DNA from: Promethearchaeia archaeon
GTDB lineage: Archaea; Asgardarchaeota; Lokiarchaeia; Sigyniarchaeales; SOKP01
DNA length: 51,296 bases
Assembly (NCBI GenBank): GCA_029856125.1
Contig: JAHQWJ010000025.1
Span: 1 to 51,296, forward strand
Reading direction: 5' to 3'
This document shows positions 1 through 51,296 of the stretch, piece by piece. The notes under the pieces are model-generated. The model did no database searches. It was not told the origin of the DNA and was given only the letters and a program-made list of their open reading frames with translations. The position numbers and the translations under genes were made by a program. Each line of letters starts with the position of its first letter. Positions within the stretch are counted from its first letter, which is position 1.

Positions 1-3
1 ATC

Positions 4-279
4 ATGAAAAAATATCAGCACGCAATGCCTAATCTATTTGAAATTCCACGAGTAGAAATCGAAGTGGAAGAAAAAACTAAAAAAGTTGGCTTAAAAATAG
101 ATAAAACTAGTGATGAATTGGGCGGAATATGGAAGTGTGTAGTGTGTGCTTATATTTACGACCCTGTTAACGGTGATCCCGATAGTGGAATAGCTCCCGG
201 AACTCCTTTTGAAGATATTCCCGACGATTGGTTTTGTCCGGTTTGTGGAAGCGATAAAACCAAATTTGCAAAAATCTAA
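4..279 (+). CDS. Rubredoxin-domain protein, probably the 3' part of a longer gene cut by the window edge
   Basis: [12 protein letters not shown]...[17 protein letters not shown] is a canonical rubredoxin; the frame is open back to base 1. Confidence 0.85.
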
Positions 280-354
280 ACAAAAAACATTCAATTTTTT
301 ACTTTTTTATTTTTATATAACTATACGACTAATTACGAATAGTTATAATTTTCT

Positions 355-1218
355 TTATGGTTCTACAATATCAGCTACCTTTGTTCTGTTCTCTGCGAAG
401 AATAGAATCAGTATAATTCCTACTACTCCAATTATAACCATTAAGATAAAGATACCTTGAATTGTGTTCACAGCAAGAAATAATGAGCTTTCATTTACTG
501 TTACATGAAGTAAAGCAGTGAGAAGGACACTCTGTGTCTTACTATATAGCCAAGTGGCTAAAAATGTGAAGAGGATAACCCTAATAGTGTATATTAAGAA
601 ATCTAACAAATCTAGAGAACCACTCTCAATTAAAAACATTGGAATATGCCATATGGCATGAGGCAACCCAATAATCAGACTCATTTTAATTGGGCTCTGC
701 CTCTTCTGTAGGTGATGTTGAGCAAATCCTCGCCACCCTATCTCTTCTTCATAATTACCTAGTAATAGTCTATTCATATAATGGAAAAGAAAGCCTATAA
801 GTCCATATGCTGCGATTGTGTTTGGAAAGGATTCTCCTAACATGAGCTCAATACTAAGTGGGATCATGTAGATCACGATCGGTATGAGGAAGGCAAACAA
901 ATAATAGATTGGGTTGACTTTCCATTTGAATATTCGGCTAACGAAATCTCGAAGGCCACTTTTTCCATGTAATGTTAATGTGAGAATGAGACCGGCAATT
1001 CCCGGTCCGAACACTCCAATTTTTAATAAAATTTCCAAGAAAATTAGAAGTGATATCGGTGCTAACTCGGGTGCTGCGATATATGGCTCAATCAACAAAA
1101 TAACTGTGAACCAACATGTCCAAGTTATAATATACGTTAAGAAAAAATATGTTAGAACAGGATGCCTACGTACATAAGCTTTCATAAAGGTTTTTGCCAA
1201 GTCCTTTCTTCTCCTCAA
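355..1218 (-). CDS. CPBP/Abi (CAAX protease-like) intramembrane metalloprotease
   Basis: EEEIGWRGF, HAIWHIP and LLH motifs; multiple TM helices; the true start may be a downstream ATG. Confidence 0.85.
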   Translation of the reverse strand: MRRRKDLAKTFMKAYVRRHPVLTYFFLTYIITWTCWFTVILLIEPYIAAPELAPISLLIFLEILLKIGVFGPGIAGLILTLTLHGKSGLRDFVSRIFKWKVNPIYYLFAFLIPIVIYMIPLSIELMLGESFPNTIAAYGLIGFLFHYMNRLLLGNYEEEIGWRGFAQHHLQKRQSPIKMSLIIGLPHAIWHIPMFLIESGSLDLLDFLIYTIRVILFTFLATWLYSKTQSVLLTALLHVTVNESSLFLAVNTIQGIFILMVIIGVVGIILILFFAENRTKVADIVEP

Positions 1219-1399
1219 ATTATTCGTTTTTTATGCAAAAATAGTAAATCAAATATATAAAATTAACTTGGACCATCTACTACAAATATTCAAATCAAGC
1301 TTTATATGGCTAGTTCGATATAACAAAATATTGAAAAATCAATTCGCATTTTATAAGTTATCATTTTTTAAAATATAATAAGTAATTAGGGATCTTAGG

Positions 1400-2881
1400 A
1401 TGTCAGATAGCGTAGCTGAAAAAGCCGATTTGGGAATTGTGACAATGAAGGAAAAATTAGCATATGGTTTTGCTCAAATGCCGGGCACTTTCTATGGAGG
1501 AGTTATGGGTGTAATACAATCCTTCTATTTTGCTTGGATGGGATTGTCAACAATATGGATAACTATAGCATTAATTGTTTATGCTGTATGGAATGTAGTA
1601 AATGATCCGATATTTGGTAATGTAATTGGAAATACTCGCTATTACAATAAAAAAAGGGGAGAAGTCCAAAGATATATCCCATATATTAAGTTTGGAGCTC
1701 CAATTTTTAGTTTATGTTTTGCGTTGGTATTTTTTCCACCAGATGCGTGGAGAGGGCAAACATCTAATCTTAACATCCAGGTTTGGCTTTTTGTTTGGTA
1801 TCTTGTGAGCCAAATTGCCTACGATACTTTGTTTACATTTGTGTTATGCGCTCATGTAGCATTACTCCCTCAAATGACATTAAATCAACGAGAAAGAGAA
1901 AAAATTCAGCTTATAAGCACTGCTTTTATGTTACCTGCAATTTTATTTGGATTTATTGTTCCAGTTATATTCTTAGCAAATCCCTCGACAACAACCATTG
2001 CCCAATTTCAAATGCTTGTAGTAATTATCGCTATTTTTGGAATCTTTCCCTACTTAATATTAAGTAAGTATGTACACGAACACAGTGAGCACATCCCAGA
2101 AAATAAAACCTCCCTACTTAAGTCAATAAAACTCGCTTTTAAAAATCCATCTTTCAGAGTATATGTATTATATGACGGAGTTTCAGTATTATTGTTGAAT
2201 CTAGTAATGGTTAGTTTACCTTTCTACTTGACATGGGTTTTAGGACCAATGGATGGATTTAATATGCTTCTTTTCTGGATTGGACCTATTATCTGCTTGC
2301 TAATCTCAATTCCTATAATATTAAGAATTGCTGATAAGTTCTCAACAAAAGCTTCAATTACTTATTATCTTAGCGTTTTAAGTGTCGGGGGATTATTCAG
2401 CTTCTTTGCTGGGCTTTCAGGTAATTGGGTTCTTGTTTCGATTGGTTTTTCAATCTTTATGCTAGGTTTTGCCGGAGACTTTATTCAACATAATCCAATG
2501 CGCGCCGATACAATTGACTACGATTATTGGAAAATTTCGGGAGAGAGGCGAGAGGGGCTCTATGCAGGCGTAGGGGCATTACTTAGCAAACCCATGATAA
2601 GTGTTGCCTTAGCGGTGCCACCAGCATTGATGACTGCTTTTGGTTTAATATATGTGGATATAGAAGGTGGATTATCAGCAACTCAAGGTTTAGCAGCAGC
2701 TTCTTTAAGTGTTAATATCAGTATGACTCTTCTACCGGGAATCGTATGTTTAATCGGTTTATTAGTTTGGGTAAAATTTTATCCTTTAACTGGAAAGGTT
2801 GTAAAGACAATGAAAAAAGAAGTGAGTATTCTGCATGAACAAAGAAGAAAAGAATACGAAGAAAAAAAGCAGCCTAAGTAA
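1400..2881 (+). CDS. MFS transporter, GPH (MelB-like sugar:cation symporter) family
   Basis: WNVVNDPIFG and ADTIDYDYWKISGERREGLY motifs; about 12 TM helices. Confidence 0.85.
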   Translation: MSDSVAEKADLGIVTMKEKLAYGFAQMPGTFYGGVMGVIQSFYFAWMGLSTIWITIALIVYAVWNVVNDPIFGNVIGNTRYYNKKRGEVQRYIPYIKFGAPIFSLCFALVFFPPDAWRGQTSNLNIQVWLFVWYLVSQIAYDTLFTFVLCAHVALLPQMTLNQREREKIQLISTAFMLPAILFGFIVPVIFLANPSTTTIAQFQMLVVIIAIFGIFPYLILSKYVHEHSEHIPENKTSLLKSIKLAFKNPSFRVYVLYDGVSVLLLNLVMVSLPFYLTWVLGPMDGFNMLLFWIGPIICLLISIPIILRIADKFSTKASITYYLSVLSVGGLFSFFAGLSGNWVLVSIGFSIFMLGFAGDFIQHNPMRADTIDYDYWKISGERREGLYAGVGALLSKPMISVALAVPPALMTAFGLIYVDIEGGLSATQGLAAASLSVNISMTLLPGIVCLIGLLVWVKFYPLTGKVVKTMKKEVSILHEQRRKEYEEKKQPK

Positions 2882-2882
2882 A

Positions 2883-3434
2883 TTATATTTTTAATTTCCT
2901 TATTTCTTCAACAGCTTCTAAAAAATTGGAATGGACCAATGTTGGAACAATTTTATTTTCTTTTAGATCTCGCAAATGTTTCTTACCGTGTCCAGTAATC
3001 ATATAAACTGTTTTACAACCTCCATTAATCCCGAATTGTATATCAGAGGGATGATCACCAATCATCCAAGAAGATTCCAAATCAATATCCCATTGATTAG
3101 CTATTTCTTTTATAAATTTTGGATTTGGTTTTCGACAATCACAATTATCCTCCTTAACATGTGGACAAAAAAAGGTTTTTTCAATTTTAATATGGTTATC
3201 ATTTAATATGGATATTAAATGATTGTTATATTTGTGGAAGTCTTCTAATGTATAGTAACCTTTGCCTATACCCGCTTGATTGGTTACTATAAAAAAGATA
3301 AAATTTGATTGCAATTGCTTCAAACCCTTAATAACACCGGGCAAAATCTCTAAGTCTTCAATCTTATACGAATAATCTTTGTCCTCTATCAAAACTCCAT
3401 CTCTATCTAAAATGATCGCTCTTTTTTTACTCAT
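2883..3434 (-). CDS. HAD-IIIA phosphatase, GmhB/histidinol-phosphatase-like
   Basis: LDRDGVL, VTNQAG, CPH-x5-CDCRKP and MIGD motifs. Confidence 0.85.
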   Translation of the reverse strand: MSKKRAIILDRDGVLIEDKDYSYKIEDLEILPGVIKGLKQLQSNFIFFIVTNQAGIGKGYYTLEDFHKYNNHLISILNDNHIKIEKTFFCPHVKEDNCDCRKPNPKFIKEIANQWDIDLESSWMIGDHPSDIQFGINGGCKTVYMITGHGKKHLRDLKENKIVPTLVHSNFLEAVEEIRKLKI

Positions 3435-3516
3435 ATTTTTAATAATTTTACAACTTACTTAAAGTAGTCAAATTGCTTTAAATCGTGATAGACGATGTGA
3501 AATCTCAGTTTTTATT

Positions 3517-3553
3517 ACTATGTAGACTTAACACACACTATGTAGAATCAACA
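3517..3553. promoter_or_regulatory. Tandem 17-bp operator-like repeat upstream of a TATA box
   Basis: ACTATGTAGACTTAACA (3517-3533) and ACTATGTAGAATCAACA (3537-3553), 20-bp period; TTTAAATA at about 3559-3566. Confidence 0.6.
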
Positions 3554-3618
3554 ATAAATTTAAATAGAAAGTCATATATTTATTATTTAAGTTAATACAA
3601 CATTAATGAAAATAGAAA

Positions 3619-4467
3619 ATGAGAGTCTTAGCTATAATGGGTGGTCCTAGAAAAGGTTATGGGACGATGATAATGCAACAACTAGAATATCAACTAAAAT
3701 TGCTTCAGAAAGTTGAATTTGAATATCTATATCTTAAAGATGTTAATCTAGAATCGTGCAGAGGGTGTCATAACTGTTTTTTCAAAGGTGAAGATAAGTG
3801 CCCAGTAGGAAAAGACGATCGGGATGCAATCTTCAATAAGATTGATCAAGCAGATGGTGTAATTTTCATGGCTCCCGCTTATGCCATGCATGTTCCTGCA
3901 CTCATGAAAAACTTTTTTGACAGGTTATCCTACATTTTCCATAGACCTTGTTTTTTCGGAAAAATCGCAATTGGTGTTTGTAATCAAGGTATTGCTGATG
4001 CAAAGAAGATTACAAGTTATTTCAATCAAGTAGCAAGCTCATGGGGTTTTAATTTCGTACATCGATTAGAGATACGGACGATGCCTATTGAAGGAGCAGA
4101 AAGAAAGATTGTTAAGAAAATTAGGACTACATGCAAAGCATTCATAAATGCATTAAACGGAAAAAGATATCAAAAACCAAGTTTAGGTGGTGTTCTTGCA
4201 TTTAAAGTGAGGAAAACACTACATAAAATTGCGAGGGATGAAAGTAATGCTGATTATAAATATTGGTTTGAACAAGGATGGCTGGAAGATGATAAGCAAT
4301 ACTATTACGAAACTAGGATAGGGATTAGTAAGAGGATAATTGCAGGATTACTAAATCTATTTCTAAAACCACAATTCAAAAAGATGTTTGCTGGTGATCC
4401 GCAACAAATTTATAACAAATATTTAAAATTAGAATCTTTAAATTTTGAAAATGTAGTTGTAAGCTAA
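3619..4467 (+). CDS. Flavodoxin-fold NAD(P)H-dependent FMN reductase / iron-sulfur flavoprotein-like protein
   Basis: GGPRKG, CRGCHNC-x7-CP, ADGVIFMAPAY and MKNFFDRL motifs. Confidence 0.8.
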   Translation: MRVLAIMGGPRKGYGTMIMQQLEYQLKLLQKVEFEYLYLKDVNLESCRGCHNCFFKGEDKCPVGKDDRDAIFNKIDQADGVIFMAPAYAMHVPALMKNFFDRLSYIFHRPCFFGKIAIGVCNQGIADAKKITSYFNQVASSWGFNFVHRLEIRTMPIEGAERKIVKKIRTTCKAFINALNGKRYQKPSLGGVLAFKVRKTLHKIARDESNADYKYWFEQGWLEDDKQYYYETRIGISKRIIAGLLNLFLKPQFKKMFAGDPQQIYNKYLKLESLNFENVVVS

Positions 4468-4487
4468 ACTACCATATTACAATTTTT

Positions 4488-4631
4488 TTAATAAAAGAGT
4501 AATGTCATAACTGCGAGGTACCCAACCCCTAATAAGATATGTAGCATCGCAAAAATCCCCCCTACTTTGAATAAACGCTTATAATTTAGATCGTCGGCAC
4601 AATACTTTTTTGATAATTCTAATGTAAATGA
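4488..4631 (-). pseudogene. 3'-terminal relic of a membrane transporter gene (ArsB/SLC13-like C-terminus)
   Basis: Start-less frame SFTLELSKKYCADDLNYKRLFKVGGIFAMLHILLGVGYLAVMTLLFY*, bounded upstream by an in-frame stop. Confidence 0.45.
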
Positions 4632-4670
4632 TTAAAAAAAATAAAAAGAAGAATTTAATCTAAATAAAAT

Positions 4671-5072
4671 TTATTCTTTGCCGGTCCACAATCCGTGAAG
4701 ATTGCAATATTCCCTAGCGATAAGACCTGTTGGATCACCTACAACAAAGACTGCTTTAGGTTCCATTCCCGGAGCTAGCATCTGCCTCTTATAGCAGTTA
4801 TCTTTGCAGATTAGCTCAATCCACATTATGTAATGCTCATCTGTCATTGGATGTGGTGTTCCCATAGAAATACCGACATCTACAGTAACCTTATTACCAT
4901 CAATCGTTATTTTAGGAACGTGTTTTTCACCCTTCCAATCAGCAGTTTTTTCCTCCATCAAGATCATGGGTTTTCCACAACATATCGTCTCAGGAACTCC
5001 TGGATTAAGAATCTCGACTACTTTACCACAAACTTCACATTTATAAATTGTTTTTTGTTTCATATCCATCAA
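4671..5072 (-). CDS. dfx: Desulfoferrodoxin (2Fe superoxide reductase)
   Basis: YKCEVCG...CCG desulforedoxin domain; EKHVP, HPM, HYI and CNLHGLW motifs. Confidence 0.95.
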   Translation of the reverse strand: MMDMKQKTIYKCEVCGKVVEILNPGVPETICCGKPMILMEEKTADWKGEKHVPKITIDGNKVTVDVGISMGTPHPMTDEHYIMWIELICKDNCYKRQMLAPGMEPKAVFVVGDPTGLIAREYCNLHGLWTGKE

Positions 5073-5164
5073 TCACTTTCTTTTATTAAGAACAGCGTTG
5101 TTTCTAATATTTGAAAGTTAATATTTAATTATTTTGTTTAAATTTTATAAGATATATCCTTAGT

Positions 5165-5749
5165 TTAGTATTCTTCGCATTTTTTTCTGAAATAATCTCT
5201 TGGATGTGAACAGCTTGGGCATGTAAAGTCCTCTGGAAGTTCGTCTAATTCAACTTGGTAACCACACTCAAGACATATCCATACTACTTTATCCCCTCGT
5301 TTAAAGAAGATATCGTCGCCTACTAATTTTAACAACTTGCCATACCTCTCTGAATGATGTTTTTCTGCGGAGGCAATTGCTCTAAATCTTGCAGCGATTT
5401 CAGGATATCCTTCGTTTTCTGCGATGTCAGCGAAACCGGGATACATCTCCTGCCATTCGTAATCTTCACCCGCAATAGCAGATTTCAGATTTTCTGCTGT
5501 GGTTCCATAAGTAGTAGGACCACCAGCTTTTATCTCTAATTCTTCAAATTTTTCATCTTTCTTAAGGTCCTGGAGCATTTTATAGTTCCAACCACCGTGT
5601 TCTCTTTCTTGATTTGACGTTTCTTCGAAAATTTTTGATATGAGAATATATCCTTCCTTTTTAGCAATTTTAGAAAAAAGAGTATATCTATTTCGCGCTT
5701 GAGATTCTCCCAAGAATGCGGCGAATAAGTTTTCAATTGTTTTTTTCAT
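5165..5749 (-). CDS. rbr: Rubrerythrin
   Basis: [22 protein letters not shown] diiron motifs plus C-terminal CLECG...CPSC. Confidence 0.95.
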
Positions 5750-5926
5750 AATTTCACCTTTTTTATCATTTATTTATTGGAGATTTCCAATGATTTCCAA
5801 TGATTTTGAATATATATTTATTACGCGAGTTAAAACTTTTTTACTTATAATTTAATGAAATAATAGCATAATCAAAAGATAAAAGTAGTTATTGAATAAA
5901 AGTATGAAAATTAGCTTCTTATTGCT

Positions 5927-8317
5927 TTAATTGTAGGTTTTATAATCTTCTTTTTGTGGTATAACAGGATATCCATTCCGGTGCCAAACCATCATTCCAC
6001 CAGTTAAGTTTCTAACGTCTTTAAAACCTGCTCTAGCCAATAATTGAGCTGCCATCATTGAACGTGATCCACTATGACAAATCACAACGATTTCATCATT
6101 CTTATGCTCTTCTAAAGCATTAATATTATGCATTAGTTCTCCTAAAGGCATTAATTGTGTGTTTTTTATGTGTCCCGCTCTTCCATTATACTCCTGTGAT
6201 GTTCTTACATCAATTAGTAATGTTGGTGAATCATCTGAATCTAGTCTTTCAAACAGCTCGCTAACACTTATATTTGATAACGCTGGGGCATCTGGACCTC
6301 TTAGTTCTTTTCTAGTTTTTTCTTCAATTTTCACAGGCGCTTCGATTTCTTCAAGAGTTACTGGACTTTTTTCTAATGTTGCAACTAATTTCCCTTGCTC
6401 TTTACCCAAGTATAGTAATTTAACCGCTTCATTTAATTCTGCATAGGCTTCAACACTGGCTTTAAACCCAGGATCTGTTGAGTAGATTCTTAATTTTTTA
6501 TCTTCTGGCAATTTTTCAAGAGATTTAATGAGAGCATTTAAAGGACCGGGACAGGACAAACCACACGCATCCACTTCGATATAATCATCTGAAATTGTAC
6601 TTTTCCTTTCAATCATTTCTTCTATAATTTCTTCGGAAGCTCCGCATTCTGCAGCGATTTCTTCTGTAGTAGCGATCGCTGTTTTATAGAGTTTATAGCC
6701 TCCCGATAAATTTTTAACATGATATCCTTTTTGGATTAGTAGCCTTGTTGAAAGATAACCCCTGAAGCCTACTTCACAGATGACATAGATATTTTTATCT
6801 TGAGGCACTTCGTCCAACCTTTTTCTCAGCTCTAAATCGCTTATATTAGTAGCCCCTTTGATGGTTCCAACTTGATACTCTTCAAGTGTTCGAACGTCAA
6901 GGAAAAAACTATTATTTGCTCGTATTTTCTCGATTTCGTGCCAGTGCCAAATTGGCATATCTCCTCTAAGTACATTAGATGCAACAAAACCCGCCATATT
7001 TACAGGGTCTTTAGCAGAACCGTAAGGAGGTGCATACGTAAGTTCCAACTCTTCTAGATCAAAAACAGTTCCATTAAATTTTATTACAGTAGAAATAACA
7101 TCAATCCTTTTTTCTGTCCCAGGACCTCCAACAGCTTGAGCACCAAGAACTTTTCCGCTTGGAACTTCGAATAACAATTTAATTGTTATAGGAGTTGCTC
7201 CAGGGTAATATCCTGCATGGTTATTAGGATGAATGTATATTTTCTCGTAATTAAGATCCAACTGCGTTAGTTGTTTTTCAGATAAACCTACTGATGAGAC
7301 CGTTAAATCAAAAACCTTTACAACAGAGGCTCCTAAAATACCATTATATTTTGAGTTGCGACCGGCAATGACATCAGCAACAATTCTCCCTTGTTTATTT
7401 GCAGGACCTGCTAACGGTATGGCTATTGATTGGTTGGTTATAAGATTTTTTACTTCGACAACATCACCTACAGCAAATATTGAAGCGTCTGAGGTTTTCA
7501 TTTGCTCGTCAACTACGATATGCCCTCGTGGACCAATTTCTAAGCCAGCATCTTTTGCTAATCGATTTTCCGGTTTTACTCCAATTGCCATAATTATCAT
7601 ATCAGTTTCTATACTTTTTCCACTTTTAGTAATAACGTGATAGCTATTGTTGTCGTCGCGCTTAAAAGAATCAACGGGGTCTTCTAATTGTAAACACACC
7701 CCGTTTAGCAATAACTCTTGATGGACAAATTGAGCAATTTCTTTGTCTAATGGAGCCATTACTTGATCTAACATCTCCACTATCTTTACTTTAATCCCTT
7801 TGTGCTTCAAATTTTCCGCCATCTCTAATCCAATAAAGCCTCCACCAATAATGGTTGCGTGTTTAACATCGTTATCTTCGGTGAATTGCTTTATTTTAAC
7901 GGAATCAGGAATTGTTCTTAAACTAAATACGGGAACATCGTTTATTCCTTCAAATTGTGGCATTATCGGAGAGGCACCAGGAGAAAGGACCAAATAATCA
8001 TATCCTAACTCAACAAGGTTATCTTTTTCAAGGTTTTTAACTGATACCGTTTTCTTGTCTCTATTAATTGAAATTGCTTCGTTATTTATTCTAACGTCAA
8101 TTTTAAACCGATCCCAGAAATCCTCAGGAGTCATAAGTTCCAACAGACTTTGGTCCTTTATAACGTGGCCAATATAATACGGTAAACCACAATTAGCAAA
8201 GGAAACATACGGTCCTCTTTCAAGAACTATTATTTCTAAGTCTTCTCTTAGCCGTCTGAGTCTGGCTGCGGTTGAAGCTCCTCCCGCTACGCCTCCAACA
8301 ATTACTACTTTCTTCAT
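5927..8317 (-). CDS. cdr: CoA-disulfide/persulfide reductase fused to rhodanese, TusA and a second rhodanese domain
   Basis: GGVAGG, SFANCGLPY, GGGFIGLE, YAPPY; rhodanese 1 LDVRT...ICEVGFRG; TusA DACGLSCPGP; rhodanese 2 IDVRT...ICHSGSRS. Confidence 0.92.
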   Translation of the reverse strand: MKKVVIVGGVAGGASTAARLRRLREDLEIIVLERGPYVSFANCGLPYYIGHVIKDQSLLELMTPEDFWDRFKIDVRINNEAISINRDKKTVSVKNLEKDNLVELGYDYLVLSPGASPIMPQFEGINDVPVFSLRTIPDSVKIKQFTEDNDVKHATIIGGGFIGLEMAENLKHKGIKVKIVEMLDQVMAPLDKEIAQFVHQELLLNGVCLQLEDPVDSFKRDDNNSYHVITKSGKSIETDMIIMAIGVKPENRLAKDAGLEIGPRGHIVVDEQMKTSDASIFAVGDVVEVKNLITNQSIAIPLAGPANKQGRIVADVIAGRNSKYNGILGASVVKVFDLTVSSVGLSEKQLTQLDLNYEKIYIHPNNHAGYYPGATPITIKLLFEVPSGKVLGAQAVGGPGTEKRIDVISTVIKFNGTVFDLEELELTYAPPYGSAKDPVNMAGFVASNVLRGDMPIWHWHEIEKIRANNSFFLDVRTLEEYQVGTIKGATNISDLELRKRLDEVPQDKNIYVICEVGFRGYLSTRLLIQKGYHVKNLSGGYKLYKTAIATTEEIAAECGASEEIIEEMIERKSTISDDYIEVDACGLSCPGPLNALIKSLEKLPEDKKLRIYSTDPGFKASVEAYAELNEAVKLLYLGKEQGKLVATLEKSPVTLEEIEAPVKIEEKTRKELRGPDAPALSNISVSELFERLDSDDSPTLLIDVRTSQEYNGRAGHIKNTQLMPLGELMHNINALEEHKNDEIVVICHSGSRSMMAAQLLARAGFKDVRNLTGGMMVWHRNGYPVIPQKEDYKTYN

Positions 8318-8353
8318 TTTATAATCTACTCAAATTTTTTTAGTTGTGTGATT

Positions 8354-8370
8354 GTGATGCACTACATCAC
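8354..8370. promoter_or_regulatory. Palindromic operator between the TATA box and the cdr gene
   Basis: GTGATG-CACTA-CATCAC; TTATAA box at 8374-8379 immediately upstream on the minus strand. Confidence 0.55.
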
Positions 8371-8534
8371 TACTTATAATTTTCAAAATTAATTATTCCA
8401 TTTAAAGAGCTTTCTTATTATTTATTGATTGATCTAAGAACTAAAAAACACTTTTTATGAATTTAATAGTTTAATAAAAAAAGTTATGATTGCTTATAAT
8501 GCTTTTAAAAAATAAGAAAATTTGTAAAAAAAAA

Positions 8535-9338
8535 TTAACCTCTATAATCTAAAATTATAACTGCATCCACAAAAAGCTCGTAATTCTCATCTTCGTCGTT
8601 ATCATGAATTACTACCTTTTCAACTTCATCCAATTCTCCTTTAATTTCTAAAAGATCTGATTCGTGTAATATTTTAACTTCTGAGTGCTTTAATTTCTTC
8701 CGTAATTCGACATTACCAGGGATTGATTTCGCAGTTGTTACTAAAATTACTCTTCCTGTGTATTCTGTTAATTTTATTGCGAGTTCTAAGGAATCGTCTC
8801 CCGAGTCAACTATTAGGATTCTTTTTTCTCTTAGTTCCTCCAAATTTGCTGGAACGATATCGTAAACTCCCTTTCCAAAAAACTTTTCCACTCCTAGTAT
8901 TACTCGAAGACCTATTTGACATGAAGTTACAATTTCTACTTCTGGAGTCGTACCTAAGCGGTAGTTATTAATTGCTGCTTGTAAAGCATCGGCAGCTAGA
9001 TTCGAACAATGCATCTTAATAGGCGGAAGACCATCTAATTCGTCAGCTACATCTTGCCTAGATATTTTGTAGGCTTCGTCAAGAGTCATTCCTTTTGCCA
9101 TCTCAGTTATCATTGAGGATGTGGCAACTGCAGATCCGCAACCAAATGTTTTAAATTTAAGATCTTCGATTATCTCCTCGCCATCGTCATTTTTGCCAAC
9201 CTTTATGTATATCCACATAAGATCTCCACAGACTGGATTTCCAACTTGGCCAACTCCATCAGCTTCTTCTATTTCCCCAACATTTCGAGGATTCTTAAAA
9301 TGGTCTAATACTTTATCAGAATATTGAGTAGATTTCAT
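8535..9338 (-). CDS. iscU: IscU/NifU-type Fe-S scaffold fused to a degenerate thioredoxin-reductase-like nucleotide-binding domain
   Basis: YSDKVLDHFKNPRNVG, NPVCGD, FGCG, KMHCSNL; C-terminus GKGV...KRILIVDSGDDSLELA...LFVDAVII. Confidence 0.9.
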   Translation of the reverse strand: MKSTQYSDKVLDHFKNPRNVGEIEEADGVGQVGNPVCGDLMWIYIKVGKNDDGEEIIEDLKFKTFGCGSAVATSSMITEMAKGMTLDEAYKISRQDVADELDGLPPIKMHCSNLAADALQAAINNYRLGTTPEVEIVTSCQIGLRVILGVEKFFGKGVYDIVPANLEELREKRILIVDSGDDSLELAIKLTEYTGRVILVTTAKSIPGNVELRKKLKHSEVKILHESDLLEIKGELDEVEKVVIHDNDEDENYELFVDAVIILDYRG

Positions 9339-9342
9339 ATTA

Positions 9343-10533
9343 TTATTTTACCTCTTCATATTTTTTTAGTAGATCAGAAGGTGTTAACGGCGACAACTTT
9401 CTCAATCTCTTTACTTGATCAGGCAATACTTCTAAAAGACGATCAATGTCAGTTTCGCGAGTAGTTCTTCCTAACGAAACCAATAGACTTCCATGCGCTT
9501 CTTCGTGGAGAAGACCCATTGCAATAAGAGTATGGGACGGTTCTAATGTTTTTGAGCTACACGCTGAACCAGTAGCGGCTGCTATATTATGCTCTTTTAA
9601 AGTTAATATTAACGATTCTCCCTCAATATAGTCAAACCGGAAGTGTGCGTTGTGAGGAAGCCTTTCTTCTTGATGACCGTTTAAGTGCGATTTTGGAATT
9701 GTGTCTAAAACGTTTTTAATAAGCTTGTCTCTTAAAATTTTTAATTTTTCTGATTCTTTAGGCATTACTTCTTTTGCGATTTCAGCAGCTTTAGCAAAAC
9801 CAACTATTCCTGGAACATTTTCGGACCCTGATCTCATCCCCCTCTCTTGACCACCGCCTATCATCATTGGATTTACGCGAACCCCTTTTTTTAAATAGAG
9901 CGCACCAACCCCTCTAGGACCATAGATGTCGTTGGATGACAATGTTATCAGATCAATTGGAACTTCTTGAACATCAATAGGAATCACACTTTCGCTAGAA
10001 ACTGCGTCTGTATGGAACAGAACTCCCTTCTCTTGAGCAATCTTGCTTATTTCTGCGGTCGGTTGTAGCGTTCCAACTTCATTGCTAGCAGTAGATATAG
10101 AAATTAAAATTGTCTCGTCAGTAATTAACCTTTCAAGCTTGTCTAATCGAATTTTTCCGAATCTATCCACACCTACCCGACTAACTCGAAACCCTTCCCG
10201 TTCAAGGTATTTTCCGATGTTTAAAATTGAAATGTGTTCTATTTCAGAAATAATAATATGGTTCCCTTTTTTCTTTAGCCTCCTCGCTGCACCGATTATT
10301 CCCAAATTATTAGATTCAGTCGCACCTGAAGTAAATAAGATATCGGATGAATTTGGAGCATTGACAAAATTAGCAACCTTTTCCCGCGATTTTTCTAAAA
10401 TGTCTGTAGCAACATCTCCATCGCAATGAAGAGAAGCAGGATTTGCAAAATTTTCGTTAAAATATTGCGTCATCTCAGCTATAACTCTTGCATCGACAGG
10501 TTTTGCAGCTTGGTTATCAAGATAAATACTCAT
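9343..10533 (-). CDS. iscS: Cysteine desulfurase, IscS/NifS group I
   Basis: IYLDN, FTSGATESNN, HTDAV, GGGQERGMRSG, TGSACSS; the usual SxHK PLP-lysine motif reads SSNDIYGP. Confidence 0.9.
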   Translation of the reverse strand: MSIYLDNQAAKPVDARVIAEMTQYFNENFANPASLHCDGDVATDILEKSREKVANFVNAPNSSDILFTSGATESNNLGIIGAARRLKKKGNHIIISEIEHISILNIGKYLEREGFRVSRVGVDRFGKIRLDKLERLITDETILISISTASNEVGTLQPTAEISKIAQEKGVLFHTDAVSSESVIPIDVQEVPIDLITLSSNDIYGPRGVGALYLKKGVRVNPMMIGGGQERGMRSGSENVPGIVGFAKAAEIAKEVMPKESEKLKILRDKLIKNVLDTIPKSHLNGHQEERLPHNAHFRFDYIEGESLILTLKEHNIAAATGSACSSKTLEPSHTLIAMGLLHEEAHGSLLVSLGRTTRETDIDRLLEVLPDQVKRLRKLSPLTPSDLLKKYEEVK

Positions 10534-10569
10534 AATTTTTCCCTCTATGATATGATATGTTCGTTTTTG

Positions 10570-10821
10570 CTATTTATTCTTCTTAAAATAAAAAATCAAA
10601 TCGTCTTCATCTTTTAAGAGTTCTACTAGTTCTGTGCCAGTTCGTTTTGCCCATCTCGTCAAATCTTCTTCTGCTGCAGGATCGTCAGCTAAAACTTTAA
10701 ATGTTTGACCGATATCCAAAGACTCTGAAAAAGTTCGCACTTCAAAAAGTGGTTCTGGGCAAAATAATCCTCTCGTATCCAATTCCTCGTCATATTGTAT
10801 TTCTTTTTTTTCTGCAACCAT
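10570..10821 (-). CDS. tusA: TusA/SirA sulfur carrier
   Basis: LDTRGLFCPEP and VLADDPAAEEDLTRW motifs. Confidence 0.92.
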   Translation of the reverse strand: MVAEKKEIQYDEELDTRGLFCPEPLFEVRTFSESLDIGQTFKVLADDPAAEEDLTRWAKRTGTELVELLKDEDDLIFYFKKNK

Positions 10822-11021
10822 TTTAACTACCTTCTATGACTAATATAATTTTTATAAAGATTTGTCGTATTTAGAATTAATTTAATTTATAATTCTCCTA
10901 AGAGATATACTTTCCATAGTAAATTAAAATTATTTGTTATATTTTAAACAACTTTTTGACATTTAAAAGTGGAAAAAACAGCTTCAAATAAAACGACTTT
11001 ATAATTTATAAATCAACAGAT

Positions 11022-11130
11022 TTGATACCATAAAGTTGGAAAGATTAAAGGATAAAAATATTGTTTATTACTATCCTGCTAAGTTTTTGATATGTTTTAC
11101 TCCTTCAACAGTTTGGTTGTGATAAAGATC
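11022..11130 (-). repeat. Diverged duplicate of the corrinoid-protein gene 3' end and downstream sequence (left islet boundary)
   Basis: 11071-11130 reads DLYHNQTVEGVKHIKNLAG* versus DLFADDAVSGVKIIKKAFGK* at 13140-13202; ATAAAGTTGGAAAG occurs at both 11030 and 13090. Confidence 0.65.
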
Positions 11131-11437
11131 ATAATAAATCTAGAGGATCTATTCCTTTGTTTTCTTTTTGAATACGCAGGAAATCTTCCCTTTTAAGCGT
11201 ACAATCATAGATTCCTAGGAATTCTTCTTCAGTTAGTTTTAGTTGTTTAGACATTCCTTTAATATGAAACGGGCTTAATGTCTTTCCTTTTGCTCCTCGA
11301 CTGCAATGCGTTCTAAATTCTGTTAATTTTCCTTCATGGGCAAAGTATAAGGTTGTTTCGCCCCTGACTTGCATTGTTTGGAACCCTTTTTTACAAAAAA
11401 CTCTTAATAAATCGTCTCGCTTTATACTTTTTACCAT
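11129..11437 (-). CDS. HicA-like small protein, putative toxin family
   Basis: Length and pattern: LLRVFCKKGF..., RTHCSRG, IKGMSKQLKLTEEEF; the usual catalytic His position reads GET. Confidence 0.5.
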   Translation of the reverse strand: MVKSIKRDDLLRVFCKKGFQTMQVRGETTLYFAHEGKLTEFRTHCSRGAKGKTLSPFHIKGMSKQLKLTEEEFLGIYDCTLKREDFLRIQKENKGIDPLDLL

Positions 11438-11749
11438 TACAATCTACTTAAATTTCGCTTTTTATTAGAGATATTAGATCAAATTTGGATTTATTTAAGG
11501 CATCCAGAGAAGATTGGAGAAAGAAATGAAACATTATAGGTACTTAATCAAGTAAGCTAAGCTAATTACCGTGAAATCTATACGCTTTTCCTCGAATAAT
11601 GGTTATATAAATGTGGATTTTAGATTTTTTTATATCTCATCAAGAACTTGCGAATGCGATATTATAAATTCTATTTAAAATTGAATTATATCAAGCTTTT
11701 TTTTTAATACATAGTCTAATTTGGGTTAAACAATAGGGAATCTCTTAAA

Positions 11750-12487
11750 TTAAAGAAAGAGGGTTATTATTGCTCCAAACCAATTATTTAGGTAATGGCA
11801 AATTACGGATATCCAAAGATTTCTTGTTTTCATAAAAATCAATCCAAAAATAAATCCATTAATGAGTTGAAATAAAAATGCTGATATAAGCCTTAAAGAA
11901 TTCCCGTCCAAAAAAAAATTAAAGCAATTCACGGGAATATGTACAGACATGAAAAATATTCCTTGAAAAATTATAGCTTTTTTTTGTCCGATGGCTCTTT
12001 CTAATTTAGATTGAATTATCCCCCTAAACAGAAATTCTTCAAGGAATGCATTAGAATAAATTAGGCTTAACAATAAATACCAAGGGACTTCAACCATAAA
12101 GGTGTTTTTAAATCCAAATATAGCATAAAAAAGAATACCTAAGATTACAATCCCTTTCGATTTTACTTCAGATGTGAAACCAAAGTCTTTACTTGTCCAT
12201 TGATCTCTATAATTGGCAATTATTGACGGAATTAATAGTAACATGATGGTACTAAAGATTAATGTGATCCCTAACGAATTATTAAACCTACTTAAGATAA
12301 AAATGTCTAATGTGAAGTATAAAATTGCTATTAGAGTATAGGTTACAGCTTCAATATATTCTTTTTTTGGATTTTGTGAAATTGGAAGGGGAGTGGGGTA
12401 TTCTCCAAGTTTATTAAAATTGTATAAAAAAAAAATCAGAATTAGGGTTGGTATAATAATAACAAAAATAAGATAATTAAAATCCAT
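11750..12487 (-). CDS. CPBP/Abi intramembrane metalloprotease
   Basis: EEFLFRG, FMSVH and ICHYLNN motifs. Confidence 0.88.
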   Translation of the reverse strand: MDFNYLIFVIIIPTLILIFFLYNFNKLGEYPTPLPISQNPKKEYIEAVTYTLIAILYFTLDIFILSRFNNSLGITLIFSTIMLLLIPSIIANYRDQWTSKDFGFTSEVKSKGIVILGILFYAIFGFKNTFMVEVPWYLLLSLIYSNAFLEEFLFRGIIQSKLERAIGQKKAIIFQGIFFMSVHIPVNCFNFFLDGNSLRLISAFLFQLINGFIFGLIFMKTRNLWISVICHYLNNWFGAIITLFL

Positions 12488-12730
12488 TATTATTTCCCTC
12501 TACTTTAAGATCACTCGTTTATTTGTTGTCTTGTTATAGTTATAAAAATTTAATGCTATTTAAAAGATAAGGGAGAATATAAATTTCCGTGTTAAAATTA
12601 AAAAAAAAAACCAAACATTTGTAAAGATAAGTAAAGAGAAATTGCGAAAGGTAGTAGAGTAGTTTAGAAATTTACTACTAATACTTTCAAGTTTACTAGC
12701 GTAAAGTTTACCTAACATTTAAATAGGAAA

Positions 12731-13036
12731 TTGAACTTATGGGGTACTTGGGTTAGTGCTTTACCGCAAACTATCACCCGCCTGAAAAAATTGAAGAAAT
12801 TAGATTTAGACAACACACATTTCAGAGAAATTCCGGACTCGATTGGCGATCTTTCTTCCTTGGAGTATTTAAGTTGTAATCCAAGCAGTTCCTGGCGAGA
12901 TACTATAATAAAAATACCCGATACGATATTAAATTGTAAATCGCTTAAAACCTTGAGGTTGAATAGAGAGACTTTAGAAAACCGTTCTCCGATTATATGG
13001 GAATTAAAAAAAAGAGGAGTCGATGTATCATCGTAA
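12731..13036 (+). pseudogene. C-terminal fragment of a leucine-rich-repeat protein
   Basis: About 3 LRR units starting mid-repeat; in-frame stop at 12713-12715; ends ELKKRGVDV like the 46437 protein (KLEKRGIRV). Confidence 0.65.
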
Positions 13037-13080
13037 ATTTTCCTTATAATAATATAAAAAAGATATTTTCTACTGGGTGC

Positions 13081-13202
13081 TTGATAATTATAAAGTTGGA
13101 AAGGTTAAGGCTCAAAAATAAAAATAGATAAAAAATAAATTATTTTCCAAATGCTTTCTTGATAATTTTTACCCCTGAAACTGCGTCATCCGCGAATAAG
13201 TC
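13081..13202 (-). repeat. Right boundary copy of the islet repeat (3' end of the corrinoid gene plus downstream sequence)
   Basis: TTGATAATTATAAAGTTGGAAAGGTTAAGG matches 11022-11051. Confidence 0.6.
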
Positions 13203-13775
13203 AGCTCCGAGCTTTTTGGCAAGTTCCATGTTCAAAGGAGCTCCACCAACGATCAGTTTTACAGAATCCCTTAATCCAGCTGCAATTAAAGCCTCGTGAA
13301 CCACTTTAATTTGTTCAACGGTCATTGTTAATAACGAACTCAAAGCAACAATATTAGCCCCAGTTTCCTTTACTTTATCAATAATAGCATTTTCATCAAC
13401 ATCCATGCCTAAATCGTAGATCTCAAAACCATTGCTCAATAAGAGAGATCCTAAAATATTCTTTCCAATATCGTGATTGTCGCCTTTTACCGTCCCAATA
13501 ATAATCTTTATCTTATCTTGCGATTGATCTGAAGCAGCCAAGGCTGGTTGGAGTACTTTAAACGCTTCCTTCATCGTTTCGCCAGCGAGAACGAGTTCAG
13601 TAAGATAATATTCCTTTTCTTCGTAACGGCGTCCTACTTCGTCCATTCCTTTTGTTAAAGCGTTCATAATATCAAAAGGATCCTTTCCATCTGCTTCTAA
13701 CGCTTCCTTTACAGCAGCCTCAATATCATCTACTTCTAATTCAATAATCAGTTCTGTTAATTTCTCAAAATCCAT
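13140..13775 (-). CDS. Methyltransferase cognate corrinoid protein (MtaC/MttC-like)
   Basis: B12 cap domain GMDEVGRRY; GTVKGDNHDIGKN (DxHxxG), LSSLLT and VGGAP motifs. Confidence 0.93.
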   Translation of the reverse strand: MDFEKLTELIIELEVDDIEAAVKEALEADGKDPFDIMNALTKGMDEVGRRYEEKEYYLTELVLAGETMKEAFKVLQPALAASDQSQDKIKIIIGTVKGDNHDIGKNILGSLLLSNGFEIYDLGMDVDENAIIDKVKETGANIVALSSLLTMTVEQIKVVHEALIAAGLRDSVKLIVGGAPLNMELAKKLGADLFADDAVSGVKIIKKAFGK

Positions 13776-13890
13776 TTCTGACTTCTCTTTACATGATTTG
13801 TAAATATTTAATAATAAAAATCTTACTTAAGATAAATATTTTCTAATTTAATCAAGACAAAAATGTATGATTGAAATTAAAAAAGAAGAT

Positions 13891-14039
13891 AGAGAGAAGC
13901 CGGAAATTGACCTCATAAATGAGGTAAAGATTTTGGGATAAAATTTAGTTCCGTACGTTACCATTTAAATTAGGAAATTCCCCAAATCACGGGAAATCCA
14001 TTTTTGTTAGGGGATATTTTTATTTCTGACTTCCTCTCT
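13891..14039 (-). ncRNA. Putative ~150-nt structured RNA or 5' leader of the corrinoid gene
   Basis: Terminal stem of about 16 bp (14022-14039 with 13891-13907); hairpins UUCCC/GGGAA and ACCUCAU/AUGAGGU; TTTATATA box at 14062-14069; U-tract after the stem. Confidence 0.6.
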
Positions 14040-14194
14040 AAAATACATAATACCATGGCACTATATAAATCTTTGTCTGAAATGTCAATTTCAACCTAAT
14101 ATTTACTTTAAACGTAAAATGATGGCATAAGGTTTTAAATAACTAAGAATTATAGAAAAAAGAATTAAAAGAAGAATTACTCTAAGGATTAAAA

Positions 14195-14938
14195 ATGGAG
14201 AATGAATTTATCGAAGAGGCTCCAGATATAGAGGACATCGCAGTTTTAAACGAGATTAAAGAAGGACACTTATTAATCTTGGCAACTAATTTAGATAAGG
14301 ATTATGAAATTGGCGATTTTATAGTGAGAGCAGTCGACGGAGTCTCAATAAGAATTAAAGAATCTGCATTCATTATTATTAAAGGGCCATCAGGAGCCGG
14401 AAAAACAACCCTGCTTAATTTAATAGGAGGATTGGACACTCCAAATAGAGGATCAATATACTCTAGTGGAGTCAAGATTAGTAACTTAAAAGAAGAATCC
14501 CTTGCTACCTTTAGGTTGATAAATTCGGGATTTATATTCCAGAGCTACAATCTTATAAGCACCCTTACTGCTGAAGAGAACATAATGTTTCCAATGAAAT
14601 TAGCTGGAATGAGTTTAAAAGAACAACGGGAAAGAGCGTTAAATCTCTTAAATAAAGTAGGTTTAGGGGACAGACGAGAACACTTGCCTTTTCAGTTATC
14701 TGCTGGCGAACAACAGAGGGTTGCTATAGCAAGAGCTTTGGCAAACGATCCTCCGATTATAATTGCAGACGAACCTACAGCAAACTTAGACAAAAAAACG
14801 AGTTTATTTATAAGAGATCTCTTTAGCGATATGAAGCAAGAGGGTAAAACTATTATTATTGCAACTCACGATGATTACTTAATAGAACTCGCAAATCGCG
14901 TCATAAATTTTGAAGACGGTAAAATTGTAAATGAATAA
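14195..14938 (+). CDS. ABC transporter ATP-binding protein, LolD/MacB type
   Basis: GPSGAGKT, LSAGEQQRVAIARAL, ADEPT and ATHD motifs. Confidence 0.93.
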   Translation: MENEFIEEAPDIEDIAVLNEIKEGHLLILATNLDKDYEIGDFIVRAVDGVSIRIKESAFIIIKGPSGAGKTTLLNLIGGLDTPNRGSIYSSGVKISNLKEESLATFRLINSGFIFQSYNLISTLTAEENIMFPMKLAGMSLKEQRERALNLLNKVGLGDRREHLPFQLSAGEQQRVAIARALANDPPIIIADEPTANLDKKTSLFIRDLFSDMKQEGKTIIIATHDDYLIELANRVINFEDGKIVNE

Positions 14939-14985
14939 CCTGTTAATTCACAAGCAAAAAATTAAAAAAATACGGTGCCGTTAAA

Positions 14986-16899
14986 ATTTCGCTAGATTTT
15001 GCTTTAAAAGATTTCTATAGGAAACGTGGTACGACCTTCTCATATACAATGATGATCGTTTTAGTTATAGCGTTCACTGTATTTTTAATTAATTTCACTT
15101 CATCGATAGGTTTTAACAGTTTTATAACGTACGATTATGAAAATTCATTCTATTTTTCAGGCGGAATTAGCATTGTTTATATTGATTTCACTACGTTAGT
15201 GGTCATACTTATGTTAATCTTAGCTTTCGTAGTCGTCATTATCGTTACCATTACTTTGGTTATAACCAAAAAACGGGATATTGCGATAATGAAGGCATTA
15301 GGTTCAATCCCACAGAAATTATATGGTTTCTATTTAACAGAAGTTTACGTGGTTTTTCTTATTGGTTTTGTCATTGGGGCTTTAATAGGGTTTATCTCAT
15401 ATGTAATTTTCTTCTTTATAGCTTCAATTTTAGGAGTCATAGCGACCTTTCAAGTTGATGTTTTCTATACTCCTATTCTGTTTATATCGTGTTTCGTTGG
15501 GATTTATATATTTCCTGGAGTCGTGTTAAGGAAACTAGGAACACAAAACACTATCAAATTGTTTTCAAGAGATATTCCTTACAACTACGACGCTTCAAAA
15601 AAATTATCTGCAATTCCAAAGTGGTTAAGTTTAATAGGGTATAATTTTAAGATATCAGTCCTAAATACTCTTAGAAGGAAGGGAGAATTTAAGAGATATT
15701 TAATTGTATTTACAATTATTTCTCTAATAATTTTTACTTTAGGGTTAGGAAGTACTGTTCTAAAGAATTCTTCTCAAGAATGGATTAAAAAGTCGCAAGG
15801 AACAAATATAGTTGCAATTGGTCACAAAGACATCCTTCAAAACTACACTAAAATGTATGATATGTTCTCCAATCCAGATATTCTCATAACTCAAGAAGAC
15901 ATCGACTTTCTTAACCCAGATTACCTATTTAATCTCTCTAAAGTTGAAGAATTAACTAATTATACCGAAATTGAAAAAATAGACCAACGATTACTCAATT
16001 TTTTTAACGTTACTGAGCTAGACGGATACCATCATTTCGAAGATGGAGGTTCTTTGGCAATTGGTCAAGATAGACAAGCAGTTATTCCTATTATAGGTAT
16101 TAATGCGAGCGAAATTATACAAGATTTTGAGATTGAAGGTGAATACTTTGATTCAGAAGATTCAGTCTATATGATGATAGGGGACGGATTAAGTTACAAT
16201 CTCTTTGATTACCCATTAGATCAAAGTATGCGAATTGAAGAATTAGGAACAGGTCATCCATTTCACATTTCTGCGGTTGTTATAGATAGTTTTTATAGTG
16301 GTTTTGCGGGATATGTAGACTTAGGTGTTATGCAAGGAGATCTGAATTTTAATTCGAATGAGATAAATCTTTTATTACTTAAAGTACAATCTAGTGAGTA
16401 TAACAACATAATTGGGGAAATTGAGTTGATTATTCAAGGGAACCTAGGAGAAAACTTTAGTTTTGTCAATTTAAATCAAACTTTTGAGAACAACTATTCT
16501 TATCTTGAAATCCTCACTTTCTATCCTTCGCTCCTTATTATTATGATGGCAATAATATCGATTTTCGCTCTGTATAACTATCAAAAAGGCAATGTTTTAG
16601 AAAAGGCGAAAGACTTTCTGATTATGAGAGCTGTTGGGGCTAAATATAAGTCAATTAAGAAGATTCTCTTTTTAGAAGCTTTTTACATGATAATACCGTC
16701 CTTGCTTCTAAGTATGGGGGTTGGAATGATGATAAACTCTTTAGTATTATTCGAACGCGTTTATTTACCCAGTATATCGTTACCCATTATCATCATAGCG
16801 TTATTATTTATAGCTTTCTTAGCTTTTAATTATATAAGTTTATTTCCGATTCTTTCAAAGATAAAAAAATTTAGTATCAAAGATTTCGATATATTTTAG
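14986..16899 (+). CDS. FtsX/MacB-type ABC permease; probable ATT start, first ATG at 15049
   Basis: KRDIAIMKALG and FLIMRAVGA repeats; typical N-terminus ISLDFALKDFYRKR lies in frame upstream of the ATG; GGTG 8 nt before ATT. Confidence 0.82.
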   Translation: MSLDFALKDFYRKRGTTFSYTMMIVLVIAFTVFLINFTSSIGFNSFITYDYENSFYFSGGISIVYIDFTTLVVILMLILAFVVVIIVTITLVITKKRDIAIMKALGSIPQKLYGFYLTEVYVVFLIGFVIGALIGFISYVIFFFIASILGVIATFQVDVFYTPILFISCFVGIYIFPGVVLRKLGTQNTIKLFSRDIPYNYDASKKLSAIPKWLSLIGYNFKISVLNTLRRKGEFKRYLIVFTIISLIIFTLGLGSTVLKNSSQEWIKKSQGTNIVAIGHKDILQNYTKMYDMFSNPDILITQEDIDFLNPDYLFNLSKVEELTNYTEIEKIDQRLLNFFNVTELDGYHHFEDGGSLAIGQDRQAVIPIIGINASEIIQDFEIEGEYFDSEDSVYMMIGDGLSYNLFDYPLDQSMRIEELGTGHPFHISAVVIDSFYSGFAGYVDLGVMQGDLNFNSNEINLLLLKVQSSEYNNIIGEIELIIQGNLGENFSFVNLNQTFENNYSYLEILTFYPSLLIIMMAIISIFALYNYQKGNVLEKAKDFLIMRAVGAKYKSIKKILFLEAFYMIIPSLLLSMGVGMMINSLVLFERVYLPSISLPIIIIALLFIAFLAFNYISLFPILSKIKKFSIKDFDIF

Positions 16900-16993
16900 A
16901 TAATTTTGTTATCGGAAAGAAAAATATTAAAAAAGTGAAATCGATGAAATATATATGAACTTATTTTTTCAAAATCTATTCAATCACTAAGAT

Positions 16994-18355
16994 ATGGGAA
17001 TGACAGAAGAAGAAAACTTACTGAGGAAAATCCAAGATTTACAATCTGAATTAGATAAAAAAGAGATTCAAATTAATACATACTTAGATAAAATTGATGG
17101 TCACGAAGTAGATCTCATGAAATTCGAACAAATGTTCGATGAGAAAGCTCCAAAGAGTAAAATAAAAAAAGCTAAGGAAGATAAACTTAATATTGAAATA
17201 AACGTAAAAGATCGAGAAATTCGCGAATTAAAGGACCGAATGGGCTTTTTAAGAAAAGAAAAAATAGACTTGCAAAAGAAATACGAGCTTGAGTGTAAAA
17301 AGAATGAGGAAACTTCCGTTATTAGCGTAGAAGAAATTAGAGAGAAAGAGAAAGCACCTTTAAACGTATTACTGCAGGAGTTACAAGATAAGATTAACAA
17401 ACAAGAATCAATGATCAGAAGGTTAAAAAGTGGAGAAATAGGAATAAAAAGTAAAGATAACGGAAGCGACGAATATAACGAAATGTTAAAAGAAAAAGAT
17501 AATAAAATTGAAATGCTCACCGATCAACTTGCTGCACTCGACGAACAAATTGCTGAACTTAATGAAAACTTAAGTAAACGCCCTCCCAATATAGAATTAG
17601 ATAAACCTTCGAATAGAGATATCTCAAAGGCTCTCTTAGAAGAACTCCAAAATAACCTAACTAAAGTAAAAAGACATAATAACGAGTTAAAAAAGAAATT
17701 AGGAAAATATGAAAAAAAAGGTAAAAGTAAAAAAGGATCGGAAGAGAATAGTCAGATACTAGAATTGCAAAATATAATATCTCAATTAACTGGCGAGTTA
17801 GAACATAAGAACAAAATAATTGAAGAAAATACGATATCTAGCATTCACCGAGAAAGCGAATCGGATGCTGGCTCACTACATTCCGTAGTAGAAGAATTAA
17901 AAAGTAAGTTAAGTAAAGCTAAATCAGAAATAGCAAATTTTCAACTAGCTCAAGAACACAGTTTTAAAAGTCTTTCTCCAAGTGAGACTGAAGGAAAATT
18001 GAAAATTCAAAGAGAAATGGCGAGTTTTCTGCAAAAACAATTGGCAGAAGCAAACAACGCGCTAAAAACAAAAGAGGAAGAAATAACAACAATAAAAACT
18101 GAAGCTATAGGGATTAAAAGAAAATATGAACAATTAGATCATCTTATAAAGTCAAAAGATCAACAAATTAATGATTTAAATGCTGATATAGAAGCGCTTA
18201 AAATGCAAATCCAAACTCAAAATACTCCAGCGCAATCCATCCACCCTGATGTTAAATTACGACTCAATGAACTCCAGAGTTTAGTAGACGATCTTAGTAA
18301 ACAAAATATACAGCAAAGGTTAGAAATCTCTCAATTAAGAAAGAGCAAGAAATAA
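16994..18355 (+). CDS. Long coiled-coil protein of unknown function
   Basis: Heptad-rich E/K/Q/L sequence over almost the whole length; 2 nt upstream of rnz. Confidence 0.75.
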   Translation: MGMTEEENLLRKIQDLQSELDKKEIQINTYLDKIDGHEVDLMKFEQMFDEKAPKSKIKKAKEDKLNIEINVKDREIRELKDRMGFLRKEKIDLQKKYELECKKNEETSVISVEEIREKEKAPLNVLLQELQDKINKQESMIRRLKSGEIGIKSKDNGSDEYNEMLKEKDNKIEMLTDQLAALDEQIAELNENLSKRPPNIELDKPSNRDISKALLEELQNNLTKVKRHNNELKKKLGKYEKKGKSKKGSEENSQILELQNIISQLTGELEHKNKIIEENTISSIHRESESDAGSLHSVVEELKSKLSKAKSEIANFQLAQEHSFKSLSPSETEGKLKIQREMASFLQKQLAEANNALKTKEEEITTIKTEAIGIKRKYEQLDHLIKSKDQQINDLNADIEALKMQIQTQNTPAQSIHPDVKLRLNELQSLVDDLSKQNIQQRLEISQLRKSKK

Positions 18356-18357
18356 AT

Positions 18358-19341
18358 ATGGAACTCATCATCTTAGGTTCCTCCGCTGCTATACCCGTGC
18401 GTGAAAGAAACCTCTCATCAACTGCTCTTAAGTATAAAAATGAAATCTTGCTATTTGATTGTGGGGAGGACCTTCAAAGAAGCCTAGTTGAAGCCGGTTT
18501 GAAATTCAACAAACCCTTAAAAATATTAATATCACACTTTCATGGAGACCACATTATTGGTCTTCCTGGCCTATTATTTAGATTCGGGTTAAATCAGAGA
18601 ACCGCTCCTGTTACAATTTATGGGCCTGTGAACCTTTTCCTTTACTTATTTGTTCATAGGAAAGTGCTCGGTCTTAAACCTCATTATCCCATAACTGTAA
18701 TAGAAATAGATGATAAGCAAAAGCAATTAATAATATATGAAGGCTTGGACTCTGAATTACCGAATAGAAAATTGAATATAAAGGAAAATACGATATTTGA
18801 TGATGAAAAATATACTCTTAAATATACTTTAGTTGACCATTCAGTTTTAGCTTTCGCATATTCATTCACAGAAAAAAAACGAAGAGGTAAATTTAACCCT
18901 GAAAAAGTTAAAGAATTCGGAATTCCTGAAAGTAGTCTCTGGAAAAAACTACAAGAAGGAGAATGTATTGATTATGAAGGTAAATTAATTGATCCGATTA
19001 AGGAAAACATTGTAGGCCCAAAAAGACAGGGACGAAAAGTGACTTACTCTGGAGATACAGCCCCTTGTGAAAATTTAATTAAATTAGGGAAAGATTCAGA
19101 TGTTTTAATACATGAAGCTACTTTTTCTAAGGAGTTATCTGATATGGCAATTGAAAAAAAGCACTCCACTGCTACTGACGCTGCAACTGATGCAAAGAAA
19201 ATGGGAGCCAAGCAGTTGATATTAACACACATATCCTCCCGCTATAGAGATGATAGTTTACTGAACTTGCTGGAAGAAGCTAAGGAAATTTTTCCTAATA
19301 CGTTAATCGCTGAAGATTTGATGAGAGTTGAATTAAAATAA
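18358..19341 (+). CDS. rnz: Ribonuclease Z
   Basis: LGSSAAIP, FDCGE, SHFHGDH, flexible arm, YSGDT, HEATF, HST and LTHISSRY motifs. Confidence 0.95.
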   Translation: MELIILGSSAAIPVRERNLSSTALKYKNEILLFDCGEDLQRSLVEAGLKFNKPLKILISHFHGDHIIGLPGLLFRFGLNQRTAPVTIYGPVNLFLYLFVHRKVLGLKPHYPITVIEIDDKQKQLIIYEGLDSELPNRKLNIKENTIFDDEKYTLKYTLVDHSVLAFAYSFTEKKRRGKFNPEKVKEFGIPESSLWKKLQEGECIDYEGKLIDPIKENIVGPKRQGRKVTYSGDTAPCENLIKLGKDSDVLIHEATFSKELSDMAIEKKHSTATDAATDAKKMGAKQLILTHISSRYRDDSLLNLLEEAKEIFPNTLIAEDLMRVELK

Positions 19342-19376
19342 GATTTCTAATAAAGAGAAGATAAAAAAATTTTAGT

Positions 19377-19583
19377 TTAGCCTCCCGCTATATGGGGCAA
19401 TATAGTTATGGACGAATCCTTGTCGATAACATCTCCTTCACTTGCTTTTTTGCCATTGAGAATTATCCCAAAGTATTTTCCTTCTAAATTTAGCTCTTTG
19501 AGTAAATCGCCAACTGTCATTTCTCGTTCGGGAGTAATTGTTTCAATAATTCCAGTTTCTAAAAGATCTGCTATTTGTCGAAT
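19377..19583 (-). CDS. MoaD/ThiS/SAMP-like ubiquitin-fold protein with C-terminal GG; missed by the ORF track, probable ATT start
   Basis: (I)RQIADLLETGIIETITPEREMTVGDLLKELNLEGKYFGIILNGKKASEGDVIDKDSSITILPHIAGG*. Confidence 0.85.
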   Translation of the reverse strand: MRQIADLLETGIIETITPEREMTVGDLLKELNLEGKYFGIILNGKKASEGDVIDKDSSITILPHIAGG

Positions 19584-19762
19584 TATAATAACCTTTGTAA
19601 TAAATTTACTAGTAGTATAAGTAAAGCCAACTACCTATATAAAATTAATTCAAGAAATAAATAAGGTTTAGAATTTCTTACTGGAATCTAAATCATTTTC
19701 TCTGAAACAATATCTTTACATAAATGTTAAATATGATAGTTGAAATTTTATTAATGTAAAAT

Positions 19763-20269
19763 TTGTTCTTTTGGCGAAATCAAAAGAATATTACTAAAAA
19801 AGAGGTAATAATTATTACGGCATCAAATGAGGTGTCAATTTCAAAATGGACTTCTGACGAGTTCAAATTTGATAAAACTATCTTTATTGCTTTAGCTAAT
19901 CCATTTTTATTTGTTGCTTGCTTTGTTACACTACATCTTACAGATATCTTTCAGATACAAGAATTGTCATTTATACTTATACCCTCTTATATTCTCATTT
20001 TATATCTGATTTACAAGATTTCCAATATAAAAATCATTGCACAAAATAGAAATCTAAAAAAGTTAAAGGAACTGATAACTGTCGATTATGAAACCTGTAA
20101 ATTTTGTGGTAAGCAATTGTCTATAAAGGAATTTTACAATGCTAATAAAAAAGTAGATTTACAAAAAATATCTGATATTTGGAATAACGATTTTTACGGA
20201 TTATTGTGTTGTAAATGTTATGAGAACAGTCCTTCTAAATTCTGGATAAAATTCAAAGCAATTAAATAA
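19763..20269 (+). CDS. Two-TM membrane protein with a C-terminal Zn-finger-like domain
   Basis: Two hydrophobic helices, then CKFC...CCKC; start uncertain. Confidence 0.6.
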   Translation: MFFWRNQKNITKKEVIIITASNEVSISKWTSDEFKFDKTIFIALANPFLFVACFVTLHLTDIFQIQELSFILIPSYILILYLIYKISNIKIIAQNRNLKKLKELITVDYETCKFCGKQLSIKEFYNANKKVDLQKISDIWNNDFYGLLCCKCYENSPSKFWIKFKAIK

Positions 20270-20440
20270 CGAAGAATTTCATAATACCAAAACGGTCTCA
20301 ATTTGTTGTTTGCGTCGAAATTTTTGGTTTTCCATTATAAAGAATTCTGATTTTTTTTTATTATGGTAAAAACCATTATTTTTATGTGTCTTTTAATTTC
20401 ATTGCATAAAATTGACTTTTATTTAAAGGGTTGATCTCAG

Positions 20441-22093
20441 ATTCTTCAAGAGGATTCATTTAGCGATTATGGCGAGTATCTTGATAAGGTTAGAGATTTA
20501 TTAATGGTAATTAATACACTTGAAGACGAAAAAGAAAAGACTGATCAAAGTCAAAAAATTATTAATGATTCTATTACAACAGCTAATGAGATTTCTGAGT
20601 CTGGTGAACATTTTGAAGCTGGAGAATTTCTTATCTCAATAGCGGAACTATTAGAAGGACTCATTTCTTTTCATTCTGTTAAGCTATATAAGCTAACTAT
20701 AAAATACTGGAATAACGAAGTAAACTCATTTAAATTGCAAGGGAAACTTCATGAAGTAGCCGAGATTTTCTTACGAATTGCTGATCTCTATGAAAAATTA
20801 GAGGAACCTAAATCTTATAGAAAGAATATCCTAGAAAGCATAGGTTATCTAAAGCGTGAAAGTAAATTGCTAGAAGAATTTAACGAAACCAGAAAACTCG
20901 CTCAAAACTACGAAAACATCGCTGGACTATTCCTAAAAGTGGCAAATTATAAAAACGCAATAAAATATTATCTAAACGTAGTTGAAATCGCAAAAGAATA
21001 CCAATACTTTGATTTGCTCTCGTATTCTTACCAGCAAATATCAGATTGTTATCAAGAACTAGACGAAATTGAAAAATCTAACAGTATAATCTATGATGGT
21101 ATCGAGTTTTTCTCCACACTTTTTCAATCTTTTGAAGAAAAAAACGAGAATCTTGCGATATCACAGATAGCTAAAGTGTTAAAATCTCTTTACCACCTTA
21201 TCGATGATGAAGAACAGTTTATTGTCTATTCTAAAAAGGAAGCTGGTGCTTACATAAATTTAGCGGAAAGATTAGAAAAATGCGAAGAAAACTACTATAA
21301 AATTGCTCGATACTACCGAGGGGCTGCTTTATGCTACCAAGGGATTAATAACAACCTCATAGAATCTGCTTCTTGTTTTGTATTAGCAGGCAATTATAAC
21401 GAACGGATCAAGGAATTCAATGAAGCCGCTACAAATTTTTTTAACGCCGCCGTAATATTTAAAGAATTGAATAATTTAGAGATGACTTACAAGCATTATG
21501 TAAAAGCTGGAGATAATTATTGGAAAGTAAAGAACGTAAAAGATTCAACTGATAGCTATTTAAATGCCTACGATATTGCAGTTGAAGGTAAACTGGAATA
21601 CAATAAGTTTGGCATTTTCAATCAAATTGTTAGGGGTTTAAACATTATAGCAAAAGAAGGGTTAAAAAACAAACAATTCTACACAGCAGCTACCTTAATT
21701 ATGGAAAGTATCAAATTTTATCAACAATTGGACACGGCGAAGGAATTTCTCGTAAATGAAATGTTAAAAAATGTCTACAGATATTATTATAAAGCTGCTA
21801 ATTTAAAAAAAATTGGGAACTCTCATATAGTGCAATCTTACACTATGGCTGCTATTTCTTCTATTCTCAACGGAAACATCGATAAAGCACTCAAAATTCT
21901 CTCTGAAATTGAGATGGAAGGAACTACTGTGAATAAATACAAAGAATTAGTCCAAATTATTATTGATTGGGTGTCTGATGGAAGAGAGGTTGAATTTGAA
22001 AACTTTCCATATGATATAAAAAGAATAATAATAGGTTCTGAAGAAATTGGCTATCTTTTAAGGTTCTTTAAAGGATATAGATTATATTACTAA
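20441..22093 (+). CDS. TPR/alpha-SNAP-like helical repeat protein; probable ATT start at 20441, first ATG at 20504
   Basis: About 20-aa repeats: ARYYRGAALCY, ASCFVLAGNY, ATNFFNAAVIF, KHYVKAGDNY, DSYLNAYDI. Confidence 0.7.
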   Translation: MLQEDSFSDYGEYLDKVRDLLMVINTLEDEKEKTDQSQKIINDSITTANEISESGEHFEAGEFLISIAELLEGLISFHSVKLYKLTIKYWNNEVNSFKLQGKLHEVAEIFLRIADLYEKLEEPKSYRKNILESIGYLKRESKLLEEFNETRKLAQNYENIAGLFLKVANYKNAIKYYLNVVEIAKEYQYFDLLSYSYQQISDCYQELDEIEKSNSIIYDGIEFFSTLFQSFEEKNENLAISQIAKVLKSLYHLIDDEEQFIVYSKKEAGAYINLAERLEKCEENYYKIARYYRGAALCYQGINNNLIESASCFVLAGNYNERIKEFNEAATNFFNAAVIFKELNNLEMTYKHYVKAGDNYWKVKNVKDSTDSYLNAYDIAVEGKLEYNKFGIFNQIVRGLNIIAKEGLKNKQFYTAATLIMESIKFYQQLDTAKEFLVNEMLKNVYRYYYKAANLKKIGNSHIVQSYTMAAISSILNGNIDKALKILSEIEMEGTTVNKYKELVQIIIDWVSDGREVEFENFPYDIKRIIIGSEEIGYLLRFFKGYRLYY

Positions 22094-22257
22094 AAAGGTT
22101 ACACTTCTTTAATAGAACTAGAAACAATATAAATAAATAGGTCATAGGTTATTCTATTTATAAGACCTTAATATCATACGATCGTTTATTAGTATGGTAT
22201 AGTATGATTTTTGGGATATAAAACTTTCAAATTAAAACATTTTATTAGGTTTTTAAA

Positions 22258-23436
22258 ATGAGAAAGCAATTAAAAGCAATACTAATAATTATTCCACTAT
22301 TAATCGCTGTAGCTGTTTCTCTAACCATCATTTTACCGTATTTTAAGCAATCATCACAGCCTCCCACTTCTAAAGGACTAGTTTATATTTATGTTGATTC
22401 ATCGATCTACAACGGATTAACTTCTGAAATACAACAATATGAGACTGATGTAAATATTCAAGGATATGATACCCAAATAATTAATTGGACAACAAGTAAT
22501 GTAGCTTTATTAAAACAAAACTTAACTAATGCTTATCCTCTTGGTTTGAAAGGTGCGGTTCTAATCGGTGACTTACCTTATGCTATGGCAAGACATATGG
22601 ACTTTGGATGGGGAAAATATTGGAATTATCCTTGTGATTTATATCTTATGGATTTAGATGGGCAATGGTCTGATACGACTATCCCTAATGGGATATTTGA
22701 TATAGATCAAAACGAACACACAAATGGAACAGGTGATTGGACTCCAGAAATATGGATTGCACGAATCAGTCCTAGCTCTATCGGAGTAACTGGATTCAAC
22801 TACACAGCAGCTTATAAAAATTATTTTGACCGCAATTTTAATCTGAGGCATGGTATCACTAATAGGTCTCATAAAGCTTTACTATACATAGATGACGATT
22901 GGTCAAGTTATAAGGATGAATGGTTAAGTAATTTCACAGCATATACTGGTAGCGAGGTCGATTGTTATTGGAACGATCTAACTACAACAGCTGCAAACTA
23001 TATGAATAATATCTCTACAGTTAATTACGAATTTGTTCATTTGCTTGTTCATTCATGGCCAACTCGGCATCTTTTTGGACCTTCTTCTACTTCTGGATCT
23101 GATGGGATTCTAACGTACAAAAACATATATGGAAACAGCACTCTACCATTATTTTATAATTTATACGCATGTTTTTCATGTAATTATACCCAAGTTAACA
23201 ATACTGGAACATATTATCTGTTTTCAGATAATACTTTAACAGTAATTGGGAGTTCAAGAGATGGCGGTATGGATTTATATCAACCCTTCTATGACAGTTT
23301 AAACCAAGGCGGAATAATAGGTGACGCTTTTGTAACATGGTTCCATAATCCTGAAATTGTTAAGTTGAGTAAGGAATTATTATATTATGGAATGACTATA
23401 TTAGGCGATCCTCTTCTTACGATATACATGACATAA
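22258..23436 (+). CDS. Membrane-anchored or secreted peptidase C25 (gingipain)-like protein
   Basis: N-terminal TM; AVLIGDLP, DLYLMDLDG, PEIWIARI, LVHS, YACFSC and LGDP motifs. Confidence 0.7.
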   Translation: MRKQLKAILIIIPLLIAVAVSLTIILPYFKQSSQPPTSKGLVYIYVDSSIYNGLTSEIQQYETDVNIQGYDTQIINWTTSNVALLKQNLTNAYPLGLKGAVLIGDLPYAMARHMDFGWGKYWNYPCDLYLMDLDGQWSDTTIPNGIFDIDQNEHTNGTGDWTPEIWIARISPSSIGVTGFNYTAAYKNYFDRNFNLRHGITNRSHKALLYIDDDWSSYKDEWLSNFTAYTGSEVDCYWNDLTTTAANYMNNISTVNYEFVHLLVHSWPTRHLFGPSSTSGSDGILTYKNIYGNSTLPLFYNLYACFSCNYTQVNNTGTYYLFSDNTLTVIGSSRDGGMDLYQPFYDSLNQGGIIGDAFVTWFHNPEIVKLSKELLYYGMTILGDPLLTIYMT

Positions 23437-23531
23437 TTTTAGCTTTAATTTAGTAAGATTTTTTTTTTTAAACTTTCTTCTTTCTATACCATCTTAAAAC
23501 TTTTTTTATCTCTCTTCATGTATTTTAATTA

Positions 23532-24188
23532 ATGGAAAAAAAAAAGAAAATAATTTTAAGTTTTGACTTAGATAATACGCTAATCGATAACAGAGAGGGA
23601 ATCGTAAATTCATTTAATTACGCTCTTAAAAAATATAAAATCCCTACTCTTGAACGAACAGAAATCGAAAAAATGATTGGTACGCCTTTAGATGACATGT
23701 TTGATAAGGTTTCTAATGTCAATCCAAAAAAATTATCCTCAGCTTTCCGTGCATATTATAGAGAGAAAGGTATATATCAAGGCAGCTTATTACCTGGCGT
23801 TAGAGAAAAATTAGAAGAATTTAAACAACATTTTTTTACTTTGGGCGTAATAACTTCTAAAAGGCAAGAACTGGCAGTCCAAATTACACAGATTTTAGGC
23901 ATTTTTAAATGCTTTGAATATATCATAGGGGAAAGCGAAAATGTAAAGAGTAAGTTAGATCCTAACTTAAAAAAACACTTACAAAATAAATATAGCGAAT
24001 ATAATATTGTGATTATTGGGGATCATCCTAAAGATATGGCTCTTGCTGAAAATATAAACGCACCGTTCATAGGTGTGTTGACAGGAAACCATTCTGCTGA
24101 AGAATTAAGACGAGGAAATACCCCAAAAACACTAATAATGAAAAGCGTTAAAGATTTGTTTCCAAACCTGATTTATTCTTTATTTTAA
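23532..24188 (+). CDS. HAD-superfamily phosphatase (phosphoglycolate phosphatase-like)
   Basis: FDLDNTL, ITSK and IGDHPKD motifs. Confidence 0.85.
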   Translation: MEKKKKIILSFDLDNTLIDNREGIVNSFNYALKKYKIPTLERTEIEKMIGTPLDDMFDKVSNVNPKKLSSAFRAYYREKGIYQGSLLPGVREKLEEFKQHFFTLGVITSKRQELAVQITQILGIFKCFEYIIGESENVKSKLDPNLKKHLQNKYSEYNIVIIGDHPKDMALAENINAPFIGVLTGNHSAEELRRGNTPKTLIMKSVKDLFPNLIYSLF

Positions 24189-24233
24189 AAAATAATAGGT
24201 TAACGATATAAAAAAAGTAAAAAAGAAAATTAG

Positions 24234-25688
24234 TTACTCCTTCAAATCTTCGTAGATTTTCATAAATTCTTCAGGTTTCCATAGTTCCGTCATATATTTA
24301 CCAATTCCGGAACTATCTCGCGGTCCAACTACAACATAAGCATCAGCTTCGTCTTCTAAAGCCCCACTCAAGCGTGCGGCCATACCGGGTATGATTAATA
24401 TACGATGATCTACTTTGTCGAAAGCACCAAATTCTTTTACTGCTTCCGCAATTGATCCTGCGCTAAATTGCCCTCCTGCGACTGCTGATTCAATGCCGAT
24501 ACCCTCTGAATCCACAACTAAGAGCCAGGCGTCTACATTTGCTCCTTTAATATCTATTTCTACAGGAATCTTTGTTAACCGATAATTTGAAGTTACAAAA
24601 ATTGGAGCCATTTTACCAGGTTCTCCTATTTGAAAACAACCAGGATCTGTTGTTGGATAAATACGCGGATCGCTGAATACGCTCTGCCTTAAGGTCATAA
24701 TCGCTAGTAAAGCCCAAATATCTTCTTTCCTCTTACCGCTGTGGAGAACAATTAAACTTGTATCTATAGATTCCATAATCGCTGCCATAATGATTTCTTG
24801 ATATTGATGCTCCCAAAGCTTCTTATCGTCGTCAGTCTTAACTTGACTCCAATAAGCTGCGGGAACTCCCATAACAGGGAAGCCTGAATTCATATCTCCC
24901 TTATCAATTGCTGAAATTCTCAATCTCATTATGTTATCATAAGTTAAGGCTACATTTCCTGGACCAAAAACGGTCATAGCGTCTAAAATTATCTCCTTTA
25001 CACCAAGCTTTTGTAGAGTAGCACTTATAGACATAAGTTCATCTAAGCCACTTGAGACGGCTACAACTGGTAAATTATTTTCAACCGCAAATTTACCTAC
25101 TTTTTCCCATGTATCTTTTGTTGCGGCATAAAGTAGAGGCCTTACTTCTTTAATTTCAGCAGCAGCAGCAAGTAAAATATCGGGATTCAAACAAGCTAGC
25201 ATAATGGGGAGATTAGATGTCTCTGTAAGCTTCTTCGCAGCGAGTTTGTATTGCTCGACGTCTCCAGATACGCATCTTAATGTAATTCCGTTTACTCTTA
25301 ACACATCTCCCATTCTTTCCAGAATTAATGTTGTTAAATACTTAACGACTTCTTCTAAATCCGGATCCTCATCAGCAACCTCCATGAAAATAGCAGTCTC
25401 GTTGTAATATGTTAATTGATGGCGATTAAGAATCTCTTCTCCACCAATTATGCATTTACGGTCACCCACTCCAATTTCAACAGACTTTTGTGGAGGAGTA
25501 ATAAGTACTATTAATTTATCACGTTTTTTCGCCTGTTTTGGATCCTGCATTAAGTGAGTGCAATCTTGAACTATGACTTTCCTTTCGAGCAAATCTGTTC
25601 CGAATGCCATGCAAGTATCTCTCCCACAGTCTTTACAATTACTCTTATCTAAAAGAGCATATATTTCTAACGGGCTGGGTCTGGCCAT
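24234..25688 (-). CDS. cdhE: Acetyl-CoA decarbonylase/synthase gamma subunit (corrinoid Fe-S protein large subunit)
   Basis: NCKDCGRDTCMAF...C Fe-S motif; IGGEE, VTSNY, IIPGMAARLSG and VGPRDSS motifs. Confidence 0.92.
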   Translation of the reverse strand: MARPSPLEIYALLDKSNCKDCGRDTCMAFGTDLLERKVIVQDCTHLMQDPKQAKKRDKLIVLITPPQKSVEIGVGDRKCIIGGEEILNRHQLTYYNETAIFMEVADEDPDLEEVVKYLTTLILERMGDVLRVNGITLRCVSGDVEQYKLAAKKLTETSNLPIMLACLNPDILLAAAAEIKEVRPLLYAATKDTWEKVGKFAVENNLPVVAVSSGLDELMSISATLQKLGVKEIILDAMTVFGPGNVALTYDNIMRLRISAIDKGDMNSGFPVMGVPAAYWSQVKTDDDKKLWEHQYQEIIMAAIMESIDTSLIVLHSGKRKEDIWALLAIMTLRQSVFSDPRIYPTTDPGCFQIGEPGKMAPIFVTSNYRLTKIPVEIDIKGANVDAWLLVVDSEGIGIESAVAGGQFSAGSIAEAVKEFGAFDKVDHRILIIPGMAARLSGALEDEADAYVVVGPRDSSGIGKYMTELWKPEEFMKIYEDLKE

Positions 25689-25858
25689 TTTAATTTCTCC
25701 TAAATTCTAATTAGTCCTTTTTTTTTTAAATAATTATTAATTATTTTTTTATAGTTAGTGTAGTTTGATTTTACATTAAAAATTTGTTTTTTTTCAAAAA
25801 AAGAATGACTGTCAAATAGAACATACGATTTTGATTGTTTTCAAGAAATTCAATGCAA

Positions 25859-27247
25859 TCAGTTATTTAATTTTACCCTCAATAGCTTTAGAGGAATTAA
25901 TGATAACAATGCCAAAAATCCTGCAGTAATAAAGAGCGTCTCAATTTGAATGAAAGCAGAAAAAAATGTCCCCAATGGAATTAAAATAACAAAACTAAGT
26001 GCAATTGCTATTTTCAAGCACTGATATTTAAAAGTTTTATACTTCCCGTTATTAGAAATCGTCATCATTAACGAAGTATAATTTAACATCATTACACCTG
26101 AAACCAAGTGAATAATGCCTTGGATAATCATCAAAAATAAAAAATCTGAAACCGCCATCAGAAAGGTTAAAACTGCATATAGTCCAACGGTAATAGCAAT
26201 GATCTTTTTTCGATTAGATAATTTAAAAGCATACAATGCTTCAGCTTGGTTGTCAATTGTAAGGTCCAGCTTATTGTGGATTTTAGACTTGATATTGTCT
26301 ATGCTTCTATTCTCTTTTTTTGAAATTCGTTGTCCTATTATCCAACCTCCAATGTTAAGAAATATCAACACAATATATAATAACGAGTATAGATTGAATC
26401 CTTCTTTTCCGAATCGGGTTAAGATCCAAGACGAAAAAGGATATTTATACAAATTATCACTCCAAATTAATAAATACGATAGAAATAACAGAATAAAATT
26501 TAAAGTATTTTTTCCCCCTAAACTTGTAATATCCCTCTCGCATTGTTCAAATTTTTTTTCTGGTTTATTAGTTTTTTCCTTTAAAAGAGCTGCTGATAAG
26601 ATTATAGGAAGAGAAGCTAAGAAGCCAATAAAGAAAAAACTATTCCATTGATTAACATTAGAAATATCGTTTACAGCAAAAAGGAACAAAACTGAAGGAA
26701 TAAATGAGCCGATATTCAACGATACACTTATTGCCACTATTTTACTATCCTTCACACTTCCGCTACTAGGAAGATCTATTATCATTTTTAAAATTCCCAC
26801 CTTAACGATTTCTTGGCTTAGCAAATTTATTGCTAAAAAAAGACCAAGCACTCCTAAGTTTCTCCCACTAAGCACAGAAAGCAAGAAACTAGCCAAAAAT
26901 AATATACTGGAAGAAAATATTATCAATTTTTTATTTTTGGAATATCTATCAAAGAAATAGCCTAAAATCGGTCCTGAGAACATAACAAGATAAATGAACA
27001 CCTGAATGAATGCTAATTGACTTCTATCAACATTTAAAATATTTAATAAATAGACGGGTAAATAAATTACTAAATAGACCCTTATTATGCTAATAGCAAA
27101 ATACAGAAAAAAATATACAAGATAATTGGATTTCTTAACGCTCCTTTTTTCACTCTTCCTTTTCTTTAGCCTTAAACTCCACCTAAACCTAAATGCTGGA
27201 CTTGCAATCGATTTATTTGCTGTTTGTTTATTTTTTTGCCTAAACAT
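25859..27247 (-). CDS. MFS transporter
   Basis: About 12 TM helices; motif A GYFFDRYSKNKK. Confidence 0.75.
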   Translation of the reverse strand: MFRQKNKQTANKSIASPAFRFRWSLRLKKRKSEKRSVKKSNYLVYFFLYFAISIIRVYLVIYLPVYLLNILNVDRSQLAFIQVFIYLVMFSGPILGYFFDRYSKNKKLIIFSSSILFLASFLLSVLSGRNLGVLGLFLAINLLSQEIVKVGILKMIIDLPSSGSVKDSKIVAISVSLNIGSFIPSVLFLFAVNDISNVNQWNSFFFIGFLASLPIILSAALLKEKTNKPEKKFEQCERDITSLGGKNTLNFILLFLSYLLIWSDNLYKYPFSSWILTRFGKEGFNLYSLLYIVLIFLNIGGWIIGQRISKKENRSIDNIKSKIHNKLDLTIDNQAEALYAFKLSNRKKIIAITVGLYAVLTFLMAVSDFLFLMIIQGIIHLVSGVMMLNYTSLMMTISNNGKYKTFKYQCLKIAIALSFVILIPLGTFFSAFIQIETLFITAGFLALLSLIPLKLLRVKLNN

Positions 27248-27796
27248 TTTCAGTTTTTTCTACTGAGAGATTTATTATTAACACTTTTCTATTTATTTGC
27301 CTTCAATTTTATAAACCAAACAGAAAATTCCCCTTTATTATATGAAGAGATTCTTATCACTAGTAGAAATATTATTCAAAAATCATAATGGGAAGATTAT
27401 CTGTGTAAACACTATAAAAAAAAGAAGGAAAATATGGTTATCCTGTATTTCAGATTAATTGATAATCTATGCGGATAATTATTTGGGAATTGTATCACAA
27501 TTTGCTGGCATTTTAACCTTACCTCAACTTATTTTGATGAAATATAGGGTGTTTTTTCTATATGAACTCGCTATCTTCAACCGAGGAGTTCTAATAGTTC
27601 ATACTATCTCACAATGTTTATTCAATTATAGATATAAAAACATAGAGAAATAAGCCAAAGAGAAGCGTGGATTTTTTATAGTTAGAAAAACTGAGAGATC
27701 ATTAAATCTAAAAATTTATGGCATAAAAAAGTATTTAAGTTCTTACACTAAATAAATTTATAATTCTAATGCGTATTTATCAAAAAAATTGAATAT

Positions 27797-30700
27797 ATGG
27801 CAAAATTAAATATCGATTTTTTAATAAAAACTCCAATCAAGAACATCCTTGAAAAGATTGACTACTTTTTTCACGAACTTCTTCGAGAAATTGAATCCTA
27901 TCTCAATTTAGAAGTGTTTTACGCTAATATAAACATTATTTTAAACAAAGAAGAATCAATAATTTCCGGTATGTCAGATAACATTTTTTCAATAGGAGTT
28001 GATAGTTCTTATAAGGATGATATTCTTAGTATTAAAATATCTTCCGATTTTATTCAGTACATCCAATTTATTATGCTTCGGGAAGCGTATAAATGTTTTA
28101 TTCCTCCCCTCGCCAACCAAATGAAAATAATTGAAATTTTCATAAACCAAAAAGTGTTAATCGATCTTAATAAATTAAAATCTAGCAATGAATGGAATTT
28201 GATCATACGGGACAAACTGGTTAATTACGATCTCATCTCGGGCCAGTTAGATCGTTTAGAGAATTTTTTGAAAAGTGAAAGTACTGAGAATCTTGATAGC
28301 CCCTTCAGATTCTTCTTTAACTATATTAGAAAAAATATCCAAATTATTGGTGAAAAAGAACATAATTTTTACGACACATTCTTCGAAGAATTTTCATTAG
28401 TTTCCTCAAAATCATTATTCAATGATGAAATAATAGAAACTATAAGAGTTCTTGATAAAATCTTCAACCAGGTAAAATACTATTCTACAATGTTAGATTA
28501 TCAAGATTATTTTATGTTATTTAAAGAAAAGGGAATTATTGAAACTAATCTAAGTCTAAATAAATTTACTGAAAACATGCAATGGATTAAAAATTTTAGT
28601 TATTTATCCCCTACATATAAAATAAACTGGCCATCATTAAATATACTCTCAATAAATTGCTGCGTTAAATTCAACCCGATCATTAAGAGGTCCGAAATAG
28701 TCAAATTCATTAATGAACTACCCTTTTTTGTTCTTCTTAAAGAATCCAGAAATAGTTTTGGATTCGAAATTGAAGGGTATTTTGTACTACCAAAAATTTT
28801 TGTTGACGATTTAAGAAATTATCTTGAAAAGTTTAGAGATTATGGATATGTTCTTCAAAATAGATTAGTCTTTCTTGAAAATGGTGAAACTGTTGTTAAT
28901 TTAAATTATTTTCGAGAATATTATGATAGAAAAACTATTGTTAATAGAAATAACAAATTATATGATGAAAAATATGAATTAGATTTTTCGATTGCATATG
29001 CAAAAGAAGTTGTTATGCCTAATTTGTCTCTTCTCGATTGGTTAATAATTGATAGAATTCGTTATGTTTCGCAAACGGGATTTAATTTCGAAAGAAGAGC
29101 TGGGGCTCTTAAGTTATTAAAGACTGATCTTATCAACGAAATTATTAGTCAACGGAAATTTATTACTGACCTAAAAGCAAATTTGCTTGTTATTCATTCC
29201 TCAGTAAAACTCCGAAATGATTTTCTTGAGTTTTTAAAAACAAACGAATCTTTTGGATTTTTTTACATAAAAAATATGCTTAATGATTATATCATTAGTT
29301 TTAATTTAATTAAAGATATATTGACTAAACATCCTTCTATTAACAACATCTTCAAATTTCGTGAACATTATAAAAACCAGGGAGTATCAAATTCAATCGA
29401 AAATAATATTATCTTTAAAAATTCAACAATTAAAAAAACGATTTTTAATCATTTTCTGCCAATATTGTTTAAATCAAAGGAGAATTTCGAGGAAGAAATT
29501 AATAAATATTCCAGTTTTTTTAAAGTATTTAGTTCTTGTTACGATTTGAAGATTTTCAACCCGCAGTCTATTCGCGTGATTGTAAAAGACAGATCTTTGA
29601 TTAATACAATTTATAAAACTAAGGAAGAAAAATTAATGAGCTCATATGAAAGCTATGAATTATCGGATCTAACATATCAATTAATTGAGGAAAAGCTAGA
29701 TTATTACTTAAATTGCAAACCACCAGTAATTAAACCAAATTTACCCCAAACTATATTGGTTTCAATGGTTCAAACTTTTATTATTTTATTGAAAAATAAC
29801 GAGGAAACTTTAGAAAACCTTAAGAAAATAACTTTTATATCAAAGAGGATGTCGATAAGTTCTGGAAAAATACTGAATGTAGTAATATTAATTCCATACT
29901 TAAGTAGTAGTGAAAAGGGAACATTTATATCATTATTGATTAATCTCTTTAAAGAAAATCTAATTAGCGTTAAAAGATATTTGTGGAGCTATTTTCAACA
30001 GGCGTTTTCACATAAATCTTTTTACGATTTAGATCAGAAAAAGTTTTTCTATACGCACGATCTCTTCAAGCAATTCTTCCAAAATGTAAGAAATATAATT
30101 GGTGATGTGCAAAAACCGCTTCTAGAACTCCAAAATATGCAGCAGAAACGATTTTGGCCTGAAGAGAAAGATGTTTCTTCCTTGATTAAAGAGGTTGAAG
30201 ATCGTGTAAGAGACGAAACTATAGATATAAGTTCAGAAAATCTTCGAAAATTGTTCGAATTTCATAACTTATTAAGTAAAAACATACTAAACATTGAAGA
30301 GTTTAAGAAGTCCCAAGTAAAGGCTTTCTTTAAAAATTGCATCAAGTCAATCGATTTTATACCATCCTTTCAAAATTTCGGGATGAGCCAGTATTTCTTA
30401 TATTTCTATCCAACAGATATCAATAAAATCGATTTTAAGCTTTTATTAAACAATTCATTCCAAAATATTAGTTATCCCGCTCAATTCGATGATTCTAATT
30501 CGTTTTTGATTCAATATATTTACCCTTATCGCAATCCAGGTATATCTCCATATTTGAATTGGTTGACTAAGTCGAAAAAAATCGTTAGAGAATATTGTTT
30601 ATTTTTCATTAAGAAATTCTATCAGATTTTACATTTTGATTACAACCTGAGCTCTGAAGGATGGGATCTCGACCCAAATCGGTTTAAGATATATTTCCAA

Positions 30701-31414
30701 AATATATTGTTTAATCCTAATTATAAATTCCAAATTCCTGATTTAAAGGAGTTCAACATTGGTGATGTAAACAAGTCAAATTACCTTGGACCCAAATCCT
30801 CTGAATTCAAAGAAATATCTCAAATATATAACTGGAAATCGTTGGATATTAAATCTTACTTAACGAGACGTTATTTTAAAATAAATACAAGTATAATAGA
30901 ATTGTTAAAGAAAGGACTAATTCAACCATTTATTTCTTTAAAGAATTTAGATGTAGTGGAAGAGATTACTATCATTTTATCAGATGTGAAAAAGGAATAT
31001 AACGAGCCAATTTTAAAGATTTTTAGCTTTTTCAACATCGGGTTCATCTATGAAATGGAAGGAGAATATTACATTCATGGGTTTGAGGACGTAATGAAAT
31101 TCGAGAATGGTATAATGATTAAACTATATTTCCCCGATTGTCAAATAGATGAATTCGAAAAACTTTTCGATTTGCTTTTTGAATACATGGAAATTGACCA
31201 TTACCTAATCTTAAACGATCAAGTTGACGGAGAGAATTTACTAAAATCTACATTTAATGGATTGAAATTTTTAGAGACATACAACCCTTTTACCAATCTT
31301 ATTTGGAACGATAAAGACAAAATATGGCGAAACCATAAATTATTTAACGAGAATTTTGAACCGGTGTATCCTGATATGTTCTTTGGAAAAAAAAATTACG
31401 ATTTAGATTCATAA
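27797..31414 (+). CDS. Large (1205 aa) soluble protein of unknown function with internally repeated modules
   Basis: Long uninterrupted ORF rich in F/Y/I/K; segments reminiscent of Lrp/AsnC-type wHTH-plus-ferredoxin-like modules. Confidence 0.7.
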   Translation: MAKLNIDFLIKTPIKNILEKIDYFFHELLREIESYLNLEVFYANINIILNKEESIISGMSDNIFSIGVDSSYKDDILSIKISSDFIQYIQFIMLREAYKCFIPPLANQMKIIEIFINQKVLIDLNKLKSSNEWNLIIRDKLVNYDLISGQLDRLENFLKSESTENLDSPFRFFFNYIRKNIQIIGEKEHNFYDTFFEEFSLVSSKSLFNDEIIETIRVLDKIFNQVKYYSTMLDYQDYFMLFKEKGIIETNLSLNKFTENMQWIKNFSYLSPTYKINWPSLNILSINCCVKFNPIIKRSEIVKFINELPFFVLLKESRNSFGFEIEGYFVLPKIFVDDLRNYLEKFRDYGYVLQNRLVFLENGETVVNLNYFREYYDRKTIVNRNNKLYDEKYELDFSIAYAKEVVMPNLSLLDWLIIDRIRYVSQTGFNFERRAGALKLLKTDLINEIISQRKFITDLKANLLVIHSSVKLRNDFLEFLKTNESFGFFYIKNMLNDYIISFNLIKDILTKHPSINNIFKFREHYKNQGVSNSIENNIIFKNSTIKKTIFNHFLPILFKSKENFEEEINKYSSFFKVFSSCYDLKIFNPQSIRVIVKDRSLINTIYKTKEEKLMSSYESYELSDLTYQLIEEKLDYYLNCKPPVIKPNLPQTILVSMVQTFIILLKNNEETLENLKKITFISKRMSISSGKILNVVILIPYLSSSEKGTFISLLINLFKENLISVKRYLWSYFQQAFSHKSFYDLDQKKFFYTHDLFKQFFQNVRNIIGDVQKPLLELQNMQQKRFWPEEKDVSSLIKEVEDRVRDETIDISSENLRKLFEFHNLLSKNILNIEEFKKSQVKAFFKNCIKSIDFIPSFQNFGMSQYFLYFYPTDINKIDFKLLLNNSFQNISYPAQFDDSNSFLIQYIYPYRNPGISPYLNWLTKSKKIVREYCLFFIKKFYQILHFDYNLSSEGWDLDPNRFKIYFQNILFNPNYKFQIPDLKEFNIGDVNKSNYLGPKSSEFKEISQIYNWKSLDIKSYLTRRYFKINTSIIELLKKGLIQPFISLKNLDVVEEITIILSDVKKEYNEPILKIFSFFNIGFIYEMEGEYYIHGFEDVMKFENGIMIKLYFPDCQIDEFEKLFDLLFEYMEIDHYLILNDQVDGENLLKSTFNGLKFLETYNPFTNLIWNDKDKIWRNHKLFNENFEPVYPDMFFGKKNYDLDS

Positions 31415-31535
31415 TTTTCTATATTAATATTTGGTTTTGTCCGTAAACACTGAGACAAACTTGTAAAAGTATAAAACAACCTACATTTTCAAAAATAATA
31501 AATCGGTTGATATTTTTTCTTACATGAATACATAA

Positions 31536-32963
31536 ATGGTAGTCAAAGTTATCGATTTTAAAAAGTTCGAAACCTTATTTCATCCAATTAATATCGCTTT
31601 TATCGGAGCTAGCGAGAAATCTGCTTTTGGGGCTATGTTATATTTATCAGCGTTTAAAACTTCGAAATGGAAAGACACGTTCTATCCCGTAAATCCAAAA
31701 TATGATAAAGTTCTCGATTGGAAATGCTATAAATCAGTCTTAGATATTCCAGATCATATAGATACGGCTTATATTTCTGTTAAAACTAAACACATTCCGC
31801 AAGTATTAAAAGAATGTGTAGAAAAAGATATTCCTTGGGTAATTGTGTTCTCATCTGGTTTTTCTGAAACGGGGGATCCAGTGGGGTTAAAATTAGAAAA
31901 AGAATTAAAACAAATTTTATCAAAATCAAATACGAGAGTAATAGGTCCGAACTGTCTAGGCCCTTATAACGCGGCTGAAGGTATGGCATTTTCTTTCAGC
32001 GCAAAAACGAATAGTCCCGGACAAGTTTCTTTCATGTCTCAATCTGGAGGGCATATGAGTCAGTTAATAGATATAGGATATAAAAGAGATATTAGGTTTA
32101 GGTATGGTGTATCATTTGGTAATCAAATAGACCTGAATTGCGTTGACTTCCTGAAACACTATCAGAAAGATTCCACAACTCAAGTTATCGCCGCATATTT
32201 AGAATCATTTGGTTCTACTACAGGTCACGAATTCTTTTTAGAGCTGAAAAAAACTACAAAAAACAAACCAGTTATTATATGGAAAGGAGGGTATACTGAA
32301 GATGGCTCGAGAGCAGCGTTTTCCCACACTGGCGCCATAGCAAGTGATTTAAGATTGTGGTATTCAATGGCCAAGCAAACCGGTGCCACTATTGTTAAAG
32401 ATAACGAAGAATTTTGGAACACTATTAAAACATTTGAATTGTTATTTCCAAAATATATCCCTCAAGGTAGAAACATAGGGATTATCACTCCTGGGGGTGG
32501 TTCTAGCGTGAATACAACCGATCTATTCAATTTTCACAATTTAAAAATTCCGGAATTAACTTTAGATTCCCAAAAGAAACTTAGCGAAATTCTTCCATAT
32601 GAAAACGTAAATGTGAAGAACCCTGTGGATTTAGGAGCACTTGGTTTTGTCGTAGAGGTATTCGTAAATTGTATCAAGATCGTAGTAAACGATCCGAACA
32701 TAGATATTGTTGTCATTCCATTATGGCCTCATTTCATTTATAATCACGTTTTCAGGCAGATGATTGAAATCCAGAAATCAACCAAGAAACCTTTTATGTT
32801 TTGTTTACCAAGCATTGCTGACTCATCGGAGCTCGCAAACCAATTTTCTGCCGTCAAAAAAAAACTCCACAAAGAAAGGGTCTTGTATTTCTTTTCGTTA
32901 AGAGATGCTGCAAAAAGCATTTCTTTATACTGCGATTACATTGAGTTTATAAACTCCCGTTAG
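31536..32963 (+). CDS. Acyl-CoA synthetase (NDP-forming) alpha subunit-like protein
   Basis: IGAS, YPVNP, SSGFSE, IGPNCLG, SQSGG, SHTGA (phospho-His) and NPVDL motifs. Confidence 0.9.
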   Translation: MVVKVIDFKKFETLFHPINIAFIGASEKSAFGAMLYLSAFKTSKWKDTFYPVNPKYDKVLDWKCYKSVLDIPDHIDTAYISVKTKHIPQVLKECVEKDIPWVIVFSSGFSETGDPVGLKLEKELKQILSKSNTRVIGPNCLGPYNAAEGMAFSFSAKTNSPGQVSFMSQSGGHMSQLIDIGYKRDIRFRYGVSFGNQIDLNCVDFLKHYQKDSTTQVIAAYLESFGSTTGHEFFLELKKTTKNKPVIIWKGGYTEDGSRAAFSHTGAIASDLRLWYSMAKQTGATIVKDNEEFWNTIKTFELLFPKYIPQGRNIGIITPGGGSSVNTTDLFNFHNLKIPELTLDSQKKLSEILPYENVNVKNPVDLGALGFVVEVFVNCIKIVVNDPNIDIVVIPLWPHFIYNHVFRQMIEIQKSTKKPFMFCLPSIADSSELANQFSAVKKKLHKERVLYFFSLRDAAKSISLYCDYIEFINSR

Positions 32964-32995
32964 CGTAAAAGTTCAAAATAAGGATTTTTGGTAAC

Positions 32996-33286
32996 TCAAA
33001 CTTTCTTCATCATTTCTTTGAGATACGCTTTCATAAAATATCTTTCCATGCTGCAATAATCCAACTTCTGGGTAGTTGTTAATTCTTCGTTATTTAGTAA
33101 GAATGAGTGAACATTTACTATTTTACCATAGCACTTAGTGAGTTTGTGGTCCACACAGCTTTCTTTTAGTGTAAATATATCTTTTTCCTTAAAAACAGGT
33201 GAAACCGGAACGCTAATATCGTAAGCCTCGTCGAAAATTTTAATGGGATAATTAATCCCAGCTTTACCCGAACTCAATTTGATCAC
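32996..33286 (-). CDS. Hypothetical protein
   Basis: ORF with SD-like AGGTGA; the likely start is the TTG three codons in. Confidence 0.55.
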   Translation of the reverse strand: MIKLSSGKAGINYPIKIFDEAYDISVPVSPVFKEKDIFTLKESCVDHKLTKCYGKIVNVHSFLLNNEELTTTQKLDYCSMERYFMKAYLKEMMKKV

Positions 33287-33578
33287 CTTAATCTAAAATT
33301 TTATGTAATTAAACCACTTGTTTTTTGAAACTGATGTGTTGTTTCTAATTTTGTCGGAAATTTTCATAGATCGATACTAAAATGTCTAATTTAGAGGTTT
33401 AATACACCTATAATCTCAATTTTGCATATATTATTGTTTTACTTATATTAAACTCTCAGTGAACCATATATTAACGGATTAATAACTGCAAACTGAAATT
33501 TAAAATAGTAGTGGAAGCATTAAAATAAAATAAATAGAACAAGTATTAATTGTAACAAATTAGAGATGAGTCTATTTC

Positions 33579-34607
33579 ATGAAATTTATATCTGGATTGA
33601 AGGGAGTGTTTAAAAAACCTCTATATGTTTTTATAATTAGTGTTTTTACTCTTACATGGATATTAATTATAGTTAATTCGTACTATTCTAACGTAATTTT
33701 AGGATTATCCGTACTAATGTTAGGTGGAAGCTTATTATACTTCGCGATGATTCTTTTTCTAATTTCATTTGTAAAACCTATTAACAACCTAAAATCATGG
33801 CTTGTATTCATTTTTTACCTATTATCGGTATTATCAACCTTTGTTTTAAACCGTATCGTGTTTATTATAACCTCAGAATTGTTTTTCATTATCCCTCTTA
33901 TGATAAACCAGTTCTTCACTGCCTACTTTGCATTTAAAATTTGCATGGATTCTTCTACAAAAGTAGACGATTATCTATATAAAAAGAAGAAAAGTCGAAC
34001 AGTAACGCGGTTAATAGAATTTTTTGTTTTTCTTCTGTTAAACTTGTGGTTTTCAAGAATTATTCTAGGATTTTTCGGTAAAGTATCCACTCTGTTATTT
34101 GTAATAGTATTCCGTATGTTTCAAATTATGTTTTGGGTAAATGTGGGCTTAATGGTAATTATTGTTATTCGTTTACTTGCCACTAAAAAGTTTTCGGCTT
34201 ATATTTCTCTATTTTTCTTGTTAACTCTATTTTACGCGTTATATATTCTTATTGATTATCTCTATGGTGCTTACTTTAGCTCAGGATCAGGGGATCCAAC
34301 TTATGTGGTAATCTCCTTTTTCGTTGATTGGTTCTTGTTTTTATACATATTAGGAACAATTTATTCAAGGGTTGATTATATTCAAGCAAAATTGAAGTTT
34401 CTTAAGGTAGACACAATAGCACTATTTCTAATAATCATGAAAATCTATGTCCAAGTTTCAAAAATCGTTCCAAAAGTTGTTGCCGAAGAGATGCAAATCC
34501 TACAAGCAGGAGGACTATTCGTTATCTTTGTTTTCTTCAATCTACTATTTGGAATTCATTCAATTTTAGCTCATAAACAAAGAAAAGAAAAAAAGACAAA
34601 AAAATAA
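33579..34607 (+). CDS. Multi-pass membrane protein of unknown function
   Basis: About 10 hydrophobic segments and a basic C-terminal tail. Confidence 0.75.
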   Translation: MKFISGLKGVFKKPLYVFIISVFTLTWILIIVNSYYSNVILGLSVLMLGGSLLYFAMILFLISFVKPINNLKSWLVFIFYLLSVLSTFVLNRIVFIITSELFFIIPLMINQFFTAYFAFKICMDSSTKVDDYLYKKKKSRTVTRLIEFFVFLLLNLWFSRIILGFFGKVSTLLFVIVFRMFQIMFWVNVGLMVIIVIRLLATKKFSAYISLFFLLTLFYALYILIDYLYGAYFSSGSGDPTYVVISFFVDWFLFLYILGTIYSRVDYIQAKLKFLKVDTIALFLIIMKIYVQVSKIVPKVVAEEMQILQAGGLFVIFVFFNLLFGIHSILAHKQRKEKKTKK

Positions 34608-34608
34608 A

Positions 34609-35136
34609 CTAGTACATTTCTTGCTTACTGAATAAAAGTGCAAATGTACCAAAAAATATTCCGGTTATCGCTGCACTTAAACTAAATGCAATTAGCAACA
34701 TAATTGGATTTAATACTACAATGCCATAATATAACAAAGTACCGGGATTAATAAATATCAGTACTCCTAAAGCCGAAGAACTGATCAAACAAGTTATCAT
34801 CCATCCACCGAAACTTGCTCCTTTGCTTCCCCCAGTACGCCCTGCTATGAGAGCGGCGATAAATGGCGTTACGATAAGTCCGATGGTTTGAATCAAAGAT
34901 GCATCAAACATCCCTAAAGAAATTTGTGTGTATAACGTGAATATGGAGCTACTTGGCACCATAGTTATAGGTCCGAAGAATATTAACAATAATATTAATG
35001 GATCGCTAGTAATATCGCTAAATAGTGGATTTAAACCCCCACTAATAGTTTCGGATATTATTACAAATAAGAAGTTCAAACCAACGTATGCGAGTAAGCT
35101 AAATCCAAGAGCTTTTCCAAGTCCCAACTTAATCAA
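34609..35136 (-). CDS. Membrane protein of unknown function
   Basis: 4-5 TM helices; AALIAGRTG motif. Confidence 0.7.
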   Translation of the reverse strand: MIKLGLGKALGFSLLAYVGLNFLFVIISETISGGLNPLFSDITSDPLILLLIFFGPITMVPSSSIFTLYTQISLGMFDASLIQTIGLIVTPFIAALIAGRTGGSKGASFGGWMITCLISSSALGVLIFINPGTLLYYGIVVLNPIMLLIAFSLSAAITGIFFGTFALLFSKQEMY

Positions 35137-35358
35137 CCTTTTTATAAATTTGTGTTTACTATTTAATTAATTAATACTATGTATAAAATAGAAAATAAAA
35201 GCTATTTAAATTTAATTGCCTTAAAAATTAAATATCATATTTTACTAAATCTAATAAAAAACAAATCGAATTAATAATTTCATCAAAAATATACATTTCT
35301 ATTTTACCCTTGCTCCAAAATTTAAATATTTAAAATTTTTATTTGTAATGATGTTGAG

Positions 35359-36402
35359 ATGAGAGATAAGCAAAAACAAAATAAATTTCTTATTGGTAAA
35401 CTTAAACATGAGTTCCTTCAGAAAATGTTAAGCAATTTTGTGTCAACCACTCATTTAAAAGAAGATCGAGTTGTTGTAGGCTCTAGTATCGGCGAGGACG
35501 CAGCTGTTATAGACATGGGAGATAAATATTTAGTTGCAAAAACAGATCCAATAACATTTGTAACTGACGAAATTGGATATTACGCCGTTAACATAAATGT
35601 AAATGACGTTGTATGCACGGGGGCTACTCCAAAATGGTTCCAATCAACAATTTTATTACCTGCTAAACATACTGATGAGGATTTAATCGAAACAATTTTT
35701 AGGAATATTCATGATACGTGTAAATCTTTGGGAATAACCGTGATTGGAGGTCACACCGAGATTACAGCTGCTCTTGATAGGCCTATAGTAATTGGGTCTT
35801 TGCTTGGTGAAGTTGATAAAGAAAAACTAGTTTTATCCTCTGGGGCTAAAGAAGATGATTTGATAATTTTAACAAAGGGGATTTTTATTGAAGGGACTAG
35901 CATTATAGCTAGAGAGAAAGAAGATTTCTTAAAAGAGAAAGGATATGGTAATCAATTTATTGAGAAATGTAAAAATTACCTTTACGATCCCGGTATTAGC
36001 ATATTTAAAGAAGCCGTTGTGTCTAATGACAATTTTACAGTAACATCAATGCACGATTTAACAGAAGGAGGTCTATTTAATGGTCTTGCCGAAATAGCAA
36101 TCGCATCTGATTTAGGCTTATTAATCAAAAAAGAACAAATAAATATTTTACCAGAACCATTGGAATTAAGCAAAATTTTTAGCATTGACCCATATAGCAC
36201 AATATCTTCAGGTTCTCTTTTGATTTCAATTAATCCTGAATTCGCTAAAGATTTAATTAATTTATTAGCTAAGAATGGGGTTGCATCAGAAACAATCGGA
36301 AGATTTACAAAAGATAAAAATGAATATCTCATACTAGATAAGAACAATAGAGAACAGGCTATGATTTACACTGAAGTAGACGAAATCACTAAAATAGTTT
36401 AA
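35359..36402 (+). CDS. AIR synthase/HypE-family (PurM-like) protein
   Basis: GEDAAV, KTDP, NVNDV, GGHTE and MHDLTEGG motifs. Confidence 0.88.
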   Translation: MRDKQKQNKFLIGKLKHEFLQKMLSNFVSTTHLKEDRVVVGSSIGEDAAVIDMGDKYLVAKTDPITFVTDEIGYYAVNINVNDVVCTGATPKWFQSTILLPAKHTDEDLIETIFRNIHDTCKSLGITVIGGHTEITAALDRPIVIGSLLGEVDKEKLVLSSGAKEDDLIILTKGIFIEGTSIIAREKEDFLKEKGYGNQFIEKCKNYLYDPGISIFKEAVVSNDNFTVTSMHDLTEGGLFNGLAEIAIASDLGLLIKKEQINILPEPLELSKIFSIDPYSTISSGSLLISINPEFAKDLINLLAKNGVASETIGRFTKDKNEYLILDKNNREQAMIYTEVDEITKIV

Positions 36403-36555
36403 TTTCATATGTCTCCGTTCCACTGAATGTAATTATTTAATTACCAAGATTTTTATTTCTAAATTTTCATTACATATACGGGTATTTTATAATTTTATAT
36501 TAAGGGTTATAAGGAATTTATTTATCTATCTTAATAATTTAAAGTTTGATTTATT

Positions 36556-38490
36556 GTGGTTAATAACGAATTACGAGCTATTTTAAAATCCATTGGAGAG
36601 CATTCCAAGGGAAGAGATTTAACCATTAAATTGAATTCTCACGTTTTTTTTGATATACTAGAAGCTAATAATGATGTTTTTACCAAATTTAAAGAAAAAA
36701 TTAACAAAGATTGGAAGGAATTCAAACAAAAAAATCAGAATCGCGTAATTAAAAAAACCTATAGTTCTTTCTTCTTTCAATATTTCGACAAACTTCTTAA
36801 ATTTTATTTGCAAAACTTCTGCGGGTATGATACTAATTCTTTAAAATTAATAGAAAAAGAGAAGATATCTGATGATAATTTATTTTTAGAGTACAGTTAT
36901 AATCTATCTCCTGAAGAAAAGGAAGTTTTTACTGAATTTGCTGAGGATTTTAAAGATAATGTTGATGGCATAACCTCTCCATCCGCCTCCCCATCAGGCT
37001 ATCTCTATATGGTAATTAGCATACTTGGAGTAATTCTGAGAAAACTATTAAATGAAAAGTTTTACATCGTTTTAGACGGTGTTGTATTAAAGAATGGTGA
37101 TAGTAAAAACGCTCTGAATTTCTTAATCGTTGTCAAAAATAGCAAAGATGCATTATTTGATAATTACTATTACATGTATTTATATTATTTTTTAAAATAT
37201 TTTAAAGAGGTTCCTGAACAATATTTTGATAAATTATTAGCTGGGAGGGAAAAGGTATATCAGATAGCTCTAGACGAATATTCTAATGCTAAAGAGAATC
37301 TCGTTGATCTAATGTATTATTTTTATAAGAAATGTAACCTGTTAGGAAATTTTTCTCCGCTGTTAGATTTCTTAAACTTCGTATGCTCAAGAGTAGAAGA
37401 TTCTGTATTTCCAAAACTAGATATTATTAGAAAAGAATTCTTGCGGAATTTCGAGTACACAGATGAAAAAAAGAACGCTCTTCTGCGAATATTTGATTTT
37501 ATAGACAAAAAATCTACGTTGTATTCCACTTTTCAAGCAAACAACTTACCCTCACAAAACTCTCAATTTAATCTATTTCTCCTTTATACAAAATATTATT
37601 TTGTAAGTGGAAGTTTAGAGGCTCTAGAAGTAAGCGATCTCTTATTTTTGCCCGATGAATTCAAAACAAAATTAAATGATTTTAATGCTAAAGCCGAAAC
37701 TGTAATTAATGCTAACACTATTAACGAAGTCCAAGAATTATTAGATATACTCTCGATTTTGACAAATATAGAGAACCCAGATCTCTTTTTTAAGAAAATT
37801 TTTAATAAAGAAATCTCCCAACTTAATTACGATTTCTTTAAAGCGTTTTTGCTTAGTTTGAATTCGAGTATATCGCGTTTGATTGAGATTGAAAATAAAA
37901 CATTAGAAGAAAATCTGAGTAACGAGCCATTAAATTTTAAAATCGTAGTGGATCATGTTTGTCGAATGCTTTACACATTAATAGACAAAATCTTTCTCAG
38001 AAGACTTCCAAGTCAGGCGTCCAAAAACTTTATCGACCCAAGAAGTAGATATGTGGGAAAAAATATCGCGTTGAGGGTATTAGAGTTATTTATATTTAGC
38101 GATTTGAACGTTTCAGATGATGTTTGGCCTGATTACATTATATCCATGAATAAAGACGCTTTACTTAAGGATTTAGAAAATTTCGAAGTTGAAATTCCTG
38201 AAAAACATTTCTATCGATACGAAGATATTGCCCGATTTGTTGTTACCTTTAATTTTCAGTCGTCAAAAGAACAGATACTATTCGAGGAGTGGTTAATCAC
38301 AGGACTTATAACTCCAATTATCAATTTTATATCGAAAATTCGCGATTTAATAAAAAATGATGAAAATAAAACGGAGATATCTAAGATTTTAAGAAATTAT
38401 TTTGTTGGTGACACTAAACACCAAGAAAATTTAGAAGATATCGATTATGTTTGCCAGCAACTCGCAGATTTTTGGGAAGATGCTGATTAA
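36556..38490 (+). CDS. Hypothetical helical protein (644 aa)
   Basis: Long ORF with host-like codon usage; no recognised motif. Confidence 0.7.
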   Translation: MVNNELRAILKSIGEHSKGRDLTIKLNSHVFFDILEANNDVFTKFKEKINKDWKEFKQKNQNRVIKKTYSSFFFQYFDKLLKFYLQNFCGYDTNSLKLIEKEKISDDNLFLEYSYNLSPEEKEVFTEFAEDFKDNVDGITSPSASPSGYLYMVISILGVILRKLLNEKFYIVLDGVVLKNGDSKNALNFLIVVKNSKDALFDNYYYMYLYYFLKYFKEVPEQYFDKLLAGREKVYQIALDEYSNAKENLVDLMYYFYKKCNLLGNFSPLLDFLNFVCSRVEDSVFPKLDIIRKEFLRNFEYTDEKKNALLRIFDFIDKKSTLYSTFQANNLPSQNSQFNLFLLYTKYYFVSGSLEALEVSDLLFLPDEFKTKLNDFNAKAETVINANTINEVQELLDILSILTNIENPDLFFKKIFNKEISQLNYDFFKAFLLSLNSSISRLIEIENKTLEENLSNEPLNFKIVVDHVCRMLYTLIDKIFLRRLPSQASKNFIDPRSRYVGKNIALRVLELFIFSDLNVSDDVWPDYIISMNKDALLKDLENFEVEIPEKHFYRYEDIARFVVTFNFQSSKEQILFEEWLITGLITPIINFISKIRDLIKNDENKTEISKILRNYFVGDTKHQENLEDIDYVCQQLADFWEDAD

Positions 38491-38502
38491 CTCTATTAAC
38501 TT

Positions 38503-39006
38503 TTAAGAAATATTAAAAATTTTAGTAAATCTATCAAAATTTTGTTGTATACTAAAAATCGGTATCTGATCTTCTCTTTCCTCGCTGATTTTATTTAGAG
38601 TGATTAAACCTGATATCAATTTAACATTTTTGTTTAATTGGACATCGATCTCCTGTAATTCTTTTACGCATAAAATAGTAGGGTACGATACATCTCTAAA
38701 ACTCTCAATAATTATGAGATCAACTTTATATGGGCTTTTATTGAGCCAGTTTATTAAATCATCTACGCTGATTTTTTTATTGAGATAAATAGCGTTTTGA
38801 TTAAACTTATTTTTTATAACGGAAAAAACCGCACCAGCTTCAGAAAATTTAAAAGAATCTTTTCCTTCTTCGTCTGTTTTATGTTCATGAATGTATTTTA
38901 TGACGCTAACTTCAAGGTTAAATTCAGTTTTAAATTTCTTGATAAGATATTCAATTATATGAGTCTTTCCACTTCCCGAATATCCAATCACGCTAATTAT
39001 ATTCAT
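38503..39006 (-). CDS. mobB: Molybdopterin-guanine dinucleotide biosynthesis protein B
   Basis: VIGYSGSGKT, VIKYIH, DEEGKDS and DLIIIESF motifs. Confidence 0.85.
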   Translation of the reverse strand: MNIISVIGYSGSGKTHIIEYLIKKFKTEFNLEVSVIKYIHEHKTDEEGKDSFKFSEAGAVFSVIKNKFNQNAIYLNKKISVDDLINWLNKSPYKVDLIIIESFRDVSYPTILCVKELQEIDVQLNKNVKLISGLITLNKISEEREDQIPIFSIQQNFDRFTKIFNIS

Positions 39007-39149
39007 TTTTAATCACAGATTCTAAGAATTTGAAAAATACTAGATTTTTTACGATATTATTACTAGAGATTTAATATAATCATTAATATCTAAAATGTGT
39101 TAATAGATTAAAGATTAGCTTTTGAACTCAAGAGATGTTTTAGGGAATT

Positions 39150-41150
39150 ATGCCAAAAAAGAACGAAATCATAGTATTTGATGCGAATTTTTTTATTTGT
39201 ATGAACTCGATTAGAGCTAAAAATGTGCTTGGAAACCTTGATACCGTCGCAACGGATTTAGGTTTTGAGTATCACATGAGTGCCGTTGTTTTTGACGAAA
39301 TTAAAGCTCCCCATACGTTCCGTCAAAAATTCCAAAAAATCATACATGTTTCAGAAATAACCATTTCTGAAATCGAAACTATTAAGAATGAATTAAGTAA
39401 GCAAGGTATTCGGTTTCCGGCTCAAGATCCCGATTTATCTTTATTATCGCTCTCTCAAAAATTACTTACTAACGATAAAGGTCTCAAAATAAGCTTAGTA
39501 TCAGATGACTTCAAACTCGTGAAGAATGCTAATTTATTTTTTCACGGAAAGATCAATACTTTATCGCTCTCCAGCTTTTTACTAAAAATTCACAGGACGA
39601 TTTCCAATAAGCAGTTACGGAATTATTTTAAAACTATTTGGAAAAAAAGTTTAAACTACACTTTATCGTACATGATAGAGCGTTCGAAAATTTATCCTGC
39701 CGAAGAAAAAATAACATGGTTAATAGAAAAGGCAATAAGTGTAACTCAAGACTCTATAATAACTCAGGACGCACATTATGTTGACAGTCAAAAAGGTCCC
39801 GTAAAATTTGAAATAGGAGCAAGCAAATACGAAGAGGAAATTGCTATTTGCGAAAAATATATTGAAAACCATAAGCTAGCAAATAGTGAGGAAGAGTTAA
39901 TAGCGTCGATATTAAATTTCCTTGAAAACTTAAAAATTTCTCGCGAATACATAAAGCAAGCTCGTAAGGCAATTGAAAAGCACGATTCTAAGAACGCAGT
40001 AAAATTTTTAAAGAAGGGAAATGGTTTTTTGATTTCACTATTGCAGATTGCTTCAGGTCAACTAACTAATTTAAAAGATTACGATATCGTGGAAAAGTTA
40101 ATCTGTAGCGAGATTTCAAAGATGGAATTCCTAAGAGCCTTTATATTAATTTCTTTAGGGAGGGTAAATAATGCTATAGACTCTTTAGAGAGAGCTGCTT
40201 TATTTTCTACAATAATTCATAATCACCAAACATGTTTAACTTTAAACTATGTAAAAGCGTTAATCCTGTTATTTCATGGGCTATACAACAACGCGATTAT
40301 GGCCTATAATTTTACAGAAGAGCTTGCTGACATATATAACGACGAAAGACTTAAACTTAAATGCGCGATTGGAAAATCTATTGCTATCTATATTAAAGGA
40401 GATGATAGCGAGACTGCTATGGCGATTATGGATGAAATTGCCAACATGGACATGGAAAAGAATTTCCTAGATGCTATTATCGTTTTTAGTGAACTGGGCG
40501 ATTATTTCTTAGCTTTAGGGCACTCACAACTGGCTGCAAATCTTTACAACGAGGCGTTAGAAATAAGTATTGATTATAAATTGAAAATTAGAAGCGATAT
40601 ATTAATCGAAAAATTAAAGCGAGCGTATATTGCTACTGTTCTCAATGGGTATTCAACTGAAGATATTATGGTTGATAAATTAGATGTTCTACTTAATAAG
40701 GCTTATTCGGTCAAAGATGTAGAGAAATATAATGAGCAAATTAAGAAAATCTCTAGTTTTAACATTCTGTTCTACACGCCATTTCCTTACATTTCTGGGA
40801 AAAAAAAGATTATCCCTTATATCAAACTTCCCAAAGAGCTCCAAGAAGATTACTTAGAAGTAGTTCATTTTGAGAAGGTAAAATACGCTAAAGCCTCTAA
40901 ATATCTTTTCATCGTCTCTCATTATGAATTGGGTTTGTTAGGCATTATTGTAAAAACTGATGAAAATGTTATTGGTATCGCTGAGAATTACACGTTGAAA
41001 TTAAAACCAACTTCAAAAGTTAAAATATACAACCCAACCGCAGAATTGAGAGATACTTATTTAATTAGAGCGATTATCGAGGTTGTAACTAAAAATGAAT
41101 GCGAAATTATATATTCGTTGCCATCCTTCTTTAAGGCACTAAATATATAA
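39150..41150 (+). CDS. PIN-domain nuclease fused to a TPR-like helical region
   Basis: VFDANFF, VFDE, DPDLSLL and LVSDDFKL acidic PIN residues; TPR-like ELGDYFLALGHSQLAANLYNEALEI. Confidence 0.7.
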   Translation: MPKKNEIIVFDANFFICMNSIRAKNVLGNLDTVATDLGFEYHMSAVVFDEIKAPHTFRQKFQKIIHVSEITISEIETIKNELSKQGIRFPAQDPDLSLLSLSQKLLTNDKGLKISLVSDDFKLVKNANLFFHGKINTLSLSSFLLKIHRTISNKQLRNYFKTIWKKSLNYTLSYMIERSKIYPAEEKITWLIEKAISVTQDSIITQDAHYVDSQKGPVKFEIGASKYEEEIAICEKYIENHKLANSEEELIASILNFLENLKISREYIKQARKAIEKHDSKNAVKFLKKGNGFLISLLQIASGQLTNLKDYDIVEKLICSEISKMEFLRAFILISLGRVNNAIDSLERAALFSTIIHNHQTCLTLNYVKALILLFHGLYNNAIMAYNFTEELADIYNDERLKLKCAIGKSIAIYIKGDDSETAMAIMDEIANMDMEKNFLDAIIVFSELGDYFLALGHSQLAANLYNEALEISIDYKLKIRSDILIEKLKRAYIATVLNGYSTEDIMVDKLDVLLNKAYSVKDVEKYNEQIKKISSFNILFYTPFPYISGKKKIIPYIKLPKELQEDYLEVVHFEKVKYAKASKYLFIVSHYELGLLGIIVKTDENVIGIAENYTLKLKPTSKVKIYNPTAELRDTYLIRAIIEVVTKNECEIIYSLPSFFKALNI

Positions 41151-41151
41151 C

Positions 41152-41424
41152 TTAAAATTTTCTTGAATCTTTACTTCGTTGACTAACTTGATGACTATGA
41201 ACAGCGCAACTTATACAATAATATTTTTTAGTACTTGGGGATTGAATAATCGTCCCAGTTTTCTTTAGTTCAGCGTACATTCTGCCATCAACCAAAGAAG
41301 TCCGCCTTGTTACTGCTTTAGCCTTACTTCGGGGAACCCTACGGCCACATTTACTGCATTGAACAGTCTTATAACTTCCCTTACTTGAGCCGGTTTTACC
41401 GCCACTTCTTCTCTTCTTAGGAAT
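41152..41424 (-). CDS. rps26e: Ribosomal protein eS26; missed by the ORF track, ATT start
   Basis: (I)PKKRRSGGKTGSSKGSYKTVQCSKCGRRVPRSKAK...YYCISCAVHSHQVSQRSKDSRKF*. Confidence 0.95.
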   Translation of the reverse strand: MPKKRRSGGKTGSSKGSYKTVQCSKCGRRVPRSKAKAVTRRTSLVDGRMYAELKKTGTIIQSPSTKKYYCISCAVHSHQVSQRSKDSRKF

Positions 41425-41560
41425 ACAAAATCAGCTTTTTTCTATAAGTAATTATGTTCTATTTCTAAGATTTTGAATAAGGCAAACCTTAAAAATTTTT
41501 TCTTCCCTTAGGAGCTTAGCAAGTATTAGTTCTATTAAGGTTTTCTTTCAAAAAAAGTAG

Positions 41561-42244
41561 TTACTTTTTATCGGGCGCTTCAATTTTACTTATTTCTTTA
41601 AAAGAAAATATTAATCTTTGTGCTATTGTCAAAATTAGTAGCCCTGTAAAGATTATAGTGAATATCGGGAAAAAGAGTTCGAAAGGAGTTCCATAAAATA
41701 GGTTTGTCAAGAAATAGATCCAAAATTCAGCGATAAAAGCGAACCATAAAATGATTAACCTTTCAGCTCTTTCCATAAAACCTACGCCTTTCATCTCAAT
41801 TCCTTCATTTTCAGCTCTGGAACGAATATAAGAAATCATGATAAATAAGAATAGTATCGTATATCCAACTATGTAATTAAAATATCCGCCTATTATTAAC
41901 CCTAAGACTATAACGGCATCCGAAAGGCGATCTAAGTTTGAATCTAAAAAAGCTCCTGAAATGGAAATTTTATTAGTCATCCGGGCTATTTCTCCATCGA
42001 ACACATCAAAAGCACCCGCCCAGAACATCAAAAATGGGACGATCCAAGCTATTGGAAAGGGAAAATGTAACCCTCCTAATGAGAGTAAAATAGCAACAGC
42101 TATTGAACAGAAAAAGCCACAAAATGAGAGTATATTTGGTGTAAATCCCCATTTAACTAACGCTTTAGCCGGGAGCTCGACAAATATTTCTAAAATTCTT
42201 CTCTGATTGCTCCTTTTAGTTGTAGCTTGCTCGATTTTGCTCAA
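41561..42244 (-). CDS. CDP-alcohol phosphatidyltransferase (archaetidylinositol-phosphate synthase-like)
   Basis: TPN, DVFDGEIAR...GAFLDSNLDRLSD, SYIRSRAE and GFMERAER motifs. Confidence 0.9.
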   Translation of the reverse strand: MSKIEQATTKRSNQRRILEIFVELPAKALVKWGFTPNILSFCGFFCSIAVAILLSLGGLHFPFPIAWIVPFLMFWAGAFDVFDGEIARMTNKISISGAFLDSNLDRLSDAVIVLGLIIGGYFNYIVGYTILFLFIMISYIRSRAENEGIEMKGVGFMERAERLIILWFAFIAEFWIYFLTNLFYGTPFELFFPIFTIIFTGLLILTIAQRLIFSFKEISKIEAPDKK

Positions 42245-42308
42245 TATTTAATCCTAATTATGTTTTGACAATAATACAATTTAAAAGTACTCTAAAATAA
42301 AAAATTTA

Positions 42309-42905
42309 TCATATCAATAATTGGAGATTTATTTTAATTAATCGGATCGTCGATGAAGCCAAATAAGCTCGAGAACCCAGACTTATGTTTTCCAAATTTA
42401 ACTTCTTTAATTCTTTATTGTTTAAGAGATCACCACTTTGATCACCTATAATAAATAGCAAATTATTTGAATTCAGTTTCTCAAAAACATCTTTAAAGTC
42501 TTTGCCATTCTCGTTTAACACGTAAATCTTATATTTTTTTTCAACGAAATTCTTAATAGCGTCAAAAATATCTAATTTTGAGTATTTTATTGAGTCCAAT
42601 GGCGTTTCAGGAAGCTTTTCTCCTTTTTTCGTTTTTTTAATAAATTCTACAAAGAAATCCGTTAAAAGAATTTCGTTTTTTGGGAAAGACTCATCATTGA
42701 ACAGATCAGCGTCAAAGACAAATGTTCCATACTTATCTAGAAAAACCCATATTTGAATATTTTCTTCAAGTTCCGTACCAATTGTAAGCGCTGATAAAAT
42801 ACATCTTGAGATTACATCAAGTCTTCCAGATGATCCTGGGATGTCTTTAATAGTATATCTGCTAATATCTACTGTTCTCGAATTTATAAAAAAGATTAAG
42901 TTCAC
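42309..42905 (-). CDS. trmY: tRNA (pseudouridine54-N1)-methyltransferase, SPOUT fold
   Basis: GSSGRLDVISRC, LNENG, FIIGDQ and ISLG motifs. Confidence 0.8.
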   Translation of the reverse strand: MNLIFFINSRTVDISRYTIKDIPGSSGRLDVISRCILSALTIGTELEENIQIWVFLDKYGTFVFDADLFNDESFPKNEILLTDFFVEFIKKTKKGEKLPETPLDSIKYSKLDIFDAIKNFVEKKYKIYVLNENGKDFKDVFEKLNSNNLLFIIGDQSGDLLNNKELKKLNLENISLGSRAYLASSTIRLIKINLQLLI

Positions 42906-43018
42906 GAATTTAAAATAAAACCATCTAATTTAAATGAGTATTAATAAGTTATGAAGTGAAAATTAAAAAAAAAGGTTGGTTTTATTTCTTTTTTTTTTCT
43001 TTTTAGAACTAATCCAGA

Positions 43019-43327
43019 CTAGCTTAATTTCCTTTTCTTCAAACGAGTAATCAAATAAAAAGTTCCAGTTAGTACAGTTATAGATAGAACAATACCGATA
43101 ATCCCTGCAACATAATCGTTAGTAATCCAACTTAAGAAAGGAATCCACGGAGAAAATAGATTTTCAAGCCATTCTTCTCCATTATAATCTATTAACACTC
43201 TTTCTAGCCCATCAGGATTGTCAGAAAGAAATCCTATTGTAAACCCTACTGCTATAACAAACATGAGAGCGGCAACTATGGTTAGAATTGTGATGAGAGC
43301 CCATTTATACTTTTTTATTGCACCCAT
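43019..43327 (-). CDS. PDGLE-domain ECF accessory protein (NikN-like)
   Basis: SDNPDGLE between two TM helices; directly follows cbiM. Confidence 0.85.
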   Translation of the reverse strand: MGAIKKYKWALITILTIVAALMFVIAVGFTIGFLSDNPDGLERVLIDYNGEEWLENLFSPWIPFLSWITNDYVAGIIGIVLSITVLTGTFYLITRLKKRKLS

Positions 43328-43329
43328 TT

Positions 43330-44001
43330 TTATTTCACCTTCAGTATTGATTCAGTTGTAATAAAATCGGGTTTCGTTTTATAAATATAAAACACGATAA
43401 GAGCAGAGATTATTGCTTCACCAATTCCTATTAGGATATGCCAAAAAACCATAGCCGGAACGACAATTTCAATTGGAATCGTCCCACTAATACCTATTTC
43501 AATACCACATATGAAAGAGGCTAGAACAATAGCGATATAAGATCCTATAGCAGTTGCAATCGTGACTTTTAATTCTTTCTTCAGCGATGTATTATTCAGA
43601 AGTCTTACGAATAACATAACTAAATAGAAACCTACAATACCACCAATTATTCCCATATTGAAAGCATTTGCTCCTAACGCAGTAATGCCCCCATCTCCAA
43701 AAAGACTTTGAATAACTAAAATTAAAAATAATACTATAACAGACGCCCAAGGACCAAGGATAATCGCTACTAGCGTACCTCCAACCAAATGACCTGAAGT
43801 CCCTCCTGGAACGGGATAATTAACAAATTGAAACGCAAAGATAATTGCAGCCAATACTCCTATGTAGGGGATCATCTTTTCAGAATCTTCTTTTTCAAAC
43901 ATTTTACCCATCCTAAAATACCCTAAAACCATAATCGCAATTGTAACAATCCAGAGCACGATAGTTGTTATAGGGTCTAATAATCCGTCAGGTATATGCA
44001 T
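43330..44001 (-). CDS. cbiM: ECF Co/Ni transporter substrate component
   Basis: MHIPDG N-terminus; GTSGHLVGG, FGDGGITALGAN and HILIGIGE motifs. Confidence 0.93.
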   Translation of the reverse strand: MHIPDGLLDPITTIVLWIVTIAIMVLGYFRMGKMFEKEDSEKMIPYIGVLAAIIFAFQFVNYPVPGGTSGHLVGGTLVAIILGPWASVIVLFLILVIQSLFGDGGITALGANAFNMGIIGGIVGFYLVMLFVRLLNNTSLKKELKVTIATAIGSYIAIVLASFICGIEIGISGTIPIEIVVPAMVFWHILIGIGEAIISALIVFYIYKTKPDFITTESILKVK

Positions 44002-44199
44002 TTTTTATTTACCAATATTTTATTATCGATTAATTTTTTTGTCATGAATAATATTTTATCATAATTTAGTATTATTTAAAAACGATATGATAATTTTATA
44101 AATTAATATGAAGTATCAACTTGGAGCTATTCGAGTTTCATATAAGGAATAGTCTAATGAGCTTCGCTAAATAATAGAAATTTAAGGAGATAAAATAAA

Positions 44200-45003
44200 T
44201 TGGACATAGAATTACCCTTCAAACACGAAGATGAAAAAAATTTCTTAAATAAGATTCATCCATTAATTCGATTTATTCTCCCGTTTATCTTAGTCGTACC
44301 TTTTCTTATTGTAAGCGATGTTTATTTAGTAATTACGGTTATTATTTTTGTTATATTTTTCAATTTGGTGTTTCGTTTACATCTATTAAAGATTTTTTCA
44401 AAACTGAAAGGGTTAATTCCCTTCATACTTCTTATTACAATTTTTGTTCCTTTCTACATTGGAAACACCGTATTCTTTCAATTGAATCTTGGAGTTCCAC
44501 TCAATATTTATGTAGAAGGATTATCTTATGCCTTAATTCTATTTTTTCGAATTGTAGGCGCGGCGTTTGTATTCCTAACATTTTTTACTTCTTTAACTTA
44601 CTCGGAATTTATTGAAGCGCTAACCAAACTTCGAGCAATTCCTTCATTTTTTGTAGGTAGTATAATTATCATGCTTCATTACATTCCAATTCTCGCAAGA
44701 TCTAACAGAAAAGTACTGGAAGCACAAGATTTAAGAGGAAAAAACTTTACATCGTATTGGCAAAGGCTTAAAACTCACGGATTCATAATGGGGAAGAATG
44801 TAGTACACAATATGGAAAGAAGCGAAAAATTGTACGAGAGTTTAAAAATGAGGGGTTTTTCTGGTAAAATTACTTTTTCTTCTAAGAAAATAAAATTAGC
44901 GGATATACTGATAGTAATATTGTTTGTGTTTATTGTGATTTCTTTCGTCTATTTCATCAATCTAGAACGGATATATGTGGGGGTTTTTCAATTATTAGTC
45001 TAA
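44200..45003 (+). CDS. cbiQ: ECF transporter T component
   Basis: LNKIHP, AQDLRG and SLKMRGF motifs. Confidence 0.88.
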   Translation: MDIELPFKHEDEKNFLNKIHPLIRFILPFILVVPFLIVSDVYLVITVIIFVIFFNLVFRLHLLKIFSKLKGLIPFILLITIFVPFYIGNTVFFQLNLGVPLNIYVEGLSYALILFFRIVGAAFVFLTFFTSLTYSEFIEALTKLRAIPSFFVGSIIIMLHYIPILARSNRKVLEAQDLRGKNFTSYWQRLKTHGFIMGKNVVHNMERSEKLYESLKMRGFSGKITFSSKKIKLADILIVILFVFIVISFVYFINLERIYVGVFQLLV

Positions 45004-45743
45004 TAGAAGTGGAGAATTTAAATTTTGAGTACAATTCAAGTTTTTCTCTTAATGATTTATCTTTAACCATACAAGAAAATTCAATCTATGCTTTAACAGG
45101 GAATAACGGGTCAGGTAAAACTACCTTTCTTAGGTTATTAGTTGGTTTACTGAAACCTAAATCTGGAACTATTAAAATTTTTGACGAAATCTTGACAAGA
45201 GATAAACAACAGTTATGGAGACTTAGACAAAAAATCGGATTTTTATTTCAAAACCCAGACGATCAATTATTTGCCCCAACGATAGGAGAGGATGTGGGAT
45301 TTGGAGCAAGGAATCTAGGACTTGAAGAGCCTGAAGTGAACAAGAGAGTTGAATGGGCGCTCGAGGCAGTTAAATTATTGCAATACGCTAAAAGTTCTCC
45401 CTACGATTTATCTTGGGGGCAAAAAAAAAGAGCAGCTTTAGCAGGGTTATTAGTAATGAAGCCGAAACTGTTAATATTAGACGAACCTTTCGCAAATCTT
45501 GATTTTAAATCAATATATAACCACTTACAAATTTTTAAAACACTTAAAGAAGAACAAAAAATGACAATATTGTTTACTACTCACAATCTTTTCTTTATAG
45601 AACATTGGGCAGATAAAATGCTTGTATTAAACGATGGAAAGGCTATATTTGAAGGCATTCCTAAGGATGGATTAAATCATCCCAAAATCAAGCAATTATT
45701 GGGTTCGTATGATGACCTCTTAACTCTTATTAACCAAAAGTAA
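44994..45743 (+). CDS. cbiO: ECF transporter ATPase; probable ATT start, GTG at 45009
   Basis: (I)SLIEVENL N-terminus; GNNGSGKT, FQNPDDQLF, LSWGQKKR and LDEP motifs. Confidence 0.9.
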   Translation: MSLIEVENLNFEYNSSFSLNDLSLTIQENSIYALTGNNGSGKTTFLRLLVGLLKPKSGTIKIFDEILTRDKQQLWRLRQKIGFLFQNPDDQLFAPTIGEDVGFGARNLGLEEPEVNKRVEWALEAVKLLQYAKSSPYDLSWGQKKRAALAGLLVMKPKLLILDEPFANLDFKSIYNHLQIFKTLKEEQKMTILFTTHNLFFIEHWADKMLVLNDGKAIFEGIPKDGLNHPKIKQLLGSYDDLLTLINQK

Positions 45744-45799
45744 TTTAATTTTCACTAAAATAGAATAAATTTTTTAACTTGTTTTTTATATTATTACTT

Positions 45800-46229
45800 G
45801 GGAAAACGATGACGGAACATTAGCATATTCGAGGACGCTTATGATAACCCGTGATTAAGCGTGCAAAATAATGCTTACATCCTAAGTTTATTAATCAACA
45901 ACTTACTGCATCAAAAATGGGCTCTTAATCAAGCTATGGTATTACCTTGTGATGAGATTGGAGTCAGACCCAGCATGCAGACATGGTTATGCCCCAAAAA
46001 GGCATAGAAATTACCGCCTAGCACGAGAGAACTTATTTGATGTTTATGGTATGACCATAAGATGATAAATGTGTGTTAGTGTTCTCAGGCAACAATATAT
46101 GCTGATTGAGGCGACCAATAAGCCGCTTGCTTCTTTCACGAAGAGATAGTACTCCTCGCTCTCGGTTAGACCGTTAAATACGCGACTTGCGTTTCCTAGG
46201 ATTACTTAAACCATGTCGTTACTTTTTTT
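45800..46229 (+). ncRNA. Putative ~420-nt structured non-coding RNA of unknown family
   Basis: No ORF; GC above the intergenic background; many nested helices; TATA-like TTTTTAA at about 45771 and a U7 tract at 46223-46229. Confidence 0.65.
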
Positions 46230-46436
46230 AGCAACCCAGCCGATTTCACAAAGTAAATCCGTGTTTTTAAATCCCACGAATTTTTTTTTTGACGGGAAAC
46301 TGTTTATATCTCGAAATAATTAAGTATCCAACCAAGTGTCACTTTTATAAGAAATATTATGCGTGAGTAATCTTTTTTAAGGGAGAAGTTCAATTATAGC
46401 TTATAAGACAAGAATGAATAATTGAGAATTTAAAAG

Positions 46437-49400
46437 ATGAAAACAGAATTCAAGAAAGTATGTAAAATTAATAAACTTATTACTTTAAAACTTGAGAAGA
46501 ATGGATGGATAGAAATATTTATAGAAGATGAATTAATCGCAGGGATGACAAAAAATCCAGAAAATTTACCTCCAGAAGTTTATTTTGAAAAATTGTGTAG
46601 AAAAATGAAAAATTGGGTAAATACCAATTATGATTGTACTTTAATAGATGTGAGCATTGCTTTTCGTTTATTAGAAAAGTTAATTGAGGTTGGAGATAGG
46701 ACTGTTAAAATTGCAATGAAAAGAGAGTATTTAAAAAAAATTAAAAGTATCGTTCATGAAACTGATATCAAGTACATTGATGAGCTAAATTATCTATTAG
46801 ACGCACAATTTGTGAAGTATTTTGATAGTGGAGAATTAAATAAGGTTCTTAGCAATTTTAACCTGCCACTTTTCAAAATAATATTGAGAAAATTAATTCA
46901 CTTTGAAGATTATGGCGAAAAGAGGCATTCAATATGGGCTCTGAATAAAATTGCGAATTTTACTCCCATTGTTATTGATGATTATATATCTGAGAATTTT
47001 TTAGATTCAAAATATGATATTTTATTCTGTTTGGTCAAAGAAGGAATTCTCAATAAAATTTCAATTGATAATTTATTTATATTATTTGAAAGACCTAATT
47101 CAAAAATAAAGGAATTTTTATTACTCTGTCTTAAAAATGACGATAAAAATGTTAGAAGCAATGCTGCTGAAATTTTATGCAAAGGTAACCAAATAATAAT
47201 TAATTACATTAAAAATGAAGTCTTAAAAACGGGGGATCATGAAAAAATCATATTTCTTCAAAATTTACTGAAAAGTGGTTATTTTGTTTTTATAAATGAT
47301 GATGATCTTAGACATTTTTTAGAAGATCTAAATCAAAATTTACTTATTGAATTAGTTAATATATCCATAGAGAATTTGATACAACTTTTAGAGAGTAAAA
47401 ATTACGAATCTAGGATAATTAAAGAAAATCTTATACTTCCTTCATTAAAAAGGATAGTAAGTAATAGTGAAGATAGTATAAAGAAAGTATTTGAGGAAAA
47501 TATTGTCAATTTAGTTAATAAAGAGAAATTCTTAATGAATTTTTATTTATTTAGTGGGGGTTATTTAGCTTATCTGAGAGAATCGGAGAAATTAATTTAT
47601 TTTAGTGCAATTTCATCTAAAATTTTAGATAAGTTCGAAAAAGAATCAAATAAAATTGATAGATACGAAAGAGAAATTTTATTAAAAGGGTTTTCAAACT
47701 TAGGAATAGATTCAATTGGTTTACTGTTCAAATTGTTAAGCACTAAGATTATGCGGGAATGGAAAAAAAGTCTATCAGATATTCTCATCAAAATTGGAGA
47801 TGAAAATAGAGAATTAATTAGAAAAGAACTTTTTAATCTCTTTTTATCCTTAGAGTATGAAGAATTGTCAGATATCCTATATTTCGGAAAATTAATAGAC
47901 TATCTTGAAAAAGATGATTTAATTAAATTATCCGATAACATCCAAGCAAAGTTAATGCAAAAAATTAAACTTGCTTTAGAAGATGATTACGAGAGTACAG
48001 CTATAAATTTATTAATTAAAATGGAAGAGTATGGAATTGAGACATTGCTAGAATGGTTAAAATATGCTAATACCGAATATTTTGATAGTTTTATTCTAGA
48101 ATTCTTAAAATCTTTGAAAAAAAATGTTCTTATCCCTCTTCTCCAAGAAGCATTAATAGATATTATCAGAAGTAAGGATTTTAAAGGATTACTTAATCTC
48201 ATCCATCATGATCTGATAAAAATTTTATCTAAAGAAGAAATTTTAAGTATTTTTTGGACAGAGGATAAATTAATCACATCACTAGTTGACCTATTAGAAA
48301 AAAAATCTATAAACTCTTTTACTTTTTCATACCCTTTAAGAATAATATGTGAGGTTATAGGTCCCGAGGCAGAAAACCTTCTATTACGCGTCTTCATTCA
48401 TGAAGTAATTAATGATGAATGTGAATATTCTGATGAACGTGATTTCGGTCCGAGAATTTTTAATCTAATGAAAAAAGAAATATTTGAATTTGAAAGAGGA
48501 AAAGACACGATAATTATCGGAAATAAAAAAATGTCCTCGGCTATACAAGGATCTGTCTTACTTTCTACAATAAATGTAATGAATGATACGGAAAAAGAAA
48601 AAATCATTCAAAACAGAGAAATACTCCGACAAATATTTATATTGTATAATAATTCCGGCTTTCCCAATAAGACTCCTTTTGACTTTTTCAATAACGCTCA
48701 ACTTAGGCAGATACCTTTAAGGTGTTTAGCTTTTTCCTTTTTTATGGAGGAAGATATATTAGGTATCTCGAGTCTTTTATCTATATGGGGTTTCTCGTTT
48801 AATAAACTAATAGATACTCTAGAATTGGAGGATTGGAGAGAAATAATTGAAAAACCGAATTTTAATTTTATTGAACTGATAACGAAAGCAATGTTGCTTG
48901 AGTTAGATAAAAGTTATTCTCCTAATAATTTTACAAACAAATGGCTTGTTGAATATATGGGACAAGTCCGAGGAAAACTGAAGGAACAAATAAAGGTTAA
49001 AATAATAGACAGTTTTCAACAGAAAAATGTTCATGCTATTTTAGGTATTTTTAGTATGGATTATCATTATTATATTTCGGAAGAAGAAATTATTATTTTG
49101 ATTGAAGGTTCAATTGAAGCCTGTATAAAAGCTCAAAAGATTAAAAAAAATGACACATTGGATTTTTATATTCAGAGAATACATGATATACCAAAAATCG
49201 GCGAAATTGAACTCCAAAAGTTATCTGAACGAGAAAAAGTTATTTTTCAAGAATTAAAAAATAGTCTACTTGTAAGCATTAACGACATAAAAATTGAGAA
49301 TGGAAAAATTATTGGTTTGGAATTAAAAAGTAGGGCTTTAAATGAATTACCAAAATACATTATGCAACTTACTTACTTAGAGGAATTGAATTTAAGTCAA

Positions 49401-50438
49401 AATCGACTGAATTCTTTACCAATGTCTCTTGGTAACATTCACTCACTTCGAGCAATCGACTTATCACGAAACTTTTTAGTAAATTTACCAGAATCAATTG
49501 GGAATCTTAATTCACTCAATTCTCTAGATTTAGGACATAATAAAATAACAGCACTTCCAGAATCTATAGGGAATATAACTTCACTTGAAGAATTGAGTTT
49601 GAAAGGAAATAAAATTACAAACATATTGGAACTCATAAATAACCTTCCTAGATCACTCCGGATACTTGATTTATCAGATAATAATTTAACAAGCTTACCA
49701 GAAACTATAAATAGACTTCAGTCTCTCCTATCATTAGATTTATCAAGCAACAATTTAGCATCCATACCAGAATCAATTGGCGATCTCACTTTACTTCATT
49801 CTCTAGATTTATCTTATAACAAGATAAATATACTCCCACCGTCTATTGGAGATTTAACATCACTCAAAAAGATTAATATGGGGTGGAATAGAATCAAAAA
49901 TCTTCCTAATACTATTGGAAATCTCTTTAATCTAAAAAGATTACAAATAAATAACAATCAAATCTCCTCCCTTCCAGAATCCATTGGAAACCTTATATCC
50001 TTAGAGGAAATACTTTTAAGTAATAATAAGTTATCTTTTCTCCCAAAGTCCATAGGAAATCTTCCCCTATTAAAATATCTAAGTTTACAGATCAATAAAT
50101 TATCGAATCTCCCCAAGACAATTTGTAATATCAAATCTCTTAAAAGTTTATTTTTACGGTGCAATGGTCTAACAAAACTTCCGGAATTTTTAGGGAATCT
50201 ACATTCATTGGAAAGACTAGGATTAGATACTAATCAATTGAAAACTCTTCCAGAATCCATTGGGCATCTTTCTTCACTAAAAGATTTAACTTTATTTCAT
50301 AATCCATTAAAATTCCTTCCAGAATCCATTGAAAATCTAACTTCTCTTGAAATTAGTTTAGACTACACTCAATCATCGACTCTTAAAGATATAATCAAAA
50401 AATTAGAGAAAAGGGGAATAAGAGTTTTGAGTTTATAA
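46437..50438 (+). CDS. Large LRR protein: ITLKLE N-terminal domain, helical (HEAT/ARM-like) middle and about 15 C-terminal LRRs
   Basis: Repeated LxxLxLxxNxLxxLPESIGNL units from about 49320. Confidence 0.9.
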   Translation: MKTEFKKVCKINKLITLKLEKNGWIEIFIEDELIAGMTKNPENLPPEVYFEKLCRKMKNWVNTNYDCTLIDVSIAFRLLEKLIEVGDRTVKIAMKREYLKKIKSIVHETDIKYIDELNYLLDAQFVKYFDSGELNKVLSNFNLPLFKIILRKLIHFEDYGEKRHSIWALNKIANFTPIVIDDYISENFLDSKYDILFCLVKEGILNKISIDNLFILFERPNSKIKEFLLLCLKNDDKNVRSNAAEILCKGNQIIINYIKNEVLKTGDHEKIIFLQNLLKSGYFVFINDDDLRHFLEDLNQNLLIELVNISIENLIQLLESKNYESRIIKENLILPSLKRIVSNSEDSIKKVFEENIVNLVNKEKFLMNFYLFSGGYLAYLRESEKLIYFSAISSKILDKFEKESNKIDRYEREILLKGFSNLGIDSIGLLFKLLSTKIMREWKKSLSDILIKIGDENRELIRKELFNLFLSLEYEELSDILYFGKLIDYLEKDDLIKLSDNIQAKLMQKIKLALEDDYESTAINLLIKMEEYGIETLLEWLKYANTEYFDSFILEFLKSLKKNVLIPLLQEALIDIIRSKDFKGLLNLIHHDLIKILSKEEILSIFWTEDKLITSLVDLLEKKSINSFTFSYPLRIICEVIGPEAENLLLRVFIHEVINDECEYSDERDFGPRIFNLMKKEIFEFERGKDTIIIGNKKMSSAIQGSVLLSTINVMNDTEKEKIIQNREILRQIFILYNNSGFPNKTPFDFFNNAQLRQIPLRCLAFSFFMEEDILGISSLLSIWGFSFNKLIDTLELEDWREIIEKPNFNFIELITKAMLLELDKSYSPNNFTNKWLVEYMGQVRGKLKEQIKVKIIDSFQQKNVHAILGIFSMDYHYYISEEEIIILIEGSIEACIKAQKIKKNDTLDFYIQRIHDIPKIGEIELQKLSEREKVIFQELKNSLLVSINDIKIENGKIIGLELKSRALNELPKYIMQLTYLEELNLSQNRLNSLPMSLGNIHSLRAIDLSRNFLVNLPESIGNLNSLNSLDLGHNKITALPESIGNITSLEELSLKGNKITNILELINNLPRSLRILDLSDNNLTSLPETINRLQSLLSLDLSSNNLASIPESIGDLTLLHSLDLSYNKINILPPSIGDLTSLKKINMGWNRIKNLPNTIGNLFNLKRLQINNNQISSLPESIGNLISLEEILLSNNKLSFLPKSIGNLPLLKYLSLQINKLSNLPKTICNIKSLKSLFLRCNGLTKLPEFLGNLHSLERLGLDTNQLKTLPESIGHLSSLKDLTLFHNPLKFLPESIENLTSLEISLDYTQSSTLKDIIKKLEKRGIRVLSL

Positions 50439-50490
50439 TAGGATAGTATTCTTGTTGATAATTATAAAATTAAAGATTAAACCTAAAAAA

Positions 50491-50571
50491 ATGAAAGAAT
50501 TCAAGGTTAAAGAGTACATCACGCTGAAGTTGGAAAGGGAAGTAATAAAAATTATATATTTTGAATTTTAG
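50491..50571 (+). pseudogene. N-terminal relic of an ITLKLE-family gene
   Basis: MKEFKVKEYITLKLEREVIKIIYFEF* resembles KINKLITLKLEKNGWIEIFI in the upstream LRR protein; TTATAAA box about 25 nt upstream. Confidence 0.6.
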
Positions 50572-50651
50572 ATATGATTTAATATTTAAGAGATTAAATA
50601 AGAAACATAGGCAGAACCTTGCTGATATTTTTTTAAAAAGAGGATAGCGAT

Positions 50652-51131
50652 CTATAAATGACTTATCGAATCTGAACTAAATAGTTCTTCTAATTCTTTC
50701 TTAATTTCGCCTTGATCTTCTTGAAGATACCTATCCAATACAGAAGAAATCTTTTTTGAGTATTTGTTCATAATTGCTCTCACGAGCCCTATTTGAATAT
50801 TTTTATCTGTTGCAATACACAAAATTCCCTTCCCGACTTTTAGCGAAAAGATCATTCCTTTAAAATATTCAGTTATTTGTAAATGTATATTCCCATACCC
50901 TAAGATATATCCTTGTTCCTCGCCAGCTGTAAATACAGCTCCTCCAATTGCTCCTATTTTTTCAACAGATATCTCTTCTTCGGTAGGAGACTTCAATATG
51001 AATTTTGATTCGCTCATTATTGTGATTCCCGTATCGTCGATGATTATAGCGTATTTTAAACCGGGCGTGCTATTAATAATATCCTTAAGTATTTTCTTTA
51101 AAATGCGTTCATCGTTAGAATAATTCATCAT
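50652..51131 (-). CDS. Roadblock/LC7 (MglB/LAMTOR-like) domain protein
   Basis: PGLKYAIIIDDTGITI, IGAIGGAVF, LQITEYFKGMIF and IGLVR pattern. Confidence 0.85.
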   Translation of the reverse strand: MMNYSNDERILKKILKDIINSTPGLKYAIIIDDTGITIMSESKFILKSPTEEEISVEKIGAIGGAVFTAGEEQGYILGYGNIHLQITEYFKGMIFSLKVGKGILCIATDKNIQIGLVRAIMNKYSKKISSVLDRYLQEDQGEIKKELEELFSSDSISHL

Positions 51132-51296
51132 TAGAATAACACCTTCTTTTTGAGCGATAATCCTTCTTCTAGAGTGTGTTTTATTATTTTAAAAAGAATT
51201 TATTTAAAGTAAACTCTACTCACTTTCTTTATATAAAAATAAAAGTTAATCTATAAAAACTTAATTCACTCTAAATAGTTTTATATTGCGTAACGA

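Follow-up and report, generated by a model that had tools for sequence, protein, structure and literature searches.

What is the structured element between a corrinoid (B12-binding) protein gene and a divergent ABC ATPase gene in a Lokiarchaeia genome, and on what does it act? A preliminary description of the window (the whole 51,296-nucleotide stretch of DNA analysed here) had proposed that three segments, A, B and C, form a translational switch in which B pairs either with A or with C at the start codon of the corrinoid gene, or else that the element is an sRNA of about 150 nt. The positions of A, B, C, the TATA box and the U-tract were all confirmed in the sequence, as were the 16 pairs between A and B and 14 of 15 pairs between B and C at nearly equal energies (−16.4 and −16.5 kcal/mol, respectively), and the exact 12-mer shared by A and C. 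The absence of a cobalamin riboswitch consensus was also borne out. What did not hold was the three-strand switch, whereas a small RNA of roughly the proposed size, with its own promoter and terminator, fits the features collected in Table 1.

Table 1. Features of the locus, in window coordinates.
Feature	Position	Strand	Remark
Corrinoid (B12-binding) protein gene	13140..13775	minus	PF02310 + PF02607
Segment C, at the corrinoid start	13773..13788	minus	Lineage-specific, probable inverted copy of B
Probable promoter of the corrinoid gene	13807..13824	minus	Predicted
Stand-alone non-coding RNA gene (predicted)	13879..14039	minus	161 nt in the window
U-tract terminator	13879..13889	minus	At least 4 T in a row, no more than 22 nt from the stem, in 65/70 homologues
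Segment B, 3′ arm of closing stem P1	13891..13907	minus
3′ hairpin	13910..13925	minus	Structure kept, sequence variable
Conserved single-stranded AUGGUA...CUAA motifs and U-rich tract	13935..13966	minus
Loop motif m2, second half of putative antisense seed	13968..13979	minus	AAUUUCCUAAUU
Insert 1, optional hairpin between m1 and m2	13980..14006	minus
Loop motif m1, first half of putative antisense seed	14007..14018	minus	AAUAUCCCCUAA
Segment A, 5′ arm of closing stem P1	14022..14039	minus
BRE/TATA promoter of the RNA gene	14061..14076	minus	Predicted to be active
Divergent ABC ATPase gene, upstream neighbour	14195..14938	plus	PF00005

The stretch from A to the U-tract is almost certainly a stand-alone RNA gene. 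In homologous loci this stretch is kept and the flanking sequence has diverged. The TATA box, TTTATATA, occupies positions 14069–14062 on the minus strand, with segment A beginning 22 nt past its end, and a TATA-like box lies 29–34 nt 5′ of the RNA start in 66 of 70 homologues, inverting along with the RNA gene where the gene is inverted. At the other end, U4 tracts of the kind found here are the signal for aCPSF1, and a Loki aCPSF1 orthologue reads U4 tracts too (PMC8716108). The unit from A to the U-tract is predicted to fold more stably than its shuffles (z −2.18; 4/200). Homologues measure 105–168 nt to the end of the stem; the predicted RNA as a whole has about 110–170 bases. The promoter, the terminator and a covariation that includes G-U pairs (see below) together lead us to infer that the gene is transcribed. 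The one assembled RNA run holding the locus (X5) has a contig over the corrinoid coding sequence only (13469–13721), and another (X10) contained nothing relevant to the locus; assembled contigs cannot show absence. Among homologues, the conserved AUG opens frames of only 2–55 codons with frame-breaking indels, so this AUG is not coding; a small ORF was rejected, there being no conserved frame from it, and the gene is non-coding. No Rfam family reaches its gathering score for the element, and the four matches at E ≤ 10 are all weak (E 0.66–2.1), none of them to a riboswitch aptamer family. A sequence-profile search found one copy in the window genome.

The same kind of search matched the RNA gene in 104 of 131 genomes of one Promethearchaeota (Lokiarchaeia) family, including 37/41 genomes of genus g1, 50/53 of g12 and 8/8 of g16, and in none of 19 genomes from other families of the same order. 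There was no strong match elsewhere in the class and none in viruses, and no cultured relative with the gene was found (0/14 genomes of family f2 matched). Named records matching the RNA nearly all bear the label of Promethearchaeota, other Asgard groups or uncultured archaea, and the single true bacterial match is a chance one. A record labelled as a Nanopelagicaceae bacterium (L171) carries this Lokiarchaeia locus, and its label is probably wrong. Divergent versions in g13, g15, g18, g19 and g22 keep AUAUCCC and UUUC(C)UAAUU, while g14 has no RNA at this locus and seems to lack it altogether. At one locus (L328:1–430), two copies of the gene stand in tandem, 296 nt apart, with diverged 3′ hairpins. 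The literature searched, largely outside the subscription journals, contained no description of this RNA, which by its sequence appears to be a new family of Asgard small RNA, in no Rfam family.

Could the element nevertheless be a ligand-sensing translational riboswitch of the corrinoid gene, with A as anti-sequestrator, B as sequestrator and C as start site? In the window B:C is as stable as A:B, and of the genome's 3190 start regions only 7 pair better with B than C does (rank 8th), so that within this genome the match goes beyond mere coincidence; the corrinoid gene, moreover, is the usual downstream neighbour (56/71 loci). However, 6 of the 71 loci have the RNA gene in the reverse orientation to the corrinoid gene, with at least three independent inversion events in g1, and the corrinoid gene is absent from the locus in 9 more. 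The neighbours are unrelated genes in g16, where the RNA gene precedes a gene for a TusA-like or Fe-S protein, and in g21, where it precedes another. The inverted block spans about 200 nt and includes both promoter and terminator (L036, L061, L019, L021, L022, L076, L258, L300); the block that is probably the corrinoid gene's own promoter lies outside the inverted segment and stays before the corrinoid gene. Nor is the ABC ATPase gene an invariant neighbour, other genes replacing it in several g15, g17 and g12 loci. Within the window itself the U-tract separates B from C, no aptamer was matched, and no such element precedes cdhE, the other corrinoid protein gene, in the window genome. Across 62 loci, finally, the pairing energy of B is −7.5 kcal/mol with the cognate corrinoid start and −6.8 kcal/mol with the starts of other genomes; this is the loss of B:C complementarity that the preliminary description had itself named as the evidence against its switch. 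When covariation was checked as it had suggested, A:B covaried and B:C did not. Because B:C is unconserved, the RNA gene inverts and its neighbours change, we reject a switch on the corrinoid gene, which has hardly any chance of being correct, and the locus can be struck off as an archaeal riboswitch candidate that proved false. The corrinoid gene is the usual neighbour and not a conserved target of the RNA.

Several observations concern the corrinoid genes themselves. The protein encoded at the locus is stand-alone and related to MtbC/MtgC, below the cut-offs of their models. On its far side, a short leucine-rich-repeat ORF with a TTG start (window 12731–13036, plus strand) is probably a gene remnant. 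In many family members the corrinoid gene and cdhE (corrinoid Fe-S protein large subunit, named from sequence; window 24234–25688, minus strand) are about 10 kb apart, and cdhE has a conserved AT-rich promoter block. A second RNA-like unit, consisting of a TATA box, a single-stranded, anti-SD-like AUCUCCCCUUA leader and a long stem, precedes cdhE in four g1 genomes (L269, L270, L271, L272) and was not found in the window genome. The notion of paired elements before both corrinoid genes was dropped, the unit before cdhE being different and present in only 4 of 30 cdhE loci.

Segment C then calls for another explanation. The 12-mer common to A and C occurs three times in the 3.69-Mb genome, two of these at the locus, and the 12-nt identity is limited to the three closest genomes. 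A C-type start was seen in 4 of 62 genome loci and 6 of 46 metagenome loci, all in or beside the window's sub-lineage. Inversions in sister genomes have left partial copies of B nearby (at the L036 and L061 breakpoints, these copies and similar flanks persist), on which grounds C is most simply read as an inverted copy of B, now apparently serving as a purine-rich start signal. It is conceivable that, in this sub-lineage only, B gained a second role by pairing with C, either in read-through transcripts or in trans after opening of the stem. About ten related loci have a nearly invariant C, which in L337 complements B exactly; the modelled binding is −8.8 kcal/mol (rank 19/3186), and the transporter site described below decays in the same lineage. 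In those loci, however, B varies without compensation in C, and B would be locked in an equally strong intramolecular stem that forms first; the partial copies left by local inversions offer a neutral origin, and sister lineages do without C. We regard this second role as quite unlikely.

The closing stem formed by A and B covaries. In a test of cognate against non-cognate pairing, the 5′ arm paired with its own 3′ arm at a mean of −18.8 kcal/mol, with arms from the same genus at −17.3 kcal/mol and with arms from other genera at −12.5 kcal/mol, and one P1 pair alternates between G-C (15) and A-U (9). In the outer helix 85% of cells are paired, compared with 46–77% in slid controls, the related sequences inflating the shuffle test. 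RNAalifold gave no consensus on a MAFFT alignment because MAFFT had misaligned the arms of the stem.

It is the loop between these arms, not singled out in the preliminary description, that is the conserved part of the element. The invariant loop reads AUAUCCCCUAA-UUUCCUAAUU: the m1 core, UAUCCCCUA, is present in 70 of 71 homologues, with a mean unpaired probability for m1 of 0.75, and the m2 core, UUUCCUA, in 67; m1 and m2 are the only part retained in the most distant homologues. Between m1 and m2, 22 of 71 homologues, including the window, carry an insert of 25–30 nt; 13 of 71 carry one after m2 instead, and none has both. Nearly all inserts fold on themselves, and the UUCCC/GGGAA hairpin reported earlier, though present, belongs to this optional insert, which most relatives lack. 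Further 3′, the single-stranded motifs AUGGUA (69/71), GGUA-N0-12-CUA (67/71) and UUUUAUCC (42/71) are also conserved, and no complement or partner was found for AUGGUA...CUAA. The 3′ hairpin folds at −3 kcal/mol or better at the same place in 65 of 70 homologues with differing sequences. The corrinoid start was considered as a target of m1 and rejected: pairing of −10 to −11 kcal/mol in part of g1 drops to −3 to −5 kcal/mol in g12.

We searched 81 genomes for the complement of the 20-nt loop, allowing up to two mismatches and using the backwards pattern as a control. This returned 38 self and 46 non-self matches, compared with 8 for the control. Among the non-self matches, 33 lie directly before the start codons of MFS transporter genes, and a further one precedes the start of an aminopeptidase gene that shares the transporters' operon; the remaining 12 are scattered, a number comparable to the 8 control matches. 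The transporters, of 420–430 aa and often in tandem arrays of two or three on other contigs, match MFS_1/MFS_3, with H+ antiporter and Mef models reached only below cut-offs, and are best described from their sequences as Mef-like (DHA3-type) MFS paralogues.

The loop is complementary over 17–20 nt to positions −23 to −3 of these genes, in g12 and in part of g1. For 27 of 28 starts the site begins at −22/−23; it spans an SD-like AGGGG, m1 being complementary to this SD-like half; sites also precede internal cistrons with 45–75-nt gaps. In a held-out set of g12 genomes lying outside the pattern search, with transporter genes fetched by protein similarity, 11 of 17 genomes have such a start, and 13 of 37 starts reach −20 kcal/mol or better, compared with 0 of 3186 starts in the window genome. 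The site is kept across 43 genes whose proteins have a median identity of 50%, and paralogue pairs below 55% protein identity share 87% of the site, a lower bound of 70% being imposed by selection; both offset and orientation are inherited among paralogues, and the target sites are therefore not independent. The loop is invariant wherever the target exists, so that the RNA offers no variation for which a target could compensate, and any wobble signal is weak: A>G counts 8 to A>T 3, though G>A stands at 12. Modelled as full-length RNAs, those lacking insert 1 bind the site in their own genome at −6 to −21 kcal/mol and those with insert 1 less strongly, at −4 to −11 kcal/mol. Taken together, these sequence data make it probable that pairing over the ribosome-binding sites of the MFS array is a real function of the RNA.

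Two side observations were made at the transporter loci. ATA or TTG replaces ATG as the start codon of some MFS genes whose site is intact (L421, L434, L499, L490). A conserved operon, seen in the window's own genome (C146 6937–3774, minus strand) and also in L416, precedes the MFS array; it codes for a protein resembling bactofilin and for an acidic coiled-coil protein whose end is PCI-like, and one or two M29 aminopeptidase genes often come next.

The 20-mer also reads as a direct repeat, ATTAGG-N2-ATTAGG, of 8-bp period, and a weak PCI/winged-helix match comes from the gene that immediately precedes the MFS array; one transcription factor might thus bind it as a DNA operator at both the RNA and the MFS genes, with complementarity as a by-product. 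Such an operator would, however, be split between its halves by 25–30-nt inserts in 22 of 71 RNA genes, when no hairpin insert was ever seen in a target site. The sites are fixed relative to the start codon, including that of internal cistrons, with no promoter motif conserved upstream of them, and in the RNA a covarying stem holds the motif single-stranded. Where the RNA carries insert 1, the target sites in that genome are contiguous all the same, a pattern that fits an RNA duplex looping out the hairpin but does not fit a DNA operator. We consider an operator highly improbable.

The predicted transporter control does not account for every genome, beginning with that of the window. Here the syntenic operon lies on contig C146, where the site has decayed (16/20, at position 5229, −2.0 kcal/mol) and precedes the stub of a deleted paralogue, 178 nt before an intact MFS gene; four close relatives show the same decay. 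No intact target site was found in the window genome, its best start pairing at −19.5 kcal/mol, and GGGATAT is not enriched among its starts. At E ≤ 1e-60, g13, g14, g16, g18, g19 and g22 yielded no member of the MFS family, and all of these except g14 carry the RNA with its loop; conversely, many MFS paralogues in g1, g15 and g17 have no site. Searches with m1 only in other genera gave 20 sites with no recurring gene family, and no second recurring target. Since the loop is kept where there is no transporter and the site has decayed here, other targets or partners exist: the MFS array is one target and not the whole reason for the invariant loop.

One way to accommodate this would be an RNA whose primary job is to bind a protein or complex through the repeated CUAA/AUGGUA motifs, as a housekeeping or sponge RNP, with MFS pairing recruited later in some lineages. 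The loop stays unchanged in the genera that yielded no MFS family member and in the window genome with its decaying site, AUGGUA...CUAA has no complement that we could find, and the gene is single-copy and near-universal like that of a housekeeping RNA. On the other hand, no candidate partner emerged, with no Ro60/TROVE gene in 61 genomes; separate loci encode the 5S, SRP and RNase P RNAs, there is no perfect 10-nt guide match to 16S or 23S rRNA, g14 seems to lack the RNA, and many partial mRNA targets would explain an invariant loop equally well. We judge this origin unlikely. A related reading makes the RNA the guide of an unrecognised Asgard RNP, for example an Lsm ring on the U-rich tract beside the 3′ hairpin, which would pair over 20 nt with leaders and then, instead of only masking the site, cleave the mRNA or license initiation. 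It was suggested by the AUA/UUG starts of a few site-bearing genes and by the conservation of AUGGUA...CUAA with no complement found, and seems to us very unlikely.

Established RNA identities were considered in the same context. A 5S rRNA in disguise was rejected: RF00001 gave no match in the window genome, and a separate, circularly permuted 5S gene lies on contig C136 (about 15209–15034, minus strand; also in L190–L206). In this permuted gene the back part comes first, helix I is closed by a 4–5-nt loop and an extra stem brackets the whole; RF00001 misses the copy in the window genome and scores 25–33 bits in relatives. The SRP RNA (C126 190383–190148) matches model positions 67–307 only, below cut-off, its 5′ Alu part going unrecognised. 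A box C/D or H/ACA guide was rejected; alignment A2 has no RUGAUGA/CUGA pair.

Matches to rRNA consist of 7–11 pairs interrupted by wobbles or bulges, and most are no better than shuffles, the 23S in question being that of g14, a genus lacking the RNA. There, AUGGUAAC and UUUUAUC pair with the peptidyl-transferase region at −16.9 kcal/mol (0/20 shuffles); a peptidyl-transferase guide was rejected, as there is no pairing with the f2 23S rRNA (16/20) and the spacer and second half vary among homologues. Most 23S rRNAs read GGGAUAACAG at this peptidyl-transferase segment, and in L207 (the G059 23S rRNA) and L208 it reads GGGGGUAACAG. A resembles 16S helix 44, and m1 helix 45, over 7–11 nt; these resemblances are not kept in other genera and were likewise set aside.

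Returning to pairing with the transporter mRNAs, the most likely outcome, judging from the position of the sites, is that the RNA blocks translation. Transcribed from its own promoter, the RNA would have its ends protected by the closing stem, which would also present the loop; the loop would pair with the SD-like ribosome-binding site of each MFS cistron and block initiation, silencing the transporter cistrons within a longer operon. Three Lsm genes were found, and one of their products may assist. In the window's sub-lineage, the first transporter paralogue has been deleted and its site has begun to decay, and here, as in genera without the transporter, the loop would serve other targets or partners. 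No regulatory small RNA or RNA-target pair in Asgard archaea was described in the literature searched. A family-wide RNA with a repeated 20-nt target site makes RNA-based translational control testable by a two-component reporter, in hosts that are the closest prokaryotic relatives of eukaryotes.

Among known systems, cobalamin riboswitches resemble this RNA in location alone: most genomes have it upstream of a gene for a B12-binding protein. It has no aptamer consensus, no fixed orientation or neighbour and no conserved expression platform. Y RNAs are about 100–150 nt long, with a bulged stem joining the 5′ and 3′ ends, a pyrimidine-rich loop and an oligo-U end. In all these traits, size included, the Asgard RNA resembles them; however, with neither a Ro60/TROVE gene in any of the 61 genomes nor an Rfam match, we rejected this identity. 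The RsaE/RoxS RNAs of Firmicutes use duplicated C-rich unpaired motifs to pair with G-rich Shine-Dalgarno-type sites (PMC6158497), and like them the Asgard RNA is conserved across genera and has transport genes among its predicted targets; it differs in its fold and in having no Rfam match, and its two C-rich motifs would be read in tandem on one 20-nt site. The closest reading, by analogy, is a trans-acting anti-ribosome-binding-site sRNA like Methanosarcina sRNA41 and sRNA154, which together with sRNA162 mask ribosome-binding sites, including internal ones in polycistronic mRNAs (PMC5867862, PMC3510493). As in these M. mazei RNAs, a trans-encoded, intergenic gene is predicted to yield its own transcript, whose single-stranded loop or linker would cover the ribosome-binding sites of several targets. 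Unlike them, the predicted Asgard RNA, which shows no sequence relation to the M. mazei sRNAs, has its ends closed by one long stem and a seed that an inserted hairpin can split, is predicted to pair near-perfectly over 17–20 nt at each tandem paralogue, and is kept across a whole family.

What the first reader, a model, noticed from the sequence alone, without database searches (positions are those of the whole stretch)
14986..44996. Recurrent ATT initiation across the window suggests lineage-wide relaxed start-codon use
Five genes have their expected N-terminus beginning at ATT: the FtsX permease (14986, GGTG upstream), the ThiS-like protein (19583, AAGGT upstream), the SNAP-like protein (20441, GGGTTGA upstream), eS26 (41424) and cbiO (44994, GGGGGT upstream). 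TTG and GTG starts are also common. About 5 of some 43 genes is far above the rarity of AUU starts in model prokaryotes and bears on how start-codon fidelity (aIF1/eIF1) evolved.
Basis: partly seen in the sequence, partly recalled or inferred. Interest (0 to 1): 0.7.

Follow-up and report, generated by a model that had tools for sequence, protein, structure and literature searches.

The report
ATT/ATA/ATC start codons, Loki archaeon
In this Loki-type Asgard archaeon and its genus, about 3% of genes (five in this window, plus ribosomal proteins eS26 and uS4 and the start-codon proofreading factor aIF1) really begin at ATT, ATA or ATC behind a ribosome-binding site, so public gene models cut off their front ends.

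Summary

In 22-30 genomes of the same genus, the codon aligned to each ATT is ATT, ATA, ATC, ATG, TTG or GTG:
- It sits behind a Shine-Dalgarno-like motif, often 0-2 codons after an in-frame stop.
- Protein-type conservation (third positions most variable) begins exactly there.
- The SNAP-like gene never has ATG (ATT/ATA/ATC only).
- cbiO keeps ATT in 20 of 22 genomes.

Five of 38 conserved window genes use ATT, but the window is enriched. Genome-wide the rate is about 3% (7-8 of 241 orthologue pairs; 58 strong-SD candidates, 11 of 20 backed by Pfam N-termini).

The initiator tRNA is ordinary (CAU). aIF1 itself starts at ATT/ATC in 36 of 41 genomes of this family. Only 1 of 50 Loki-class genomes has an in-frame ATG for aIF1, against 25 of 40 in other Asgard families. 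This suggests an infC-like feedback loop, which is inferred and not shown.

Public gene calls hold the truncated proteins. I found no paper describing this. The scan has already reported the same habit in other Loki genomes.

The parts
14986..16899 (+). FtsX-type ABC permease gene starting at ATT 14986 (SD GGTG 14974-14977, 8 nt spacer). It lies 48 nt after the stop of the ABC ATPase gene (14195-14938).
   Evidence: In 30 genus orthologues the aligned start is ATT in 16, ATA in 7 and ATG in 7. Each has GGTG/GAGG/GGAG about 8 nt upstream, and six have an in-frame stop 0-1 codon upstream. Divergence by codon position after the start is 0.24/0.14/0.50, against a flat 0.55/0.56/0.55 upstream. The public gene call is the truncated 616-aa form.
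19377..19583 (-). ThiS/MoaD-like ubiquitin-fold protein (ends in GG) starting at ATT 19583-19581 (SD AAGGT 19595-19591).
   Evidence: Pfam ThiS match. The only canonical codon is an ATG 21 codons downstream, which would give 47 aa. In 28 orthologues the aligned start is ATA in 15, TTG in 8, ATT in 4 and ATG in 1, behind AGGT(G). One orthologue has a stop directly upstream. The public call is 47 aa.
20441..22093 (+). SNAP/TPR-like protein starting at ATT 20441. It has a conserved upstream GGGTTGATC (20428-20436) containing the in-frame TGA.
   Evidence: In 28 orthologues the start is ATT in 14, ATA in 7 and ATC in 7, never ATG. In 20 of the 28 a stop lies directly before it. The downstream Met of the window copy is not conserved. 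Coding-type divergence 0.24/0.16/0.45 begins at the ATH (ATT, ATA or ATC). The public call is the truncated 529-aa form.
41152..41424 (-). Ribosomal protein eS26 starting at ATT 41424-41422. An in-frame TGA lies at 41433-41431 and GCTGAT at 41435-41430.
   Evidence: Pfam S26e model positions 1-93 align to residues 1-89 counted from the ATT. In the genus the start is ATT in 12 genomes, ATG in 8 and TTG in 1. Other families have ATG or GTG at the same MPKKR position. The first canonical codon is 43 codons downstream, past the first CxxC.
44994..45743 (+). cbiO/ECF-type ABC ATPase starting at ATT 44994 (GGGGGT 44979-44984). It overlaps the end of cbiQ (stop 45001-45003) by 10 nt.
   Evidence: ATT is conserved at this codon in 20 of 22 orthologues. 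In six of them the in-frame stop is one codon upstream. The window's GTG at 45009 is GTT/GTA/GTC in most relatives.

Best explanation
AUU, AUA and AUC (written ATH in DNA terms) are genuine, Shine-Dalgarno-guided translation start codons in this genus of Loki-type Asgard archaea (Promethearchaeota). They serve roughly 3% of genes, five of them in this window.

Shown here:
- Each gene's protein-coding conservation begins at the ATH codon.
- The ATH codon is interchangeable in evolution with ATG/TTG/GTG at the same position.
- An SD-like element (a match to AGGAGGTGATCC, the complement of the 16S 3' end) sits 6-8 nt upstream.
- Often no other start is possible.

Inferred:
- The ordinary initiator tRNA-Met(CAU), the only initiator-type tRNA found, pairs with AUH despite a third-position mismatch, so these proteins begin with Met.
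- The lineage tolerates this because aIF1-dependent rejection of near-cognate codons is set low.
- aIF1's own gene starts at AUU/AUC throughout this family, and at AUA or UUG in most of the rest of the Loki class. This fits a negative feedback loop like bacterial infC: less aIF1 gives more AUU initiation, which gives more aIF1. Such a loop would keep stringency at a level where AUH starts work.
- Genes that never revert to ATG (SNAP-like, cbiO, aIF1) probably keep a weak start by selection.
- Genes that flip between ATH and ATG/TTG (eS26, uS4, FtsX, ThiS) suggest that the cost of ATH is small here.
For: Five window genes:
- Window-wide alignments of 38 genes are.
- The Pfam S26e model starts at the ATT.

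Genome-wide:
- SD enrichment before ATH against other codons: OR 3.4, p = 5e-13.
- A register-aware test gives an excess of 26-58 genes.
- 7-8 of 241 orthologue pairs need a non-canonical start in this genome, and about 7 in G017.
- There are 58 strong-SD candidates. In 11 of the 20 tested, Pfam domain position 1 lies next to the ATH and upstream of the first canonical codon. These are a Ras GTPase, ApbA, uS4, TetR, TatD, Pyr_redox, DeoC, an esterase, PALP, GFO/IDH and GNAT.

Other evidence:
- uS4 has ATC/ATA in this genus where 40 of the other 42 genomes sampled in the class have ATG or TTG at MGDPRR; one genome of a sister genus also has ATA.
- The initiator tRNA is canonical: CAU, A1:U72 and three G-C pairs.
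- aIF1 has no canonical start. ATT lies 3 codons after a stop, and the protein aligns from its N-terminus with M. jannaschii aIF1, 4MO0.
- ATT/ATC at aIF1 is unambiguous in 36 of 41 family genomes. Only 1 of 50 Loki-class genomes has an in-frame ATG, against 25 of 40 in other Asgard families.
- Literature: Sulfolobus aIF1 rejects AUU in vitro, and infC (AUU) and eIF1 (poor context) are autoregulated (PMC4705826).
Against: - There is no direct protein or ribosome-profiling evidence, so the N-terminal residue (Met or Ile) is unknown.
- SD motifs of the five window genes are only moderate (4-5 nt runs, 3 for cbiO).
- E. coli has the infC loop yet almost no other AUU starts, so the loop alone does not explain a 3% rate.
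- tRNA detection was incomplete (28 found), so an extra initiator cannot be excluded.
- The basic loop of aIF1 shows no obvious change compared with M. jannaschii.
- The 3% figure rests on one relative and on heuristic classification. The first versions of that test over-called, because AT-rich 5' UTRs are conserved.
Confidence: 0.85

Rival explanations
1. The real starts are the downstream ATG/GTG/TTG codons, and the conserved upstream stretches are 5' UTR or regulatory sequence.
For: AT-rich 5' UTRs, including SD and promoter elements, are visibly conserved between species of this genus. They produced false 'extensions' of 6-12 codons in my first genome-wide test.
Against: For the five genes the extension evolves like protein, with third positions 2-3 times more variable than first and second positions. 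The 30 nt upstream of the FtsX, ThiS and eS26 starts show no such periodicity. The downstream canonical codons are not conserved. eS26 would lose its first CxxC, the FtsX protein would begin inside its first membrane helix (my reading of the sequence, not a prediction run here), and ThiS would be 47 aa. In 11 other genes the Pfam domains start before the first canonical codon.
Confidence: 0.04
2. The ATT codons are sequencing or assembly errors, or the genes are decaying pseudogenes of a MAG.
For: The genome is a 153-contig metagenome bin with 6% contamination.
Against: The same ATH codons recur in 12-28 independently assembled genomes from different studies. The frames are intact, and purifying selection is evident.
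Confidence: 0.01
3. A dedicated second initiator tRNA (anticodon matching AUH), or editing or modification of the mRNA or tRNA, reads these codons, rather than near-cognate pairing by tRNAi(CAU).
For: Only 28 tRNA genes were detected in a genome that should have about 45. Asgard tRNA genes carry introns that hide them. ATT, ATA and ATC are all used, which a single mismatch-tolerant mechanism or an inosine/agmatidine-type anticodon could both explain.
Against: The one initiator-type tRNA found is fully canonical. No tRNA with initiator features and another anticodon appeared. The alternation with ATG/TTG/GTG at the same sites is what near-cognate initiation predicts.
Confidence: 0.07
4. ATH starts are tolerated rare accidents without any change of start-codon stringency. 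The window merely happens to hold five of them, and the aIF1 ATT start is unrelated.
For: The genome-wide rate (about 3%) is four times lower than in the window. uS4 and eS26 show ATH only in sub-clades. The scan reports occasional ATH starts in several unrelated archaeal groups.
Against: A 3% rate is far above what I recall for E. coli, where only infC and pcnB use AUU (my own knowledge; the scan note names the same two genes). Highly expressed ribosomal proteins carry ATH. The SNAP-like gene, cbiO and aIF1 hold ATH across the whole genus or family, which implies efficient use. aIF1 lacks an in-frame ATG in 49 of 50 Loki-class genomes, but in only 15 of 40 genomes of other Asgard families.
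Confidence: 0.15

Closest known systems
AUU start codons of E. coli infC (IF3) and pcnB
   Same: A near-cognate AUU behind an SD, read by the initiator tRNA. For infC, the gene of the factor that rejects such codons itself starts at AUU, which gives autoregulation (PMC4705826). Here aIF1, the archaeal functional counterpart, starts at ATT/ATC.
   Different: This is an archaeon, and aIF1 is unrelated in fold to IF3. About 3% of genes are affected rather than two or three, including ribosomal proteins. All three of AUU, AUA and AUC are used. Autoregulation is inferred only.
Eukaryotic eIF1 autoregulation through a poor start context
   Same: eIF1 is the homologue of aIF1, and its own mRNA has a weak initiation site that is sensed by eIF1 level (PMC4705826). 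Asgard archaea are the closest archaeal relatives of eukaryotes (PMC12993045, abstract).
   Different: In eukaryotes the weak feature is the Kozak context of an AUG in a scanning system. Here it is the codon itself, in an SD-guided system.
Mitochondrial genetic codes (NCBI tables 2, 4, 5), and table 11's list of rare alternative starts
   Same: ATT, ATA and ATC are accepted initiators. Table 11 formally lists them for prokaryotes.
   Different: There is no codon reassignment here. Internal ATH codons behave as Ile. As far as I know, the usual gene finders allow only ATG/GTG/TTG, and the public models of these genes are truncated.
Earlier reports of this scan on other Loki-type, Hel- and Hod-archaeal genomes
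   Same: The same phenomenon, including aIF1 and ribosomal proteins, at 1-3% of genes.
   Different: This is another genome and genus. This report adds the never-ATG SNAP-like gene, the codon-position test, and the sampling of aIF1 starts across the class and the phylum.

Membership tests
SD-led near-cognate (AUU/AUA/AUC) initiation, infC/pcnB type | No in-frame ATG/GTG/TTG between the upstream stop and the conserved N-terminus | tested here: met
   For eS26 the stop is 2 codons upstream. In many SNAP-like, FtsX and cbiO orthologues the stop is 0-1 codon upstream.
SD-led near-cognate (AUU/AUA/AUC) initiation, infC/pcnB type | Shine-Dalgarno element at functional spacing | tested here: met
   The 16S 3' end is GGATCACCTCCT. 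The SD consensus GGTGA(T) lies at -11..-6 in 1026 ATG starts. The five genes carry 3-5 nt matches in register, 6-8 nt from the ATT. Genome-wide enrichment is shown.
SD-led near-cognate (AUU/AUA/AUC) initiation, infC/pcnB type | Orthologues carry a canonical start at the homologous codon | tested here: met
   FtsX, ThiS, eS26 and uS4 alternate with ATG/TTG/GTG. The SNAP-like gene and cbiO show only ATH (ATT, ATA or ATC) within the genus.
SD-led near-cognate (AUU/AUA/AUC) initiation, infC/pcnB type | Decoded by initiator tRNA-Met, giving an N-terminal Met | not testable with these tools
   Only a canonical tRNAi(CAU) gene was found. There are no protein data.
Autoregulated fidelity factor (infC/eIF1 type loop) | The factor's own gene has a weak initiation site, conserved in the lineage | tested here: met
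   aIF1 starts at ATT/ATC in 36 of 41 family genomes, and at ATA or TTG in most of the rest of the class. An in-frame ATG is available in 1 of 50, against 25 of 40 in other Asgard families.
Autoregulated fidelity factor (infC/eIF1 type loop) | Factor synthesis rises when factor level falls | not testable with these tools
   This needs a reconstituted or in vivo assay.
Codon reassignment (ATA or ATT read as Met throughout) | Internal ATH codons occupy conserved Met positions | tested here: not met
   Internal Met codons of one genome align to ATG in 57-62% of cases and to each ATH codon in only 1-5%. By my judgement that is ordinary M/I exchange. ATH codons are abundant at Ile positions in all alignments.
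Leaderless initiation | Start codon at the mRNA 5' end, with no SD | tested here: inconclusive
   SD-like motifs precede all five starts, and cbiO and FtsX are internal to operons. Transcript 5' ends are unknown.

The most novel reading that the evidence does not exclude
Loki-class Asgard archaea run translation initiation at a deliberately low start-codon stringency. The level is set by a feedback loop in which aIF1 is made from its own AUU/AUA/UUG start. This would be an archaeal counterpart of the bacterial infC and eukaryotic eIF1 loops. As a result AUH codons have spread to about 3% of genes, including ribosomal proteins, and the same share of published Loki protein N-termini are wrong.
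Probability: 0.4. Interest if true: 0.8.

Novelty: new variant of a known kind. Interest (0 to 1): 0.66.

Why it matters
Textbook accounts allow archaea ATG, GTG and TTG (PMC4705826), and as far as I know the usual gene callers follow them. Here a whole genus of the archaea closest to eukaryotes uses ATT/ATA/ATC for about one gene in thirty. The public models of at least three of the five window genes (FtsX, ThiS-like, SNAP-like) lack their N-termini, and by the same logic so would those of the other ATH-start genes such as uS4 and several small GTPases.

That affects structure prediction, searches for eukaryotic signature proteins, and orthology calls in Asgard genomes.

Biologically, a fidelity factor (aIF1, the homologue of eIF1) made from a weak start codon would be a third, independent case of stringency homeostasis. 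It gives a concrete, testable handle on how start-codon selection was tuned before eukaryotes evolved scanning.

Tried and rejected
- A position-weight matrix of the 16 nt before ATG starts, and an SD-antiSD duplex-energy score, both compared by codon type, had no power. Only about 20-30% of ATG starts carry a clear SD, and coding sequence is richer in G.
- Counting trinucleotides downstream of every SD-like 5-mer was swamped by in-frame GGT-GAx inside genes.
- Using the BLAST HSP start against one relative over-called non-canonical starts. Antisense shadow ORFs and conserved AT-rich 5' UTRs align as 'protein'. I replaced this with a stricter block rule plus inspection.
- 'Codon aligned to the orthologue's confident ATG' gave about 60 usable starts per direction and mostly ±1-3 codon shifts. 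It measures turnover, not frequency.
- aragorn found only 17 tRNAs, and Rfam tRNA found 28, so the tRNA inventory is incomplete.
- I looked for an obvious change in the aIF1 basic loop against M. jannaschii aIF1 and saw none that I could interpret.
- aIF1A and aIF2-beta were not examined.
- No control genome outside the Asgard phylum could be put through the intrinsic SD test.
Full report
WHAT THE WINDOW IS

The window is contig C25 of a 3.69-Mb, 153-contig genome with about 33% G+C. Close relatives are metagenome bins titled Promethearchaeota or Promethearchaeia, 'Loki_b31' and the like. It is therefore a Loki-type Asgard archaeon. The 16S rRNA ends in GGATCACCTCCT. In 1026 ATG starts that lie within four codons of an in-frame stop, the consensus GGTGA(T) occupies positions -11 to -6. 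A Shine-Dalgarno (SD) mechanism is therefore in use. Below, ATH means ATT, ATA or ATC.

THE FIVE SITES

All five ATT codons are at the stated coordinates.

- eS26: the frame reads TGA TTT TGT ATT CCT AAG AAG AGA AGA, that is stop-F-C-I-P-K-K-R-R. The Pfam S26e model aligns from its position 1 to the ATT. The next canonical codon is 43 codons further on.
- FtsX: GGTG, 8 nt, then ATT, then ISLDFALKDFYRKRG. This is the conserved stretch before the first membrane helix. The first ATG lies inside that helix.
- ThiS-like: AAGGT, 7 nt, then ATT. The only ATG would leave 47 residues.
- SNAP-like: GGGTTGATC (which contains an in-frame TGA), then TCT CAG ATT.
- cbiO: GGGGGT, 9 nt, then ATT at 44994. This lies 10 nt before the stop of cbiQ, and a GTG sits five codons later.

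COMPARATIVE TEST

I searched each protein in up to 40 related genomes and read the codon aligned to the ATT.

- eS26: twelve genomes of the genus have ATT, eight have ATG and one has TTG. Other families have ATG or GTG. All are at the MPKKR position.
- FtsX: ATT in 16, ATA in 7 and ATG in 7 of 30. Each lies behind GGTG/GAGG/GGAG, and six have a stop 0-1 codon upstream.
- SNAP-like: ATT in 14, ATA in 7 and ATC in 7 of 28, never ATG. In 20 of the 28 a stop lies directly before the ATH. GGGTTGAT is conserved. The Met that a gene finder would choose in the window copy is L, V, T or Q elsewhere.
- ThiS-like: ATA in 15, TTG in 8, ATT in 4 and ATG in 1.
- cbiO: ATT in 20 of 22. Six have the stop one codon upstream. 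The window's GTG is GTT, GTA or GTC in most relatives.

Pairwise divergence by codon position in the 14-20 codons after the start is 0.24-0.28, 0.14-0.24 and 0.40-0.57. This is the signature of a translated sequence. The 30 nt before the start are flat at about 0.55 per position, except where they are the preceding gene or the conserved SD. The downstream-start rival is therefore rejected for all five genes. Sequencing error is excluded by recurrence in independent assemblies.

HOW COMMON IS IT?

I fetched the syntenic regions of seven relatives and aligned the N-termini of all 38 conserved window genes. In relatives, three further genes do: the G004 orthologue of the 36550 ORF, and the G011 orthologues of the 43022 and 34612 ORFs.

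Genome-wide I compared 241 orthologue pairs with 400 kb of species G017:
- 221 pairs have a canonical codon at the start of the conserved block.
- 13 are conserved UTRs with an aligned canonical pair just downstream.
- 7-8 need a non-canonical start. Examples are C123:9269 (ATT directly after a stop, first canonical codon 48 codons on), C96:1277, C138:13342 (ATA aligned to TTG) and a GcvT-like gene.

That is about 3%, and the G017 side gives the same figure. The window is thus about four-fold enriched. This is to be expected for a window that was flagged for this feature.

Two homology-free tests agree:
- ATH codons at least four codons upstream of the first canonical codon carry a strong SD 5-mer at 5-9 nt in 64 of 2470 cases, against 122 of 15614 for other codons (odds ratio 3.4, p = 5e-13). 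ATC, ATT and ATA rank first, second and seventh among codon types seen at least 100 times.
- A register-aware run-length score gives an excess of 58, 48 and 26 genes at run lengths of at least 4, 5 and 6.

Of 58 strong-SD candidates I scanned 20 against Pfam. In 11 the domain begins within a few residues of the ATH and well before the first canonical codon. These are a Ras-family GTPase whose P-loop would otherwise be lost, ApbA, ribosomal protein uS4 (ATC GGT GAT CCA, i.e. [M]GDPRR), TetR, TatD, a Pyr_redox flavoenzyme, DeoC, an esterase, a PALP enzyme, a GFO/IDH/MocA oxidoreductase and a GNAT.

uS4 was then followed through the class. It has ATC in this genome and five close relatives, ATA in one other species of the genus and one of a sister genus, and ATG or TTG in all 40 others. 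ATH is therefore a derived, recurrent state at the first codon of a universal ribosomal protein.

MECHANISM

The only initiator-type tRNA found has anticodon CAU, A1:U72 and three G-C pairs next to the anticodon loop. tRNA detection is incomplete, with 28 genes found.

Following a lead in earlier notes of this scan, I located aIF1 (Pfam SUI1) at C84:118611-118961. Its frame has no ATG, GTG or TTG until the last ten codons. It reads TGA AAA AAG AGT ATT AAA GAC GAC GAT ATT TGT, preceded by AAGGTTGTGA. From the ATT the protein aligns with M. jannaschii aIF1 (4MO0) from that protein's third residue.

Start codons of aIF1 in 50 Loki-class genomes:
- In the window's own family, 36 of 41 genomes have ATT or ATC 1-3 codons after a stop and nothing else available.
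- Two genera of that family have a possible GTG.
- In the other families of the class, the two genomes of genus g5 (family f2) and the two of family f7 appear to use ATA. The two of genus g2 (family f2) and two of the three genomes of family f6 have TTG.
- Only one genome (also family f6) has an in-frame ATG.

In 40 genomes of 20 other Asgard families an ATG is available in 25, only a GTG in 6, and no canonical codon in 9. The weak start of aIF1 is therefore a feature of the Loki class rather than of Asgard archaea in general.

Sulfolobus aIF1 rejects AUU in vitro. Bacterial infC (AUU) and eukaryotic eIF1 (poor context) are both autoregulated through their own weak starts (PMC4705826). By analogy I propose that aIF1 synthesis from AUU holds stringency at a level where AUH codons behind an SD initiate usefully. 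That would make ATG-to-ATH changes at other genes mild. This step is inference. The infC loop in E. coli does not lead to many AUU genes, so something more is needed, such as a different set-point or a difference in the ribosome or the factor.

Genes that hold ATH throughout the genus (SNAP-like, cbiO, aIF1) look selected for a weak or regulated start. cbiO and FtsX are second genes of transporter operons, where subunit ratios matter.

CONSEQUENCE FOR ANNOTATION

The exact truncated proteins are in the public collections from NCBI, JGI and ENA: SNAP-like from ATG 20504 (529 aa), FtsX from ATG 15049 (616 aa) and ThiS-like from ATG 19520 (47 aa).

NOVELTY

Five full-text searches found no paper describing ATT/ATA/ATC starts in Asgard archaea or an aIF1 non-AUG start. 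Two reviews I searched state or imply AUG/GUG/UUG for archaea (PMC4705826, PMC7531240). The kind of event, near-cognate initiation behind an SD, is known from infC and pcnB, so this is a new variant of a known kind.

The scan has reported the same habit before on other DNA. The notes are e1-5570855 and e1-5630182 (other Loki genomes, 1-3% of genes, aIF1 included), e1-1065736 (Helarchaeota-like nop5) and e1-5685835 (Hodarchaeales-type sucC).

LIMITS

- There are no protein or ribosome data.
- The 3% rate comes from one relative plus heuristics.
- No genome outside the Asgard phylum was put through the intrinsic test.
- aIF1A and aIF2-beta were not inspected.

Noticed in passing
genome contig C24, minus strand (reverse-strand offset 7411; outside the window), and its G017 orthologue at reverse-strand offset 395008 of my 400-kb join of G017:C11 (L117-L136): A 324-codon ORF begins directly after an in-frame TGA in both species. 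The nucleotides upstream are conserved and read ...Y-G-TGA-S-C-K-L-G. This looks like selenophosphate synthetase (SelD) with a selenocysteine codon in its G-U/C-x-C-K motif.
   Followed up: no
window 20426-20443 and loci L061-L088: The SNAP-like gene keeps an almost invariant AGGGTTGAT(C/T)T upstream element and never acquires ATG in 28 species, although one base change would create it. This suggests selection for a weak or regulated start, or an extra role for the motif.
   Followed up: partly
window 44994-45003: The cbiO ATT start overlaps the last 10 nt of cbiQ in another frame, an arrangement typical of translational coupling.
   Followed up: no
loci L140-L142 (G004) and L137-L139 (G011); orthologues of window ORFs 36550-38490, 43022-43354 and 34612-35169: Genes that start canonically in the window (GTG, ATG, TTG) have only an ATH codon available in single relatives. 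Start-codon identity therefore turns over between species.
   Followed up: partly
loci L305, L308, L331, L333 (Asgard family f12) and L296, L297 (f9), L311 (f14), L320 (f19), L321 (f20): aIF1 genes of several non-Loki Asgard lineages also lack any in-frame ATG/GTG/TTG before the zinc knuckle. In f12 a Leu codon aligns with the GTG start of sister genomes, so a CTG start is possible.
   Followed up: no
genome contig C84: 111342-116234 (outside the window): Three tRNA-Leu(TAG) genes, two of them matching the Rfam tRNA model with identical scores and the same aragorn fold, lie within 5 kb and 2.4 kb upstream of aIF1.
   Followed up: no
window 15049, 19520, 20504: Public protein collections (NCBI, JGI/IMG, ENA) hold exactly the N-terminally truncated products that start at these downstream ATGs.
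   Followed up: yes

Follow-up and report, generated by a model that had tools for sequence, protein, structure and literature searches.

Among archaeal box H/ACA guide RNAs, the RNAs known as HgcG, Pab40, Pf7 or Afu4 (RF00064; Thermococcales, Archaeoglobus) are the closest described systems for the RNA analyzed here. Motifs 1 and 3 of Pab40 have been shown to act at positions 2588 (helix 89) and 2016 (helix-69 loop) of P. abyssi, and the 2678 site, the equivalent of U2586, has been predicted for motif 2 of Afu4 and Pf7 by the rules of the same study (PMC2377435). Positions 2588 and 2678 become 2496 and 2586 when an offset of 92, which we inferred from that publication, is subtracted. In Haloferax volcanii, a single pocket of sR-h45 makes the pseudouridines 1940 and 1942 in the helix-69 loop, the equivalents of 1915 and 1917, and does so with extra unpaired bases (PMC7075261). 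Rules for the spacing and the upper stems of archaeal H/ACA motifs have been published (PMC4652768, PMC7075261).

Eukaryotic RNAs are also relevant for the comparison. The scaRNAs, such as U85, are composite C/D-H/ACA RNAs. We take positions 2865, 2923 and 2258/2260 of yeast 25S rRNA to be the equivalents of E. coli 2496, 2554 and 1915/1917, respectively. At these yeast positions, pseudouridines are guided by snR46, snR10 and snR191 (PMC5699541).

Here we describe an RNA gene in the window, i.e. the whole stretch of 51,296 nucleotides of Asgard archaeal DNA that was analyzed. With high confidence, we regard positions 45800-46105 as the gene of an archaeal box H/ACA guide RNA with three motifs, which belongs, as a distant member, to the Pab40/Pf7/Afu4 group (Rfam HgcG) and is predicted to direct pseudouridylation of 23S rRNA. 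In the literature that we searched, we found neither a description of an Asgard H/ACA guide RNA nor a pseudouridine map of Asgard rRNA.

Boundaries and genomic neighborhood of the RNA

A sequence-only reading of this DNA had proposed a highly structured RNA of ~420 nt with one nested fold that ends at a U7 tract. A stand-alone, conserved and unannotated structured RNA is indeed present, and it lies on the plus strand as proposed, but the conserved RNA covers 45800-46105 (~305 nt) and not ~420 nt. The features of the locus are:

45009 to 45743, plus strand: cbiO ECF ATPase gene (Pfam), upstream neighbor
45770 to 45777, plus strand: TATA-like tract, putative promoter, -30 to -23 from the conserved GGG
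45800 to 46105, plus strand: predicted three-motif box H/ACA guide RNA gene (HgcG/Pab40-like), based on blastn in same-genus genomes and covariance model matches
45800 to 45802, plus strand: 5' GGG that pairs with 45993-45995, joining hairpins 1 and 2 as one domain
46101 to 46250, minus strand: decayed fragment of a 425-aa TFIIB-zinc-ribbon-like gene (tblastn), outside the RNA
46106 to 50620, no strand assigned: ~4.5-kb insertion with the gene fragment and a 1333-aa LRR gene, absent in the close relative L002
50652 to 51131: roadblock/MglB-like gene (weak NCBIfam MglB match), usual downstream neighbor of the RNA

In blastn searches, the 5' part of the proposed structure was recovered in 31 of 36 same-genus genomes, with alignments that end at or just before 46107, and the bases beyond ~46107 match other places in a DNA search of relatives, not the homologs of the RNA. 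These bases belong to the remnant of a protein gene, as a tblastn search aligned positions 46101-46250 on the minus strand to the 425-aa gene with 64% identity over 42 aa (E 3e-15) and an in-frame stop, and a second piece of the decayed gene follows after a deletion. The aligned edge of the fragment overlaps the last few bases of the RNA, and in every relative examined the fragment is absent beside the RNA. The U7 tract (46223-46229), formerly taken as the end of the RNA, lies inside the fragment and is the reverse complement of Lys codons. As the roadblock-like gene directly follows the RNA in L002, the gene fragment and the giant LRR gene together form a ~4.5-kb insertion. A right end of an IS200/IS605 element or a 5S-like RNA at 46105-46225 had also been considered, and both are ruled out by the protein-gene match.

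An intact 425-aa paralog of the decayed gene is encoded on contig C152 (G000:C152:36936-38213). The protein has an N-terminal TFIIB-like zinc ribbon with weak TFIIB similarity and is patchily distributed in the genus by DNA search; Pfam and NCBIfam matches of L029, as homolog of the 425-aa protein, to TFIIB are weak. Another observation concerns the insertion itself, which directly adjoins the guide RNA on its 3' side and has removed the usual U-rich tail.

On the 5' side, the cbiO gene adjoins the RNA in 20 of the 28 genus loci. The proposed GGG start at 45800 is conserved, and the TATA-like box that had been noticed before it corresponds to the tract at 45770-45777; a T-tract is kept upstream of most genus homologs. 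The pairing of the GGG with 45993-45995 is found in 92% of the cells of the genus alignment and is extended in the sister family.

What speaks for one nested RNA of ~420 nt and of an undescribed class, ending at the U7 tract? Its helices can be drawn, as the eleven helices that had been given with both arms are present in the sequence (for the twelfth, 45988-46006, the alignment served as check), and with the usual U-rich tail after 46105 lost through the insertion, a strain-specific read-through to 46229 is conceivable. However, six of the twelve helices depend on the gene fragment: the 3' arms of the five long-range helices (46214-20, 46197-202, 46141-45, 46125-29 and 46115-19) and the hairpin at 46163-73 are all inside it. 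In the ensemble, the long-range helices reach probabilities of 0.00-0.05, and the minimum free energy of the 430-nt fold (z = -0.93) was matched by 17 of 100 shuffles, whereby single-sequence folding energy is uninformative here: the true RNA, too, has a z of about -1. A decayed protein gene accounts for the 3' quarter of the proposed structure. We therefore give the ~420-nt RNA practically no chance of being real and continue with the guide RNA at 45800-46105.

Anatomy and covariation

In the genus alignment of 28 homologs, the RNA forms three hairpins, each with a lower stem, a near-invariant internal loop, and an upper stem that contains a K-loop or K-turn. Additional helices close the hairpins beneath the ACA boxes:

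45807 to 45889, plus strand: basal C/D-type kink-turn under ACA 1, closing hairpin 1 (box-C-like 45807-45816, box-D-like 45880-45885)
45823 to 45879, plus strand: H/ACA motif 1, predicted target 23S U2496; lower stem 45823-27/45870-74, guides 45829-34 and 45863-66, upper stem 45835-41/45856-62, K-loop, ACA 45877-79
45892 to 45989, plus strand: helix 45892-96/45985-89 closing hairpin 2 under ACA 2, 100% paired in the genus
45906 to 45983, plus strand: H/ACA motif 2, predicted targets U2586 (ancestral) and/or U2554; lower stem 45906-11/45975-80, 5' guide 45916-22, 3' guide 45965-74, K-turn, ACA 45981-83
46002 to 46102, plus strand: helix 46002-06/46098-102 closing hairpin 3 under ACA 3, 99% paired
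46016 to 46094, plus strand: H/ACA motif 3, predicted target helix-69 loop (U1915, possibly U1917); lower stem 46016-20/46086-90 and 46022-24/46079-81, guides 46025-29 and 46075-78, K-turn, ACA 46092-94

An ANA box 3' of the lower stem is present in all three motifs of all 28 genus homologs, and so are the K-turn/K-loop signatures, with a non-canonical second pair in the motif-2 turn. Such an arrangement is typical of archaeal H/ACA motifs (PMC4652768, PMC7075261). The genus alignment contains 19 compensatory pairs (0 of 500 shuffles), with 95% pairing as compared to 30-41% in slid controls. For the phylum set, 26 sequences were aligned by fitting them to the model, and compensatory changes occur in 44 of 47 pairs. 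Five of the six pairs of the motif-2 lower stem show compensatory changes. Among the helices of the sequence-only reading, covariation supports 45822-26/45871-75 and 45835-41/45856-62, and for the hairpin at 46044-60 it backs the apical stem 46047-49/46055-57, whereas the helices 45971/46098, 45988/46006 and 46027/46081 join strands that have other partners in the conserved structure.

The closing additions are themselves conserved. Both sides of the basal K-turn are kept in the genus (C side 28/28, D side 26/28), and its stem covaries phylum-wide. The helix closing hairpin 2 changes in a compensatory way in the sister family and in the phylum, and the one closing hairpin 3 does so in the sister family, while both of its strands have jointly disappeared in 4 of the 28 genus homologs. 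Most likely, the extra closing helices and the basal K-turn are a stabilizing scaffold with a predicted fourth L7Ae site. At 45884 within this K-turn, the RNA described here and L005 (2 of 28) have an A in place of the conserved G, and the fourth L7Ae site may be weakened in these copies.

It could be argued that such a K-turn makes the RNA a scaRNA-like hybrid of C/D and H/ACA type, which would use its basal box C/D motif to guide 2'-O-methylation as well, e.g. at U2506 beside the motif-1 target. The conserved turn around hairpin 1 is indeed built from box-C-like and box-D-like sequences, in the genus the five bases 5' of the D-like box are a complement of 23S 2502-2506, and Pab21 of P. abyssi combines a C/D and an H/ACA motif in one RNA (PMC2377435). 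However, there is no free guide of 10-12 nt before the D-like box, as this space is filled by the ACA box, by the lower stem, and by bases for which covariation with the 5' strand is seen phylum-wide, and no C'/D' pair with guides was found. Moreover, the closing additions are not maintained everywhere: family f12 has a plain helix in the place of the K-turn, and family f10 lacks the additions altogether. A 3'-terminal D-like box exists in only 17 of the 28 genus homologs and 2 of 20 wider homologs. Taken together, a methylation-guiding hybrid is very unlikely, and a pure H/ACA guide remains our interpretation. A reading as U3-like or long C/D RNA was dropped with the unconserved 3' D-like box and the lack of a free guide.

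Relationship to HgcG and distribution

The window copy itself has no match to HgcG (RF00064), and the Rfam search of the window gave chance matches only, in line with the sequence-only reading. That reading had also noticed the lack of RNase P and SRP RNA motifs, which holds: neither family matches here, and the matches are on other contigs, C137 and C126. The SRP RNA match (L032, G000:C126:190148-190383) is partial and under the Rfam cut-off (59.9 vs 96.5 bits), which suggests a divergent SRP RNA.

The RNA is nevertheless no member of an undescribed class, as had been proposed, but of the H/ACA pseudouridylation guides of the Pab40/Pf7/Afu4 (HgcG) kind, and this is seen through its homologs. 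Eight of 20 distant homologs match RF00064 with E-values of 1e-11 to 0.015, the best of them over the full length (1e-11 to 5e-10) and with the motifs in the same order, and L100, a homolog from the same family as the host, matches at E 2e-4. Motifs 1 and 3 align to motifs 1 and 3 of HgcG. The match to the known family thus stays below the Rfam cut-off: the gathering score is 77 bits, and even the best homolog scores 50.5 bits. By this transitive sequence relationship, membership in HgcG is very probable.

The covariance model detects a single copy in 119 of 131 genomes of the host's family. A broader model finds the RNA in at least 62 of 151 genomes and 14 of 27 families of the phylum, and within the order in at least 36 of 41 genomes; these counts are lower bounds, as four of five re-tested blanks matched under looser filters. 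The single-contig 4.4-Mb genome G044 from the same order gave no match even with the broad model and loose filters, and as two genomes of its genus match, the RNA is either lost or highly diverged there. G055, also from the host's order, carries the gene; it matches the cultured Ca. Lokiarchaeum ossiferum B35 and has three 23S copies. A pattern scan of genome contigs resulted in chance matches only, and seven archaeal loci from the scan have no model match.

Some variants deviate from the usual form. About 500 bases from a full gene, L093 (G029:C17:42379-42489, minus strand) is a second, partial hairpin 3 with altered guides, either a local duplication or a decaying copy. L141 (G252:C13:54351-54536) is a two-motif version without hairpin 2, and L135, L140 and L145 of family f10 are compact, without closing helices, and closest to the HgcG of Rfam.

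Predicted rRNA targets

The 23S rRNA of the host genome is unassembled, and 23S copies from the same genus were used as targets. The E. coli positions given here are those that we presume from landmarks. When all uridines of 16S and 23S rRNA were scanned, the best match of each pocket was the same site in all 28 homologs, and matches in 16S rRNA were weak. Shuffled rRNA was equally good in 2, 14 and 18 of 400 trials for motifs 1, 2 and 3, respectively, in a test in which the pocket borders had been chosen after seeing the alignment and in which the registers at U2496, U2554 and U1917 were scored, not those at U2586 or U1915.

Motif 1 would pair at U2496 with 6+4 bp, two unpaired bases (UN), 14 nt to the ACA box, and an upper stem of ten layers, and this predicted geometry is fully canonical. 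The spacings of motif 1 and of the U2586 register (14 nt each) and of motif 3 (15-17 nt) conform to the published rules, as does the upper stem of motif 1 (PMC4652768, PMC7075261). In the pockets of motifs 2 and 3, 3-5 bases of the substrate stay unpaired, whereas the textbook number is 2.

Motif 2 of the window copy fits two sites, U2586 with 8+4 bp and 14 nt to the ACA box, and U2554 with 3+4 bp and 7 bp and 16 nt to the ACA box. U2586 is the site that is fitted in most other families, and in f10 the 5' guide follows a C-to-U change. In contrast, several copies of the sister family are without the U2586 guide and fit U2554 only. This pattern suggests an apparent lineage-specific gain of U2554, and dual use is possible in the host's family.

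In case of motif 3, the distance to the ACA box is 15 nt for U1917 or 17 nt for U1915. The U2554 and U1915 registers are 16-18 nt away from the ACA box, farther than the 14-15 nt that are active in P. abyssi. The 3' guide of motif 3, GUUA, is conserved phylum-wide and faces the bases before U1915. In the genome G179, helix 69 is altered on both sides, and both guides of motif 3 are altered to match. This guide-target covariation is the strongest single sign of target identity. A register at U1917 fits in this genus but neither in f10 nor in copies with a covarying lower stem, and U1915 is therefore preferred. As the motif-3 pocket leaves the loop tip open, U1917 may be modified besides U1915. 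An alternative target at position 2622 of L042 was rejected, as it occurs in only one of six same-genus 23S rRNAs.

Three observations on the 23S rRNAs may be added. One sequence, L048 (G014:C263), is a bacterial-type 23S rRNA in an archaeal bin, probably a contamination, and was left out as target. Position 2555 in the A-loop, usually U, is A in the host family and partly in the sister family (L042-L047, L150, L151). The segment from the 2496 site to the A-loop varies in length by ~30 bases among same-genus 23S copies.

Proposed function

Protein binding and catalysis are predicted steps in the mechanism that we propose. L7Ae would bind the K-turn or K-loop of each hairpin, and Cbf5 with Nop10 and Gar1 would bind each lower stem and ACA box. 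Each pocket would then pair with the pre-23S rRNA and thereby offer a uridine for isomerization to pseudouridine. Motif 1 would address U2496 in helix 89, and motif 3 would address U1915 in the helix-69 loop, where U1917 may follow as in case of Haloferax sR-h45. The register presumed for motif 2 is U2586 in most of the phylum, with an additional fit to U2554 (A-loop) in the host family and its sister family, and some sister lineages would use U2554 only. In the host genome, Cbf5 scores 433 bits and thereby exceeds the equivalog cut-off, Nop10 and two genes of the L7Ae family are also encoded, and the Gar1 match is weak (26.7 bits, just under the cut-off of 29.3). RNA-library contigs from four studies cover only 45803-46106 and not the flanking genes; these contigs come from relatives with mostly 90-99% identity, give no information on strand, ends or level, and are a hint of expression at most.

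Could the RNA serve the folding of the rRNA instead, like U3, by holding helices 69, 89 and 92/93 in 50S assembly without any modification? It would contact three or four functional sites in domains IV-V simultaneously, its pockets are in part atypical, and yeast snR10 is a precedent for such a second role (PMC5699541). However, ACA boxes, spacing and uridine-centered pockets are features of catalytic guides, the weakness of the 16S matches argues against it, the sole U3 match has an E-value of 0.52 in one homolog, and the family that is matched is HgcG. A pure chaperone function is not needed to explain the RNA, and we consider it extremely unlikely.

Comparison with known guide RNAs

As the predicted targets coincide with Pab40-type sites, the RNA is predicted to work like Pab40. 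The HgcG RNAs likewise have three H/ACA motifs in the same order, the guides of motif 1 are near-identical and address the helix-89 site, the 3' guide of motif 3 is directed to the helix-69 loop, and the 3' guide of motif 2 fits the U2586 equivalent. In contrast to HgcG, the Asgard RNA is AU-rich and stays under the Rfam cut-off. Relative to the RF00064 structure, it adds closing helices around the ACA boxes, a fourth K-turn at hairpin 1, and a pairing of the 5' end behind hairpin 2, which the f10 versions lack as well. Two further differences concern the guides: the pairing of the motif-3 5' guide is shifted further along, with the loop tip left open, and motif 2 fits U2554 in the host's order.

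The pocket of sR-h45 has an open geometry that is similar to that of Asgard motif 3, but sR-h45 has two hairpins, another second target, and four unpaired substrate bases as compared to five. The yeast RNAs snR46, snR10 and snR191 are separate two-hairpin RNAs without K-turns that use Nhp2 instead of L7Ae, and the shared targets do not show descent. With Pab21 and the scaRNAs, the Asgard RNA has in common a C/D-type K-turn that encloses an H/ACA hairpin; unlike composite C/D-H/ACA RNAs, it has no methylation guide, and the motif is dispensable in several Asgard families. One may speculate that the closing helices and the C/D-type K-turn are functional and not just stabilizing, either by recruiting a second set of proteins or by holding the three hairpins together in a single particle, which would clamp helices 69, 89 and 92/93 while the 50S subunit assembles. 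Under this idea, which we regard as unlikely, composite or chaperoning snoRNAs of eukaryotes would have a forerunner in the Asgard RNA, and the shift of motif 2 to U2554 would be a parallel to yeast snR10.

The mechanism class is known and the family probably known, whereas the Asgard branch, the closed-base architecture and the motif-2 shift appear to be undescribed in the literature searched. The Asgard guide retains the archaeal K-turn/L7Ae design, a guide family so far described from Euryarchaeota now spans a second phylum, and an apparent target change from U2586 to U2554 is recorded in progress.
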